Assembly: GCA_965226885.1 (NCBI GenBank)
Contig: CBDDEL010000015.1
Coordinates: 320,001 to 384,000, forward strand
DNA length: 64,000 nt
Source of the DNA: Opitutales bacterium
GTDB lineage: Bacteria; Verrucomicrobiota; Verrucomicrobiia; Opitutales; UBA2987
Direction: 5' to 3'
Translations under genes and position numbers: made by a program
Part shown: positions 1-64,000 of the stretch, one piece after another
Position numbering within the stretch: position 1 is the first letter of the stretch
Layout of the letters: each line of letters begins with the position of its first letter
Notes under the pieces: generated by a model
Told to the model about the DNA's origin: nothing
What the model saw: only the letters and a program-made list of their open reading frames with translations
The model's database searches: none

Positions 1-445
1 ACAGGTAGGTTGAGCGATGCAACCCAAAATACTGACAGGCCCGACGCAGCGAGCACGACCCTTGGGCCAATACATGCTTCACCGCTTCCTTTTTCTGCTT
101 CGGGCCTACCATTTTTTTGCGTTCACCTCCTTGAGCACACGGTTCTCCAGCATCTGCTCGGCTACTATCTTCTTAAGCTGCGTGTTTTCGCGCTCCAGCT
201 CCTTCAGCCGCTTGGCGTCACGTAGCTCCATGCGGCCATACTTTTTACGCCAACGATGATAGCTTTGAGGACTAATATTGTGGGACCGACAGACATCCTG
301 GATGCCTTTGCCTGCGTCTACTTCGCGCAGCGCAGTATCGTTATGATCTGTTCAGGGGTGTATCTTTTTTGCTTCATAGGTCTTTCCGGTAATTTCTCCA
401 GAAAGACTCTCACTGGCAATGGTCATGTTTTTGGCGGTCACATCA
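1..445 (-). mobile_element. IS3-family element, left part (runs off window start); orfA frameshifted
   Basis: Reverse complement closely matches 8167-8610. IRL TGATGTGACCGCCAAAAAC starts at 445 on the - strand. Extra CGCAG (326-335 tandem) breaks orfA. Confidence 0.9.
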
Positions 446-497
446 AATCAGCTCGCTATAAGTATATTTAAGTAACTTATTATTAACCACATAACGA

Positions 498-1064
498 TTA
501 TTTCAAGCTAATTTTCTTATGATGAATTGGGAAATATGGGCTATTATCGCTTACTTTGCACTCGGTGATATTAATGGACAATTGTTTGATGGCACTGATT
601 TTGTCGCGGAAAGAGGCGGCATCCTCGTATCGTTCACTAGCCACCGCCTGTTCCATTTTGTCCTCCAATTGCCGGATGCGGTCGTTGATCAAGTTTTCGG
701 CTATGGCTTTGGCGGGGATCTTGCCCAGATGCTGGGAGCCGGATTGCAGTTTTTCCACAATCGGCCTCAGGAGGCCAGCAAAGGTTTCATAGCACTCGGG
801 GCAACCGAATCGGCCAAATTTTTCAAAATCCTTTTGGGTAAACCCGCAGGCTTCACAGCGGACGACCTGCGTCAAGTCAAGTGAGTGAATTTGCGGGGAT
901 TTTGCGCCCAGCTTGAGCACACCAATTCCTTGGGCGGATACGGATTCCACTTCCTCGGCATGTTCCTGGCAAAGGCATATTTTGGTCACTTTCCCCCCCT
1001 TGACGAAGGATAAAAATACCGAGGCCGGATTTCCGCATTTGGAACATTTAGGCTCCTTGTTCAT
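498..1064 (-). CDS. mcsA: McsA-like UvrB/UvrC-motif zinc-binding protein
   Basis: CxxC motifs (CSKC, CQEH, CEAC, CPECY), 'GRFGCPECYETF', C-terminal UVR motif 'AVASERYEDAASFRDKI'. Start taken at MNKEPKC. No mcsB follows; the IS3 sits there. Confidence 0.8.
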   Translation of the reverse strand: MNKEPKCSKCGNPASVFLSFVKGGKVTKICLCQEHAEEVESVSAQGIGVLKLGAKSPQIHSLDLTQVVRCEACGFTQKDFEKFGRFGCPECYETFAGLLRPIVEKLQSGSQHLGKIPAKAIAENLINDRIRQLEDKMEQAVASERYEDAASFRDKISAIKQLSINITECKVSDNSPYFPIHHKKISLK

Positions 1065-1535
1065 TATTATTAATATGACGCAATTTTTGCTCAATGACAA
1101 TAGCGTTGTTGGCAAAAATCACAATTTGTAGTATTTATTCCCTTGCTTGTTCATACGATCGATGGATTTCGCCTCACCGCTCGTTACTGCCGACAGTTTT
1201 CCTTCTCGCTCGCATCCCAGCTTCAAAATCCAGAGGAAAACAGTCTTCCCCGGTTGGATAACAAAGCCCAAAGCCATTTTATTTCAAAAAAACTGAAAGG
1301 TAATAGAAAACCTGCCGACTATAATAGCCTACGCCATTTTTATATGGACATGATTTATTTTCCCCGAAAGGGGTTTTGGGGTAAAAACATAGTTAGAGGC
1401 TGTCCCAAAAATATAAAGATTTTATAGTCAACTGGATGACGTTGATAAAAAGAGCCGGAAAGAGCAAGTTTTTGCTCGATCCGGCCAAAAAAGGGTTCTA
1501 TAATTGAGTTAGCGAAAATCAATATAGCCCTTTCT

Positions 1536-3021
1536 ATGAAAAATATAGCCATCCAATGCCTCCTGCGTCCAGCTTTAACTGTGGTCGACCGGTGCCTCGA
1601 TTACGATAACTTCCGCGCCACCATTGATCGAATCGATCGGCTGCTGATCGACTCGGAGGTGGAATCGCAGGCCATTGAGCTGGCCTTGGAGGGGTGGCCG
1701 CCAATGGGTCTAAAGGCCCGGCGGCAGCGGGCCAGTTTTGCCATCAAGGCACTCACTGCGCATGGATACGCTGGGCCGTCTGCTCGGAGGGATTTCGTTT
1801 CGGCATTTGTCGCGGGCTCTGGGCAGCAGCGATCTGTTGGCCGACTTTTGCCGTGTCCGGCAGATCGATGGCATCAGGGGCATCTCCAAAAGCACCCTGG
1901 AGGGGGCCTCGAAGTTTTTCAGCGAAGAGCAGTTGAGGGCCTTGCACCGGACCTTGACTGAGGTGGTGGGCGATGCCCTTCTGGCCCGGCAGGTGGGATT
2001 GGACAAGCCGATTGACACCACCATTTGCCTGATCGACGGCACCTGTTTGGAGGCTAACATTCATTGGCCGACGGACTGGGTATTACTCAAGGATGTAGCC
2101 GGCACGTTGCTCAAAGCGATCCGGCTGATCCGCGAGAAGGCCGGTTTGCGCCATCGCATGCCGATCGAACCGGAGCCCTTGGCTCGGCAGATGAATCGGC
2201 TGTGCATACAGATGACCCACAGCCGGCGGCGAAAGGACAGCGCGCGGCAGCGCAAGGGTATCTTGAGGCAGATGAAAAAGCTGCTCAAACGGATCGGGGA
2301 GCATGCCCGCAGTCACCGGGAATTATTGCAAGCCTGCTGGGAGCAAAGCGATTACAGCGAAAAACAGGTCCAACAGATCCTCGCCCGGATGGAGCGCATG
2401 AGCGAGCAAATCCCGGTGGTCATCAAACAGGCGCACGAGCGGATCATTGGCGGCCGCCAGGTGAAAAACGCAGAGAAAGTCTTGAGTGTTTACGAACTCG
2501 ATGGGCAGGTGATTGTGCGAGGTAAAGCGGGCCAAGAGGTCGAGTTCGGCAACACCCTGTTTTTGGGAGAAAGCGTTGAAGGGTACCTGCTGGACTGGAA
2601 ACTCTACGGCAGCCGAACTCCAAGCGAAAATGAACAAATGCAAGAGAGTTTGCAAAGACAGAACCGCTTCAACCTGGAAGAACCCATAGCGGCCATGTGC
2701 GCGGACCGGGGATTTGCCTCCCAGCGGGCCCGCCGGCAGTTAGCCCAGGAGGGAATCTATGACGCGCTCTGTCCACGCGATCCGAAGCAGTTGAAAAAAC
2801 GGATGGAGGAACCACTGTTCAGACAATTGCAAAAGCGCCGGGCCAGCACCGAAGGGCGGATCGGGGTATTGAAGAATCGCTGGCAGGCCGGGCGGTTGCG
2901 CAGCAAAGGCTTTGCCAACCGCTCGATCAGCGTAGCCTGGTCGGTACTCTCGCACAACCTATGGAAAGTAGCCAAGATGCTGGCCCAGCAAGACGAACTA
3001 AAAACCAAAGCGGCGGCCTAG
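1536..3021 (+). pseudogene. IS5/ISNCY-like transposase, frameshifted
   Basis: Motifs DGTCLEANIHWPTD, RGKAGQEVEFG, ADRGF, EGRIG. CACT duplication at 1750-1757 (absent in copy 2) splits ORFs 1536 and 1738. Confidence 0.85.
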
Positions 3022-4588
3022 CCCGGATATTTCGTAAAAAAAGTATCGTTGATATGCTTAACTGCTGATATACAGCAGGATAGATCAATAATTAAAGCAA
3101 TATCAGCGATGACAAAAGGTAAACAATTAAAGCTACAGTTGACAAGGGTAAAAGGCCGCCGTGTGCGGGTTGATTTCAAGGGCGGAGAGGTTACTTCGGA
3201 TGCCGGACTGCTTTTGATCCGGGAAGTGGATCGGCAGTTGGGCTTGACCGAACGAGCGGCCCGACAGTTAGTGGACAAACGGCAGAAGGGCAAAGTACGC
3301 CATGAGGTATTGGGGATGCTGCGGCAGCGCGTTTACGGGCTGGTGGCGGGCTATGAGGATTTGAACGACTTTGATACCCTGCGCCACGATCCATTGTTGC
3401 AAACGGTAACGGGGCGCATTGAAACGTTGGCCAGCGCGCCGACTTTGTGTCGTTTTGAAAACGGGCAGGATCGGCGGGCGGCCTTTGCGGTAAACGAGCT
3501 GTTGGTCGAACAGTTCATGGGCTCCTTTGCCGAGGAACCCGAAGAGATCATCCTGGACTTTGACGCCACCGACAATCCGGTGCACGGGCTCCAGGAGGGA
3601 CGTTTTTTCCACGGTTATTATGATCATTACTGTTTTCTGCCGCTATATGTTTTTTGCGGTGATCAGCTGCTGGTGGCCTACCTGCGGCCGAGCAAGATCG
3701 ATGCCAGCAAGCATGCCGGGGCCATCCTCAAATTGCTGGTTAAACGGATTCGCCAAAGCTGGCCCCGTACGCGGATTATTTGGCGCGCCGACAGTGGATT
3801 TTGTCGAGACCGGATACTCTCTTGGTGCGACCGCAACGAAGTTAGTTACATCGTGGGGATGGCTCGCAATGCACGCTTGCAGCAAGACGCCCAGCAGTTG
3901 CAAAAGCAGGCCAAAGAATGGTTCGAACTAAGGGGTAAAAAACAACGGTTATTCCAGGACTTCGTCTATGCTGCCGATTCGTGGCGATGGCTGCGGTTGG
4001 TCATCCATAAAGCCGAACACACCGCACAGGGGTCCAACCCGCGCTTCGTGGTGACGAACCTGCCGGGCGATCCCCAGGAGCTTTACGACAAGGTATACTG
4101 TGGCCGCGGTGAAATGGAGAACCGAATCAAGGAACAGATGCAATTGTTCAGCGAGCGCACCAGCGCCCATCAATGGTGGGCCAATCAGTGGCGATTGCTC
4201 TTGTCGGCGCTGGCCTACACCTTGATGGAAGCCATGCGCCGGTTAGCCTTAAAAGGGACGAAGTGGGCGCGGGCCCAATGCCACACCCTGCGGCTCAAAT
4301 TAATCAAGATCGGAGCGGTCATCGTGCGCAACACCCGAACGATTCACTTTCACCTAAGTGAGAGTTATCCTTGGGCCAGTCTTTTCAACCATGCGGCCCG
4401 CCGATTGGTGCCAACCTAAAGGGTGCATTGGTGCTGCCCCCGGCACTACCGAACCAATGGGGGAAAGGGGGCAGTGTCTCTACACCCTGAAAAACACCTA
4501 AAAATCAAGACGATCTGCTCAAAATACAAAGAAATCCATCTCCAATAGCAATAACGAGCCAAACTTTACCCTTCATGAAATATCCGGG
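3022..4588 (+). mobile_element. IS1380-family insertion sequence copy 1 (1567 bp)
   Basis: IRs CCCGGATATTTC...GAAATATCCGGG. CTAG target duplication at 3018-3021 and 4589-4592. The empty site is visible in IS5-like copy 2. Confidence 0.95.
3109..4419 (+). CDS. IS1380-family transposase (intact)
   Basis: TSDAG, GYEDLND, LDFDAT, HGLQEG, RADSGF, RGEMENRIKE motifs. Start at MTKGKQ. Confidence 0.95.
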   Translation: MTKGKQLKLQLTRVKGRRVRVDFKGGEVTSDAGLLLIREVDRQLGLTERAARQLVDKRQKGKVRHEVLGMLRQRVYGLVAGYEDLNDFDTLRHDPLLQTVTGRIETLASAPTLCRFENGQDRRAAFAVNELLVEQFMGSFAEEPEEIILDFDATDNPVHGLQEGRFFHGYYDHYCFLPLYVFCGDQLLVAYLRPSKIDASKHAGAILKLLVKRIRQSWPRTRIIWRADSGFCRDRILSWCDRNEVSYIVGMARNARLQQDAQQLQKQAKEWFELRGKKQRLFQDFVYAADSWRWLRLVIHKAEHTAQGSNPRFVVTNLPGDPQELYDKVYCGRGEMENRIKEQMQLFSERTSAHQWWANQWRLLLSALAYTLMEAMRRLALKGTKWARAQCHTLRLKLIKIGAVIVRNTRTIHFHLSESYPWASLFNHAARRLVPT

Positions 4589-4789
4589 CTAGAGAGCGGA
4601 AAAGCAAGGACAATACTTTTTCACAGCCTTACTGTCGGCTCATACAAAGAAAACCAGGCAACCGGACCCCAAAACCAGTATCCTAACGTCATAGGAGAGC
4701 AAAGTTGATACTCTCCCAAATGCAGATACCTCTAAAATGAGCGCCTATCAAAAGCCCTCGCAAAAATCACCCTTTTGGGACAGCCTCTA

Positions 4790-5069
4790 TCGTAGCACCA
4801 TTTTCGCGCAGTTATCCGGTGGCTGGGGGCCGGACGGCATGGCCCTGGATGTCGACGGAAATCTCTACATCGCCCACGTCGGCGGGGGAAATATTCTCAT
4901 CCTGAGCAAAGATGGAGACCTCCTGGAAAGGATTCCGGTTGGCGGGCCTCGCCCCACCAACCTGGCCTTCGGCGGACCGGAGCGGAAAACGCTCTATGTT
5001 ACCGAAGTGGATACCGGATCGGTCTTCTGCTTCGATGTCGATACCCCCGGCCTGCCTCTTTTTGGTTAG
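4790..5069 (+). pseudogene. SMP-30/gluconolactonase family, C-terminal fragment
   Basis: GPDGMALDVDGNLYIA...PTNLAFGGPERKTLYVTE. The 5' part is missing at the IS end. Confidence 0.85.
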
Positions 5070-5110
5070 TAATCCATTTCCCGTCCAAAAGCCGCCGCCG
5101 ATTATAGAGA

Positions 5111-5917
5111 TTAATCGGCTTCATCCACGACCGGATTCTCCAGCCGGCCGATTTTCTCGATTTCGATGACCACATTATCGCCCGCCTTGAGCCAGCGAGG
5201 TGGTTTTGCCGCCATCCCCACCCCGTGCGGAGTTCCCGTCATGATAACCGTGCCCGGTAGCAGAGTCGTGCTTCCACTGAGAAACTCAATCAAAGTGGGA
5301 ACATCGAATATCATGTCGTTGGTATTCCAATCCTGCATCGCTTCGCCGTTGACAATGGTTTTTATGGAAAGGGCGTTGGGATCGGGCACATCTTCGGGCG
5401 TCACCAGACAGGGGCCAAGCGGCGCAAAGGTATCGAAAGTCTTGCCTCGGCACCATTGGCCTCCACCAAAATCTTTTTGCCAATCGCGAGCGCTGACGTC
5501 ATTGCCGCAGGTATACCCGAGAACGTAATCGAGGGCGTTTTCCCGGCTCGCGTTCTTGCAGGTTTTACCGATCACCACGGCAAGCTCGCACTCATGATCG
5601 ACCTCGTTGCTTTTAAGATGGGTGGGCAATACGATCGCCTCCCCCGGATTCAACACGGTATTGGGGCCTTTCATAAAAAGAATAGGCTGTTTCGGCAGGG
5701 GCGATCCCGTTTCCTCTGCGTGCCGCCTGTAATTGAGCCCGATGCAAAGAATGCACACGGGTTCAATCGGGGCCAGTGTTTTAGCCACCTCAACCCTCTG
5801 TTCGGTTACTGAAAAGTCGCCAAATATATCGCCTTCAATCAAAAACGATTCTCCGTCATCTTGAAGGGAGGCATGTCCCGTATTTCCAGCCGTGTCTATA
5901 AAACGAATGATTTTCAT
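5111..5917 (-). CDS. Fumarylacetoacetate hydrolase family protein
   Basis: CIGLNYRRH, DHECELAVVIG, GNDVSARDWQ, GKTFDTFAPLGP, TGTPHGVG. Confidence 0.92.
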   Translation of the reverse strand: MKIIRFIDTAGNTGHASLQDDGESFLIEGDIFGDFSVTEQRVEVAKTLAPIEPVCILCIGLNYRRHAEETGSPLPKQPILFMKGPNTVLNPGEAIVLPTHLKSNEVDHECELAVVIGKTCKNASRENALDYVLGYTCGNDVSARDWQKDFGGGQWCRGKTFDTFAPLGPCLVTPEDVPDPNALSIKTIVNGEAMQDWNTNDMIFDVPTLIEFLSGSTTLLPGTVIMTGTPHGVGMAAKPPRWLKAGDNVVIEIEKIGRLENPVVDEAD

Positions 5918-6164
5918 AACTTGTATTTTACATGTAAAGCCCGGCCCATGTTTTTTTGGCCGGACGCTATTATCTTTTATATTGAATTACCTTGGCAGTA
6001 AATCAACTGCATTTGAAATTTCAATTATCGTACGCGTTATTAGTCAATAGCCATTTCACTCCTAACAACCTTATCGCCACCAGATTCCAGGTGCGGCAGG
6101 CCCATTTAAGAAGGCTTCCCCAATCTCACCAAGCCAAAGCCTATAGGCTTGCTGGCCAGTCTTT

Positions 6165-6963
6165 TTAAGCCTGCAAAAGCTCGGGCTTGTTCATTTTCCA
6201 GGCGGCTGCCCCAGCCAGCAGTGTCATCAATACGATGATACCCCATTCATTCAATGTTGGGATGACATCAGCGCCCTTTCCTGCCGGAATGGATTTGCCG
6301 GGCACATCTTCATAGGCCCAGTCGACGATTTTGATTGAGGTGCTGCCTGCCGCAAGGTTGACCCGGATCCAGCCGAAGTGCTCGCCATCTGCATTGGTAA
6401 ACCGGACGCCGATGAACTTGTTGGTACCATCGGGGAAAGGGCCATAATTAGAGATGCCAAATAATGCAGGGTCGCCGCCGTAAAACCAGAATCCATTCGG
6501 GCCAGAGTTGGCAATATTGTAGTTTGCGCTCAAGGGCTTGGCAAGGGGGGGACCGTAATTGGTAGAGTAATATTTAATTACGCCCGCGTCATCGTTGTAA
6601 AAATCCAGTGGTTCGAGGAGAGCGACATATTTAGGATAAGAGAACGTCTCGATAAAATTGCTAATTGCTTATAATAAAGTCACTCTGGCCATCACTGTCC
6701 ATATCAATGCGATACTTGGTATTCGTCTCGTTCGTAGCCGTCAGCATAATATTCCGCTCGCCGCTATAAACTATGACGGCTTCGGCCGCAGGGGCGATGG
6801 CCAGGGCTGCACCACCGGCAGCAGCACTAGCCAAGGTGAGATTTCCGGGCTTTGCCAGACCTTTGCTTCGACCATTCCCTGCCGCAAGGGCCGATGCCCG
6901 GTAGGCCTCAAGCTTGTTCTTTAAATCACTGATTTTCCTGACTTCTGGCTTTTTCTTCATCAT
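6165..6963 (-). pseudogene. IPTL-CTERM sorting-domain surface protein, frameshifted
   Basis: C-terminus IPTLNEWGIIVLMTLL...WKMNK and N-terminal signal region. Removing one AATTGCT copy (6656-6669) joins ORFs 6661-7014 and 6165-6533 without stops. Confidence 0.8.
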
Positions 6964-7183
6964 GTAGGAGATTTTGGGGGTGAATAAACAAGCTTGTACT
7001 TTCTGGGGTATCAATCAGAAATTAATTTTGATATGCCCTTAAATGACCTATATGTCAATAAAAAAGGCCCCTACAGGGTTTCTGGCAGATCAAGTGCAAG
7101 TTTAGTATAAGATACGGGTAAAGGTATGAAATTAATACTTTTACCGTTGCCTAAATAATTACACAACATGTTGGTTTTCAACA

Positions 7184-7240
7184 TGGTGCCCGAGGGGGGA
7201 CTCGAACCCCCACGCCTTTCGGCACCAGATCCTAAATCTG
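7184..7240 (-). tRNA. 3' fragment of tRNA-Leu(UAG); probable att-site duplicate
   Basis: Minus strand CAGA-TTTAGGA-TCTGG, long variable arm, GGTTCGAGTCCC T-arm, ...GGGCACCA. D-arm and 5' acceptor strand are absent. Confidence 0.85.
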
Positions 7241-7343
7241 CAGTCCGTATATTTGAGGATGTTTGAGGATATCCATATATTATTTATAGCCAATAGGTTA
7301 CACATATTCAAATATTCTCAAATATCTTGACACAACGCTCTAC

Positions 7344-7376
7344 GGGTGTAACCAGGGTGTAACTGGGGTGTAACCA
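7344..7376. repeat. 3 x 11-bp GGGTGTAACca/tg direct repeats; putative integrase arm-binding sites
   Basis: Units at 7344, 7355 and 7366, plus inverted GGTTACAC at 7296. Lies between the tRNA fragment and the integrase start. Confidence 0.6.
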
Positions 7377-7387
7377 ATATCGTTAGA

Positions 7388-8166
7388 ATGATGCAAAAAA
7401 CACAGAAAAAGCAAGGAATGCGGTCTGTCCATGAGCATAGGACGCGTAAAGGAAACCGTATTTTCAAACAACCAAAGACCAAGAATGGAAAAATAGTAGG
7501 ATGGTCAAAGAACTACATATTTCTTGTGAAAAGAAACGGCAGGCAATTTTCATTCCCGACCGGTACCAACAAAAGGGATGCAGGAAGGTTGGCGGACAAA
7601 ATTGCTGATTTTCTCAAAGCCCCTGACAACTCACCTCAGATGGCTCTAAAGAGATTCTTTCCCAACAAATACGAACAAAAATTTGGAATCGACGAAAAAG
7701 ACAGGAAAAAACCCACATTGGGCGATCTTCTCGAAGCATATCAAAATCATTACATCCGTGATCGCGACCGAACAAAAAGAGAGGTGGCTCAAACGATTAG
7801 ACGAATCTCGGCATTTATTCAAGGTGAGCGGAAACTTCCCCGCAAAGGAAGAACCAGGGCGGTTCTTGAGGCAAGGAACAAGAAAGCCGATTCCTTGCTT
7901 GCGGAGAGATTAACCCCACAGAAACTCAACTCTTTCAAATCCTTTTTATTGAAACAGGCAGGGGCCAACGAAATTGCTAAAGGCCGGGCAAGAACCACAT
8001 GCAATGCCTACATGAGAAATGCTGGGCAGCTTTTCACCAATCGAGTCGTCAGAATGTGTTATGGAGAATTACTGATGCCAGACAATCCCTTCGATAAAAT
8101 TGAAAAAGAGGAGGAACCAGGACATTTTTACGAATCAATGATCGATCCTGAAAATTTACTGAAACA
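7388..8166 (+). pseudogene. Probable tyrosine integrase N-terminal half, truncated by IS3
   Basis: Basic arm-binding-like N-terminus (FPTGTNKRDA), 'TLGDLLEAY', 'TTCNAYMRNAGQLF', 'NPF'. Adjacent to the att fragment. Catalytic domain absent, so the family call is partly contextual. Confidence 0.65.
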
Positions 8167-8234
8167 TGATGTGACCGCCGAAAACACTACCATTGCCAGT
8201 GAGAGTCTTTCTGGAGAAATTACCGGAAAGACCT

Positions 8235-8501
8235 ATGAAGCAAAAAAGATACACCCCTGAACAAATCATAACGATACTGCGCGAAGTAGACGCAGGCAAA
8301 GGCATTCAGGATGTCTGTCGGTCCCACAATATCAGTCCTCAAAGCTACCATCGTTGGCGTAAAAAGTATGGCCGCATGGAGCTGCGTGACGCCAAGCGGC
8401 TGAAGGAGCTGGAGCGCGAAAACACGCAGCTTAAGAAGATTGTAGCCGAGCAGATGCTGGAGAACCGTGTGCTCAAGGAGGTGAACGCAAAAAAATGGTA
8501 G
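8235..8501 (+). CDS. IS3 transposase OrfA (HTH)
   Basis: RYTPEQII...WRKKYG...KRLKELERENTQLKK. Confidence 0.9.
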   Translation: MKQKRYTPEQIITILREVDAGKGIQDVCRSHNISPQSYHRWRKKYGRMELRDAKRLKELERENTQLKKIVAEQMLENRVLKEVNAKKW

Positions 8502-9424
8502 GCCCGAAGCAGAAAAAGGAAGCGGTGAAGCATGTATTGGCCCAAGGGTCGTGCTCGCTGCGTCGGGCCTGTCAGTATTTTGGGTTGCACCGCTCAACCT
8601 ACCTGTATGAACCCAAGAAAGCTACTGAGTATAGGCATAAACTGGTGGCACGCATCATTGCCTTTTCGAAGAAGCATCCGCGCTATGGCTATCGTCGGAT
8701 CCGCGCTTTGTTGACCCATGAAGGTTGGCCCGTGAGTCGCAAATTCGTCCAAAAAGTGCGTCGTTTCGAAGGACTGGGTGTGCGCCCGTCTGGCAAGCGC
8801 CGTCGCCGGCAGGGCCAATCCACGGCTACCCCGACCCGAGCAGTGCAGCCCAACCATGTGTGGAGTTGGGACTTCGTGGCGGATCGCACCGACCGGGGCG
8901 GTCCGCTCAGGCTCTTGACACTGATCGATGAACATACCCGTCAATGCCTGGCCATTAAGGTTGCGCGCTCACTGAAAAGTGCCGATGTGGTAGAGGTATT
9001 GAACGATGCCATAAGAGAGAACGGCAAACCTCAGTGCATCCGCTCGGACAACGGATCGGAGTTTATAGCCCACCAAGTCAAAGAAGAACTGCAGCGACAG
9101 GAAATTGCCATCGCATACATTGATCCAGGAAGCCCTTGGCAGAATGGACATATAGAATCCTTTCATAATCGTTTGCGCGATGAATGCCTTAATCAGGAAC
9201 TGTTCCTGAGCGTGACCGAAGCGCGTGTGGTGGTCGAACAATGGCGACACAAATACAACGCGAAACACCCCCACAGCCGATTAGGCTTTCTCTCCCCAAA
9301 TACATTTGCCAGACTCTGGCGAACAATCAACAAAGCAGCGGCTGGCTCCATTCGGCCTACGGCCTCATTGCGCCACCCGCTGCAAAACCTACAATACCAA
9401 ACCTACGGAAATACTCTCACTTAA
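8495..9424 (+). CDS. IS3 transposase OrfB (DDE/rve)
   Basis: YGYRRI, WSWDF, RSDNGSEF, PWQNGHIESF. Overlaps OrfA in the -1 frame. Confidence 0.92.
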   Translation: MVGPKQKKEAVKHVLAQGSCSLRRACQYFGLHRSTYLYEPKKATEYRHKLVARIIAFSKKHPRYGYRRIRALLTHEGWPVSRKFVQKVRRFEGLGVRPSGKRRRRQGQSTATPTRAVQPNHVWSWDFVADRTDRGGPLRLLTLIDEHTRQCLAIKVARSLKSADVVEVLNDAIRENGKPQCIRSDNGSEFIAHQVKEELQRQEIAIAYIDPGSPWQNGHIESFHNRLRDECLNQELFLSVTEARVVVEQWRHKYNAKHPHSRLGFLSPNTFARLWRTINKAAAGSIRPTASLRHPLQNLQYQTYGNTLT

Positions 9425-9451
9425 AGTGGTAGCAAAGATGGGGTCCGATCA

Positions 9452-9680
9452 GGTAGCCCGCTCGGCGAGAAAAGCACGTCCCGCACGGTGGAACAGCCAG
9501 ACGTGATCGTGTGAATCGACTTCAACGCCGGACACCTGTCCGAGCTCGAAGTTTTCCGGAAGCTTAGGCCAGCCGTGCACAACTTTGTAACCGGGTGAAC
9601 CGGTGCTGGCATTAGAGTAGGCACGAGTAGGCACAGATGAACAGAATCGAGATGCACAAAATGATCTTTTTGTAATCCAT
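9452..9680 (-). pseudogene. NHL / peptidylglycine alpha-amidating lyase-like secreted protein, N-terminal fragment
   Basis: Signal peptide MDYKKIILCISILF, then YKVVHGWPKLP...GQVSGVEVDSHDHVWLFHR. 10-bp duplication at 9615-9634 causes a frameshift; 3' end cut by IS3. Confidence 0.75.
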
Positions 9681-9958
9681 TTCTCCTCGCTTGATAAATG
9701 TTACAATCTCGATGTGATTCTGAAAAAATCTTTTTTGACACTAAATACGGCTAACATATTGTAGACAGCCTCTTCGCAGTCAATGATTGGATACTATAAT
9801 ATTTTGGTCGAATTTTACAAGAAAGTTTGTTATTCCCTGAATTACAGGCTCGTACACGCAGAAATCAGGGGGAAACCCGCTCTTTTCGTTCTATCGCGGC
9901 TATTTCCCTCAACCCCTAACTCGCTTCTCACAACCTCCCCCTACTCCCTTAATCAACA

Positions 9959-10164
9959 GGCAATGGCAATCGCAACCCCTTCGTCGATTTCCCGGAATTT
10001 GCCGATCTGATATACAACACCGAGCCGCCCGATGTATTTGGCGGTGAACCCATTGAAGGCTTCCCCGGGTGGCGTAGCTCTTCCTGGTATCTGAATTACA
10101 ATGTGGATTTCTGGCCCTGGATTTATCACGATGAACATGGCTGGCAATTCGTTTCTGAGAACAG
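9959..10164 (+). pseudogene. Endonuclease I (EndA/Bsn-type) C-terminal remnant fused to Trp-rich C-terminal domain
   Basis: Hand translation GNGNRNPFVDFPEFADLIY-NTEPP-DVFGGEPIEGFPGWRSSSWYLNYNVDFWPWIYHDEHGWQF. Not in the ORF track. Confidence 0.7.
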
Positions 10165-10231
10165 TGATGTGACCGCCAAATCAGATCTTTTGCCTGTATG
10201 CAATTTTATTGACTGTTTTCGGGTCCGATCA
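10165..10231 (+). mobile_element. 67-bp IS3-derived mini-element (MITE-like)
   Basis: Starts TGATGTGACCGCCAAA (IS3 IRL), ends GGGTCCGATCA (IS3 IRR), flanked by CAG on both sides. Confidence 0.7.
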
Positions 10232-10238
10232 CAGGTTT

Positions 10239-11021
10239 TTATTTAGCCGTGTATCCGGCGTCAACCGGCAAGTTGATACCGGTTATATAGGCGGAGGCAT
10301 CACTGAGTAAAAAGGCGACAGGGCCTCCCAGGTCTTCCGGGTTGGCCATTCTCTCCAACATAGTTTTGTCGCAATAACGTTCAACAAAGTTTGAATCCTG
10401 GTCGGTGTAGCAGCCTCCCGGGGAAAGGCAATTTACCCGAATTCCATCCTTTCCGAGTATCGAGGCAAAGTAACGAGTCAGATTAATCCAACCGCCTTTG
10501 TGGAAAAAATAATCGGGGGGCTGGGTCATGTCTGTCCCCGTGTAGAGAGAAGGTTGTGGTCCAATCATTCCCTGGATGGAGCCTACAATAACGATGCTTC
10601 CCTCTCCATGGGATCGCATACCGTTGGCAATTTTTCGGGTAAGCTCGAAGACCCCGCCCGCATTGATCTGCATGGATTTCATCCAGGCATCCAAAGTATC
10701 ATCCGGGCCATCCATGGTGCGAAGAACCGAGTTGTTTACCAAGCCGTGAATTTGCGGGTGGCTGCGGTCAAGAGCGGCACAAAATTCGTGGATGGAATCG
10801 GGTTGCTCCAGGTCAAGGACGCGGCATTCAGCGAGTCCACCGGATTCCTTGATTTCCGCAGCCAATGTTTCAAGTGAGGGAAGATTCCGGGAAGCGAGCA
10901 CTAGATGGGCGCCGGTTCCAGCCAGCACTTTTGTGATTCCGCGGCCAAATATGCCTGCCGCTCCTGTTACGACGACCACCTTGCCGCTCAAGCTGAATAG
11001 GTTTTGGGATTGAGGTTTCAT
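10239..11021 (-). CDS. SDR family oxidoreductase
   Basis: TGAAGIFG, NNS, YFFHK (YxxxK), RVNCLSPG. Confidence 0.9.
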   Translation of the reverse strand: MKPQSQNLFSLSGKVVVVTGAAGIFGRGITKVLAGTGAHLVLASRNLPSLETLAAEIKESGGLAECRVLDLEQPDSIHEFCAALDRSHPQIHGLVNNSVLRTMDGPDDTLDAWMKSMQINAGGVFELTRKIANGMRSHGEGSIVIVGSIQGMIGPQPSLYTGTDMTQPPDYFFHKGGWINLTRYFASILGKDGIRVNCLSPGGCYTDQDSNFVERYCDKTMLERMANPEDLGGPVAFLLSDASAYITGINLPVDAGYTAK

Positions 11022-11032
11022 TGAGATCCAAT

Positions 11033-12031
11033 TTATTTTTGATTAAGATATTGACGTGTGCCGGTTTTCCAGGATTTCAGGGCGGCTTGTGAAAACCGGG
11101 TGGCCCGGATTCCCTCCTCCAGGGTGGCGAGGCAATCCGGTTTCCCCTCGATGGCATCGAGAAATGCGTTTGCCTGGGCCATGTAGGCCATATCCCTATC
11201 AGGTTGAGGGGCGCTATGCCACCTCCAGGAGGATTCGCCCCGGTTCATCAAGCCCCAACGTTCACGATGAACCTCCACCCGGATCGAACCGTCTTTGCCG
11301 TGAATTAAAAAAGTAAATTCAGAGGTGGCCTGAAACTGTGTCACGGCATAGCTGACGAGGACCTTCCCATTGCGAGCGGTTGCGCTTAAAGTGTCTTCGA
11401 CATCAACTTCCGGCAAGTAGAGATGATCGGCATCCACCGACACCGATTGGGCCGGGCCGACAAACCACCCGACCAGGTTGGAGTAGTGGGTCAAAACATC
11501 CTGGATCAGTCCCCCGCCGGTTTCATGCTTCCGGTAATAAGTTTTTTCATAACCGGGCCGATAGAATGAAAAATCCTGTCCTGAAATTAATTGAATGGCC
11601 AGCGCTTCGCCAATACGGCCATCCTGAACCGCCTTTCGGGCCTCGGCAAAGGCGGTATAGCAATGAAGCACATAGCCGATTCTCACTTCAACCGAAGGCC
11701 ATTTCCCGACGGCCTCGATCAATGGTAAAATGTCCAGATAATTCAGGGCAAGCGGTTTTTCAATGAGAACGGGTTTGCAGTGAGAAACCCCTTCGACCGC
11801 CAAGGGAATATGGGATGGCGCCGGGGTGGCTATGACGCATGAGGTAATGCGTGAGTCCCGCAATGCCGCTACTGGATCCTCGACGGTTTCAATGCCATAC
11901 TTGCGGGCTACGGTGTCGAGAATTGCAGGATTGAGGTCGAAGGCGGTCAATTCAGCCCGGCCGGTATTTTTAAAACACCGGACATGCCGTTCGCCAATGC
12001 TTCCGCAGCCAATTACGAGAACAGAATGCAT
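11033..12031 (-). CDS. Gfo/Idh/MocA oxidoreductase
   Basis: GCGSIG, IEKP, GGGLIQDVLTH. Confidence 0.9.
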   Translation of the reverse strand: MHSVLVIGCGSIGERHVRCFKNTGRAELTAFDLNPAILDTVARKYGIETVEDPVAALRDSRITSCVIATPAPSHIPLAVEGVSHCKPVLIEKPLALNYLDILPLIEAVGKWPSVEVRIGYVLHCYTAFAEARKAVQDGRIGEALAIQLISGQDFSFYRPGYEKTYYRKHETGGGLIQDVLTHYSNLVGWFVGPAQSVSVDADHLYLPEVDVEDTLSATARNGKVLVSYAVTQFQATSEFTFLIHGKDGSIRVEVHRERWGLMNRGESSWRWHSAPQPDRDMAYMAQANAFLDAIEGKPDCLATLEEGIRATRFSQAALKSWKTGTRQYLNQK

Positions 12032-12038
12032 CCTTTAA

Positions 12039-13379
12039 TCAGGTTGACCAGATCTCGGCATGGCGCCGAAAGGCCGTCTCGCTTCGGTCGAGCGTTTCCT
12101 GTATGTCGTCCGCCGTGTGGGCTAGACTAAGGAACCACAAGCCCCGTTCAATTGCCCGAACCCCCTCTTCCAACAAACATCTGCGCAAATGCGCCCACCT
12201 GGGGGCATCATGACGCCGGGTATAATCCCGATAATCCCTGATTTGCGTCGTTTCCCGTTGTCCGGAGTTAAAGATGGTGGTGTGGAAAACAAGGCCCGGC
12301 CCCTGCGGAACCAGCGGTATACTCCACTTGTTGGCCAAATCCGCGAGGCCCGCCATAAGACTTTTGCCGAGGTTTTGGATTTCCCCCGGGTGTTTGTGGC
12401 CGAGAGATTCCAGGTATTGCAAGCACCAGTTGGAGGCCGCCAGGCAAAGGGGATTGGAGTTGAGGGTTCCCGCGTGGATGGTGTTTCCCTGGATTATGGG
12501 CTCGAAAACCTTGGTCTTCCCGGCCAGTGCCGCAAAGGGCGTTCCGCCACCAATGGCTTTGCCGAAAACAGTCAAATCCGGGTCGATACCAAGGACGCTC
12601 TGGGCGCCGCCGGCGCCAAATCGAAATCCGGTAATAGTTTCATCGACAATCATGAGAATGCCATGTTTTTGGCATACTTCGGTTATGGCCGGCATCAATC
12701 CATCGACTGGTTCCAGACAGGAGGTGTTGCAAACGACAGGCTCGAAAATGATGGCTGCAATTTGGTCCGCCACTGGTTCGAGGCGGGCACGAAGGTGGTC
12801 GGGATCGTTCCAGCGAGCGACCACAAACCGGTCCAGGACTTCCTGGATGACGCCCCGGCTGGGGTGAAGGTTGCTCGGGGCATCGTCCGGGCCCCACTCG
12901 TCTGGGGATGGAGCAAAACCGACCAGTCCCTCGTCCAGCCAGCCGTGGTAATGCCCTTCGAATTTAAGGATCCTGGGACGCCCCGTGTACGATCGGGCCA
13001 GCCGTAAAGCCGCCGCTACAGCCTCCGTCGCGCAATTGTTGAAGCGGACTTTTTCGACCGAAGGGACCATCCGGCAAAGGCGTTGGGAAACCTCCAATTC
13101 GAGGTCGCACTGGGCCGCCCAATGGGTGCCTTTGGCGGCTTGCCGACATAGAGCCTCTACCATGCCTTTGGGAGCATGACCATAGAGGATGGCGCCTTGA
13201 CCGATCTGATAATCGATGTATTCGTTGCCATCCACGTCCCAGATACGGGGACCTGTTCCGTGTGTGAAATAAAGAGGGACGGGTTTCTCCATCAACCGGA
13301 TGGCGCTGTTGATACCGCCGGCGATGGTCTTTTGGGAAGTAGCAAATCGTTTCCGGGATTTCTCAAAAGTATATGGCAT
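12039..13379 (-). CDS. Class III PLP aminotransferase (GSA-aminomutase-like)
   Basis: WDVDGNEYID, KFEGHYHG, DETITGFR, FGKAIGGG, HAGT. Confidence 0.9.
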   Translation of the reverse strand: MPYTFEKSRKRFATSQKTIAGGINSAIRLMEKPVPLYFTHGTGPRIWDVDGNEYIDYQIGQGAILYGHAPKGMVEALCRQAAKGTHWAAQCDLELEVSQRLCRMVPSVEKVRFNNCATEAVAAALRLARSYTGRPRILKFEGHYHGWLDEGLVGFAPSPDEWGPDDAPSNLHPSRGVIQEVLDRFVVARWNDPDHLRARLEPVADQIAAIIFEPVVCNTSCLEPVDGLMPAITEVCQKHGILMIVDETITGFRFGAGGAQSVLGIDPDLTVFGKAIGGGTPFAALAGKTKVFEPIIQGNTIHAGTLNSNPLCLAASNWCLQYLESLGHKHPGEIQNLGKSLMAGLADLANKWSIPLVPQGPGLVFHTTIFNSGQRETTQIRDYRDYTRRHDAPRWAHLRRCLLEEGVRAIERGLWFLSLAHTADDIQETLDRSETAFRRHAEIWST

Positions 13380-13784
13380 TTGGTTAATGTAATTTTATTC
13401 GGGAAATAATTCCCTTTGATTCGGCTGATTTACTCCTTTTCGGAATGGAAACTATAAATGGCAAATTCGTAAACAGGCCTGTAAAGGTTAAATCTATTTA
13501 CCACTATCTATAGATTGTCCCGAGGCCCTGATTAGGAGAAAATCAAGGTCGGCATTTAATTATTTCGTTAGTTATATGTTGATTCTTTTTACAAAATAAA
13601 CCAAACAAAATATCAAGATATACCGGCTAGTCCGGCTAGTATTTCAATCACGTTTCTTAATAACCAATGTGATCTGATATTGAAGGTATTTTAAAATAAA
13701 ATCTTAAAGTTCAGGAATGGAGTAACCGTTTGAAGCAGTTGGATATTATTCCCATAATACTTCATATCTTTTTCTCTAAACGCA

Positions 13785-14621
13785 ATGCGAAAATCAAAAG
13801 TTCTCTCTAAACTAAGGGCTGGCAAGGTTGCCCGTATCTGCTGTCTTTATCACCCTGCCAACATGTTCCCCACCCATGCGGTTAATGCTGCTTACGATGG
13901 TGTTTGGCTGGATGTTGAGCATAATACATGGGATTTGAGGGAATTGCAGCGCTTGCTGGCTCTACATAAAATGGCGGATATCGACTGCATTGTTCGCCCA
14001 TCCACATTGGGAAAAATAAAACTTTACAACCTATTTGAAAATGGCGCCACGGGGGTTTTGGTGCCTCATGTTTCCACCGTTGAACGGGCTCGATTTCTGG
14101 TTGAATCCTTAAAGTTTCCCCCCTTGGGCGAGCGTGGATTGGATGGTGCCGGAATTGATAATAATTTTTTTATCTCCGGAACCAATGGTTATCCTGAAGC
14201 CGCCAATAAAGAGACCCTCATCGGGATTCAGATCGAAACGGTGGAAGCCCTGGAAAATGTTGAAGCCATCGCCCAAGTGGAAGGTATCGATGTGTTGTTT
14301 ATCGGCCCCGGAGATCTGGCATTGCGGCTCGGTTGCGAGATGAACTGGCAAGAACCGAAAATGATTGCCGCCCAGGACCGGATCGCCAAAGCCGCCGCCG
14401 CTGCTGGCATAAACTGGGGCAGGCCCTCCGGAACATCCGAAGATATTGCCAACCTGGTCCGAATGGGTGCCCGTTTTATTGCTCACGGGAGCGATTTTGA
14501 GGCCGTCCTCTGGTCCATGAGAAATCGTTATAAGGTTACTTTCGATAAGGCTTTAGGGGAGATGAAAAATGAGGATCCTGCCCATCCGGGAATCTCGGGA
14601 AAAGCCAAGGTTGCGCAATAA
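13785..14621 (+). CDS. HpcH/HpaI aldolase family
   Basis: DVEH, FPPLGERG, QIET, FIGPGDL. Confidence 0.9.
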   Translation: MRKSKVLSKLRAGKVARICCLYHPANMFPTHAVNAAYDGVWLDVEHNTWDLRELQRLLALHKMADIDCIVRPSTLGKIKLYNLFENGATGVLVPHVSTVERARFLVESLKFPPLGERGLDGAGIDNNFFISGTNGYPEAANKETLIGIQIETVEALENVEAIAQVEGIDVLFIGPGDLALRLGCEMNWQEPKMIAAQDRIAKAAAAAGINWGRPSGTSEDIANLVRMGARFIAHGSDFEAVLWSMRNRYKVTFDKALGEMKNEDPAHPGISGKAKVAQ

Positions 14622-14635
14622 CCGGCATTTTAACC

Positions 14636-15403
14636 ATGACCGAGGCCCGAGAGCAGGAGGTTAAACCCCGCAGAATCGCAGTTACGGGTGGCATAACCAA
14701 CATTGGTTGCGCGATTGTGGAGTGTTTCCTGGCCGAGGGCACTTCGGTTGCGGTGGGGCAACACCGCTCCCCGGCCGCTTCACTCATTGAGAAACATGGT
14801 GACCGCCTGAAATCAGTTCACCTCGACCAGGGCAGCCCGGAATCCTGCCAGGAGTTTATCGCCGAAGCTGCCAGACTACTCGGGGGGTTGGACGTCCTGG
14901 TCAACAATGCCGCCGTCACCGGTCCGGGATCATCCCGAGCCTTCATGGACCTGGATACTCAATTTGTGAACCAGGTGATGGATATCAACCTCAAAGGAGT
15001 GATCTTCTGTTCCCTGGCGGCGGCTCGGATTATGCGGGAGCAGGGTTCCGGTGTCATTATTAACATTTCCTCCGTCAATGCCTTCAGGCCGCAATCCAAT
15101 GCCTCCGTATATGCCGCCACTAAGGCTGGACTCAACAACCTTACCCAATCAATGGCCAAGGAGTTGGGGACCTTCGGGATTAGGGTCGTCGCCGTTGCCC
15201 CGGGGGATATCTGGACGGATACTTACGAGCAAGTGATTGCCGAGCAGCGGGCAAGGGGGGCCGACAAAGAAGTAGTCGGACAGGCCGTTCTGGGCCAGGG
15301 ACAACCCGGAGATATAGCGGAAACGGTTTGTTTTCTGGCCTCGGAAAAAGCCAAATACATCACCGGTGTTACCTGGATTGTCGATGGGGGTTTTCTGGCC
15401 TGA
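14636..15403 (+). CDS. SDR family oxidoreductase
   Basis: TGGITNIG, NNAA, YAATK. Confidence 0.9.
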   Translation: MTEAREQEVKPRRIAVTGGITNIGCAIVECFLAEGTSVAVGQHRSPAASLIEKHGDRLKSVHLDQGSPESCQEFIAEAARLLGGLDVLVNNAAVTGPGSSRAFMDLDTQFVNQVMDINLKGVIFCSLAAARIMREQGSGVIINISSVNAFRPQSNASVYAATKAGLNNLTQSMAKELGTFGIRVVAVAPGDIWTDTYEQVIAEQRARGADKEVVGQAVLGQGQPGDIAETVCFLASEKAKYITGVTWIVDGGFLA

Positions 15404-16544
15404 TCAGGATTCGTCGAAGCGGGATATCTGAAATTCCCTTTTCAGGGGTTCTTCATCGAGGACCACGCGGGCATTCCAATCGCCCAATGCGGGCCCCATT
15501 TTGAAGCCATGCCCGGACCCGCCTCCGGCCAGGAAGAACCGGTCTGATTCTGGATGAAAATCGAGAATGAGGTTGCGAACCGGAGTGTTTTCATACTGGC
15601 AGACACCGCTTTCCAGCAGCGGTGCGGAATCGAGGTCCGGAAATCGATGGCCGAGACGGTCTCTCGCCCGGTCAAGGGCCTCCCTGGTTGGCGAGCGGTC
15701 CAGGAAAGTGGGATCCACCTCCGGTCCCAACGAGTTGCAGCTTATTTTCATGCCTCGATATTCATTCCCCGGAATTCCATAAAAGCCCCCGCCGGCTTCA
15801 TCAATCCAGGCCGGCATATCCGTTTCTTCAAATCGTGTGTCATTGCCGGGGCATCCGAAATAGAAGACTTCCTGGCGGGTGGGAACAATCCGGTCTTTCA
15901 GCACCTCGGGAAATAATCCGGGTAACCAGGGACCGGCCGTAAAGACGTAGCGGTCCGCTTCGTAGGATCGACCGCTCTCGGCGACCACTCCCTCCAGGCG
16001 GCCGTTTTTATCCCTGGCGGGACGAATGGATTCCCTGACCATAGTTCCCCCATTCTGTAGAAAAGCCCTTGTCACCAACCGGCAAGAGCGTCGAGCCAGA
16101 AGAAAGCCGGACATAAGTTCATAGTAGGCAATTCGCACATCTCCCCATTCGAATTGCGGAAAACGTTTGGAGCCTTCCTCCGGTGTCACTTTTTCGATTG
16201 GAACGCCTGATTGTAGCAGGGTGGTCAAAGATTTCGTGACAAAGGAGTCGTCTTCCCCGAATAGCCAAAGGACGCCACATCGATTGAGGAGCGGCTGGTG
16301 AAATTCTTCCCCCAGCCGCTCCCATTGCGAAAAACTTTCCTCAGTCCATTGCGTGTAGGTGGCCTGCCCGCCATAAGCGCTCCGCATGATACGTGTTTCA
16401 CCTCCGGAACTGGAACGTGAATTACCCTGGCCCCCAAGGGTCCGCCAAAACCACTCTGGCTTCTTTGCGCGCCAGATGGGGAGCGGTCCAGCAACCCATA
16501 ACCCCGCATCCGGCAACAAGAATGGATGGTCTGCTTTTAGCCAT
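15404..16544 (-). pseudogene. FAD-dependent oxidoreductase (sarcosine oxidase/SolA-like), 1-nt frameshift near 16425
   Basis: N-terminal GCGVMG dinucleotide motif lies in a different frame from SSSGGETRIMR...GSGHGFKMGP. Confidence 0.8.
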
Positions 16545-16552
16545 CTTTTAAA

Positions 16553-17527
16553 TCAGACTTCGACCGGGACGACGGTGGCTAGCGCGTGACCTTGAGTAAC
16601 CGAACGCTTTCTGCTCAAGAGCACCAAGGTGCCACCCTCTTCGGCATGAACAGGGACCCTTGCATCTCCTGAAATCGAATGAACGGTTCCTAACCTATCC
16701 CCTTTCTCAATCACATCGCCCACGGATACTTCGTGAATGAAAATCCCATTTTGAGGACTGGGATAATTGGTTTGCAAGTGGGCCTCCTCGGCATCGTCTG
16801 AAATGTACTTCGCAGGACTATTCAAGGACGGGCACGGCTCCGGTATAAAATCAAAAGTCCTCAGGAAATTATTGACGCCGTTATGATGTGCGCGAAGGTC
16901 TTCGCTGTGCACTCCTCCGCACCCCCTGGATTCGGTATAAATAGCCGGTATGCTCAGGTCGAAGGCGGCGCTCAACGTACGACCTTCAATATAGGGACTC
17001 CCCCAGCACCAATAACTGTCGAAACAGGCCGCCATGCGGGCTTGCGTCTCTTCCACGGCACGATCTTCCGTGCGCATGTAACCCACCCAGGGTTGAAGTT
17101 CATAAACCACGCCTCCACTATGGAAATCGAGGTAGTAATCCGCATATTTCAAAACACCATTCAAGAATAGGTCGGCCAGCTTTTCGCAGGGCGATCCCGT
17201 CGGGTTTCCGGGGAATGTGCGGGCCAGGTTGACACCGTCTTCCGGATGGCAGCGCGTGCCGGCAAAAAAAGCCGGCTCATTGAGCACCGGAATGGCAACG
17301 ACGGTTCCGCGGAGGTTGTCCGGCCGCCAGGTGGTCGCCAGATTTGCCAACGCGGTCGGCCCCTCGTATTCGTCCCCATGAGTGCCCCCGTTCAACAAAG
17401 CCGCCTGACCCGGTTCCCCCTTCCAGATAAAAGCCTCGAAACCGCCATTTTGAGGTCCGATCCGGAGTTGATGAAAGCCTTTTGAAAGGTTTTCCCAGGG
17501 TGCTTTATTTTGCATTTTTTCGATCAT
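16553..17527 (-). CDS. Succinylglutamate desuccinylase/aspartoacylase (M14-like) family
   Basis: HGDEYEG, NLARTFPG, DFHSGG, C-terminal lipoyl-like domain. Confidence 0.88.
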   Translation of the reverse strand: MIEKMQNKAPWENLSKGFHQLRIGPQNGGFEAFIWKGEPGQAALLNGGTHGDEYEGPTALANLATTWRPDNLRGTVVAIPVLNEPAFFAGTRCHPEDGVNLARTFPGNPTGSPCEKLADLFLNGVLKYADYYLDFHSGGVVYELQPWVGYMRTEDRAVEETQARMAACFDSYWCWGSPYIEGRTLSAAFDLSIPAIYTESRGCGGVHSEDLRAHHNGVNNFLRTFDFIPEPCPSLNSPAKYISDDAEEAHLQTNYPSPQNGIFIHEVSVGDVIEKGDRLGTVHSISGDARVPVHAEEGGTLVLLSRKRSVTQGHALATVVPVEV

Positions 17528-17719
17528 AAGCTAACTTTCAAACTCCCACCACCAGACAGGGAGATTCAGAGAGTGAAACTTGGGGTGTTCATAAGTATCT
17601 TGAACTGGAGGGAAATAAATGGCTTTCCCAAGAAGTGCGGTCAATTGTCCAGAACTGGACAGATTTTCTTTCCACCCTAGTGGTATTGTCGAGTTCGAAT
17701 CCATATTCCATCTTCCGGC

Positions 17720-18787
17720 ATGACGCCCATCAAAACTGCTCTTGTCGGTGCTTCTCACCCGCACTCTTCCGCTTATTTAGGAACGCTTCAAGTCAGTTCT
17801 CTAGTGTCCAGCATCGTTGTTTGCGAGGAAGATTCCGTTGCTTTGGAAAAATTGTTGAGAAATGGCACAGAAAAAATTGCAGGGACATGCAACAGCTTTT
17901 CCTCTCTTTTGCAAAGTGGAGATATTTCTTTCGGAATAGCCGCTTTGCCCACAGACTTAAACGCTTTGCTTTGTGAGCGGTTTTTGAAGGCTGGAGTTCA
18001 TGTTTTCAGTGAAAAACCGGTTGCCAAAACGGCCCATCAAATTGAAAAATTAATATCTATTGCCGGGCGGAATGATCGCCAACTTGGGGTAGCTTATTGC
18101 ACTCGTATTCACCCAGCTGCGTTAAAAGCCCGCTGCATGATCCAGGAAAATGTGATTGGCAGGGTTACCAGCATCGAAGCCAGATTTATCACTTCCCAGG
18201 TGCGGCACCGCGATCCAAAACACTGGTTGTTCAGCCGCCAAAGAAGTGGCGGGGGAATTCTCTCATGGCTGGGCTGCCATTATTTGGACCTTATGCGTTT
18301 TGTATTGGAAGACGAAGTGATTAACGTGTCGATGCTGGCTGACACTTTCTATGGTGAGGATATCGATGTGGAGGACGTCGCTTCCTTAACTCTCCAATTC
18401 GGCAAAGGCGCTATCGGCAGCCTGCAATTGGGTTACCAACTCGCCGTCAGCCAAAGTGGATATATCAATGGCAGTTATGACGGCTATTTCTGCATCCGCG
18501 GGGAAGATGGACAGATCAACTGCGACCTATATTCCAACCCACCGGTTATTCAGGCCGAAAGTATTACCAGCGACTGGGGAGAAAGCCACCGGCGGCATTT
18601 TGAATTCGACCTGCAGGAAACGGAAGGTTATGGTGGATCGATTGGTTTATCCACCATAGAACAGTTTATCCGGTCCCTCGACGGGAATGGCGAACCGGTC
18701 GCCACCGGACAGGATGCGCTCAAGGTGGCGCGGATCATCGAGGCGGCCTACGAATCGAACAGGATCAGTTGTAGAGTGTCGTTGTAG
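17720..18787 (+). CDS. Gfo/Idh/MocA oxidoreductase
   Basis: SEKP, SGGGILSWLGCH, DVEDVA, IIEAAYES. Confidence 0.88.
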   Translation: MTPIKTALVGASHPHSSAYLGTLQVSSLVSSIVVCEEDSVALEKLLRNGTEKIAGTCNSFSSLLQSGDISFGIAALPTDLNALLCERFLKAGVHVFSEKPVAKTAHQIEKLISIAGRNDRQLGVAYCTRIHPAALKARCMIQENVIGRVTSIEARFITSQVRHRDPKHWLFSRQRSGGGILSWLGCHYLDLMRFVLEDEVINVSMLADTFYGEDIDVEDVASLTLQFGKGAIGSLQLGYQLAVSQSGYINGSYDGYFCIRGEDGQINCDLYSNPPVIQAESITSDWGESHRRHFEFDLQETEGYGGSIGLSTIEQFIRSLDGNGEPVATGQDALKVARIIEAAYESNRISCRVSL

Positions 18788-18943
18788 ATGATTTATTTCA
18801 GCTTGGAGAGGCACATTTGAAAGTGATTCTCGAACATTCGTTCTTTGCGAATTTAAATCTCAACAAAAGAAAACCACCAGGCCGACGATAGAAATACTCG
18901 GAACCGGTTGGGGTCGTTCAGCGCTATTCAACTTTTCCCCAGG

Positions 18944-18975
18944 CCGGGCTAAAGCCCGGAATAACTCCGTTATTC
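18944..18975. terminator. Tandem hairpins between convergent genes
   Basis: CCGGGCT-AA-AGCCCGG and GAATAAC-TCC-GTTATTC. No clear U-tract. Confidence 0.35.
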
Positions 18976-19010
18976 GCCGTTGATGATGTGTTGACAGGTT
19001 TTCATGATCT

Positions 19011-20069
19011 TTACTCCTTTCCCGCCAATTCTATGGCATCGGCCACAAACTGGTTGACATCGTCTTCCGTTGTGTCCCAGCCGCACATGAGCCGGGTAGC
19101 GCCGACGTCAGGGAAATCATAGAATCGCCAACCTTTGCCTCTGAGGGCCGTATCGAGGCCTTCGGGAAATTGGACAAACACGCAGCTGGCTTCCGTAGGA
19201 AAAAGAATGGTCAGATCGGCCACGGCGCGCAATCCCCCCTCCAGTTGCCGGGCCCGTGCGTTGGCCTGACGAGCGTTATTTAGCCACACATCGTTCTCCA
19301 GGAGCCCGATCCACGGGGCGGAAATCAATCGCATTTTCGACGCGAGTTGACCGGCCTGTTTGCAGCGGTAATCAAACTCGGCGGCAGCTTCAATATCGAA
19401 AAAGACTACCGCTTCTCCGACCGCGAGACCGTTTTTCGTCCCTCCTAAGCATAAGACGTCGATTCCGACCTCCCAGGTGATTTCCCTTGGGTGACATTCC
19501 AGAGCTGCCACCGCATTGGCAAACCGCGCACCGTCCATATGCACTTTGAGATTCATTTCCCTGGCCACCTGGCAGAGTGCTTCCACTTCATTGGGTTGGT
19601 AGATGGTGCCGACTTCCGTTGACTGGGTGAGGCTGAGGGCACTTGCCTTGGGGAAATGAAGTTGGCGGTGATGAGAAGTCGACCCAGCCACTATGTCACA
19701 CTCCAGCTTGCCGTTTCGCCCTTCCAAGCCAATGACTTTGCTTCCCCCGGTAAAGAACTCCGGGGCACCGCATTCGTCCGTTGCCACATGCGCCCATTGG
19801 TGGCAGATCAACGCGTTGTAACTGTTGCAGAAAGTGGACACGCAAAGGGCATTCGAAGCGGTCCCGTTAAAGGTGAAAAAAACCTCACAGTCCGTTTCGA
19901 AAATGTCACGAATCAGATCGGATGCTTTCGCCGTGTAGAAATCGTTCCCGTATGAAACAGCGTGGTCTCTGTTTGCTTTTTCAAGCGCTTCCCACGCTTC
20001 CGGGCAGATACCGGCGAAGTTGTCGCTTCCAAAATGGCGTGGTTTCCCAATGCTTTGATTTGAATTCAT
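19011..20069 (-). CDS. ltaE: Low-specificity L-threonine aldolase
   Basis: FGSDN, FNGTASN, DECGAPEFF, HMDGARFANA, GGTKNG. Confidence 0.9.
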   Translation of the reverse strand: MNSNQSIGKPRHFGSDNFAGICPEAWEALEKANRDHAVSYGNDFYTAKASDLIRDIFETDCEVFFTFNGTASNALCVSTFCNSYNALICHQWAHVATDECGAPEFFTGGSKVIGLEGRNGKLECDIVAGSTSHHRQLHFPKASALSLTQSTEVGTIYQPNEVEALCQVAREMNLKVHMDGARFANAVAALECHPREITWEVGIDVLCLGGTKNGLAVGEAVVFFDIEAAAEFDYRCKQAGQLASKMRLISAPWIGLLENDVWLNNARQANARARQLEGGLRAVADLTILFPTEASCVFVQFPEGLDTALRGKGWRFYDFPDVGATRLMCGWDTTEDDVNQFVADAIELAGKE

Positions 20070-20149
20070 GGCAGAGTTTCAGCCTTAAAATAATTGATTG
20101 CCTCAATTTGAAGCAATCCCTGATTTTGAAATCGGAAAAGATCTATAAA

Positions 20150-20177
20150 TTGACAGTTCAGGCATTGGCGGTAGACT
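20150..20177 (+). promoter_or_regulatory. Sigma70-type promoter, probably leaderless
   Basis: TTGACA-16 nt-TAGACT, ATG 6 nt downstream, no Shine-Dalgarno. Confidence 0.55.
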
Positions 20178-20183
20178 TCTGCC

Positions 20184-21299
20184 ATGAATATAAGATTATT
20201 TCTAACGATCTCGGCCATCTTCGCCCTGTTTATTCTCAATCCGTTAGTTGCCGGTACGGCCGAAGAGGAATCAGGTGAGGAAAGAAACGTCGGCATCGGT
20301 CTATTTTCATGGAAGGCGCTACCGGATTTTCCGGATGGGATTGGCGTTGCTTTACCCTATACCGGGGTGAGTAACGGCGCCCTCATCATCGCCGGAGGAA
20401 CTCATTTCGTGGGAGAAGGAGAAGACAGGAAAAAGGTCTGGACGGATAGTATTTACGTATTTGAAAAAGGCAATTCGGCCTGGAAGGGTAAATTTACTCT
20501 TAAAAAACCACTATCCTATGGGGCATCCGTCAATATTGACCAGGGAATGCTCTGTCTGGGAGGCAGCGATCCGGTTAAATGCCATGCCGAAGTTTTCATG
20601 CTCGAGTGGATTGACGGAAAAATAAAACAAACGCCCTGCCCGGACCTTCCGGAACCGTGTATGTACATTGCAGCCGCTCTTGTCGGAAACGTTGTCTATG
20701 TCGCCGGGGGCCAACAAATGGTCGACACCGATAAACCGACCAAAACTTTGAGGAAATTCTGGGCCCTTGATCTTTCCAACGATACTCCGGCATGGGAAGA
20801 ACTCGAACCCTGGTCGGGACCCGGACGGATTTTACCTGTGGCCGCTTCACAGGGCGGATCCTTCTATCTCTTCAGCGGGACCGATCTGTTAGAGGCGGAG
20901 GATGGTTCTCCCGGACGCAAGTATTTGAAAGATGCCTACCGTTATAGCCCCGAGGACAGAACCTGGACCCGGTTGACCGATAGCCCCCGCACTTTATTCG
21001 CGGCGGCCTCACCGGCTTTCGATCTTGAGGAATCTCAGATCGCAATTTGTGGTGGCTATGAAGGCGCCGACACTGGCAGCAGTGAAGAAGAAAAAGCCAT
21101 GCGAGTCGGTCTATTCCGCGATATTTTTATCTATAATACCAAAACCGACACATGGTCGACAAAAGGTGAAATTCCTTCGAATCAAATCGTCACGAATGCC
21201 ACCAGATGGGGCCACAGTTATGTAATCCCAAGCGGTGAAGTCGGCGGCGGAGGCATTGGCAATCTCAATGTGTATGTGGCGCTCCACATTGAGTCGTAG
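20184..21299 (+). CDS. Secreted Kelch-repeat protein (NanM/mutarotase-like)
   Basis: Signal peptide; repeated GG..Y..W Kelch blades; 'GPGRILPVA', 'IPSGEV'. Confidence 0.8.
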   Translation: MNIRLFLTISAIFALFILNPLVAGTAEEESGEERNVGIGLFSWKALPDFPDGIGVALPYTGVSNGALIIAGGTHFVGEGEDRKKVWTDSIYVFEKGNSAWKGKFTLKKPLSYGASVNIDQGMLCLGGSDPVKCHAEVFMLEWIDGKIKQTPCPDLPEPCMYIAAALVGNVVYVAGGQQMVDTDKPTKTLRKFWALDLSNDTPAWEELEPWSGPGRILPVAASQGGSFYLFSGTDLLEAEDGSPGRKYLKDAYRYSPEDRTWTRLTDSPRTLFAAASPAFDLEESQIAICGGYEGADTGSSEEEKAMRVGLFRDIFIYNTKTDTWSTKGEIPSNQIVTNATRWGHSYVIPSGEVGGGGIGNLNVYVALHIES

Positions 21300-21307
21300 G
21301 TGATCTT

Positions 21308-24172
21308 TTACCGGTGCCGGTAAGCAACGGAAACAGAACGAAGCACCGGGGTATTGGCTCCGTTGGGCGAGATAAGGCTCGCTTTAAACTGGAAGTGCCG
21401 GGCGTCCCTGGCCAGACTCTTCAGCAGAGAGTGGCGCTCGCGATAGTAACTCACGGGTCCCTCCGGTCCTGTCCAAGTAGTATTCTTGAGCGCTTCGAGG
21501 GTAGGAGCGGCGCGCACTTGAAATTCGATGCCGGTGGCAAAGGGAGTGTCCCCCTCCCAATCCAATGATTCGAAGTCGGCGGCGCGTTCCGCATCCAAGA
21601 CCCTGGAGATGTAATCGAACCGCTCGCCGCGGTGAGCGATGTTGCCGATGTCGTTTACCATCAACCAATGAGGCCCTAGGCCGGGCAGAAGTGTGCGGTG
21701 TTCCGGAGAAAAGCCATCCGGCCCTCCCCAATAGAGAAAGGAATCGTTGCGATGGCTCCCCTCCAGGCGGTGGTTGGAGAAGAGGATGTCCGGGAATCCA
21801 TCGTAATTGTAGTCCGCTACGGTGGCGCCGGAGGCTGAATTGGTCGGCATCATGGTAACCCGCTCGGGGTCGAACCCCTGATCGCTATTCCAGTAGATGC
21901 TGGAGGGGTGGGAACGCGTTTCCCCTGCGTGGTAACTGGTCAGAACCAGGTCCAGGTGGCCGTCGCCGTTCAAGTCCGCCACGGCGGCGTCTTCATTGCC
22001 AACGGTAGGCAGGACCAGCCTCCGTGACTTAGAAAAACCGTCCGCGCTTCCCCAGTAGATAAAGGTGCCCGCTTTATAGTCGCCATCCGCGGTTGTCAGG
22101 TTGCACGAAATGATATCGAGATGACCATCCCGATTGAGATCGGCGACCTCTGTGGCCACCGTCAGTGCTGCCGGGAGTATGGTTTTTCGCACGTTGTCAA
22201 ATCCGTTTGGACCGTTCCAGTAGATCACCAACTCGCTGTGGACGTTCGGAAAAACGATATCCAGATAACCGTCGCCGTTGAAGTCGCCAAACGATTGGCA
22301 GCGTGTTCCGTCGGCTTGGAAAATGAATTGATTGTTGCCCGCAAACCCCATCGGGCCGCCCCAGTGCAGGCTGGCCACCCCGCCCGCCGCGAAATCGCTG
22401 ATGGAAATATCGAGGTAGCCGTCACGATTGTAATCCGCGATAAGGCCGCTGAAGGACATGTTAGACGAGACCAAGGTTTTGTCGCCCGTCGAGTACCCCT
22501 GTTTCGAGCCCCAGTAAACCGCACTCTCGGCCCCCCCCTGGAACAGGTCGACATATCCGTCGTTGTCAATATCCGAGGTGGCGTGTCCTTCGGCCGGAGA
22601 ACCGTAGGGGTGCAAGAGGTCCGAACGCTGATCGACGGAGTAATCCCCCGTTTCATTGCCCCAGTAGATGTAGGCGGGTATCGGCGCGCCGGCGGAGCCG
22701 TCGATCGCGTTGATGAAGACAAGATCCTTCTTTCCGTCCTTGTCAAAGTCGCCCGCGGCGATACTCGCGGCGCCTACAGTCTGCAGATCCAGCCGGCGGC
22801 CGCTGTCAAGCCCATCCGACCCTCCCCAGTAAACGTAGGATGTCGTGCGATGCGACCGCGCGTCGTTATCGTTGGCGAAGATGAGGTCCTGGTGGCCGTC
22901 GTTGTTGATGTCGTCGATCAGACAATCTTGGGGATTGAGGGTCGGAAAGGTGCTGCGCCGGTGAGCCTGGAAGCCCTGCGGGCTGTTCCAGTAGACATAG
23001 GAGCCGGCTCCAGCAGACGCGGCGGCGTGGCCGGTCAGTTGCGGACCATTGGCAAATGCCAGGTCGATGAGACCGTCTCCATTGAGGTCGCCCGCCGCCA
23101 CTCCTGCCGCCGCCAGCGTCGGCAATTCGGTTCGGCGTGCCGCCTCGTAACCTTCTCTGGAACCCCAGTATATGAAGGAAGAGATGGCGTCCGTGACAGA
23201 GTCCGTGTCCAGTTCGCGTTTCTCCTCCGGGTCACGTTTGAGGGGGCGGTAACGGTTGGCCACCACGATATCGGGGAAGCGGTCGCCGTCGAGGTCTGCG
23301 AGGGCGAGGGCGGCACTCCGCTCGCCAGGGAGAGTCGTCCGCCGCTTTTCGGAATATTTCTCCTGCCCTTTTCCCTGCCCTTTTCCCCAATAAATCATTA
23401 CGTTGCCCGATTGCTGTCCATCGCCTTGATTCGAAAAAACGATGTCGAGCGCACCGTCCGTGTTCAGGTCGGCTATTTTAACGTCGGTAGCGGCCTGGGT
23501 AGGGAGGTGGGAGAGTTTCTTGGTTGAGAAACCTTCTTTTGAGCCCCAGTAGATGGTGGAGTAGTTCCCCGGTTTCATTGACGTGTCCTTCGTATTCGCG
23601 CTGTTGGCAAAGACCAGATCGAGAAATCCGTCCGCGTTGAGATCCTCGATAGCTGCTCCGGTGGCTCCGTTAGTCGGAAGTTCCGCCCGACGCTCCTCGT
23701 CGAATCCATCCTGGCTTCCCCAGTAAATGTAGGAGTTGGTGTTCGACTTTACCCCGTTGTTTCCGTTGACGACAACGAGGTCTTCGAACCCGTCGCGATT
23801 GAGATCGGCGATGGCCTGCGCCTGGCCTCCATCGCTCGGCAATCGCGTCCGTTGGCCTACTTCGAAACCGTCAACTCCCCAGTAGATGAAGAGGTCGATT
23901 TGGGTGTTGTTGTCATGGGTATTGGCAAATACGATGTCGAGAAATCCGTCATCATTCAGGTCCGACTGGCTAACCAGGCGGATCTCCCCCGCTGCGGTCA
24001 CATAGGTGTTGGCGCCGCCGTCTTGGAGGGTCCCTTCGCTGAATTCGAGGAAGGTCGAAACGGTCCAGGTTTCGGTCGCATAGACCCCTGAGGTCGCATA
24101 GACCCCTGACACAGCGGAGAGGAAAATTCCGAGTAGAATTGGGGAAACAATCGCCGTTCGTCGCAAGGTCAC
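21308..24172 (-). CDS. Large secreted FG-GAP/VCBS repeat protein
   Basis: Signal peptide; many DLNxDGxxD Ca-binding repeats each followed by (I/V)YWG. Confidence 0.9.
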   Translation of the reverse strand: MTLRRTAIVSPILLGIFLSAVSGVYATSGVYATETWTVSTFLEFSEGTLQDGGANTYVTAAGEIRLVSQSDLNDDGFLDIVFANTHDNNTQIDLFIYWGVDGFEVGQRTRLPSDGGQAQAIADLNRDGFEDLVVVNGNNGVKSNTNSYIYWGSQDGFDEERRAELPTNGATGAAIEDLNADGFLDLVFANSANTKDTSMKPGNYSTIYWGSKEGFSTKKLSHLPTQAATDVKIADLNTDGALDIVFSNQGDGQQSGNVMIYWGKGQGKGQEKYSEKRRTTLPGERSAALALADLDGDRFPDIVVANRYRPLKRDPEEKRELDTDSVTDAISSFIYWGSREGYEAARRTELPTLAAAGVAAGDLNGDGLIDLAFANGPQLTGHAAASAGAGSYVYWNSPQGFQAHRRSTFPTLNPQDCLIDDINNDGHQDLIFANDNDARSHRTTSYVYWGGSDGLDSGRRLDLQTVGAASIAAGDFDKDGKKDLVFINAIDGSAGAPIPAYIYWGNETGDYSVDQRSDLLHPYGSPAEGHATSDIDNDGYVDLFQGGAESAVYWGSKQGYSTGDKTLVSSNMSFSGLIADYNRDGYLDISISDFAAGGVASLHWGGPMGFAGNNQFIFQADGTRCQSFGDFNGDGYLDIVFPNVHSELVIYWNGPNGFDNVRKTILPAALTVATEVADLNRDGHLDIISCNLTTADGDYKAGTFIYWGSADGFSKSRRLVLPTVGNEDAAVADLNGDGHLDLVLTSYHAGETRSHPSSIYWNSDQGFDPERVTMMPTNSASGATVADYNYDGFPDILFSNHRLEGSHRNDSFLYWGGPDGFSPEHRTLLPGLGPHWLMVNDIGNIAHRGERFDYISRVLDAERAADFESLDWEGDTPFATGIEFQVRAAPTLEALKNTTWTGPEGPVSYYRERHSLLKSLARDARHFQFKASLISPNGANTPVLRSVSVAYRHR

Positions 24173-24423
24173 TATACCCCTTGATTGTTGGATTCTGTGT
24201 TGGCATAGTCAATCTTACAAAGCTGGATAGATATTATGTCCACTGAAAGATCCTTGTCCTGCAGGGCCGCATCCCCCATATAAAAGATCGTTCCTGACTT
24301 AACAACGTTCAGCCATTCCATCATCATGAAATCGCGGAGAGCCGGGTGAAATCGCGGAGAGCCGGGGAGGATTTCAGTAACCGGCTGGCAAGTTGCCTGT
24401 CTCCGCACTCCATAACAAAATAA

Positions 24424-25491
24424 GTGAAAAACACCCAAAATAACGACCGGCCGCGGGCTGTCTGGCGCACTGATAAAAAAGGAAGGGATTTGCTGATCCT
24501 GGAAAACGATTGCATCCGAGTAACCGCCTGGCCCGCTTTTGGCGGTGCTGTGCTGGAATTCGTGGACTGCGGGTCCGGGATTGACGTTATGTGGCACAAT
24601 CCACTGTTGGAACCGTTACGACCCTGTCTTTCCGCTCAGCCCGTCGAGGGCTATAGCGATTTGTATGATTTCCTCGATGGCTCCTGGTTTCTGTCACTGC
24701 CAACCGGTTTTTTTCCGACTTCTTATTATGGAGCCCCCATCGGCGCCCACGGAGAATTGCGTTCGGTCTGCTGGGAGGTCGTCGATATAGCCGAGTCGGA
24801 TTCCCGCCTCGAGGTCCGGGTGGTTGGAAACTCGATCCGCACTCCCTTACGGGTAGAGCGAACATGGACGTTATTTTCCGGCAGCAAATCCTTGATCTGG
24901 AGGGAGCGGGTCATCAATCGGAGCACCAAAGATCGACCGGTGTCATGGTTGCATCACCCGGCATTTGGAGGACCCCTGGTAGATGGTGGCGAGTTGCGTG
25001 TGTCGTGCCGTGAGGTGGCAGTCTATGAGGGATTCGATCCCGATCAGGTCCAGGTCCAGCCGGGCTATCGTGGGGATTGGCCCTGGGTTCCCGAGACGGA
25101 GTTAGGCGGCGGGCAGCAGCGGGATTGCAGCCGGGTGCCACCGGCCGGCAGCGGCAAGGATCATTCAATCATGCTTACCGGTTTTGATATAGGGTGGGGC
25201 TGTCTTTGGAATCCCGGTCTGGATTTGGGGTTCGGTCTTCGCTGGGATGAAACCATTTTTCCCTGGGCATGGAGCTGGATGAATGCTGGTGGACCCGAGG
25301 ACTACCCCCTTTGGGGACAGGGACATTTGGCTACGCTACAACCCGGGACCTCACCGGTCGGTCGGTTCGAGGATCTTGTGGAATCAGGACAGGTTAGGTT
25401 CATTCCGGCGCAAGGTTCCCTCGAGACGGTGTTTGTCAGTGGTTTTCTTATCGATCCCGACGCTCCCCTGGCGCTTCCCGAGCTGAATTAG
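24424..25491 (+). CDS. Aldose 1-epimerase / galactose mutarotase-like protein
   Basis: LILENDCIRV, HGE, WLHHPAFG, FGLRWD. Confidence 0.7.
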   Translation: MKNTQNNDRPRAVWRTDKKGRDLLILENDCIRVTAWPAFGGAVLEFVDCGSGIDVMWHNPLLEPLRPCLSAQPVEGYSDLYDFLDGSWFLSLPTGFFPTSYYGAPIGAHGELRSVCWEVVDIAESDSRLEVRVVGNSIRTPLRVERTWTLFSGSKSLIWRERVINRSTKDRPVSWLHHPAFGGPLVDGGELRVSCREVAVYEGFDPDQVQVQPGYRGDWPWVPETELGGGQQRDCSRVPPAGSGKDHSIMLTGFDIGWGCLWNPGLDLGFGLRWDETIFPWAWSWMNAGGPEDYPLWGQGHLATLQPGTSPVGRFEDLVESGQVRFIPAQGSLETVFVSGFLIDPDAPLALPELN

Positions 25492-25499
25492 AAAAACGG

Positions 25500-26597
25500 A
25501 TGAGTATCTGGAAATATGAAGACCTGTTACCGTCTGTGGCGGTGAAATGGCAGATGAGCCTCGGAGAAGGCGGGGCGCCCTTGATCAAATCGAGGAGAAT
25601 CGGGCCGTCCCTCGGGATGGAGAACCTTTTCTTCAAACTGGAGACGGTAAATCCAACGGGATCCTATAAAGACCGTTTCGCGGCCGCGGCGATCAGCTTT
25701 CAGTTGGCCTCCGGTAGTCGATTCTGTCTCGGCACTTCCAGCGGCAATACAGGATCGGCCCTGGCAGCGTATGCGGCCGCGGCGGGCGTGCCTTGCCTCC
25801 TCGCCATCGTCGATACAGTCCCAGAGGGAAAGCTAAGGCAAATGATGGCCTATGGCGCCAAACTGTTTAGAATCCGTGAATTTGGAATAGATCCCGGGTT
25901 GACGGCCGAAATCATTGACGGATTGCCAACGCTGGCGGAGGAGATGCAGGCTACCATGGAAGTCAGCGCTTTTGTCATTTCACCCCTCGGCATGGCAGGT
26001 GTTCAGACGATCAGCTATGAACTGGCCGAGCAACTACCGGAGGGAATCGCTCACGTATTTACTCCCAGTGGCGGTGGCGGCCTTACCCTGGCAGTTGAAC
26101 GAGGATTCTCGCTTTTGCGCGCTAAGCGGGACTATCCCCTTCCCGCCGTGCATTGTGTGCAACCCGAGGGGAACAACACGATTGCGGGTCCGCTCCGTTC
26201 CGGGGAGTCTCAGGCGAAGCAGTGTGTCAGCACCACGGAAGTCAGTGGCTTGCAAGTCGGAAACGTTCATGATGGACATATGACACTCGAGGCCTGCAGA
26301 AATTCCGGAGGGACCGGCCATCTCGTGAGCGATGAAGCGGTTTTCGCGATGCAAGCCCGTTTGGCCCGCGATGAAGGCGTATTTTGTGAGCCGGCCGGAG
26401 CGGTTTCGGTGACAGCTCTGCAAGCCGCCCTTGCAGAGGAAGATATCTCCCCCCAAGATGTCGTCGTCTGCCTGATTACGGGAACGGGTTTCAAGGATGA
26501 ACGGTCTGTCGAGCGGATGACTGCCAACGAAGTTTGTCCTCGCCTGGATTCCTTTGCGGCCTTTGCCGAGTCTATTCGGGAATGCGTTCAACCCTGA
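25500..26597 (+). CDS. Threonine synthase-like fold type II PLP enzyme
   Basis: SLGEG, NPTGSYKDR, SSGNTG, FCEPAGA, ITGTGFK. Confidence 0.88.
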   Translation: MSIWKYEDLLPSVAVKWQMSLGEGGAPLIKSRRIGPSLGMENLFFKLETVNPTGSYKDRFAAAAISFQLASGSRFCLGTSSGNTGSALAAYAAAAGVPCLLAIVDTVPEGKLRQMMAYGAKLFRIREFGIDPGLTAEIIDGLPTLAEEMQATMEVSAFVISPLGMAGVQTISYELAEQLPEGIAHVFTPSGGGGLTLAVERGFSLLRAKRDYPLPAVHCVQPEGNNTIAGPLRSGESQAKQCVSTTEVSGLQVGNVHDGHMTLEACRNSGGTGHLVSDEAVFAMQARLARDEGVFCEPAGAVSVTALQAALAEEDISPQDVVVCLITGTGFKDERSVERMTANEVCPRLDSFAAFAESIRECVQP

Positions 26598-26656
26598 CAG
26601 AAATCAATTTTCCCCTTGAACCTAAATTCAACAATAGATAATTTTTTATATTAATT

Positions 26657-27481
26657 ATGGAGGTTATTGAAAAAAATTCGACCGAGGTTTTCTCGCTGCT
26701 GGACGACCTCGATCACGATGGTTACTGCATCGTTCGCGAGGTGATTCCATCAGAAGATATTCCTAATTTGCACGACTCGATTGCCGCCTCGGTACGTGAA
26801 CACTCCTCGCTCCCTCTGCCGACAGGATACGTGACCGGTTTTCTGCGAGTCAATCAGGCAATCGCCCCCTACCTGACCGATCCCCGGCTTATGGCGGTGG
26901 TCAACCACCTTTTCGGAGAGTTTCCAAATATCTCCATGATAACCGGAACGGTTAATGGGCGCGGCATTCCTCGCGGGGACGTTCATGCAGACTGGCCCTA
27001 CAACCAAAACCACCGCAGTCGTGTCCGCGCGCCTTATCCAGATGTGATCATGAATCTGGTCACGATGTGGATGATAACCGATTATACGGTAGAAACCGGG
27101 GGAACTATTATCATACCGGGAAGCCACAAGCGTAATTATGCCCCTGAACACGGCACTGCCATCGACCCTAAAAGCAAACACGAGGGAGAAACCCAATTGG
27201 TTGGCAAAGCAGGTGATGTGGGCGTGTTCGACGCCCGCACCTGGCATGCCATAGCCCCGAACATCAGCAGCCGGGATCGCGTCGGAGTAATCGTGCGATA
27301 TGCGCCCTGGTGGATGAACCTCAATCCCCTCAAACCAGGAACCCGGGAACGCCGGCTGATGGTTGAAAACACTAGTGGCGGAGACCCCGAAGTCGCTCTT
27401 CTGCCCAGGTCGATCTACGAGAAATTACCGGAGGAACTGAAGCCACTGATCGACCATTTGGTGGTGGAGAATGGGAGTTGA
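26657..27481 (+). CDS. PhyH-family Fe(II)/2OG dioxygenase
   Basis: HAD (HxD), PGSHK, WH, R motifs. Confidence 0.88.
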   Translation: MEVIEKNSTEVFSLLDDLDHDGYCIVREVIPSEDIPNLHDSIAASVREHSSLPLPTGYVTGFLRVNQAIAPYLTDPRLMAVVNHLFGEFPNISMITGTVNGRGIPRGDVHADWPYNQNHRSRVRAPYPDVIMNLVTMWMITDYTVETGGTIIIPGSHKRNYAPEHGTAIDPKSKHEGETQLVGKAGDVGVFDARTWHAIAPNISSRDRVGVIVRYAPWWMNLNPLKPGTRERRLMVENTSGGDPEVALLPRSIYEKLPEELKPLIDHLVVENGS

Positions 27482-28467
27482 TGGGAAATGGGGTTAAGGC
27501 TATCAGCCTCAGCCGACTTGGGTTGGGGGGAGCGCTCTTTGGACGGGAGATTGACGAGGCGGCCAGCCGAAAAATCCTCGATTATGCTTTGGAGCAAGAC
27601 ATCTCCCTGATCGATACGGCAGAGGCTTATGGCGGGGGCAATGCTCGTTCCTATAGGCAGAAAGTTTGTGGTGTCGATGATATCCGGGAAGTCTCCGACG
27701 AAATGCATTCCTCAGAAAAAATCATCGGTCGTTGGCTGCGGGACCGGAATATCCGAAAGGACGTCACACTTTGCACGAAAGTCAGCACCGGAGGAAAGGC
27801 CGCCAACGTCCACCGGGCGGTCAGGGGAAGTCTGGAACGATTGCAAACGGATGTTATCAATATTTACATGATGCATACTCCGGATGCGGAGGTCCCTCTG
27901 GAGGAGACCCTTGAGGCCCTTACGGAAGAGGTAAATGCGGGCACCATTCGGGCAATCGGGTGCAGCAATTTTTCACACCATCAATTGGCTGAAGCTCTTG
28001 ATCTAAGCCAAACCCGAGGCTACGCCCGCATGGAATACATCCAGCCGCCCTTTAGTTTGGCCGGCGCCAGGGCACGCATCGACCTGCTGCCCCTTTGCCT
28101 GGAGGAAAAAGTGGCCACAATGGCCTATAGCCCGCTGGCGGCAGGTTTTCTGGCCGGAAAATATACCCCCTCCCGAGACTCTATTCCCAAAGGCACTCGC
28201 TTCGATGTAATCCCCGGGCATATCGACATATATTTCAAAGAGAATAATTTTAAAATACTCGATTTGCTCCGCGCCTTATCGGCGGATTTGGGACTTGGGA
28301 TGGTCAACCTGGCAATGGCCTGGGTGCTCGCTTACCCTGGCATCACCTCGGTTTTGGTCGGGGCAAGGAAGAAGGCACACATCGACAATGCTCTCGATTG
28401 CCTGCGAAACCCTCTTTCCGAGGAACTATTCCAGCGTATGACAAGCTGGCTGGGTGAAGCCGATTAA
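27478..28467 (+). CDS. Aldo/keto reductase
   Basis: DTAEAYG, SLERLQTD, IGCSNF, YSPLAAGFL. Confidence 0.92.
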   Translation: MMGNGVKAISLSRLGLGGALFGREIDEAASRKILDYALEQDISLIDTAEAYGGGNARSYRQKVCGVDDIREVSDEMHSSEKIIGRWLRDRNIRKDVTLCTKVSTGGKAANVHRAVRGSLERLQTDVINIYMMHTPDAEVPLEETLEALTEEVNAGTIRAIGCSNFSHHQLAEALDLSQTRGYARMEYIQPPFSLAGARARIDLLPLCLEEKVATMAYSPLAAGFLAGKYTPSRDSIPKGTRFDVIPGHIDIYFKENNFKILDLLRALSADLGLGMVNLAMAWVLAYPGITSVLVGARKKAHIDNALDCLRNPLSEELFQRMTSWLGEAD

Positions 28468-28535
28468 TTGCCTTTAATTCGGACTTCACCTCCTTGTCGC
28501 GGTAAGGGGTAAAATTGGGTTCAGAATACTAACTA

Positions 28536-30338
28536 GAGGCTGTCCCAAAAGGGTGATTTTTGCGAGGGCTTTTGATAGGCGCTCATTTTAGAGGTATTTG
28601 CATTTGGGAGAGTATCAACTTTGCTCTCCTATGACGTTAGGATACTGGTTTTGGGGTCCGGTTGCCTGGTTTTCTTTGTATGAGCCGACAGTAAGGCTGT
28701 GAAAAAGTATTGTCCTTGCTTTTCCGCTCTCTAGGCCGCCGCTTTGGTTTTTAGTTCGTCTTGCTGGGCCAGCATCTTGGCTACTTTCCATAGGTTGTGC
28801 GAGAGTACCGACCAGGCTACGCTGATCGAGCGGTTGGCAAAGCCTTTGCTGCGCAACCGCCCGGCCTGCCAGCGATTCTTCAATACCCCGATCCGCCCTT
28901 CGGTGCTGGCCCGGCGCTTTTGCAATTGTCTGAACAGTGGTTCCTCCCTCCGTTTTTTCAACTGCTTCGGATCGCGTGGACAGAGCGCGTCGTAGATTCC
29001 CTCCTGGGCTAACTGCCGGCGGGCCCGCTGGGAGGCAAATCCCCGGTCCGCGCACATGGCCGCTATGGGTTCTTCCAGGTTGAAGCGGTTCTGTCTTTGC
29101 AAACTCTCTTGCATTTGTTCATTTTCGCTTGGAGTTCGGCTGCCGTAGAGTTTCCAGTCCAGCAGGTACCCTTCAACGCTTTCTCCCAAAAACAGGGTGT
29201 TGCCGAACTCGACCTCTTGGCCCGCTTTACCTCGCACAATCACCTGCCCATCGAGTTCGTAAACACTCAAGACTTTCTCTGCGTTTTTCACCTGGCGGCC
29301 GCCAATGATCCGCTCGTGCGCCTGTTTGATGACCACCGGGATTTGCTCGCTCATGCGCTCCATCCGGGCGAGGATCTGTTGGACCTGTTTTTCGCTGTAA
29401 TCGCTTTGCTCCCAGCAGGCTTGCAATAATTCCCGGTGACTGCGGGCATGCTCCCCGATCCGTTTGAGCAGCTTTTTCATCTGCCTCAAGATACCCTTGC
29501 GCTGCCGCGCGCTGTCCTTTCGCCGCCGGCTGTGGGTCATCTGTATGCACAGCCGATTCATCTGCCGAGCCAAGGGCTCCGGTTCGATCGGCATGCGATG
29601 GCGCAAACCGGCCTTCTCGCGGATCAGCCGGATCGCTTTGAGCAACGTGCCGGCTACATCCTTGAGTAATACCCAGTCCGTCGGCCAATGAATGTTAGCC
29701 TCTAAACAGGTGTCGTCGATCAGGCAAATGGTGGTGTCAATCGGCTTGTCCAATCCCACCTGCCGGGCCAGAAGGGCATCGCCCACCACCTCAGTCAAGG
29801 TCCGGTGCAAGGCCCTCAACTGCTCTTCGCTGAAAAACTTCGAGGCCCGCTCCAGGGTGCTTTTGGAGATGCCCCTGATGCCATCGATCTGCCGGACACG
29901 GCAAAAGTCGGCCAACAGATCGCTGCTGCCCAGAGCCCGCGACAAATGCCGAAACGAAATCCCTCCGAGCAGACGGCCCAGCGTATCCATGCGCAGTGCC
30001 TTGATGGCAAAACTGGCCCGCTGCCGCCGGGCCTTTAGACCCATTGGCGGCCACCCCTCCAAGGCCAGCTCAATGGCCTGCGATTCCACCTCCGAGTCGA
30101 TCAATGGTGGCGCGGAAGTTATCGTAATCGAGGCACCGGTCGACCACAGTTAAAGCTGGACGCAGGAGGCATTGGATGGCTATATTTTTCATAGACATAG
30201 AGAGGGCTATATTGATTTTCGCTAACTCAATTATAGAACCCTTTTTTGGCCGGATCGAGCAAAAACTTGCTCTTTCCGGCTCTTTTTATCAACGTCATCC
30301 AGTTGACTATAAAATCTTTATATTTTTGGGACAGCCTC
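28536..30338 (-). mobile_element. IS5/ISNCY-like insertion sequence copy 2 (1803 bp)
   Basis: Same IRs as copy 1; flanked by TAACTA direct repeats (28530-28535 and 30339-30344). Confidence 0.92.
28731..30192 (-). pseudogene. IS5/ISNCY-like transposase with 20-bp deletion near 30100
   Basis: Relative to copy 1, lacks 20 bp between TGATCGA repeats (copy-1 positions 1625 and 1645), disconnecting the ATG at 30192. Confidence 0.85.
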
Positions 30339-30351
30339 TAACTAGATATGA

Positions 30352-31938
30352 GTGATGGATTTGAGTAGTGCAGCCGTTACAACCCGCAGTGGCCTGCATG
30401 TGGTCGATTGGTGCTTTGTTGCCGTATATGCGTTTGGCATGATGGGGATCGGCGCCTGGTATGCCCGACGCGAAAAAGATGATTCCGATTATTTCATTGG
30501 AGACGGTCGGATGAACACGACCTTGGTAGGTATTTCACTTTTCGCAACGCTGTTCAGCACCATAAGTTATCTGTCCCAGCCGGGAGAAATTATCAAGCAC
30601 GGCCCCTTTATCCTCTTTATTTTTCTCTCCATCCCGATTGCCTACTATGTCGTCACCCGCATGTTAATCCCCGTCTACATGCGGCATCGGGTCGTCTCCG
30701 CCTACCAGCTTCTTGATTCCAGCCTGGGACCGGGCATTCGGAGGCTTGGGGCGGCGCTTTTCATATTACTCCGGCTGGTTTGGATGTCCGTCCTGATTTT
30801 CATGGCATCGTCAGCGATTGCAGTTATCATCGGCTTGCCCTCGGATCAGGTTTACTGGGTAATCGCCGGCACCGGTTTGGTGGCGGTCTTTTACACCACC
30901 TTAGGAGGGCTCAGAGCAGTGGTTATTTCCGATGTAGTGCAAACCTTCATTCTTCTCCTCGGCGCGCTCTGCACCCTATGGATCGTAAGCTGGCGCCTGG
31001 GCGGACTTTCCTGGATACCTACCTCCTGGAACCCTCATTGGGACGTGCAGCCTATATTCAGTTTCGATCCTCACGTGCGAGTCACCGTAATCGGGGTCAT
31101 CGTGATGAATTTTTTCTGGCAAATTTGCACTGCGGGAGGCGACCAGTTGGCCATCCAGCGTTACATGGCCACCCGGGATGCGGACGCCGCCCGCCGCGCC
31201 TTCCTCATCAATTCAATTCTAGGTGTGGGTATTTCGCTTTTGGTGGCCACGATTGGTTTTGCTCTGGTCGGTTATTACACCCGGTTTCCTGAATTACTTC
31301 CGCGGGGAGAATCCATCGATTCTTACGCCGATCAACTTTTTCCCAACTTCATCGGCACCCAGTTGCCGATCGGTCTTTCCGGGTTAGTGGTTTCCGCGTT
31401 GTTTGCTGCCGCCATGTCCAGCGTGGACTCAGGAATAAATTCCATAACCGCGGTAGTCCTGCATGACTTTTTGCGTGGATTCCAAAAGCGGCTTCCCGAG
31501 AAAAAACGTGTTCTCCTAGCCCGCTGGCTCGCCTTGGGCATCGGTCTTTGTGTCGTCCTGGTCGCCTCCCTGGTCGGGGGGATACCCGGCAGCTTTCTCG
31601 AACTTACAAAAAAGACCACGAATCTTTTTGCAGGACCCATTTTCGGTCTTTTTTTCCTTGCGGTGATATACCGAAAGTCCAATCCACTCGGCGCCTGGGT
31701 GGGAACCGTTTGGGGATTCCTGACATCCCTGACCATCGCTTATTGGGATAGTTTGACTGGTCTGCGCCCGTTGAGCTTCATGTATATAATTCCGCCTGCG
31801 CTCGTGGTGCAGATCGGAACAGCGATCATTCTGGCAAAATTCTCTTTGCCCGATTCAGTTCGAACCAAAGCCGTTATCGCCCTGATTCTTTGCCTGATGC
31901 CGCTGGCGGGAATAATCTTGTTGGGTCTTCTCAGCTAA
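30352..31938 (+). CDS. Sodium:solute symporter (SSS) family transporter
   Basis: About 13 TM segments; GGLRAVVISDVVQ, DQLAIQRY, AAAMSSVDSGINS. Confidence 0.93.
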   Translation: MMDLSSAAVTTRSGLHVVDWCFVAVYAFGMMGIGAWYARREKDDSDYFIGDGRMNTTLVGISLFATLFSTISYLSQPGEIIKHGPFILFIFLSIPIAYYVVTRMLIPVYMRHRVVSAYQLLDSSLGPGIRRLGAALFILLRLVWMSVLIFMASSAIAVIIGLPSDQVYWVIAGTGLVAVFYTTLGGLRAVVISDVVQTFILLLGALCTLWIVSWRLGGLSWIPTSWNPHWDVQPIFSFDPHVRVTVIGVIVMNFFWQICTAGGDQLAIQRYMATRDADAARRAFLINSILGVGISLLVATIGFALVGYYTRFPELLPRGESIDSYADQLFPNFIGTQLPIGLSGLVVSALFAAAMSSVDSGINSITAVVLHDFLRGFQKRLPEKKRVLLARWLALGIGLCVVLVASLVGGIPGSFLELTKKTTNLFAGPIFGLFFLAVIYRKSNPLGAWVGTVWGFLTSLTIAYWDSLTGLRPLSFMYIIPPALVVQIGTAIILAKFSLPDSVRTKAVIALILCLMPLAGIILLGLLS

Positions 31939-32036
31939 ATTCGGTCAGGTGGGGAAAGAGTCAGAATGACAGAAGCCTCCAGAATTTGAACAACTCCTAC
32001 AGATGGCATGTGAGTATTTGCGATTGCATCGAATGG

Positions 32037-34907
32037 ATGACGCCAATAAAAATCTGTATCGTGCATGGCAGTCTCAACATTCCGGTTGATTTTCTTCGAA
32101 GGGACCCATTAAACGCTTCGTCCGGTAGCTTCCTCGTATGCTGCCTACTGCCCATTCTCCCGTTGACGGCCGCCAACGGTGAGTTCTGGACCGACACCGG
32201 TGCGTCCTTCAATGACGGCACCCTGGGCAACTCCGGCCAGAATCTCTACGTTAACCGGTGGGGCGAACTGGAGATCATCCGCCGTTACGACATCGATGGC
32301 AACGGCTACCTCGACCTACTGTTCAACAGTTCCCATGACAACTACCATGCCGTGCCGGCCACGTTGGCCACCATAATACCGGGACCAACTGTAAGAGTTA
32401 CCAATCTCGGCGTGGACGGAAGCCGCCGCGTTATCCCCTACGATTTGAATCGGGACGGCTTTACCGATTTGGTCTTTATGCCCAACCTTCAGAACATCAA
32501 GGAGGACCGAGCTTCGGTCATAATTGCCTGGGGCGCCGCCGATGGATGGAGAGCTGCCCGGCTGACCCGCCAGCTTCCCGGCAACAACATGGAAAGCCTG
32601 GCCGTGGGGGACCTCGATGGCGACGGTTGGCCGGATATACTCACGCTTAACAGTGAAGGTTGGCTTTTCGGCCAACCACGTGGCCGAATTGTCCGCATTT
32701 TTTGGGGCGGCCCGGAAGGCTATTTCCTGACCAATTATCAAGATCTTGGAATTCCCCGGGCGATCGAAGTTGTGGCTGGCGGCTTTGGGGCGCAGCGGGA
32801 ATTTTCCGCCGCGGTTCTCGCTGATACCGGTGCGATCCACTATTTGGCGCCCACAGCCAATGGGACCGGCCTCCATCTCGCCCAAACCGTCCAGTTGCCT
32901 GTCACGGGAGACGTTCCCGCCAAACCTCAATGCCTGCTCGCCCAGCCTGGCACGGGCCCTTCCGGCGACACCTTGTGGGTCGGCACCGATTCTCCTGTGC
33001 TGTTTCATGTCGGCGGCACGGGGCTTCCGGACAACTTCCAATCCATTGAAGCCCAACCCGCTACTCACCTGGCGCTCGGCCGCCTCGACAACGACCCGTG
33101 GCCCGACCTGGTGCTCACCAATTATCCCTTTTCCATTGCAGCAGCGATGTTGCACGCACCCGACCCCAACCCTTCGGTCACCGTCCTTTGGGGCGCTGCC
33201 GAGGGCTTGAGCACCGGGGGCAGCGTCGCCCTGTCAATTCCCAACGCGATATCGACTGCTATTGGCGACCTCAATACCGACGGTCATGGCGACTTGCTCG
33301 TATCGGTCCGTCAGGGCGATAAAACCATGAAAGCGTTCTCACGGGTGTATATGGGTGATGGCAGTCGCGAACTGCCCGCCACGGGTTTGCCCGTAGCTAC
33401 CGAGGGTGCGGAGGGTGTGGCGGTCGCAAAAATCACTCCGCAGTCCCAGCCCATGGCGATTTTCGCCAATAGCCTGGCCGCCACCCTGGATGCCGACGTG
33501 CCCCTGCATCTTTACTGGGGTTCGGCCGATGGTTTCTCCACCAAAGCGAGGACCGACATCCGAAATATCAGCGGTTATAAATCTAGCATCTCCGACCTCA
33601 ACAGCGATGGCCATGTCGACCTCATTTTCATAAACGCAAGTGGCGAGGTGAGTGAAGCGGACTTTGCGCGCATTCCTGAAGGGGGCGCTAACATATACTG
33701 GGGAGGAGATGAAGGAAGCATCCACGGCCCGGGACCCACGCGCTTCGATCCCGCCCGCCGCCAGATTCTCCGCGAGTCGGGCCTCGGCTCGATCAACGTC
33801 GCCGACCTCAACGGCGACAGTTTCCTCGACATAGTGCTAGGATCGTTTCAGTCCCCATCAAATCTGGTCATCTACTATGGCTCGGCCGCCGGCTTACTCC
33901 CCGAAAACCGTGTGGTGTTGCGCGTGCCCGACCGCTCGATCGGGTGCCTCATCGCCGACTTTAACCGCGATGGCAGCCTCGATATCATCGTCGGTGGCTA
34001 CAAAATAAACCGGATCTTCACCTATTGGGGTAGTGCCGGTGGCTACAGCGAAAGCAATAAGACCATACTACCTTACACGGCGCCCATCGACCTCGAGGCC
34101 GCCGACCTGAACGACGACGGCTGGCTCGATCTGATTGTGGCCAGTTATGATGACCCAGTAGCCGGACACCGCGACACCGGAAATTCCATCTTCTGGGGTG
34201 GGGCCGAAGGCTGGAGGCAGGCTGATTCGCAGTGGTTACAAGGGATGACCCCGATTGGGCTGGCCGTCGCCGACCTCGACGCAGACGGATTTCTCGACAT
34301 CGTCTCGCCGCACTATGCCGGTGATATAACGCGTGAACACATGCCCTCGTATATCTATTGGGGCTCCCCGCAGGGCTATGCGCCCTTGCAACGCACCTCC
34401 CTGACCGTCGACTCGGCATCTGAGGTCGTCATCGCCGACTTCGACCAGGACGGAAGACCCGACCTGGCTTTCACCGCGCACTCGGTCAATGCCGGCCACC
34501 GCACCGATACCCCAATCTACTTCAACGACGGCAACCGCTTCCAGTCGCCAAAGGTCCAATACCTGCCGGTATCCGGGCCACACTATATGTGGGTCCAGGA
34601 TATCGGCAACATCTACCACCGCCGCCATGAGGAGATCTTTACCTCGCGCGTTTTCACCTGGAAGAAAACCCGCCGGCACGGAGAAATCAAGATCGCCTCC
34701 GCCACGCCATTCGACTCCCGTGTCGGCCTTCATGTACGTAGCGCATTGGATGAAACCGCTATGGCCTCGGCGCGTTGGCGCGAAGTCTCCGGTGAATCGT
34801 TTGAAGTGTCCGGTGGCGATCGCATCCTCCAATATCGTCTCGACCTCATCAGTGCCAACGGCGATGCCTATCCACTCATCCGCAAAGTCGACCTCTCCCT
34901 CAGATGA
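32037..34907 (+). CDS. Large FG-GAP/VCBS repeat protein (paralog of 21308-24172); start uncertain
   Basis: DLNxDG repeats plus YWG/FWG; shares N- and C-terminal motifs with the other copy. Confidence 0.88.
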   Translation: MTPIKICIVHGSLNIPVDFLRRDPLNASSGSFLVCCLLPILPLTAANGEFWTDTGASFNDGTLGNSGQNLYVNRWGELEIIRRYDIDGNGYLDLLFNSSHDNYHAVPATLATIIPGPTVRVTNLGVDGSRRVIPYDLNRDGFTDLVFMPNLQNIKEDRASVIIAWGAADGWRAARLTRQLPGNNMESLAVGDLDGDGWPDILTLNSEGWLFGQPRGRIVRIFWGGPEGYFLTNYQDLGIPRAIEVVAGGFGAQREFSAAVLADTGAIHYLAPTANGTGLHLAQTVQLPVTGDVPAKPQCLLAQPGTGPSGDTLWVGTDSPVLFHVGGTGLPDNFQSIEAQPATHLALGRLDNDPWPDLVLTNYPFSIAAAMLHAPDPNPSVTVLWGAAEGLSTGGSVALSIPNAISTAIGDLNTDGHGDLLVSVRQGDKTMKAFSRVYMGDGSRELPATGLPVATEGAEGVAVAKITPQSQPMAIFANSLAATLDADVPLHLYWGSADGFSTKARTDIRNISGYKSSISDLNSDGHVDLIFINASGEVSEADFARIPEGGANIYWGGDEGSIHGPGPTRFDPARRQILRESGLGSINVADLNGDSFLDIVLGSFQSPSNLVIYYGSAAGLLPENRVVLRVPDRSIGCLIADFNRDGSLDIIVGGYKINRIFTYWGSAGGYSESNKTILPYTAPIDLEAADLNDDGWLDLIVASYDDPVAGHRDTGNSIFWGGAEGWRQADSQWLQGMTPIGLAVADLDADGFLDIVSPHYAGDITREHMPSYIYWGSPQGYAPLQRTSLTVDSASEVVIADFDQDGRPDLAFTAHSVNAGHRTDTPIYFNDGNRFQSPKVQYLPVSGPHYMWVQDIGNIYHRRHEEIFTSRVFTWKKTRRHGEIKIASATPFDSRVGLHVRSALDETAMASARWREVSGESFEVSGGDRILQYRLDLISANGDAYPLIRKVDLSLR

Positions 34908-35070
34908 CGCTCACCCCATTCCGGCGTTAAAGCGCATATCGCCAAGCGCAGAAAAGAGACGCTGCCGCCGACTTTATGGTTGGCCGAGAAGGAAATCCCA
35001 GCATGGATCCGGAGGATTTCATCATGAACAGAGCTATGGATGGGTCGGATTCGCGCTTCCCTAAATCGCG

Positions 35071-36301
35071 TTATTTTTTGGTCTCGAAAATCAGGCGCAA
35101 AATCTTGTCATCGTCTGGACGCAATCTGGCTCGTCCATCGGTATTGCTGGTCAAAACGTAGAGGTGGCCGTCCGGTCCAACGGCCACGTCGCGCAGGCGT
35201 CCGTAGATTCCGTTGTGCGGGTCGCGAGCAAACCAACGTTCAATTTTCACCACTTGATAGTCGTCCTCAAATTGGATGCGAAGGAGCGCTTCACTTCGCA
35301 AAGTGGCAACGAAGAGATCGCCCCGATAGAAGTTGATTCCTGGGGGAGGCACCGAAAAATCGCCCCACCAGATGATGGGATCCCGGTATGCAGCGATGTG
35401 AGGCGCGCCGACGACATTGGCCCAACCGTAGTTGGCTCCTTTCTCAACGATATTGATCTCGTCGCGCCCAATGACTCCAGGCCATTCACCGGATGGGCCG
35501 TGCTCGGAGTTAAACATAAGGCCGGTTTCGGGGTCCCACGCCAGGCCTTGGACTACGCGGTATCCATAGGAAAATACGGGGGAGCCAGGGAAGGGGTTAT
35601 CCTTCGGAATCTGGCCGTCCGGAGTGATGCGAAGGATTTTCCCAGCCAATGATTCGAGATCTTGGGAGAGCGGCGCCTGCCAGAGATCGCCCGTCCCGAT
35701 GTAAAGCATCCTATCGGGACCAAACGCAATCCTGCCACCGATATGAATGTCGTGGCCGGGCAAGTTGTCCAATATGACGCGGTTCAATACTCCGGTGTCA
35801 CCTTGATGGCGGAGACGAATGACACGGTTGACCATCTGGTCATCTTTTCGATAACTGTACATAGCGTAGACAAACGGGTGCGGGTGCTCTTGGGTGCGGG
35901 TGCTCTTCAAATTGGGGATGCAGGGCCAGTCCCATGAGCCCGGCATCAACGACATGGGCAACCTCCTCGATATTGATGTAGAGTTGCGGCTGGTTTTGCC
36001 CATGAGGAATTCGCTGAATGCGACCAGGTCGTTCCGAAACAAGAGCATCGCTGTTTGGCAGGAAAACCAGAGACCAGGGAATCTGTAGGTTCTCTACCCA
36101 AGTCTCGACCCTGACGCCCTCCAATTCGAGAAGAAAAACGTCGGTCACGCGTTGCGGCACTTCGCCGCGGATGGGTTGGCCATAAGTGATGCTGGAAAGG
36201 CAAAAGGCAACCAGCAGCGACAAAACTTGTTGGAACTGTGAAAAGCGAAACCAATGCCCTTTGATCGGCGGGTTTGCAGTTCTACATCTGAAGTACATCA
36301 C
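35071..36301 (-). pseudogene. PQQ-dependent sugar (glucose/sorbosone) dehydrogenase, frameshifted
   Basis: IPWSLVFLP, GLMGLALHP, HIGGRIAFGPD, SEHGP, DEIN, GRLRDV. 16-bp duplication at 35876-35907. Confidence 0.88.
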
Positions 36302-36547
36302 GGTCCTTTCCTCCGCCTATCACTGTGGACACAATCAGTTTAATGACTCACAACGTTATGGATGAGCTGCCGAGTCACAGGCGAAATCGGCTCGATTCTT
36401 TCGAAATATCCTGTCTCATGCAATTGGCTTTTTGTCTTGAAAGCAAAATTAACCCTCCCGGCAAAGCACGTGTCACCCGACTGACCGCTTTCCTACCGGG
36501 AACCAATGCATTCAATCAAAATAATCTTCATCTTCATTCAAGCTCTA

Positions 36548-37531
36548 TCAGTGGACTTGCTTTTCGATTGCTTCTATCAGCCCCTTCATGTAGCCGACTG
36601 CAAAGAGGCGGCCCATCATCGCGTAACCCGGCTCAGCATTGCTCTCACCCTCCATAGTGGGTGCATGATCGGGCCTCATGGGTCCCTTAAACCCGATGTC
36701 GTAGTAGGCTTTCATGGCCTCGAACATGTCAATTTGACCATCGTCATGGAAAGTCTCCACGAATTTCTCCCGTGTCCCTTGAATGTTCCGGAAGTGAACG
36801 AAAAAAATCTTCTTTTGCGCTCCGAAAGTGCGAATACAAGAAGGCACGTCTTCCCCCATTTCCGAAAAACAACCCTGGCAAAAGGTAAGTCCGTTCGCCG
36901 GGCTCGGATAGAAATCGAGGAGCCGTTGGAAGTGGCTCGGGCAGGTCATTATCTGGGATAATCCCCTGATGAGCGAAATCGGGGGATCCGAGGAGTGCAT
37001 GGCCAGCTTTACCCCCGCTTCCTCAGCAATCGGAATAACCACCCGAAGGAAATACTCGAGCGCTTCCCATAGCTGATCCTCGCTCACCTCACCGTACTTC
37101 GTGAGCGGCTGTTTCATCATTTTTTGATGGTCGTAGCCGGTCACCAAGGCGCCCGCTCTCGTCGGCACGTCGAAATCCGTTCTAATCCAATTGAAGACCG
37201 GAATCCAATTGTAACACAAAATGGGAATGCCTGCCGCTCCCATGTTCCTGATATTCTGGCAAAATACTTCGAGATCCGCATCCCGCCCCTCGAGTCCCAA
37301 CCTGATGCGGTTTGAGGGCTGCGGTCCGAGACCTTCTAGAACCGAGAGGCGCAACCCGTGAGCTTCCGCCCGACGCCGCATAGCGCTCAACTCTTGCAAT
37401 GGCCATAACCGTCCATGCAGTGATTTCGGCAGGTCCAAAACGACGTCCGTGGCGCCCATCTGGGCAATCAATCGCAGTTGCGACCCTTCACCGTTGCTCT
37501 TGAAGGCAATACGAATTCTTCCCTGGCTCAT
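36548..37531 (-). CDS. uxuA: Mannonate dehydratase
   Basis: CYNW, TFCQG, VHFRN, RPDHAP, GRLFAVGY. The usual HPDDP reads HSSDP, so possibly impaired. Confidence 0.85.
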   Translation of the reverse strand: MSQGRIRIAFKSNGEGSQLRLIAQMGATDVVLDLPKSLHGRLWPLQELSAMRRRAEAHGLRLSVLEGLGPQPSNRIRLGLEGRDADLEVFCQNIRNMGAAGIPILCYNWIPVFNWIRTDFDVPTRAGALVTGYDHQKMMKQPLTKYGEVSEDQLWEALEYFLRVVIPIAEEAGVKLAMHSSDPPISLIRGLSQIMTCPSHFQRLLDFYPSPANGLTFCQGCFSEMGEDVPSCIRTFGAQKKIFFVHFRNIQGTREKFVETFHDDGQIDMFEAMKAYYDIGFKGPMRPDHAPTMEGESNAEPGYAMMGRLFAVGYMKGLIEAIEKQVH

Positions 37532-37824
37532 TTTCCAATTTCCTCTCTTATCCTTTGCGATGTGGCCAGCGGCCGCCGATACCCGATGGCAATCATTGAG
37601 CGAGTATTAAGGGCGGACAACCAAATAATACTCGCCTCTCGCTGAGGGACGAAATTAGACACCCATACTTCAGTAAATTGAGGTTGGCATTCACCAATGT
37701 GTCTCACGTTGTGGGTGGGATATTAAAGCAATTTGCCGTTGACACCATGAACCACTCGTATGTAGGCTCATAATTCCCTTTGACGGCGCCAATTGCGCAC
37801 CGCGAAAGAGACTAACATGTCGCC

Positions 37825-38937
37825 ATGATTGAATACATCGAAAGCTCGACGGTCTATGATAACCCGAATCCCAAGGCGCGCAGCCGGCATGCCTATTTTC
37901 CTGGTGTGGTGCAGCTTCCCTCGGGCGAGTTACTGGCCCTGTTTCCCATCGGGGAGGCATTTGAGTCGGCAGACCAAACCACCTATGTCTCTCGTTCCAA
38001 CGACTTGGGAAAAACCTGGAGATTGCAGGGTCCGCTCTACGACAGGCGCCAGGATCCGGTACCGATTAGTGACAGTCTCAAACCACTGGTGTTACGAGAC
38101 GGCACGCTGATCGCGCTCGGTTATGGTTTCCACCGCCACGATCCCGAACACCCGATTACGGTGGAAGAGACGGATGGTGTCCTGCCCGGTGAAGATTTGG
38201 TTTCGTTTTCATCGGACGAGGGGCATAGCTGGACCGAGCCTCGCGTGATTCCGCGCAGTATTCCCGAATTGGTGGAGATTCCCGGTCGCTCCGTGCAACT
38301 GCAATCTGGCGATATTGTGGCTACCGGCGGATTATTCCGTCTTCCGGACGGCACTACTCCGAGCGGCCAGTTTGGCGTGCTCATACGGAGCAAAGATAAC
38401 GGCCGCACATGGGATGACACGGTGCACTTTTTTGAGAGTCCCGACAAGACGGTGGCGGCCTACGAATCGAATGTAATTGAAATGCAACCAGGACGCCTGG
38501 TCGCCATTTGTTGGGCCTTCCAGATCAGTACCGGCAAACATCTTCCTAACCATGTCACCGTTTCCCATGATAATGGATATACCTGGTCGGCGCCTATCAA
38601 TACTGGTCACCTAGCGGAGTCCTCGAACATCTTTTATCTGGGAGGGGACCATCTGCTCAGCATCCACTGCCATCGAGGGCGCGATGTCGGTCTTTATGTG
38701 CGGTTGATCGACTTTAGCCAGGACCGTTGGAAGATGCTCGAGGAAAAAGCCATTTGGGGTACATCAATCGAATCCCAAACCCGTGATGGGCAGACCTTTC
38801 ACGAGTTCGCCGGTGCGATCCGCTTTGGCCAGGGCTCGTTGCTTGGCCTGACCAACGGCGATATCCTGGCTACTCATTGGTGCGTGGAGGAGGGCCAGGG
38901 AAAAATCCTGACCCACCGGTTGCGAGTCACCGTCTGA
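37825..38937 (+). CDS. Sialidase-fold (BNR/Asp-box) protein
   Basis: Four Asp-boxes: SNDLGKTW, SSDEGHSW, SKDNGRTW, SHDNGYTW. Confidence 0.85.
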   Translation: MIEYIESSTVYDNPNPKARSRHAYFPGVVQLPSGELLALFPIGEAFESADQTTYVSRSNDLGKTWRLQGPLYDRRQDPVPISDSLKPLVLRDGTLIALGYGFHRHDPEHPITVEETDGVLPGEDLVSFSSDEGHSWTEPRVIPRSIPELVEIPGRSVQLQSGDIVATGGLFRLPDGTTPSGQFGVLIRSKDNGRTWDDTVHFFESPDKTVAAYESNVIEMQPGRLVAICWAFQISTGKHLPNHVTVSHDNGYTWSAPINTGHLAESSNIFYLGGDHLLSIHCHRGRDVGLYVRLIDFSQDRWKMLEEKAIWGTSIESQTRDGQTFHEFAGAIRFGQGSLLGLTNGDILATHWCVEEGQGKILTHRLRVTV

Positions 38938-39053
38938 CCGGTGCGATTCACGCTTTACGGGTAGAGTCGCATCCCATAAGAATTACTAGCATCGGAGTTT
39001 GTATTAATCAATTCTTTGAGTCTCGACAACCATCGATGTGAAGGAAGGATCTT

Positions 39054-40007
39054 TTGAGCAATTTCAATGCGGCATGTGTGGCCTGGGATTCAGAGGAAAT
39101 ATCCGAATGGGTGCGGCCGCAAATCGAGGCAGCGGGCGTCGAATTCGTAATGCGGCAGTGTGAGACCTCTGAGGAGGTTGTCGACACGGCCCGCGATGCG
39201 GACGTTGTATGGGTCTTGGGCGGCTCGATCCTGCTTACGGCCGAGATACTTCCACGGCTCGAGCGCTGTGGCACCGACAATATTCCGGTCGACAGTGCCA
39301 CGGAGCGCGGGATTATCGTGGCCAACACTCCGGATGCGACGGCGGTGCCGGTGGCCGAGCACGCAGCGGCGTTGCTGCTGTCAGTCGTGCGCCAAATTCC
39401 CATACACGACCGTTTTATACGACAGGGTATCTGGAATTGCGAGGAATCCAGTCCACGTATTCTGCTTCGGGGGAGTACGGTCGGCCTACTCGGCTTCGGC
39501 CGTATCGCACGGTGTGTGGCCGAGCGGCTCCATCCCTTCGGTCCGGACCGAATCATAGCGTGTGATCCCCTCGTTGACCCAAATGTAATGGTGGAGCACA
39601 AGTTGCAGGGCGTCGAACTGCCACAATTGCTGGCCGATTCGGACTTCATCTCCATTCACACCCCGTTGTTGAAAGAGACGCACCACTTGATCGGCGAGGC
39701 GGAGCTCTCTCGGATGAAGCCTACCTGTGTGGTGATCAATACTGCCAGAGGCCCAATTATCGACTCGATGGCTCTGGCGGCGGCCGGACTGGATGTCCTG
39801 GAAAGTGAGCCGCCCTCGGCAGACGATCCGCTCGTAGGCCTGCAAAACGTAGTGCTGACGCCACATATCTCCGGCCATTACGATGGTTTCCTGAACGAGT
39901 TCTGGCGACTTTCGGTGGAGACGGTGATCGATCTATCCCGCAAGAAGTGGCCGCTCTCTTTCGTCAATCCAGGCGTTGAACCACGTTGGAAACTGACGGA
40001 AAGGTAG
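39054..40007 (+). CDS. D-isomer 2-hydroxyacid dehydrogenase, probably degraded by in-frame deletions
   Basis: GFGRIA, INTARG, GLDVLE, TPH. Segments expected before GTDNI and AGLDV appear missing. Confidence 0.75.
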   Translation: MSNFNAACVAWDSEEISEWVRPQIEAAGVEFVMRQCETSEEVVDTARDADVVWVLGGSILLTAEILPRLERCGTDNIPVDSATERGIIVANTPDATAVPVAEHAAALLLSVVRQIPIHDRFIRQGIWNCEESSPRILLRGSTVGLLGFGRIARCVAERLHPFGPDRIIACDPLVDPNVMVEHKLQGVELPQLLADSDFISIHTPLLKETHHLIGEAELSRMKPTCVVINTARGPIIDSMALAAAGLDVLESEPPSADDPLVGLQNVVLTPHISGHYDGFLNEFWRLSVETVIDLSRKKWPLSFVNPGVEPRWKLTER

Positions 40008-40049
40008 AAATATTAGCGGAGGAAGAAACATCTGTAACCAATAACCATT

Positions 40050-41402
40050 ATGAAAAAATTATCCCGGCGAAAGTTTGTTAAAACAACTGCCACTATTTCG
40101 GCAGGCACTTTTATTTTGCTCCGGTTTAGCATTGGGCAGTCTGTTCCATCGGCTAACAGCAAACTGAATCTCGCCTTTATTGGGGTCGGCGGCCGTGGGG
40201 TACAAAATCGGAAAGGATTGGTCGATGAGAATATTGTGGCTCTTTGCGACGTTGACGACGGGCGACTGGGCGAGGCCCAAGAGGAGCATCCCAACGCCAG
40301 GAGATTCAAGGATTTTCGGGTCATGCTGGACAAGATGGACAGCGAAATCGATGCGGTGGTGGTATCGACACCTGACCACATGCATTTTGCCTGCGTCATG
40401 GACGCGATGCAACGGGGCAAGCATGTTCTTGTGGAAAAGCCGCTCGCGCATAACATCTGGCAATGCAGAATGCTCAAGAAAGCCGCCCGTTATTACAAAG
40501 TCATCACAGCCCTGGGGAACCAGGGGCATGTTATGGAAGGCATACGATACATCAAGGAGTGGGTTGATGCGGGAGTTCTGGGCGATGTAACGGAAGTGCA
40601 CGGATGGAGCGCGGGTCCCTACACCGAGGAATTATTTTATCGAAAGCCAGACAAAAGTCCGCCGACGCCGGAGGAGGTTCCTCAAGGATTGGACTGGGAT
40701 CTCTGGCTGGGCGTTGCCAAACAGCGCCCCTACAGCCAGTTTTATCAACCAAGAACTTGGCGCGCATGGTATGATTTCGGGTCCGGCGAGTTGGGCGACT
40801 GGGTCTGTCATACACTGGATGCTCCCTTTTGGGCGCTGGATTTGGGGATGCCGACGGAGGTCAAACCAACAAGACGTCCACGGTCTCTGGAAGGTTTTGT
40901 CCCCGACCGGTCCATCACTCGCTTCAAGTTTCCGGCGCGGGGAAATAAGCCGCCGGTTACACTGAAATGGTATGACGGCGGTCTCAAACCGCGGTTGCGA
41001 TCCGAGTGGAGAATGAAGCAACTGGCGACAGAGGGGATGATCATGGTCGGAGACAAAAATACTTTGATAACTGGGGAGCGACCGGGAAGCCCCAGATTGT
41101 TGCCGAAAGATGTGTGGGAGGATTTCCGTAGAAACCTGCCGCCAAAAACAATACCGCGGATCAAAGGATCCCACTGGAAGGAATGGACCCGAGCTATCAA
41201 GGGAGAGGGTCCGATGCCCATGTCCAGCATTGATTATGGAGCGGAACTGACGGAATTGGCATTAGTGGGAGTATTGTCCCAACGATTCAATACCCGCATC
41301 AAATGGGATGCCCGGAACATGCGGGTGACCGACCGCCCCGACCTCGATGTCTACATAAAAGAACCCGTTCGCAAAGGTTGGGAATACGGTGAGGAAATTT
41401 GA
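40050..41402 (+). CDS. Tat-exported Gfo/Idh/MocA oxidoreductase
   Basis: SRRKF Tat motif, GVGGRG, STPDHMH, EKP, LDWDLWLG. Confidence 0.92.
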   Translation: MKKLSRRKFVKTTATISAGTFILLRFSIGQSVPSANSKLNLAFIGVGGRGVQNRKGLVDENIVALCDVDDGRLGEAQEEHPNARRFKDFRVMLDKMDSEIDAVVVSTPDHMHFACVMDAMQRGKHVLVEKPLAHNIWQCRMLKKAARYYKVITALGNQGHVMEGIRYIKEWVDAGVLGDVTEVHGWSAGPYTEELFYRKPDKSPPTPEEVPQGLDWDLWLGVAKQRPYSQFYQPRTWRAWYDFGSGELGDWVCHTLDAPFWALDLGMPTEVKPTRRPRSLEGFVPDRSITRFKFPARGNKPPVTLKWYDGGLKPRLRSEWRMKQLATEGMIMVGDKNTLITGERPGSPRLLPKDVWEDFRRNLPPKTIPRIKGSHWKEWTRAIKGEGPMPMSSIDYGAELTELALVGVLSQRFNTRIKWDARNMRVTDRPDLDVYIKEPVRKGWEYGEEI

Positions 41403-41543
41403 AATTCCGTTACATAGCTCGGCGGCGGGGATAAATAGTTGTCGAGATTTCCGTTACCAGAAAATATCCACATGGTGGACACGTTCGTTTTTTTACAGAG
41501 ACATTTGTGTAAAATAGAAGATTGCAACAACTCATTATACTCC

Positions 41544-42230
41544 ATGAAGAACATCATTTTTTGCTTTGTTTTTGTTTCGATATCCTGCGGCTCCTTTTCA
41601 ATTGCGCGTGGCGCCCACCATGAGGAGAAAAATGACTGGATTTCACTTTTCAATGGAAAAGACCTAGAAGGATGGGTCCAGCGCAACGGCACTGCGACTT
41701 ACCGAGTGGAGGATAACGCCATCGTCGGGAAAACTTCGGTGGGAAGCCCAAACTCGTTCTTATGCACCAAGAAAGATTACAGCGATTTCGAGCTGATGTT
41801 TGAAGTGAAAGTTGACGACTTACTTAATTCAGGCGTCCAAATCCGCTCGAAAAGTGTGCCGGAGTTCAGGAACGGGCGCGTGCATGGCCCACAGGTAGAA
41901 ATTGCGATAGATGGCACGGCCGGCTTTATTTTCGGAGAAGCGATGGGAAAAGGTTGGTTTAGCAGGGATCTCGACAATGAGCAAGCACAGGCCGCTTTCA
42001 AAAAAGGCGAATGGAACAGCTACCGCGTGCGCGCTGAAGGACAATCGATACGGACTTGGGTTAATGGCGTGCCCATCACTAATCTAACAGACGATATCTC
42101 GAATATGGACAAAGGTTTCATAGGTTTGCAAGTCCATGAAATCGAGGCTGGCACGGGACCGGGACCGTTCGAGGTTCATTGGCGAAACCTCAAAATTCGA
42201 AAATTGAATCCCAAGGAGAAAAGCCCGTAG
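41544..42230 (+). CDS. DUF1080 / 3-keto-disaccharide hydrolase domain protein
   Basis: SLFNGKDLEGW, NSGVQIRS, GPQVEI, GFIGLQVH. Confidence 0.9.
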   Translation: MKNIIFCFVFVSISCGSFSIARGAHHEEKNDWISLFNGKDLEGWVQRNGTATYRVEDNAIVGKTSVGSPNSFLCTKKDYSDFELMFEVKVDDLLNSGVQIRSKSVPEFRNGRVHGPQVEIAIDGTAGFIFGEAMGKGWFSRDLDNEQAQAAFKKGEWNSYRVRAEGQSIRTWVNGVPITNLTDDISNMDKGFIGLQVHEIEAGTGPGPFEVHWRNLKIRKLNPKEKSP

Positions 42231-42256
42231 AGTAGTTTTTGGAGAGACGCGAATGA

Positions 42257-43376
42257 TCAATTCAGGTCGGGCTGCAACGCTGCGCCCGCCACGGTCTTGT
42301 TCAATGCCGGCATCAACTCCTTGACGAACAGTTCCATGCTGCGGATCCAGCTCGGCTTGTCGTCCCAATCATAACCCATCAAGACCAAAGTGCCAAATAT
42401 GCCCGTTTCTTCAATCAGACCTATCAGCCGACGGAGAACTTCATCGACATCACCGGCCATAATCTGCTCGGTCATCAGGTAGTCGAGTTGGCACTCAGAA
42501 TCAGGCATATCAGGATCGCGCTTGTAGAGATGCGCCGGCCGAGACCCTGGTCGAGGAGCCGACCGATATATTTGTATTTCATTCCCAACGAATTGCTGCG
42601 GACGCGCTCTTGTGCTTCCTTTGTCGTGTCGGCCAGGAAGATCGAGCGGGCGACTTTCCAATCGGAACGATTGGGTTCGCGCCCGGCCGCCCGCGCCGCA
42701 GTTTCATAGGTACAACACAGATCGGCCACGACATTCCCTGGAATCAGGCAATGGGCGAAGGGTTGGCATCCGCGTTGTACGGCAATTTTCATGCTGTAGG
42801 AATTGCGGCTCATCCTAGGTATGGCGATGGGCGGAGTGAGCTGCTGTAGTGGCTTGTGAATGAAGCCAATGAGCGTCTCTAGGTCGAAGTGCTCTTCGAG
42901 ATTGATCTGCCAATACTTGCCATTGTGCCTGTAGGGCGGATCGGAGACCACAGCTTCAAAATAACGTCGAGGGCCTCGAGTGCCATTTCGCCGCCCTGCT
43001 TGGGATCGAGTCCGTAAAGTTCGTGATCTGCAGTTACGCTGCCGGGGCCGAAGTAAAGATTCAACCGGCCTTTCGACAAGTGATCCAGAAAAGGCAGGCG
43101 GCTGGCCACATTGGCGGGGTGGTGCTGGTTGAGGCACACAGGTGCCGCGCCCAGCCGCATACGGCTGGTTTCGCCTAACGCCCGTGCGATAAATATCTCG
43201 GCCATCACGATAGTCTCATATTTCATGGTGTTGTGTTCACCGATCCAAAACTCGTCGAAACCGAGCTCCTCGGCTCTGATGATCAGCTCCAGGTCCTCGT
43301 CATAACCTTGAGCGAGCGGCTTTTCCGGTGAATAAAATGGCATGATAAACATGCCGTACTTGATTGGATTGGACAT
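42257..43376 (-). pseudogene. LLM-class flavin-dependent oxidoreductase, two frameshifts
   Basis: AEELGFDEFWIGEH, LDHLSKGR, SMELFVKELMP spread over three frames; RBS AGGAGG before 43376. Confidence 0.85.
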
Positions 43377-43510
43377 GGTGCCTCCTAACCTAAGACCGCC
43401 GTCTCTAGGCGACCTGGGTCTGTCTCGTCTGCGCCGAGCCAACGGACGGGCAGAGGGTAGAGCGTCAGCGACCGGTCTTCCAGGGGCAGTTTCACCGGCG
43501 CGCTGCCTAA

Positions 43511-45091
43511 CCCGGATATTTCATGAAGGGTAAAGTTTGGCTCGTTATTGCTATTGGAGATGGATTTCTTTGTATTTTGAGCAGATCGTCTTGATTTTTA
43601 GGTCTTGATTTTTAGGTGTTTTTCAGGGTGTAGAGACACTGCCCCCTTTCCCCCATTGGTTCGGTAGTGCCGGGGGCAGCACCAATGCACCCTTTAGGTT
43701 GGCACCAATCGGCGGGCCGCATGGTTGAAAAGACTGGCCCAAGGATAACTCTCACTTAGGTGAAAGTGAATCGTTCGGGTGTTGCGCACGATGACCGCTC
43801 CGATCTTGATTAATTTGAGCCGCAGGGTGTGGCATTGGGCCCGCGCCCACTTCGTCCCTTTTAAGGCTAACCGGCGCATGGCTTCCATCAAGGTGTAGGC
43901 CAGCGCCGACAAGAGCAATCGCCACTGATTGGCCCACCATTGATGGGCGCTGGTGCGCTCGCTGAACAATTGCATCTGTTCCTTGATTCGGTTCTCCATT
44001 TCACCGCGGCCACAGTATACCTTGTCGTAAAGCTCCTGGGGATCGCCCGGCAGGTTCGTCACCACGAAGCGCGGGTTGGACCCCTGTGCGGTGTGTTCGG
44101 CTTTATGGATGACCAACCGCAGCCATCGCCACGAATCGGCAGCATAGACGAAGTCCTGGAATAACCGTTGTTTTTTACCCCTTAGTTCGAACCATTCTTT
44201 GGCCTGCTTTTGCAACTGCTGGGCGTCTTGCTGCAAGCGTGCATTGCGAGCCATCCCCACGATGTAACTAACTTCGTTGCGGTCGCACCAAGAGAGTATC
44301 CGGTCTCGACAAAATCCACTGTCGGCGCGCCAAATAATCCGCGTACGGGGCCAGCTTTGGCGAATCCGTTTAACCAGCAATTTGAGGATGGCCCCGGCAT
44401 GCTTGCTGGCATCGATCTTGCTCGGCCGCAGGTAGGCCACCAGCAGCTGATCACCGCAAAAAACATATAGCGGCAGAAAACAGTAATGATCATAATAACC
44501 GTGGAAAAAACGTCCCTCCTGGAGCCCGTGCACCGGATTGTCGGTGGCGTCAAAGTCCAGGATGATCTCTTCGGGTTCCTCGGCAAAGGAGCCCATGAAC
44601 TGTTCGACCAACAGCTCGTTTACCGCAAAGGCCGCCCGCCGATCCTGCCCGTTTTCAAAACGACACAAAGTCGGCGCGCTGGCCAACGTTTCAATGCGCC
44701 CCGTTACCGTTTGCAACAATGGATCGTGGCGCAGGGTATCAAAGTCGTTCAAATCCTCATAGCCCGCCACCAGCCCGTAAACGCGCTGCCGCAGCATCCC
44801 CAATACCTCATGGCGTACTTTGCCCTTCTGCCGTTTGTCCACTAACTGTCGGGCCGCTCGTTCGGTCAAGCCCAACTGCCGATCCACTTCCCGGATCAAA
44901 AGCAGTCCGGCATCCGAAGTAACCTCTCCGCCCTTGAAATCAACCCGCACACGGCGGCCTTTTACCCTTGTCAACTGTAGCTTTAATTGTTTACCTTTTG
45001 TCATCGCTGATATTGCTTTAATTATTGATCTATCCTGCTGTATATCAGCAGTTAAGCATATCAACGATACTTTTTTTACGAAATATCCGGG
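43511..45091 (-). mobile_element. IS1380-family insertion sequence copy 2 (1581 bp)
   Basis: Same IRs; CTAA target duplication; protein identical to copy 1; extra 14-bp duplication at 43588-43615. Confidence 0.95.
43694..45004 (-). CDS. IS1380-family transposase (intact)
   Basis: Translation identical to 3109-4419. Confidence 0.95.
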   Translation of the reverse strand: MTKGKQLKLQLTRVKGRRVRVDFKGGEVTSDAGLLLIREVDRQLGLTERAARQLVDKRQKGKVRHEVLGMLRQRVYGLVAGYEDLNDFDTLRHDPLLQTVTGRIETLASAPTLCRFENGQDRRAAFAVNELLVEQFMGSFAEEPEEIILDFDATDNPVHGLQEGRFFHGYYDHYCFLPLYVFCGDQLLVAYLRPSKIDASKHAGAILKLLVKRIRQSWPRTRIIWRADSGFCRDRILSWCDRNEVSYIVGMARNARLQQDAQQLQKQAKEWFELRGKKQRLFQDFVYAADSWRWLRLVIHKAEHTAQGSNPRFVVTNLPGDPQELYDKVYCGRGEMENRIKEQMQLFSERTSAHQWWANQWRLLLSALAYTLMEAMRRLALKGTKWARAQCHTLRLKLIKIGAVIVRNTRTIHFHLSESYPWASLFNHAARRLVPT

Positions 45092-46127
45092 CTAACTGCA
45101 CCGACAGCTTGGCGGCAATCGCCACCTCCAGCGCCTGGCGCAGGTCGTGCCCCGATAACCACAGCTTGCTGCCTGTTTCCACAGTCGCCAGGAAGGAGCG
45201 GATGGAACCGGTAAGGTACCTGAACTGGCTCCACTGGTAGGGGGTGTAGGGCCTCTCGACCCTTACCCTTTCGCCCTTGGCGTCGAAGCCCTGGTAAATC
45301 TCGGACGGCACGCCCCACTTGCAGCGGACGAGTGAATCCCGGCTCCAGACATCCACACCGCGCTCTCGAGTAGGCGTTCCGAATACGGTACACTCCCGCC
45401 CATTGGAGAGGCGGAAGCGGGCATTGATGATGAGCCCCTCGTCGATGTCTCTGGCCACCACTTCCTCGAACCAGTAGGGCGCATCCCGGTGCGTGCCCCA
45501 CGTGATGATCTCCTCGATCTCGGCATCCGTCATTAGGCGCAGCATGGAAACATCCTGGCAGCCGCCACCGGAGATCTCGGCTCCCCACCCGATTATGCTG
45601 GCCCCAATGAGCTCTCCATAATCTCCTGCCCATAGCCAGCCGGCCGCCTCCTGATTCTCATTCAACGCTCGCATGAGGTTCCCTCCGGCGAAAACCACCC
45701 CAAGCCTTTCACAAGTATCCACCATCTCGTCGGCGTCGGACAGTTTCGCCGCAATCGGTTTGTCTGTAGACACTCCCTTCACGCCCACCTCGGCGCAGGC
45801 GATCACCGCCTCCTTGTAGTATTTCGTAGGAGTCACCACCGCCACGATGTCGGTCACCACGTCCTTCAAGAGGGCATTTACGTCCTCGTATAAAGCCTTC
45901 ACGCAAAACTTCTCTCCGACCGCCTTGCGTCTCTCGGTCCGACCGCCTTGCGTCTCTCGGGATTGTACTCTGCGATAGCCACGATCTCACAATCCGGGTA
46001 GGTTGAGTACGCGTCGACGTAGATCTGCCCCATGAGGCCGCAGCCGACAATCGCCACACGGTGTTTGACTTCGCTCATGATTGAGCCTCCTTTCTTTTTT
46101 CCAAACGAGAGTTTATCATAAGCTTTC

Positions 46128-46606
46128 TCCGCCGCTCTTCCCGCCCATTGGTCACCCATTCAGGTCTATTTCGGCATCACCGTTGTGCTATCGTTTTTGG
46201 GCTGGACCGGACGGACTGGCTCTCGTGGTGCGGGGTAAGGATCCTCTCCCTGCGTGAAGAAGACTATGCCACGGCTGCGCTTCTTTGTGGAGCGAGCAAG
46301 TGGCGCATCATAGTACGGCACCTCCTGCCCGGATTTGCCAGCCACATCATTGTCACACTGACCTTGACCTTGCCCATCATGATCCTGGGCGAAACCGCCC
46401 TGAGCTTCCTCGGTCTCGGGCTACGCCCTCCGGTCACGAGTTGGGGAGTCCTCCTCAAAGAGGCTCAAAACGTACAGGCAGTGGCTCTGCAGCCGTGGCT
46501 TTTGATCCCGGCGGTGGCTGTCATCGCCGCGGTGCTGGCCTTCAATTTCCTCGGCGATGGCCTGCGCGACGCAGCTGATCCCTATGCACATGGAGACTCA
46601 TTATAA
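46128..46606 (+). pseudogene. Peptide ABC permease (DppC/OppC-like), 5'-truncated and frameshifted
   Basis: SAALPAHW...GWTG, then EAA-like loop 'YATAALLCGAS', HLLP, ETALSFLGLG, GDGLRDAADP. CGGA duplication near 46208 plus a 1-nt insertion. Confidence 0.85.
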
Positions 46607-46615
46607 AAGGATTGG

Positions 46616-48163
46616 CTACCACCCAGAACCGGCATTTTCGACCGTATCCCCGTTTCCACCGAAGCGCAAAGCATACAGATCTGCGTCATGCAGGTGAAAT
46701 CGAAGTCGTACCGGTTTGCCAGCTAGTGAACTCACCTCCCGGCCACTGCGCCATCGAACTGGATATTCGATTGCATCGCCGAAAATTTCAGGACAGTCAG
46801 CGAGAGAAAATCCTTTGATGGGCGTGCCCTGGCTGTTCTGAATCTCCACCCGGATGCCGCCGGCCGCGGAAGTCGAATAGTTGATCGTCATTATGCCGCC
46901 TTCGAAGATGAGGGGTTTGGTGGTGAATTCGCCGCCTTGCAAGGGTGCGTAAACCGAGACGAAGCCGTCGATGCGCAGTGTGTAGCGCCGCAGTCTCGAG
47001 CTGTTGCCCGTAAAGTAACTTTCAGTGGCATAGAGGGATAGTTCCGGCGGCGAATCGTCATCCGCGGATTCCGTCTCCACGACATGCCAGGCCACATAAT
47101 TATCCCCATAGGCCCAGTTGTGCTGGGTGCGCAAGCCCGGGCGGAGGAAGGCCTCGTCCCAACGGTGAAAGGTTAAACCATCTCGGCTGGACATGAAGAG
47201 GGCGTCGGTCACGGCGGTCCCGTAGCGGCTGTTTGTCTGGGCGCGTTGCCTGCGAAGTTCCAGTGAAGGGAGGGCAATGGTGGCATCGGTCCAGCCGCGA
47301 TCCACGTACCTGGCCGGAAACCCGATCAAGAGGTGCTCGGCGCGGTAGTACGGTTTTATCTGGTTGGTATAAAGCTGCTCCATGGGTGCTCCTGGAAATC
47401 GCAGCCATTCTCGCTCCGACCAGTGAATGAAGTCATCGGATGTGGCCGTCATGATGCCCCGGCGTCCTTCGTGGAAATCGCGAATGTAAACGCGATATTT
47501 GCCAATGTTGGGGTCCCAGAACGCGATATTCTGCGTGTCGAATGGGTGCCCCGTCATGACCGGCCGGTTTTGGTTATAGAGGGTCCAGTGAATGCCGTCG
47601 GGGGACTTGAAAGCGTAGAGGCCGGCGGGGTTTGCGCCAAGACCCACGGCTTTATACTCTTCTCCCGGCATCACCTGCGGATTGGCATCCTTGAAAACAG
47701 AAAAGTCGTGACAGCCACTCCCGTTGATGGTGGCAAGGATGATATTGTTTTCCTTGGAACCTTCGTACTCGACTAGGCCGAGTTTCGGTTTGACCCAGTG
47801 GATGCCGTCCTGGCTTTGCGCATAGGCGATGAAGAGGGGATGCCCCTGGCCACCGTCTGACGGAATGTGCCAGGCATGATAATACATGCGGTAATCGTCG
47901 CCGTCCCGGAATACGGTATGGTAACCGCACGCGCTCCCCTCCCAAGGCTCATCGTGAACCATGGCAATTTCGCGACGCACCGGGTGATTGAGACGCAGTG
48001 CCGCCTCCCCTTTCATTTCTGCAATCAGGTGCTTGTCGACGAAAAGTTCCCGGTTTTGACCGATGTCGATGAGATCATTTCCGGCCTGGACACTCGTTGT
48101 CGCAAGCAAAGTTAAAAGCGAAAAAAGGGAGACCGTCCTTTCCACATAGACCCTACGCTTCAT
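46616..48163 (-). CDS. Secreted five-bladed beta-propeller glycosidase-like hypothetical protein
   Basis: Signal peptide, RELFVD, repeated SxDGIHW, LRIDGFVS. Confidence 0.6.
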   Translation of the reverse strand: MKRRVYVERTVSLFSLLTLLATTSVQAGNDLIDIGQNRELFVDKHLIAEMKGEAALRLNHPVRREIAMVHDEPWEGSACGYHTVFRDGDDYRMYYHAWHIPSDGGQGHPLFIAYAQSQDGIHWVKPKLGLVEYEGSKENNIILATINGSGCHDFSVFKDANPQVMPGEEYKAVGLGANPAGLYAFKSPDGIHWTLYNQNRPVMTGHPFDTQNIAFWDPNIGKYRVYIRDFHEGRRGIMTATSDDFIHWSEREWLRFPGAPMEQLYTNQIKPYYRAEHLLIGFPARYVDRGWTDATIALPSLELRRQRAQTNSRYGTAVTDALFMSSRDGLTFHRWDEAFLRPGLRTQHNWAYGDNYVAWHVVETESADDDSPPELSLYATESYFTGNSSRLRRYTLRIDGFVSVYAPLQGGEFTTKPLIFEGGIMTINYSTSAAGGIRVEIQNSQGTPIKGFSLADCPEIFGDAIEYPVRWRSGREVSSLAGKPVRLRFHLHDADLYALRFGGNGDTVENAGSGW

Positions 48164-48165
48164 AT

Positions 48166-49095
48166 TCACAGTTTCAACAATTCGGGAGTGTTCGCTTCCA
48201 TCCATGCTCGAAGTTCCTGCACGTCCTGGTCAGTGACGCTGAGGTAGGGGCCACGCGAACGCGCGCTCATTGTCAGGAACCCCGAGGTAACACCCATCAA
48301 CCGGTCGTAGGCTGTATCCGTGTAGCCTTTTTCTGTAAAGGGTCTCAATCCTTCGCGGACTAGCCGGTCCAGCATGTCCGTCCACGGATTCAGTTCGACC
48401 CACTTTTGACGCCGCATCAGATCGAACATGTGAAGTACAACCCTCGGATTCATGTAGACTAACGCGCTGGCGGCTCCAATGAGGCCGTGCGGACCCAGGC
48501 GGCTCCATTCATTCTCAGCGGCCCAAACATTGACGAACTCATTGAGTTCCCGGCATCCCTCCGGTGTCGCGCCCACCGTGCCCGCATTTGCCTTCACCGC
48601 GACATAGCAACCGGTGGCTTCAGAGACGGCGCGATGCTGGTCCACGGTAAGCGTTTTTTTCGCGCGCAATGTTTCGTAGATCGATAATGCCAGGCTTGGG
48701 CATGCATCGGTCACCTCTTGGAGAAAGGGAACGATCTGACGGTTGTCCAACTCCATCCAGAATGGCAAAGCCACCTGCACGGCGTCCGCCCCCACCTTTG
48801 CCGCATAGGCTGCCCGGCGTTGGGCACCCAGGGTGTAGGTGGAAGTGACGCCAATCATTACGGGAGTCCCGTGCTTCCGGCACTCCTCCACGGTCGCCTT
48901 GGTAACCGCCTTCCACTCGTCGAACTCCATGGCGTAGAACTCACCGGTTGTTCCCGCCGTGTAGACACCCGGAACACCTGCCTTGCATATCCGCTCGACT
49001 ACCGCGCGATAGGCCTGTTCATCGAACATCAGGTTCTCGTCCCAGGCAACTGGTAGGCCGGCCCAGGGCCCGATCATCTCATTACGTGATAGCAT
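48166..49095 (-). CDS. DapA/NanA (DHDPS) family class I aldolase
   Basis: AGTTGEF, Tyr in SIYE, Lys in AVK. Confidence 0.8.
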   Translation of the reverse strand: MLSRNEMIGPWAGLPVAWDENLMFDEQAYRAVVERICKAGVPGVYTAGTTGEFYAMEFDEWKAVTKATVEECRKHGTPVMIGVTSTYTLGAQRRAAYAAKVGADAVQVALPFWMELDNRQIVPFLQEVTDACPSLALSIYETLRAKKTLTVDQHRAVSEATGCYVAVKANAGTVGATPEGCRELNEFVNVWAAENEWSRLGPHGLIGAASALVYMNPRVVLHMFDLMRRQKWVELNPWTDMLDRLVREGLRPFTEKGYTDTAYDRLMGVTSGFLTMSARSRGPYLSVTDQDVQELRAWMEANTPELLKL

Positions 49096-49136
49096 CTATT
49101 GGTTTCCTCTTGATTACTAAGTTGAAATTAACCTAA

Positions 49137-50890
49137 TCACGAAGTCATTTTCTTGATCGGCCAGGGTTGCACACCGCAGCGTTGGGCCCAACGCTCGTAA
49201 ATTTCCGCGAGCTCGGAAACTTTATCGGGATATTGCTTTGCCAGGTCATGCAATTCTGTGCGGTCGGCTTCCAAATCGTAAAGTTCCCACTTCTGATGAT
49301 TGGTAATGGTGGTCCAGTCATCCCATTGGCCGGCATTCTTTTGTTGTCTTATGTGATTTGCTTTTTCGACCAGCTTCCATTTGCCTTTCCGCACGGCGCG
49401 GTCGCCGGTAAGCTCCCAGCAAAGGGATTCATGCCCCGGGCGCTGCTTTCCCTGGAAAATGGACATCAGGCTTTTCCCTTCGAGCGGGATAATTTCCCGA
49501 TTAATATAGGTCTTCGGATACTCGATTCCCGCAACGTCAATACAGGTGGCCAAAATGTCCATGACATGACCAACTTGGTGGGTAATGCCAATGTGGTTTC
49601 TAATGACGGCCAGCCAATGAGAAATCAGAGGAGTCGCAATACCGCCTTCATGCATCCAGGTTATGTAAAGCCGGAAAGGGGTGTTACTTGCGTTGGCCCA
49701 GGACAAGCCGTAGGACATATAGGAATTGACGTTGCCGGGCGGGTCCTGGTCCTTCCCGATGTTTATCCCGGTGGGACCGCCCCAAGAGGCTGCGCCATTG
49801 TCCGAGAGGAAAAGTACGAGGGTATTTTTTTCCGCGTCGATATCTGCCAGTTTGTCGAGAATTTTTCCGATGCCTTGATCCATCCGGTCGATTTGGGCTG
49901 CGTAAATGGCCATTTTCATGTCCATCAATTCCTTATTTTTTTCCTCTTCCAAAGACCTGGCATTGGCATCCCGAGGGGTTAGTTCCCAATTTCTGTCGAT
50001 AATGCCCTGGTCAATCATGCGTTCATAGCGTTCTTGGCGCAGTCTTGGCGCAGTCGATCCCAACCTTTCATGTATTTTCCTCTATACCGGGCAATATCCT
50101 CCGGCAATGCCTGCAGAGGAACATGGGGGGTCGTATAAGAAACATAGAGGAAAAAGGGTTGTGTTTTAGCGTCATGATCATCGAGGAATTTGACGGCATA
50201 ATCGCTAATCGCATCGGTCATATAAAACCCCTCTGCATCCGGCTCGAACCTCTCACCATCCAAGGCTACTCTCCTTATCCCGTCTTCGGGAAAGTAGGGC
50301 GCTTTCATGCCGGATTTGACATCAAAATAGTTGGCGCCACCGCTGATCAATCCGAAATACCTGTCAAATCCGCGATCTACAGGCCAATGCGGGCGCGTTT
50401 CCCCCACATGCCATTTCCCGGACATCATGGTGCGATATCCGCCTAATTTAAGAGCTTCCGCGATGGTGACGCAGCGATCATTCAAATGCCCCAGATAAGC
50501 GGGATATCCTTTCCCCGCCAGTTGGGCCGGTATCTGTGGATCATGAACCATAAATCCCAGTCCCGTCTGATGTGCATACAAACCGGTTAAAAGAGACGCG
50601 CGAGTAGGACAGCATACCGCCCCATTGTAAAATTGCGTGAAACGAAGCCCCTCACCAGCCAAACGATCTATGTTGGGAGTGCGGATTTCACCCCCGTAAC
50701 AACCCACATCGGAAAATCCCATATCATCAGCCATGACCACTACAATATTGGGGCGATTCGCGGAGATTTCCCTTTCGCTTTTTGTTTTTTTCAGAAAAAA
50801 ACCCTTGGCCGGACTGGATACCGCACTTGAGGCCAGGATCCCATGGCAAAGTGAACTCAGAAACTGTCGTCGGCTGTAGTTTCGATTCAT
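49137..50890 (-). pseudogene. Tat-exported arylsulfatase, frameshifted
   Basis: SRRQFL, ADDMG, CCPTRASLLTG, GKWH. 11-bp duplication at 50032-50053 splits the two ORFs. Confidence 0.9.
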
Positions 50891-50944
50891 TTGAAAAATC
50901 AGGATCCGAGAATCGATTTGAGAATTATTTCTGGACGCTTTTGG

Positions 50945-53014
50945 TCAACGGTTCAGGGGCAGATCAAGCGCGGGGTTGAGTTCGAAAAAGTCGAAGGGCC
51001 GCACTTCAAATTCGTGCCAGACCGTAGGAAGGACGGGCCAATCTTCGGCTCGCACCACATGATGAAATCCAAGCGTATACCATAGCACGATGTCGGTGTT
51101 TTCAATGGGGCGATTGGCCTTTGTCCAGGTGGGCAGACCATCTCCACCTTTGCTTTGGTTGGGGTAAGTCCCACTAGCATAGCGTTCTTCCGATTGGTAG
51201 GGAGTCACCCAAAGATGATAATCAGTGAAACCGGCCCGTTGCTGCGGATAATCGTCGGAAGTCAATAACGAGACGGCATTAGCCTTGAATTTGAGTTGGT
51301 AACTGACGGGATAGCCAAGTGGCCCACTGATATTGGGGTTGATGACGCGCCAGAGGGCGGGTTTCTGAAGATTGATCCGCAACTTGGCCTCTTGCTCGGT
51401 CGCGGCAATATGCGGATCGATCACCCAAACGCTTTTCCGTGGACTATCAACTCCTAAATTCACCGTTTTAAGTCGATCGAGGAGAAAACTGTTTTCAGTG
51501 CCATCGACATCGAAATCGAGCCTGAAGGAAAAAAAGTGATCGTGGTTGATAGCCACCGTATGTTCCGCTACCATGCGGCCGTAAGCCATATTACGATCCT
51601 GTGTTTTTTCTGCGGCGGTACGGTTTTGCACCGCCGCGACCTGCTCGATTCCGCTGGCCCCCAAAGCGACCTTTATGGACCCGGTTAATCCGAACACAAA
51701 ATCGATAATGTAATCGTAGTTTCCGATCGCCGAAATGGAACGTAATACAAGCTCTGTTCTTTTCCGGACATCACTTTGGCCATGGTTGCCTTCAAAATGC
51801 CGCCATTCCATGTCGCCCGCGTAACGCTCAAAGAGGCAGACCGCATTTTGCTGTTTGTAGGGACGGCCCCGATCGTTCGCAAACTCCGCGTCAAAAAAAA
51901 CCGCGTGCTCGGGGGCATCCAGCCCCTTTACCAACGGCGCGGCCAACTTGCCCACGCCATACTCGCCGGCGTCCAGGTAGGTTCGGAAGTACCACCCGAT
52001 GTCGGGGTTCATATAGGGAACGAACAATTCCGATAAGGCGCCCTGATAGAGGATTGAGCGGGTTTTACCGTTGTCATCGTAACTCACGGTCGAAATCACA
52101 GGGCCAAGCCTTGGATCGATGCGGAAATGAAACCGCCAGTTTTGCCAACTCACTTGATGACCTTCGACTGTAAAGTTCGGGCCTTTTGGCTGAGTCATCG
52201 AGACGGGGTTTGCCGCTTTGCGCAACGGACCAACGGAACCCTCATCGAGATCGATGGGCGTTTGCGGTATTTGAACCGGACCGGTGTCGATCAACTTAAT
52301 GACTTCGCCCTTTTCGATATCTACAACAGCCGTAATTCCCTCAATCGGCCTTCCCCAAAAATTATTTGTACTCCGTCCATCGAAACTGACAACCTTGATG
52401 AGCCGCCTTCCCTCCTCTTCAGCCAGGCCGAAGTAACCGGCGGTTAGGGGGATGCATACCACCTTCCCAAATTCGGTGATTCCTCTCTTCCTGACGGCGG
52501 CCTGCCATGCGGGATTCGATTGAACGATTTTCTGGGCAAGAGTCCATTCCTCGATCAGCACGCCGGGCTGCACACCGTGAATCTGTTTCCAGGAAACCAC
52601 CTCGTTTTGGTCAATATCAATAATCGCCTCGAAGGTTTCGGCGCCTTTTTTGACAATAGCAAACGCGGCCCTAGGCAAAGTGCCGCCCGGTTTCCAACCC
52701 AACACGGCGGCCTTGTCGGGCTCCTGCAATGTAATTAAAGAATAGCGGCTTGAGTCATCGACTAATTTCTCTGCCTTTAAAATCGTTATAACCGCAACGT
52801 ATTCATCCGAAGTCAATGGATCCATTGGATGGAAAACCAACCCAGTTCCCCATAGAGATGTGTTAATCGCCATGAACGATAACAATATTCTCATCATCAG
52901 ATTAGTTTTTTCGAATTTCATGGGAGTCATTTTTTCTAAAGTTGTAGACGATTTCTCCAATTCCATCGCTGTGGTCTCTTTCCTTCGCATCTCGGAATAA
53001 CCTTCAGCATCCAA
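50945..53014 (-). CDS. tynA: Copper/TPQ-dependent primary amine oxidase; start uncertain
   Basis: HPMDPLT, GNYDY (TPQ precursor), HDH and HH copper ligands, AEDWP. Confidence 0.92.
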   Translation of the reverse strand: MDAEGYSEMRRKETTAMELEKSSTTLEKMTPMKFEKTNLMMRILLSFMAINTSLWGTGLVFHPMDPLTSDEYVAVITILKAEKLVDDSSRYSLITLQEPDKAAVLGWKPGGTLPRAAFAIVKKGAETFEAIIDIDQNEVVSWKQIHGVQPGVLIEEWTLAQKIVQSNPAWQAAVRKRGITEFGKVVCIPLTAGYFGLAEEEGRRLIKVVSFDGRSTNNFWGRPIEGITAVVDIEKGEVIKLIDTGPVQIPQTPIDLDEGSVGPLRKAANPVSMTQPKGPNFTVEGHQVSWQNWRFHFRIDPRLGPVISTVSYDDNGKTRSILYQGALSELFVPYMNPDIGWYFRTYLDAGEYGVGKLAAPLVKGLDAPEHAVFFDAEFANDRGRPYKQQNAVCLFERYAGDMEWRHFEGNHGQSDVRKRTELVLRSISAIGNYDYIIDFVFGLTGSIKVALGASGIEQVAAVQNRTAAEKTQDRNMAYGRMVAEHTVAINHDHFFSFRLDFDVDGTENSFLLDRLKTVNLGVDSPRKSVWVIDPHIAATEQEAKLRINLQKPALWRVINPNISGPLGYPVSYQLKFKANAVSLLTSDDYPQQRAGFTDYHLWVTPYQSEERYASGTYPNQSKGGDGLPTWTKANRPIENTDIVLWYTLGFHHVVRAEDWPVLPTVWHEFEVRPFDFFELNPALDLPLNR

Positions 53015-53038
53015 ATCGGTTGCCTACCATTTCCAGTC

Positions 53039-53780
53039 TTATGCAAGGTAGTCGTGGACTATCTTGCCATGGCCTTGAGTGTAATCGCAAACCTGATAGT
53101 AGGACCCGAGGAATTCCTTTGGTTTAAGTCGCCAAAAATCACCGGCAACCGTTGGACGAAAACTTACAATGCCCGGACCTTTGAACAGTTTGTGAATCTT
53201 GACATCGCCAATCTCGCCGTTTGCTACCAACTGCTTGATGGCAGCTTCATTTGAGTCCGCCTTCGGAATCATCTTAAGCAAGTACATTGGAAAGAGGGGC
53301 GGGAAGGGGCGGGACCTCTTCAGGGGTGGCTATCTCCATGCACCGGGAATTCAACTGCATGAATTGAATGCCGGCTCGAACCGCTGTTGTGGTCAGTTCA
53401 CTGCCATATTGCTCAATGGTAATGTCCGCGATCTTCTTGGGACAGCCCCAGATCTCCCGGCCGGGGGCAATCGCATCGGAACTAGACAAAAACAGGCACG
53501 GCAAGAAAAAGGCCTCCTCGCCCTCGTAAACAACCTTTACGCAGACACCGACCTCGTTGAAGGGTCCCCAATGGGTGCAAAACGGAACTTTAATGCTAAA
53601 AGCGCAACAGATGCCGTCCTCGGCCGGCTCCAATGGCTTTGGAAGCAAGGCGGCGACATTGTCCTTTTCCGTTGTGAAGTAAACCATTTGAAACAGGGTG
53701 TCGCGGTAGTAAGGTGGAAGGGTTGGGTAAGCCGGCGAATCGAACGGCATACACCAATTCTCATTTCGATATGTTTTCAT
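53039..53780 (-). pseudogene. Acetoacetate decarboxylase-like family protein, frameshifted
   Basis: GREIWGCPKK. Removing one AGGGGCGGGA copy (53295-53314) gives EEVPPLFPMYLLK. Confidence 0.85.
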
Positions 53781-53819
53781 AATTGCGGTTCCTCATTTAT
53801 ATTGCTGGAGAAGTATCTC

Positions 53820-54560
53820 CTATACATCATTTTTAAAGTCGTGGACGATTTCCCCAAACCCATCGGTGTGGTCTTTTTCCAGGTAGTAGGCTCCATAATA
53901 TTCAAGCGGTGTGAAATCGAATAGATTGTAGGCGGCCGATGGATTGAACTGCACAACGCCATCTCCTGCCATGCAAATATGGACGGTTACGTCGCTTTGC
54001 ACGTTGGTGTTATCGATAAGCTGCATAACATCGACACCATTCCCGTCGGCTCGCGGGATAACCTTTAGCATCCAGATCGGTTGCAATGCAGGAATTTCAC
54101 TTACATTCGATTCCTTATGCATTGTCGATCGAATGCTCATCACCGCGGTTCCGCTTAAATTGGCTTCGGTATGCATCACGCGTTCCGCCATGCCTACATT
54201 TACATCAGCATAAACTTTGGGAGTGCCATAAATTTCACGTCCCGCCGGTATGCTGCATTGCGTATTGAGAAAAGACACAATACAGAAATAGCCGACTTTG
54301 CCCTGGAATTTGCATTCGACAAACAGGTTGCAGGCTTCAAATTTTCCATAATGGGCCGACCACTCGACATAAATACCGATGGCGATGCACAAACCACTAT
54401 CGGAAAGCTCAAAACAGGCAGGCAACACCCGATCGATAGCCCGTGAATCCGCACGGAAAAAAACTAACTGCGATTTGTTGTTTCGATACCGTGCGGGAGG
54501 CCTTGGAAAATAGGGCGAAAAGGCCGGAATCGCCTCGATCTTATCCATAGGTATAGTCAT
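53820..54560 (-). CDS. Acetoacetate decarboxylase-like family protein
   Basis: GREIYGTPK Schiff-base Lys motif, LKVIP. Confidence 0.85.
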   Translation of the reverse strand: MTIPMDKIEAIPAFSPYFPRPPARYRNNKSQLVFFRADSRAIDRVLPACFELSDSGLCIAIGIYVEWSAHYGKFEACNLFVECKFQGKVGYFCIVSFLNTQCSIPAGREIYGTPKVYADVNVGMAERVMHTEANLSGTAVMSIRSTMHKESNVSEIPALQPIWMLKVIPRADGNGVDVMQLIDNTNVQSDVTVHICMAGDGVVQFNPSAAYNLFDFTPLEYYGAYYLEKDHTDGFGEIVHDFKNDV

Positions 54561-54596
54561 AAAATTAAGTCTCCGATTAGATTTTTATTGGACCAA

Positions 54597-55910
54597 TTAT
54601 TCATAGCCGCACCAGTCCATCGCGGCAAGGGCGAAGGTCTTGGTGGCGGTTATTAATTCCTCGATAGTTACATATTCATCAACGGCATGGGCTTGCAGCA
54701 AATTGCCAGGCCCGTAAATCACCGATGGGGTTCCCGATATATTGAGAAACGCCGCATCGCAAACCGCCGCAAATCCTTGAATTAAATCGCGATCATCCAC
54801 TGACTTTGGACTTATAGCCAACTGGTGCGCATCGACACAAGTCCGCACGATCGGGTGGTTCGTGGGAACCTCTGCCGGCGGCCAATGGAGATTGAAACTA
54901 ATTTCAGGAGGGTTTTCACACAGCCAAGGGTCCACTTGACAGGCTTTCTCAATGTACTCCGATATCTCTTTCTTGATATCTTCCTCATCCTCTTGCGGAG
55001 GATACCAAACGGCGTATTCAATGGTGCAAAATTCAGATATCAAAAAAGGGATCAAAACGCCATTGGGCCCACCCGTAATCACGCCAGGATGAAGAGTAAA
55101 ATGTCCGGGCCGGAAAAGCGGATGCTTCTTGCTTTGGCCCCACTGATCTTCAAGTCCACGCAGGGCATTCATAATGAAAACACCTTTCTCAATGGCGTTG
55201 ACGGCGATTTCCGAACCTTTGCCTCCGGCTCGAATCATTTCATTTCTCATGGATGCATGACTGGATTTTCCACGGCACGTTATGGTAAACCAAATCAGCC
55301 CCGAGGTAACTGGCATAACCGCCAAAGGCTGTTGGGCAGCGGTAGGCTCGGAGACAATGGCACCGTCGGCTTTGTATTTCTCACAAACTGCGGAAACGCC
55401 AACCTCATGACTCATTGTTTCTTCGCCTACGACGCTTTCCAGAATAACGTCCCCCTTTAACGTGAGGCCGCAGCGTAGAACCGCTTCGATGCCTTTAAGC
55501 TGGGAAACGAGTCCGCCCTTCATATCACATGAGCCCCGTCCATGAAGTTTGCCATCTTCGATTTTTCCGCTGAAAGGATCGTTATATTTCCAATCGGAAT
55601 GCTTGCCCACGGGCACAACGTCGATATGTCCGTTGTAGATAAGGGAACGCCCTTCTCCGGTTCCATTCAACACCCCTACTAAGTTAGAACGGCCTTTCTC
55701 TGCTTCAATAAATTCAATTCCGCATCCGATTTCTTTATACGCCTCGGCCAATCTTTTGTTGCACTCCGTTTCGCCGCCTACCTCCTTGTCGTAATCCATC
55801 CCCGGGTATTTTGGATTAACGCTAGGCATTCGCACCAACTCTGCCGTCAGGGAAACGATTTCATCCCTCATCTTTTCAACGGCATCCAGAACATTTTTTT
55901 TCTTATCCAT
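54597..55910 (-). CDS. ArgE/DapE-family M20 deacylase
   Basis: NGHIDVV, GRGSCDMKGG, GEE, EP, AHAVDE. Confidence 0.92.
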   Translation of the reverse strand: MDKKKNVLDAVEKMRDEIVSLTAELVRMPSVNPKYPGMDYDKEVGGETECNKRLAEAYKEIGCGIEFIEAEKGRSNLVGVLNGTGEGRSLIYNGHIDVVPVGKHSDWKYNDPFSGKIEDGKLHGRGSCDMKGGLVSQLKGIEAVLRCGLTLKGDVILESVVGEETMSHEVGVSAVCEKYKADGAIVSEPTAAQQPLAVMPVTSGLIWFTITCRGKSSHASMRNEMIRAGGKGSEIAVNAIEKGVFIMNALRGLEDQWGQSKKHPLFRPGHFTLHPGVITGGPNGVLIPFLISEFCTIEYAVWYPPQEDEEDIKKEISEYIEKACQVDPWLCENPPEISFNLHWPPAEVPTNHPIVRTCVDAHQLAISPKSVDDRDLIQGFAAVCDAAFLNISGTPSVIYGPGNLLQAHAVDEYVTIEELITATKTFALAAMDWCGYE

Positions 55911-56001
55911 AATCAAACATCAAACCTTTCATTAAGTTATATTAATAGCGAGACAAAATTATTTATTTAAGTTGATCTCGATGTTGCATACAGCACGCTC
56001 G

Positions 56002-57105
56002 CTACAGCTCAATTTGCTCCAGGGTAAATTTTTCGAGCAGTTCCTCATCGGGTCTCACTCCAATTCCTGGATCATCCGAGGCTTTGAACTGGGAAGGCGC
56101 TGAATGCTCATTGGGGAGGATGGTTAAATCCTGTTTGTAAAATCTGGAGGTAGGGAAGATATCCGATGGATATTTCATATTAGGAAGTGTGGCCAAAGCT
56201 ATACAATGGGAAGCGCCGATGGCGGATTCAAGCATTCCGCCCACCCAGCATGGGATTTGATTTTTTTCACACAGTTGTCGAATTTCGAGAGCGTTGGTTA
56301 TTCCCCCGACCCTTCCCGGTTTTATGTTCACCCAACGGCAAGCCCCAATTTCAATAGCCTTGCGAGCCTTGGCCGCAGAGGTAATGCTTTCATCTAGGCA
56401 GATCGGCGTTTTCAGTTGGCTTTGCAGGGCCGCATGGTCGATCAAGTCATCATAAGCCAAAGGTTGTTCAATCATGGCTAATTGAAGGTTGTCCAGTTCC
56501 TTGAACATTTCCAGATCATCTAACGTATAACCACTGTTGCAATCGATATGGAAGATTGTATCCGGAAATTCAGACCGGACCGCTTTGATCATTTCCAGGT
56601 CCCATCCAGGACGATATTTCAATTTAACACGTTTATAGCCCTGTGTATTTGCCTCGAAAATTGCTTTAATCAATTGGGGGATGCTATCCATGGCGCCAAA
56701 ATCCGCTCCCGCCTCCACGACGGGACTGCGGCCGCCCAGGATTTTCCACAAAGGCTGGTTTTGCTCCCGACTGTAAAGATCCCACCAAGCCAGGTCGAAA
56801 GCTCCTTTGGCAAAAAAATTTCCCTTGATATGCTTGAGCCGGTCTTGCAACGCTTTCCCGCTGGTAATCTCCTGGTGCAGCAACAAGGGCGCGATAATGT
56901 CCCGGGAAACGATAAATTGGGTAGCGGCGCATTCAGAACTATACGCGGGAACACTGAAGCATGTTCCCTCCCCCCAACCCGGATTGCCACCACCTGAAAG
57001 TCTTATCAAAATCGATTCTATAACCTCGTCATTCCCATAGGCGGTTCTAAACGGATAAACCAAGGGTAGGGCAACCCTCACGATTTTAATGGTTTCAATT
57101 TTCAT
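56002..57105 (-). CDS. o-succinylbenzoate synthase / N-acylamino acid racemase (NSAR) family enolase
   Basis: PFRTAYG, KLK, DCN, EQP, DES, NIKPGRVGG, GGMLES. Confidence 0.88.
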   Translation of the reverse strand: MKIETIKIVRVALPLVYPFRTAYGNDEVIESILIRLSGGGNPGWGEGTCFSVPAYSSECAATQFIVSRDIIAPLLLHQEITSGKALQDRLKHIKGNFFAKGAFDLAWWDLYSREQNQPLWKILGGRSPVVEAGADFGAMDSIPQLIKAIFEANTQGYKRVKLKYRPGWDLEMIKAVRSEFPDTIFHIDCNSGYTLDDLEMFKELDNLQLAMIEQPLAYDDLIDHAALQSQLKTPICLDESITSAAKARKAIEIGACRWVNIKPGRVGGITNALEIRQLCEKNQIPCWVGGMLESAIGASHCIALATLPNMKYPSDIFPTSRFYKQDLTILPNEHSAPSQFKASDDPGIGVRPDEELLEKFTLEQIEL

Positions 57106-57165
57106 TGCGTTTTTTGGTGGCTGGATGGATGCAATTCTGCGAATTCACACCCATCCCCATTATTA

Positions 57166-58341
57166 TTATTGATTAGGAAGCGTGAAGCTTTTTCCTTTAA
57201 GAACATTATCGTTGTCGTAGGCGCTTAAATATCCGTCCTCCCGATAGGCTCTATTATATTTCCGCATCTTCTCTCGATCGATTTCAAGACCGAGTCCGGG
57301 TTTGTTTTGAACTTTTATATGACCCAGTTCAATGACTTCCGGCTCGGTCACTATATCATCACAGAGGATATGATGATAAGTCAGATGGGCAAGGAAACAC
57401 ATTGAGCTCGAGCACAGGATCTGCATCGCGGCCCGGGTTGCGATAGTGAGGGGAGCAAAACTATGATAAACCAAAAGAAGCCCGGCCGCCTCACAAAGAG
57501 CCGCCGCTTTATAAAAACCGGATATGCCTCCGCTCTGCCAAGGGTCGGACATGATCACATCAGCGGCATCAATCTTCAGTATGTCGAGAATGTCCCAGTT
57601 CAGCCAACTGCTTTGGTTGGCCGCGATTGGCACCGGCGATCGCCGCCGTAACAGGGCCATTTCACTGAGCGCGCGCATGCGAATCGGCTGTTCGATATAC
57701 TGAAGATCAAGATTCGCCATGGCATGGGCCATGCGCAATGCGGTCCCCGGAGACCAGGCTTCATTCGCGTCCACACGGATCGGGACGTCGGGACCCGCTC
57801 CTTTGCGCAACGAACGGGCTGCTTCCAAATCTTTCTTTTCATCGATCCCAACCTTGGTGTAGAGAGTCTTGTAGCCCATCGAGACCATCTCGTGGGCCTC
57901 CCTTTCGATCTGCTCAGGTGTCGTGTTCTGGACGAATCCCATGATGGGAACTTGTTGCCGTATCGCCCCACCCAAGAGCACATGTACAGGTGCATTCAGC
58001 GATTTCCCAAGGATATCCCAACAAACGATTTCAATTCCAGCCATTGGCGCATTGCCCACATAGGGGAAACTGCACCATCCTCCTTGACTTAAAAGATCGA
58101 GCCAACGATGCACAATTTCACGAGGATCCCGGCCAATCAAGAGTGAGGAAGCTGCATTAATGGCCGCAATTGTGACTTCTGGGGTGGGAGCCGGAACCGA
58201 TTCTCCGATGCCTGAAATTCCGTCGTCTGTTTCGATTTCAACGATAACCGCAGTGACACCATGACGAATTCCCTGCGACCAGATTTCCGGCTCCCTGAAT
58301 AAAATGCTAACCGGGGTCGCGTTGACCGATGTGATTTTCAT
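57166..58341 (-). CDS. Mandelate racemase/muconate lactonizing enzyme family
   Basis: WDILGK, YTKVG, RVDANE, EQP, PGLG. Confidence 0.88.
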   Translation of the reverse strand: MKITSVNATPVSILFREPEIWSQGIRHGVTAVIVEIETDDGISGIGESVPAPTPEVTIAAINAASSLLIGRDPREIVHRWLDLLSQGGWCSFPYVGNAPMAGIEIVCWDILGKSLNAPVHVLLGGAIRQQVPIMGFVQNTTPEQIEREAHEMVSMGYKTLYTKVGIDEKKDLEAARSLRKGAGPDVPIRVDANEAWSPGTALRMAHAMANLDLQYIEQPIRMRALSEMALLRRRSPVPIAANQSSWLNWDILDILKIDAADVIMSDPWQSGGISGFYKAAALCEAAGLLLVYHSFAPLTIATRAAMQILCSSSMCFLAHLTYHHILCDDIVTEPEVIELGHIKVQNKPGLGLEIDREKMRKYNRAYREDGYLSAYDNDNVLKGKSFTLPNQ

Positions 58342-58363
58342 ATTTTAGGAATAAAAAGTAAAA

Positions 58364-59239
58364 TCACTCTAATTCCCAACGGCTCGGGTTGATTCCCGGC
58401 GCCTCGACCGGCATGTTGTCCGGCTTGTCCACCGCATCGAAAACCCATATTCGCTGATTGCGGTCTCCCATCAGGGCTTGCACTTCTGGCGGGCATTGGG
58501 CCACTTTTTCCGCTGGCCAGTTCTCGATTTCACTGGCGGGTCCCGCCCATGAGGGGCGATAGGCTATGGCCAACATCTCACGAGCCGAAGTTCCAATGTT
58601 AGGATAATTTCCGTGAATGACATTTTGATTGATGAGCACGGCATCGCCCGCTTTTGCCGTTATCATTACTTCCTCAGGATGCCGCTCATAGCGGAGGTAG
58701 GGATTGCCTTCGTTGTGAAAACTCAAGTGTGAACGCGGCACAACTCGAAAAGGTGAAATTTCAGGTGTCAGGTCATCCAGATAATATAGACAGCGGATCA
58801 GGCGGGGGCAACTGTATTCAAGTCCGAAAATTTTCGATCCCCAGGGTTGTCCGTCGCTGTGCAGGCTGATGCCCGGATGACCCGGCTCGGACCGGGCATA
58901 ATCATAGCCCATCATTACAATCCCCAGGCCGAAGAGCGCGTTGATGAACTTAATCATGGGCTGGTGGGCAATGAGGTCGGTCACCGCGCCACCGGCCCAC
59001 TGCACCTCCTTGTTTCCACGCTGTTTATCACTGTAGCTGACTGCTTTGGTCGCAAAGGTCGCGGTTTGCTCCTTCAGACGTTTGATAAGGTTCGCATCGA
59101 GCATTCCTGGCCTCACGAGATAACCTTCCACCTCGATATGTCTGATTTGTTGGCCGAGGGTCAAGTTGGGCCAGTCGGCATCCGGGGTGCGACGGGTGGA
59201 GATATCCGCCAGCGTCGGGTCAATCGTTGTATAAGTCAT
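58364..59239 (-). CDS. PhyH-family Fe(II)/2OG dioxygenase
   Basis: HSD, PRSH, HG, R motifs. Confidence 0.85.
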   Translation of the reverse strand: MTYTTIDPTLADISTRRTPDADWPNLTLGQQIRHIEVEGYLVRPGMLDANLIKRLKEQTATFATKAVSYSDKQRGNKEVQWAGGAVTDLIAHQPMIKFINALFGLGIVMMGYDYARSEPGHPGISLHSDGQPWGSKIFGLEYSCPRLIRCLYYLDDLTPEISPFRVVPRSHLSFHNEGNPYLRYERHPEEVMITAKAGDAVLINQNVIHGNYPNIGTSAREMLAIAYRPSWAGPASEIENWPAEKVAQCPPEVQALMGDRNQRIWVFDAVDKPDNMPVEAPGINPSRWELE

Positions 59240-59351
59240 ATAGGTCCTTTCTATTTATTTCTAATAAATATTTTCGTGTAGTCTAAAATTTGATCAATGC
59301 CAATAATTTGATCAATGCCAATAAAACCCTTAACCAATAAAACCCTTAAAT

Positions 59352-59382
59352 AAAAAGCACGGACCGAAGTCCGTGCTTTTTT
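59352..59382. terminator. Intrinsic terminator (bidirectional), downstream of the TBDR gene
   Basis: AAAAAGCACGGAC-CGAA-GTCCGTGCTTTTT. Confidence 0.85.
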
Positions 59383-59514
59383 AAAGGCTCATACATCGCC
59401 TTAGGTTGCAACCCTGAACATTAGCCGCTACGGCCACTGAGGGGTTACCTCACAAACGGAAGAAGAAAGAGAACATCCGCTTAATCTATTAACCACACTG
59501 GAAGCTTAAGCTTA

Positions 59515-59609
59515 CTTTTTCTTTAATTTACATATATCAAGCAGGTTCTTTTTCTTTCAAGCAGGTTCTTTTTCTTTAATTTACATATCTACATATATCA
59601 AGCAGGTTC
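59515..59609. repeat. Nested tandem duplications (33, 20 and 8 bp units)
   Basis: CTTTTTCTTTAATTTACATAT x2; TCAAGCAGGTTC x3. Confidence 0.8.
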
Positions 59610-59622
59610 CAAGAGATATTAA

Positions 59623-61950
59623 TTAGAACGTATAGGCCACAGAGAATTTGACGTGGCGGGGGTCCTCCGCGTGGCCCAGGGCCGCGAAGATTGAGGAGAT
59701 GGTACCCACAACATCGGTAAAATTATTGATATTTACTTGCAAGCGCAATTTACCGTTTTTGGTTACGTAAGAAACGAAAGCATCAGCTCTCGTATACCCT
59801 TCCGTGACAAAGGAGCTTCTAGTATCGCCGAAGCGGTCGGCGAGATTTACCACCGCCACTCCGGTTGTCAACCCTCTGAGACCTCCCTCCAAAAAGGTGT
59901 ATTTGGCAACACCCGACCAACGGAAGCCGTTTTGACCATTGCGCTGACGCCGGGTTTTGTCCTGGGTCTCTTCGTTGAAGCCTAAAGTTTCCTGGTCGGT
60001 CAAGGCCACCAGAAAAGTGAAATTGTCATTGAACCTCCAGGCCAGATCTATTTCCCACCCATCAGAGGTCGTGACGCCCTCCTGAACACTCTCGTCCAGC
60101 CCGGTCTCCTCATTGAAGATCCGGATCGGAGCATTAAGAACATCAAGTTTAAACCAGTTCGCGGTCATCAAAAGGGAGTTATCGAAAAACTGCAATTTGA
60201 CTCCAACCTCATTAATTTTGCCTTCCAGATTTTTAGCAGGAACGCCGGGTACAAGTTCGCCGAATCGACTCTCAAACGTTTCCGAACGGTTATAGTAGAT
60301 GGACACTTTATCATCGATTACCTGGCCCACGAAACCGAACTTAGACACCCAGTTGTTGGATTTGTTGCCACTGCTGGAGGCACCGGTCAAGAGTTCTGTG
60401 CTCCCGCCAGAATTACCAAAGTCATAGCGGACGCCGCCCGAGAAGACTAGACGGCCCTCGGCAAGAGTGATGTTATCCTGGACCCCAAAATTAAACCGAG
60501 TATTCCCATCACTCTCAGAGATGCTATGCGGCCCGCCGGGGGGAAAATCATAATAGTCGTTACTCTCTCCGAGAGGAAATGAATTCTGGGTGATGATACT
60601 GTAGGCATTGTCCAGATTCAGGTTTGCGTTGAGAGCAGAGCCGCCGAATTCCTCCTTGATCGTCACGTCGGTCCATGAGCTTTTGGAACGACCCTGGGTG
60701 AACTGGCTGTAAATCAGGAGGTTATGGGAAAGACCGCCAGTCTCAAAACGACCCGTGAGGTCCGTAAAGAGGCCCCAGGTTTTGTTGATGCTCGGCCCGC
60801 TTACCCGGGCAACAGCGTTGGACATCTTGATATCCGCATAGGCGGTCCCAAAATCCGCGAATTCCGGTTCCCCCGGGGTTGACCGGGTTCCGGTTGTTCC
60901 GAACACGCTTCCGTCGGCTCTCAGAAAGGAATAGCCGATAGCAATAATGTCGGCGGTGGGGTCGTTGTTTTCGCTCTCAATGTATCGCGTTACAAGGCGA
61001 AAATTCCAATCGCCGATCAATCCTGAAAATCGATTGGCAAAACCAAATTCGGCATAAAATTCATCGCGTTGTTCGTTATTGGGAACCGGAACAGTCGAAA
61101 TCGAACTTCCAGTAATATCTGTGGAAGGGCGGCCCGCACCGTCCCAAAACACACCCGGAGTTTCATGGCCGGTTTTAATATGTTTTTTAAACCCCCGTCC
61201 CCACATTCGGGTATTTCCATTTTCTGATTCGTACTGAAGCGTCGCATAAAAATTCTCCTTTTCATCAGCGGCGCCAGCGCCCTGGGTCACCTCGCCATCA
61301 CGAACGACGCCGATAAACCGATAGGTAAACTTCCCTTCCTTGTCGATGGGACCGCCATGATCGACCGAACCCTGAACGGTGTCGCCGATACTCGAATAGA
61401 GGAATTTTAGCGTGGTCTGCCGTTCTTTGGGGGGAGCTTTGAATATCCGGTTTACGAGGCCGCCGAAGGAATGGTCCCCGTAGAGTGTGCCGACCGGCCC
61501 TTTGATGATTTCATACCGTTCTATGAATTCCGTTTCCTGTTCGGTCTCTGGTCCGGGCAGGCCGTCCAGGAATGAGGAGTTGGAGCCACGCGTCGGAAAC
61601 CCGCGAATAAAAAATGTGCCGATGGTGACGGTGGAGGAGGGTCCTATGCCGGCGACATAGCGCAAGGCATCTTCGGAGTCAAAGGCGGCCACATCATCCA
61701 TTAACTCGTGGTTCACCGGAATGACGCTATGCGAAAGATCCAATAGATCGACGTTAAAGCGGGATCCCCCGGAGGTCACGTTGGTGCCATAACCGACTGT
61801 AGTAACTTCGGTTAGGACAAAGGGATCGAGTTCGATCATTTCTTCTTCGTCGATTTCCGTTCTCTCTGTCGTTTCCTGTCCAAAAAGGAATCCGGCGAGG
61901 AGACAATTAACAGCCAGTATCAGGCCAAGTTTCTTAAGCGATTTTTTCAT
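59623..61950 (-). CDS. TonB-dependent receptor
   Basis: Signal peptide from MKKSLKK, IELDPFVLT, plug 'IERYEIIKGPVGTLYG', terminal YTF. Confidence 0.92.
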   Translation of the reverse strand: MKKSLKKLGLILAVNCLLAGFLFGQETTERTEIDEEEMIELDPFVLTEVTTVGYGTNVTSGGSRFNVDLLDLSHSVIPVNHELMDDVAAFDSEDALRYVAGIGPSSTVTIGTFFIRGFPTRGSNSSFLDGLPGPETEQETEFIERYEIIKGPVGTLYGDHSFGGLVNRIFKAPPKERQTTLKFLYSSIGDTVQGSVDHGGPIDKEGKFTYRFIGVVRDGEVTQGAGAADEKENFYATLQYESENGNTRMWGRGFKKHIKTGHETPGVFWDGAGRPSTDITGSSISTVPVPNNEQRDEFYAEFGFANRFSGLIGDWNFRLVTRYIESENNDPTADIIAIGYSFLRADGSVFGTTGTRSTPGEPEFADFGTAYADIKMSNAVARVSGPSINKTWGLFTDLTGRFETGGLSHNLLIYSQFTQGRSKSSWTDVTIKEEFGGSALNANLNLDNAYSIITQNSFPLGESNDYYDFPPGGPHSISESDGNTRFNFGVQDNITLAEGRLVFSGGVRYDFGNSGGSTELLTGASSSGNKSNNWVSKFGFVGQVIDDKVSIYYNRSETFESRFGELVPGVPAKNLEGKINEVGVKLQFFDNSLLMTANWFKLDVLNAPIRIFNEETGLDESVQEGVTTSDGWEIDLAWRFNDNFTFLVALTDQETLGFNEETQDKTRRQRNGQNGFRWSGVAKYTFLEGGLRGLTTGVAVVNLADRFGDTRSSFVTEGYTRADAFVSYVTKNGKLRLQVNINNFTDVVGTISSIFAALGHAEDPRHVKFSVAYTF

Positions 61951-62332
61951 GAGTTTCTTCGTTTGGTTGTTAAATAAATATTTTAACTTAACTGGGGAAT
62001 GGGTTGGTCTGGGGAATGGGTTGGTCAACATTAATCTTATTCTAATATCGGATACAATGAGATACCTTTCCCATAGTAGGGAAGGAGTGAACCAAAGGGA
62101 AAATGGATTGCCAAAAAGAAATATCTGGTTAAATTTCTTTACCATCCTGGAGAAATTGGAGAAATAACCTTGGATTATTGGAAGAGAAAATCGCCTTCTG
62201 CTTATTAACCCATATTTTCCATTTCATCTTAAGAATATATGCTTGAAATAATCGATATGCTTGAAATAATCGCTATGTGATTAATAATAAGTTAGTTAAA
62301 TATACTTATATCGAGCAAATTCTTAAAATCCT

Positions 62333-62630
62333 ATGGGTGACGCAAAAAAGGGCAGTTTTCGGGTTCAATTTAACCGCCGAATCAAGCTGGAGCTCCACGG
62401 TGCGAAGGTTACCAGTGATGCAGGAATGTTACTCTACCGGGAACTCGATGAGGCTTTCGGACTGACGGCGATAGGAAGCGAAAATGTGGTGGAGGAGCGC
62501 ACGGGCAAAAATATCCAGCACGGCAGAGCCGCTCTGCTTCGGCAGTCTGTCTTCAGTCGCCTGGCAACCTACAAGACACGAACGATGCGGAACGCCTGCG
62601 GTTTGATCCCGTCATGAGGCAAATTGTCGA
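62333..62630 (+). pseudogene. IS1380-family transposase N-terminal remnant (different element)
   Basis: VTSDAG, LLRQSVFSRLA, then DTNDAERLRFDP after a frameshift; truncated. Confidence 0.8.
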
Positions 62631-62732
62631 GGCGGGGGTGTGAAAATTTCATAATTTCGAGATTATTGACATTTAAGTCATTTTCGAGATTATTGACATT
62701 TAAGTCATTTTATTGCTATTTCATAAAGTCCA

Positions 62733-64000
62733 ATGTCTAAAAAATTCTCTTACTCCCTCTCTGCAATATTTCGCTACTCAATACTCTCTGCCTTGTTCCT
62801 GGCCTTAGCCACGTTCCTGCATGGGGCTGAATCCCCGCCAACTTTCGAACTTAAATGGGGCACTGAGGGCTCAGGCGACGGGCAGTTTAGTGCTCCAGGC
62901 GGCGTAGCAGTGGATAGTTCCGGTAATGTTTATGTGGCGGACATCCTCAACAACCGCATCCAGAAATTCGACAGCAGGGGCAACTTTCTCCTCAAGTGGG
63001 GGGCATACGGCTTCGGCGACGGGCAGTTTAGAGATCCCACCGATGTGGCAGTGGATAGTAGCGGTAACGTTTATGTGGTGGATAGAAACAACACCCGCAT
63101 CCAGAAATTTGACAGCAGCGGAAATTTCATTCTCACGTTTGGCGATTGCCCCGCCAATTCCAAATGCAACGCAGATGGGCAGTTGCATATTCCAACCGGC
63201 GTAGCGGTGGATAGTAGCGGTAATGTTTATGTGGCGGACACGAACAACCACCGCATCCAGAAATTCGACAGCAGCGGCAACTTTCTCTTCAAGTGGGGGG
63301 CATACGGTGGTGAAGGTGGTGTTACCTCCAATGGCAGCGGCGACGGGCAGTTTAGTGCTCCACAAGACGTTGCGGTGGATGGTTCCGGCAATGTTTATGT
63401 GGCGGAAAGTGGTAACAACCGCATCCAGAAATTCGATAGTAGCGGCAACTTTCTCCTCAAGTGGGGCACACCCGGCTTCGGCGACGGGCAATTCAACCAA
63501 CCAACCGGCGTTGCGGTGGATAGTTCCGGCAATGTTTATGTGGCGGATAAATACAACGACCGCATTCAGAAATTCGACAGCAACGGCAACTTTCTCTTCC
63601 CGTGGGGGACAAACGGCAGCAGCGATGGACAGTTTAGTGCTTCTCGCAGCGTGGCGGTGGATAGTTCCGGTAACGTCTATGTGGCGGATGAATTCAACGA
63701 CCGCATCCAGAAATTCTCTCAAATTACCATGGCAGACATCTTCGGTGGCGAATCCATTGCGGGCTTCCCTGGCTGGCGCGCTTCCTCATGGTTTATGAAC
63801 TACAACGTCGATTTTTGGCCGTGGATATACCACGACGAGCACGGCTGGCAGTTCCTTTTCGATGGCAGCACGGAGCAGGTTATCTACTTGTGGGATTTGG
63901 GCCTGGCAAATTGGATCTTCCTGAATGAAAGCAACTACCGTTGGCAATACCTATTCGGACCCGAACAAGGCTTTATTTTTACTTTCCCCGACAACACGCC
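62733..64000 (+). CDS. Secreted NHL-repeat (6-bladed) protein with Trp-rich C-terminal domain; runs off window end
   Basis: Hand translation: signal peptide, six 'GDGQF..P..VAVDSSGNVYVAD..N.RIQKF' repeats, then DIFGGE...WPWIYHDEHGWQF. Missing from the ORF track because no stop falls inside the window. Confidence 0.92.
   Translation, partial: MSKKFSYSLSAIFRYSILSALFLALATFLHGAESPPTFELKWGTEGSGDGQFSAPGGVAVDSSGNVYVADILNNRIQKFDSRGNFLLKWGAYGFGDGQFRDPTDVAVDSSGNVYVVDRNNTRIQKFDSSGNFILTFGDCPANSKCNADGQLHIPTGVAVDSSGNVYVADTNNHRIQKFDSSGNFLFKWGAYGGEGGVTSNGSGDGQFSAPQDVAVDGSGNVYVAESGNNRIQKFDSSGNFLLKWGTPGFGDGQFNQPTGVAVDSSGNVYVADKYNDRIQKFDSNGNFLFPWGTNGSSDGQFSASRSVAVDSSGNVYVADEFNDRIQKFSQITMADIFGGESIAGFPGWRASSWFMNYNVDFWPWIYHDEHGWQFLFDGSTEQVIYLWDLGLANWIFLNESNYRWQYLFGPEQGFIFTFPDNT

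Follow-up and report, generated by a model that had tools for sequence, protein, structure and literature searches.

Exact head-to-tail duplications of 9 bp or more occur far above chance in a 64,000-nt stretch of DNA from a marine Opitutales bacterium (hereafter the window) and throughout its whole genome (G000; 5,479,947 bp in 17 contigs), and the excess is confined to G000 and one sister species, G004. At about 80% of the junctions a single C, specific to one strand and set among A and T, stands at -5 from both the start and the end of the duplicated unit, and this two-ended motif is the site signature of a type IA topoisomerase. We consider it probable that the duplications are real, recent mutations left by a 'nick, extend, reseal' error of the sole type IA topoisomerase in the genome. 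These two wild genomes, with their duplication spectrum, point to how new tandem repeats arise.

Tandem duplications in the window and genome

An earlier note on the window had listed 23 duplication sites. The duplications themselves are confirmed, with an exact head-to-tail copy of the claimed period and position at 22 of the 23; the site given as 326 begins at 325, and the one described as nested, at 59515, holds a perfect 20-bp duplication at 59537 that sits inside a larger imperfect repeat. Reading frames were assessed by comparing the stop-to-stop open frame before and after one unit was collapsed (arrows below). The sites and the genes that they affect are as follows.

325..334: 5-bp duplication (GCGCA twice), 1 bp microhomology, IS3 orfA-like region; collapse 81 -> 103 aa
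1750..1757, plus strand: 4-bp duplication (CACT twice), DDE transposase gene, C five bases upstream; collapse 435 -> 522 aa
6656..6669: 7-bp duplication breaking a minus-strand gene, external C/G motif absent; collapse 167 -> 280 aa
9615..9634: 10-bp duplication, both external motif bases present; collapse shortens the frame, 109 -> 93 aa
9959..9970, plus strand: 6-bp duplication, C five bases upstream
13623..13640: 9-bp duplication, non-coding
21308-24172, minus strand: FG-GAP repeat protein gene, carrying the duplications at 23362 and 24074
23362..23385: 12-bp in-frame duplication, 2 bp microhomology; the 966-aa frame remains open
24074..24109, minus strand: 18-bp in-frame duplication, G at +5 downstream and also at the fifth base of the unit, a two-ended minus-strand motif
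24327..24366, plus strand: 20-bp duplication, C at -5 upstream and also at the fifth-last base of the unit
30190..30201, minus strand: 6-bp duplication adjoining an IS end, two-ended minus-strand motif
35071-36048 and 35840-36301, minus strand: parts of a glucose/sorbosone dehydrogenase gene
35876..35907, plus strand: 16-bp duplication splitting that gene, C at -5 upstream and also at the fifth-last base of the unit; collapse 340 -> 409 aa
42154..42165: 6-bp in-frame duplication, 3-keto-disaccharide hydrolase gene
About 43505-45102: 1.6-kb IS element, with its transposase at 43694-45064, minus strand
43588..43615: 14-bp duplication private to one copy of this IS
45915..45960, minus strand: 23-bp duplication splitting a Gfo/Idh/MocA oxidoreductase gene; collapse 313 -> 363 aa
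46208..46215: 4-bp duplication, ABC permease gene; collapse alone gives no frame gain
49137-50063 and 50015-50890, minus strand: parts of a sulfatase gene
50032..50053: 11-bp duplication splitting that gene; collapse 314 -> 598 aa
53295..53314: 10-bp duplication; collapse yields a minus-strand frame of 247 aa
59287..59322: 18-bp duplication, non-coding, 3' of a TonB-dependent receptor gene
59318..59349, plus strand: 16-bp duplication beginning within the preceding one, upstream flank ...TCAATG, C at -5 and also at the fifth-last base of the unit
59537..59576: perfect 20-bp duplication within the larger imperfect repeat
61992..62025: 17-bp duplication, 5' end of a TonB-dependent receptor frame
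62146-62732: divergent intergenic region, containing the next three
62148..62165, plus strand: 9-bp duplication
62237..62272, minus strand: 18-bp duplication, two-ended minus-strand motif
62655..62708: 27-bp duplication

Deleting one unit had been said to remove the frameshift at every frameshifting site. The effect was clear at five of nine (1750, 6656, 35876, 45915 and 50032), weak at two (325 and 53295) and unseen at two (9615 and 46208).

Against 30 third-order Markov simulations, the window holds 17 duplications of period at least 9 where about 0.23 are expected, and 26 of period 6 where 13.6 are expected. Periods 4 (211 versus 207) and 5 (52 versus 54) match the simulations, so the 4-5 bp cases at 326, 1750 and 46208 are not separable from chance by frequency. 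Genome-wide, G000 contains 730 primitive perfect duplications of period at least 9, spread over all 17 contigs, and 701 of these have exactly two copies; duplication lengths form a smooth run from about 6 to 93 bp. Junction microhomology among the 701 is mostly 0-3 bp, as had been reported, and lies at random expectation (0 bp, 397 versus 394 expected; 1 bp, 168 versus 197; 2 bp, 80 versus 74; 3 bp, 28 versus 25). The data thus support the proposal of an unusual process in this lineage that generates duplications without microhomology, and that process breaks genes too. Slippage was considered as a source, and the model fails.

Independent contigs and selection

We compared the window with Logan contigs from three studies (sets X3, X5 and X6) and with X1, a seawater relative that is about 89% identical. 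Over 10 of the window's duplication sites, X3 and X5 contigs, from different studies, showed 0-1 differences and no gaps; both contain the duplications at 45915..45960 and 59287..59322, and an X3 contig covers 62655..62708 without gaps. A strain of about 99.7% identity lacks at least one window duplication. The 11-bp copy at 50032 is missing from strain X6, and X1 lacks both this copy and the 4-bp copy at 46208. The 14 bp of 43588 are missing from high-depth X3, X5 and X6 contigs, which represent other copies of the 1.6-kb IS. Across 51640-53862, which spans the 53295 site, an X6 contig has 10 gap letters whose positions are not itemised.

Selection has left its mark on the distribution. Out-of-frame duplications cut an open frame in 5 of 397 cases, compared with 163 of 397 control deletions; non-coding DNA is enriched for duplications (130 versus 32), and multiples of three are in excess (304 of the 701 two-copy duplications). 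The suggestion that the process drives gene inactivation holds in part: about 62 of the 397 out-of-frame duplications (at least 9 bp) rejoin a long frame on collapse, against 13 in the control, while IS-type repeats, in 801 intervals, make up 34% of the genome.

Restriction to one clade

Measured as two-copy duplications of period at least 10 per Mb, density reaches 105.7 in G000 and 60.1 in G004 (41 in 682 kb). Other relatives are far lower, at 10.5 (G001), 9.5 (G002), 10 (G008) and 0 (G005), with 15 in a mix from the order. The earlier note had staked its case on a frequency above that of relatives, and this is what we find for most of them, with the sister G004 sharing the trait.

A two-ended, strand-specific junction motif

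The junctions were analysed in the 298 G000 duplications with zero microhomology and period at least 10. Five bases upstream of the unit, C occurs in 47%, and five bases downstream G occurs in 48%, each against a background of 26%; at least one of these external bases is present in 238 of 298, compared with 45% by chance. The upstream C and downstream G are mutually exclusive (odds ratio 0.30, p=5e-7), and therefore each event was made on one strand. The unit itself carries a second signal, on the strand of the external one: an upstream C goes with a C at the fifth-last base of the unit (odds ratio 1.77, p=0.02), and a downstream G with a G at its fifth base (odds ratio 2.49, p=2e-4). Orientation could be assigned to 192 events; their flank has T(-8) 0.48, T(-7) 0.45, C(-5), A(-4) 0.50, A(-3) 0.55 and T(-2) 0.51, and 52% of units have C fifth from last.

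Between periods of 10 and 100 bp the motif fraction stays at about 80% in each class, and at 4-5 bp it is what chance predicts. It is equal in unique DNA (177/224) and IS DNA (61/74), and the flanking 8-mers are diverse (254 distinct of 284). For G004, the external motif alone was not significant (16/28 versus 45% by chance, p=0.14), and the internal C, at 7/11, is suggestive.

The events also have a preferred location. Duplications per kb of G000 spacer number 0.56 between divergent, 0.44 between tandem and 0.29 between convergent genes, and the difference persists when counted per CWWW site (p=2e-5) and when repeats are left out (p=0.002). There was no bias between coding and template strands (55 versus 59 oriented events). 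A weak lean towards the lagging strand was seen (79 versus 55), in a genome whose GC skew is scrambled.

The type IA topoisomerase of G000 and G004

Each genome has one type IA topoisomerase gene. The enzyme matches topoisomerase III of E. coli (E 5e-86) better than its topoisomerase I (4e-35). G000 and G004 alone have Arg, at residue 325, three residues before the catalytic Tyr; in the remaining 28 genomes of the Opitutales this residue is L, M, V or A. None of 131 diverse representatives has a charged residue at this position, and all 178 other sequences in a 180-sequence alignment have a hydrophobic one; it is the sole well-occupied column in which the residue shared by G000 and G004 is absent from all the others. 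The Arg substitution may be the cause of the duplication spectrum. With two sister genomes, the link between the two is one evolutionary event, and any other change on that branch fits equally.

Several other observations count against a topoisomerase origin, among them the non-significant external motif of G004, the lack of a bias between coding and template strands, and the closer match of the enzyme to topoisomerase III. The C lies five bases from the junction, compared with four from the cut for E. coli topoisomerase I, so the register is off by one unless the enzyme differs. G000 and G004 are also both rich in IS-type repeats (34% of G000, 22.5% of the G004 sample), and IS-rich G008 is low, in a sample of 200 kb only.

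Proposed mechanism and alternatives

We infer the following order of steps. The topoisomerase would nick one strand of melted, negatively supercoiled DNA where it prefers to cut, at a lone C among A and T, and remain attached to the 5' end. Before resealing, a polymerase could then add about 6 to 90 bases to the free 3' end, displacing the old strand, after which the enzyme would join the extended 3' end to the 5' end that it still holds, most easily where the new end again presents a C in the same register. The product would be a perfect head-to-tail copy, with no need for a pre-existing repeat. The exchange of a hydrophobic residue for Arg at -3 from the catalytic Tyr may slow or loosen resealing in G000 and G004, and relaxed selection in an IS-swamped genome could let some copies stay inside genes.

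It is less probable, though a serious alternative, that another enzyme or lineage-specific change produces single-strand nicks at C-W-W-W-N sites, followed by the same extension and resealing; candidates include a nuclease of the HUH/Y1 type, a relaxase-like protein and a nickase of a defence system. Any enzyme that nicks and rejoins at preferred sites and keeps the 5' end bound would account for the motif and for its restriction to one strand, the association with the clade stems from one event, and the C stands at -5 rather than the canonical -4. However, matches to Y1 (IS200/IS605) transposases do not follow the trait (2 weak matches in G000, 55 in G004, 75 in low-duplication G008, and 1 each in G001 and G002). 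HUH enzymes usually require a defined target of 4-5 bases, whereas the G000 site is degenerate, a single C in an A/T-rich patch like the sites described for type IA enzymes, and the bias towards divergent spacers suits an enzyme that senses supercoils.

Errors of Okazaki-fragment or flap processing without DNA polymerase I, with a rad27- or polA-like spectrum, are improbable. No family A polymerase domain was found in G000-G004, and tblastn with a relative's 957-aa Pol I recovered the 5'-nuclease part only (29.5% identity); the weak lagging-strand lean points the same way. Pol I was likewise not found in low-duplication G001, G002, G019 and G039, nor in 28 of 41 genomes of the order, so loss of its polymerase cannot explain the signature. 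Loss of the 5' nuclease, which the earlier note had suggested, is contradicted by an intact, stand-alone 317-aa gene. Flap-type duplications in yeast rad27 and E. coli polA mutants are flanked by short direct repeats, whereas G000 microhomology is at chance, and the model predicts no C at a fixed distance from both ends.

We regard as quite unlikely a route in which nearby nicks on opposite strands leave 5' overhangs that are filled in and end-joined. Pooled data do show the motif at both outer flanks, and in plants such a route yields repeat-independent tandem duplications, as cited in the discussion of PMC6954433. The outer signals, however, exclude each other, and the second signal is found within the unit, on the strand of the first. 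The Ku/LigD version proposed earlier fails on this exclusion and on a search in which neither Ku nor the ATP-dependent ligase LigD was found in G000, G004 or G001.

By-products of transposases, as abortive target cuts or excision footprints, would suit the IS load of G000 and G004 but are very unlikely: the smooth range of lengths does not resemble a few fixed target-site lengths, the motif is alike in unique and IS DNA, the IS families differ (DDE types in G000, Y1 type in G004), and 200 kb of the IS-rich G008 yielded 2 duplications. An artefact of sequencing or assembly, left open earlier and compatible with G000 and G004 both being few-contig assemblies and with the unrecorded library type of the runs, is so improbable that we exclude it, because contigs from other studies carry the duplications, at least one is missing from the 99.7% strain and their distribution bears the mark of selection; the complete-genome relatives G005, G008, G019 and G039 are, moreover, all low.

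Comparison with known systems

Yeast rad27 and E. coli polA 5'-nuclease mutants accumulate small tandem duplications of a size like those of G000. They differ in their flanking direct repeats, of which G000 has none beyond chance, and G000 retains its 5' nuclease.

In decaying bacterial genomes, deletions with 1-12 nt of flanking microhomology are prominent (171/396 in the spectrum described by Danneels et al., Genome Biol Evol 2018, PMC6054270). The genome described there resembles G000 in being pseudogene-rich, of host-restricted type and devoid of Ku/LigD; in G000 IS copies, by contrast, insertions of at least 4 bp exceed deletions by 79 to 22. The deletions, unlike the duplications, do show microhomology (at least 3 bp in 18 of 29).

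An error of the type IA topoisomerase, the origin that we favour, has its closest mutational parallel in E. coli topA R168C, in which hotspots gain tandem duplications of 2-19 bp that do not depend on repeats (Bachar et al., Nucleic Acids Res 2019/2020, PMC6954433). The two systems share head-to-tail, repeat-independent duplications, hotspot clustering and substitution of a conserved type IA residue. The G000 enzyme does not carry the same allele, because it is topoisomerase III-like and its R168-equivalent stretch is unaltered. R168C is a laboratory allele, whereas G000 and G004 form a wild clade of at least two species whose topoisomerase III-like enzyme is the genome's only type IA enzyme and has changed from L/M/V/A to Arg three residues before the catalytic Tyr. 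Lengths extend to 93 bp in G000, and its motif is two-ended and strand-specific, whereas a common motif was not found according to the E. coli study's account of its duplications.

The motif itself is matched by E. coli topoisomerase I in vivo, which, in the cleavage map of Sutormin et al. (Nat Commun 2022, PMC9352719), requires a single C at a fixed distance from the cut in an A/T-rich patch and is most strongly enriched between divergent genes. Cleavage rather than mutation was mapped there, and its C lies four bases from the cut rather than five from the junction. The same work describes a G116S/M320V form, M320V being next to the catalytic Tyr, that retains its covalent complex and poisons itself; the G000 and G004 substitution likewise lies near this Tyr and may affect resealing. 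Both systems share a conserved single C that stands, within an asymmetric A/T-rich patch, a fixed number of bases 5' of the cut, and an attraction to negative supercoils that is greatest between divergent genes.

Tandem duplications in the window and across the genome

All of the duplications that the earlier note had reported in the window were present when the sequence was re-checked, the supposedly nested one at 59515 being a perfect 20-bp duplication at 59537. Chance expectation for the window, by period (the length of the copied unit), was obtained from 30 third-order Markov simulations. At periods of at least 9, 17 duplications were seen against about 0.23 expected, and at period 6 there were 26 against 13.6; at periods 4 and 5 the counts were 211 against 207 and 52 against 54, respectively. 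The excess of new duplications claimed earlier thus stands for period 6 and for periods of at least 9 but not for 4-5 bp, where observed counts match the simulated ones and the window cases are therefore inseparable from chance by count.

The window corresponds to G000:C15:320001-384000, G000 being the Opitutales genome under study (5.48 Mb on 17 contigs). Genome-wide, G000 holds 730 primitive perfect duplications of period at least 9, with some on every contig. Exactly two copies occur in 701, of which 304 have units that are multiples of three, and lengths taper smoothly from 9 to 93 bp. As had been claimed, junction microhomology is mostly 0-3 bp, and its distribution over the 701 events is close to random expectation (397, 168, 80 and 28 events with 0, 1, 2 and 3 bp, against 394, 197, 74 and 25 expected). 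The G000 duplications are de novo, head-to-tail and independent of existing repeats. Replication slippage at homopolymers, microsatellites or direct repeats was rejected as a source, the units being primitive and non-repetitive, with exactly two copies in 701 of 730.

Recovery in independent contigs

Parts of the window occur in eight public sequencing runs from five studies, and four of these runs were compared through their Logan contigs. The evidence was drawn from the covered stretches of the contigs, with the depth tables of the runs set aside, as were the small shares of X1 and X2 as a guide to habitat. Contigs from X3 and X5, which belong to different studies, cover 45792-51441 and 51640-62289 (to 62275 in X5) with 0-1 letter differences and 0-1 gaps, so that ten of the duplications are present in them; the source sample may be X3. 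In X6, which comes from a third study, one contig shows 12 letter differences over 4.2 kb and is without the 11-bp copy at 50032, and the remaining X6 contigs have 10, 7 and 24 gap letters, not itemised by site. The seawater relative X1 (about 89% identity) has neither the 46208 copy nor the one at 50032. Only one copy of an insertion sequence (IS) has the 14-bp duplication at 43588. These contigs from separate studies (X3, X5 and X6), together with the selection filtering described below, rule out the sequencing or assembly artefact that the earlier note had considered. Long-read assembly is not the cause either, since complete-genome relatives (G005, G008, G019 and G039) are low in duplications.

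Two further observations were made in these regions. A 7-bp duplication absent from the earlier note (ATCAAAC twice) lies at 55912-55925; the X6 contig spanning 54465-56320 has 7 gap letters, not itemised, and the X6 strain may be without this copy. At 43504-45103, low-depth contigs of X3, X5 and X6 join both ends through an identical 13 other letters, and the joint is also present in X1 with 13 different letters; this joint may mark an empty site or a paralogue of the locus, in either case lacking the 1.6-kb IS.

IS copies as a record of mutation

Self-comparison of G000 gave 801 repeat intervals (at least 700 bp, at least 90% identity) that add up to 1.84 Mb and make up 34% of the genome. 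Nine IS families account for 621 full-length copies, with single families reaching 228, 118 and 114, and because of this massive expansion G000 exceeds the other genomes of its genus by 1.2-2 Mb. In the window, the expansion is represented by the following intervals.

IS expansion intervals in the window
1738-3021
3049-4419
8495-9424
28731-30104
43694-45064

We used the 621 copies as a natural mutation-accumulation set, counting singleton differences. These comprised 457 substitutions, 134 insertions and 47 deletions, and 92 of the insertions were perfect tandem duplications, about one duplication per six substitutions. Among singletons of at least 4 bp, insertions outnumbered deletions by 79 to 22. 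Most deletions carry microhomology, which reaches at least 3 bp in 18 of 29. In G000, then, duplications outnumber deletions and form a large share of mutations. Separately, some copies of IS family 3 (representative G000:C11:213812-215684) have a 17-bp duplication at approximately 208-241 that is absent from 42-49 others, with several more small indels at the same spot; the duplication is inherited through transposition and the spot is a local hotspot.

Distribution among relatives

We compared lineages by two-copy duplications of period at least 10 per Mb, sampling relatives at 0.2-0.7 Mb each.

Two-copy duplications of period at least 10 in G000 and other genomes
G000 (genome under study): 579 in 5.48 Mb, 105.7 per Mb
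G004 (same genus): 41 in 682 kb, 60.1 per Mb
G001 (same genus): 6 in 569 kb, 10.5 per Mb
G002 (same genus): 3 in 315 kb, 9.5 per Mb
G008 (other Opitutales): 2 in 200 kb, 10 per Mb
G005 (other Opitutales): 0 in 200 kb, 0 per Mb
Fourteen other family or order genomes: 6 in 400 kb, 15 per Mb
Other phyla: 8 in 443 kb, 18 per Mb

The possibility that the frequency is no higher than in relatives is thus refuted for most of them (0-15 per Mb against 105.7) but not for G004 (60.1). Non-coding DNA has 47.7 duplications per 100 kb in G000, 19.3 in G004, 9.2 in G001 and none in the rest. At periods of 14-40, perfect copies outnumber those with one mismatch by 366 to 28 in G000 and 33 to 3 in G004, against 3 to 4 in G001 and 1 to 1 elsewhere. 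The duplications are young or fast-turning-over in both high genomes; fast turnover and two recent onsets would each account for the excess of perfect copies. An unusual duplication-generating process in this lineage, as the earlier note had proposed, is borne out by the window excess, the chance-level microhomology and the clade-restricted density. Among named records, the closest to G000 is a MAG assigned to Opitutales, with 80% identity at the protein level.

IS richness was found in G004 (22.5% of the sample) and in the low-duplication G008 (12.5%). Y1 (IS200/IS605) transposase matches number 55 in G004, 75 in G008, of the same family, and 2 weak ones in G000; different IS families have invaded related genomes.

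Frame effects and selection

The earlier note held that deleting one unit removes the frameshift at each coding site. Collapse, the removal of one copy, clearly lengthens the frame at 1750, 6656, 35876, 45915 and 50032; the effect is weak at 325 and 53295, and the claim fails at 9615 and 46208. By Pfam, split genes in the window include a sulfatase, a glucose/sorbosone dehydrogenase and Gfo.

Genome-wide, 397 out-of-frame G000 duplications of period at least 9 were set against control deletions. Collapse would shorten a long frame at only 5 of the 397, compared with 163 of 397 control deletions, and would rejoin one at 62, compared with 13. No frame reaches 120 codons at 130 of the duplications, against 32 in the control. 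Selection has acted on the G000 duplications.

Junction motif and genomic location

The junctions were read from 298 G000 events with zero microhomology and a period of at least 10. At the position five bases upstream 47% have C, and at the position five bases downstream 48% have G, over a background of 26%; the two signals exclude each other (odds ratio 0.30, p=5e-7). Either outer base tends to recur at the opposite end of the unit, with register and strand unchanged (odds ratios 1.77 and 2.49, respectively). In the 192 orientable events, T-T-N-C-A-A-T-N precedes the unit and C lies fifth from the unit end in 52%. Each duplication is made on one strand.

The motif fraction is approximately 80% in all length classes from 10 to 100 bp and at chance level at 4-5 bp, and it is equal in unique and IS DNA. 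In G004, the motif was found at 16 of 28 events (p=0.14), an underpowered sample. The motif strand shows no bias relative to the gene strand (55 vs 59), and its relation to GC skew is weak and unreliable because the G000 skew is scrambled. With crude longest-frame gene calls, density is 0.56 duplications per kb in divergent spacers, 0.44 in tandem spacers, 0.29 in convergent spacers and 0.08 in genes; divergent spacers also exceed convergent ones when counts are taken per candidate site (p=2e-5) and when repeats are excluded (p=0.002).

The type IA topoisomerase

Each genome has one type IA topoisomerase, and searches of five genomes revealed no topoisomerase I besides it. The G000 enzyme is nearer to E. 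coli topoisomerase III than to topoisomerase I, with a C-terminal extension of about 220 residues comprising Cys pairs and a Lys-rich tail.

Type IA topoisomerase gene of G000
G000:C16:753075-755567 (L131:1045-3537): 830-aa frame

The stretch equivalent to R168 of E. coli topoisomerase I does not vary among the five aligned genomes, which show no R168-type change. Three positions before the catalytic Tyr, G000 and G004 have Arg (Arg-325), whereas L, M, V or A occurs in the 28 other Opitutales read; among 131 diverse representatives, the position is V in 41, L in 40, A in 29, M in 14, S in 2, I in 2, and C, F and Y in 1 each. In a 180-sequence alignment, no other well-occupied column holds a residue common to G000 and G004 but absent from all 178 others. 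Arg-325 may play a causal role in the duplications, a suggestion based on one evolutionary event and a clade-level association.

A proposed mechanism for duplication and its alternatives

In the mechanism we propose, the topoisomerase would nick one strand and keep hold of the 5' end, a polymerase would lengthen the free 3' end, and the topoisomerase would then reseal onto the lengthened end, most readily where C is again in register. Such a nick-extend-reseal model accounts for the absence of microhomology, the one-strand logic, the two-ended motif and the surplus of duplications over microhomology-free deletions. We judge it an even call that this wild clade is a standing topoisomerase mutator, in which Arg beside the catalytic Tyr of the sole type IA enzyme allows a polymerase to extend the nicked strand ahead of resealing, so that both ends of every new repeat reflect the site preference of the enzyme.

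The main rival is that another nicking-joining enzyme on the same branch makes the duplications. Y1 transposases do not fit this role, and Y1/HUH transposases were rejected as the source, their matches not tracking the duplication trait. Reciprocal two-site exchange was also rejected: it predicts equal numbers of microhomology-free deletions and duplications, and such deletions are few.

No family A polymerase (Pol I) domain was found in the five genus genomes (G000-G004), and a tblastn search with a relative's 957-aa Pol I matched the nuclease part alone. The domain is also missing from 28 of 41 Opitutales genomes, complete low-duplication ones (G019 and G039) among them; only 13 of the 41 have any family A polymerase match, and 4 (G005, G007, G008 and G025) have a full-length Pol I. 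Most Opitutales have apparently dispensed with DNA polymerase I, and since the same absence is order-wide and includes low-duplication genomes, its loss cannot be the sole cause. Loss of the Pol I 5' nuclease, suggested in the earlier note, is contradicted by an intact 317-aa stand-alone 5'-3' exonuclease (G000:C8:34002-34508). In flap-processing (rad27 or polA 5'-nuclease) mutators, the 5' flap nuclease is lost and duplications are bounded by short direct repeats; a mutator of this kind was rejected, the 5' nuclease being intact and microhomology at chance. MutS and RecJ are intact.

Abortive transposase cuts, another earlier suggestion, are opposed by the smooth 9-93 bp length range, rather than a few fixed IS target-site lengths, and by a motif fraction constant across lengths. 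Ku/LigD end joining can be set aside, as searches for PF02735 and PF01068 drew no match in G000 (96% complete), G004 or G001 while controls matched.

Comparison with known systems

Several hundred natural events in G000 are enough to read a mechanism from junctions. The one-strand, two-ended register to a single C within A/T-rich sequence and the preference for promoter-side spacers, with a unique active-site-adjacent substitution, yield a concrete hypothesis for the bench; TTNCAATN is the oligonucleotide type named for mapping cuts of the Arg-325 enzyme. If the proposal is true, these duplications would be the first sequence-level evidence of tandem repeat birth from non-repetitive DNA, and the clade would be the first natural example of a mutator of this kind that shapes promoters and kills genes on an evolutionary timescale. 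No such spectrum was described for a wild bacterium in the limited literature set searched.

The IS-copy spectrum of G000 runs opposite to the deletion-dominated indel spectra described for bacterial pseudogenes (PMC6054270), and shows that bacterial genomes can decay without a deletion bias in their indels. In vivo, the site described for E. coli topoisomerase I is an asymmetric, A/T-rich patch in which a single C is needed, set a constant distance 5' of the cut (PMC9352719), a requirement that the authors suggest for the whole family (PMC9352719; PMC3467081); a model substrate of E. coli topoisomerase III has C, A, A at -4, -3, -2 (PMC13476441). The C lies five bases from the junction in G000 but four from the cut in E. 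coli topoisomerase I, and the divergent-spacer excess resembles the region of highest E. coli topoisomerase I enrichment (PMC9352719). In the same enzyme, the neighbouring M320V, together with G116S, poisons resealing (PMC9352719).

The closest parallel is E. coli topA R168C, which produces tandem duplications of 2-19 bp that do not depend on repeats and cluster in hotspots; that study describes the mechanism as unknown, and its discussion presents the de novo origin of tandem repeats from ordinary sequence as an open question (PMC6954433). De novo, repeat-independent duplications are common to both systems, and in both a conserved type IA topoisomerase residue is changed, though at different positions (PMC6954433). 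The G000 junctions, in contrast, have a two-ended, strand-specific motif, where the E. coli study reports none found (PMC6954433).
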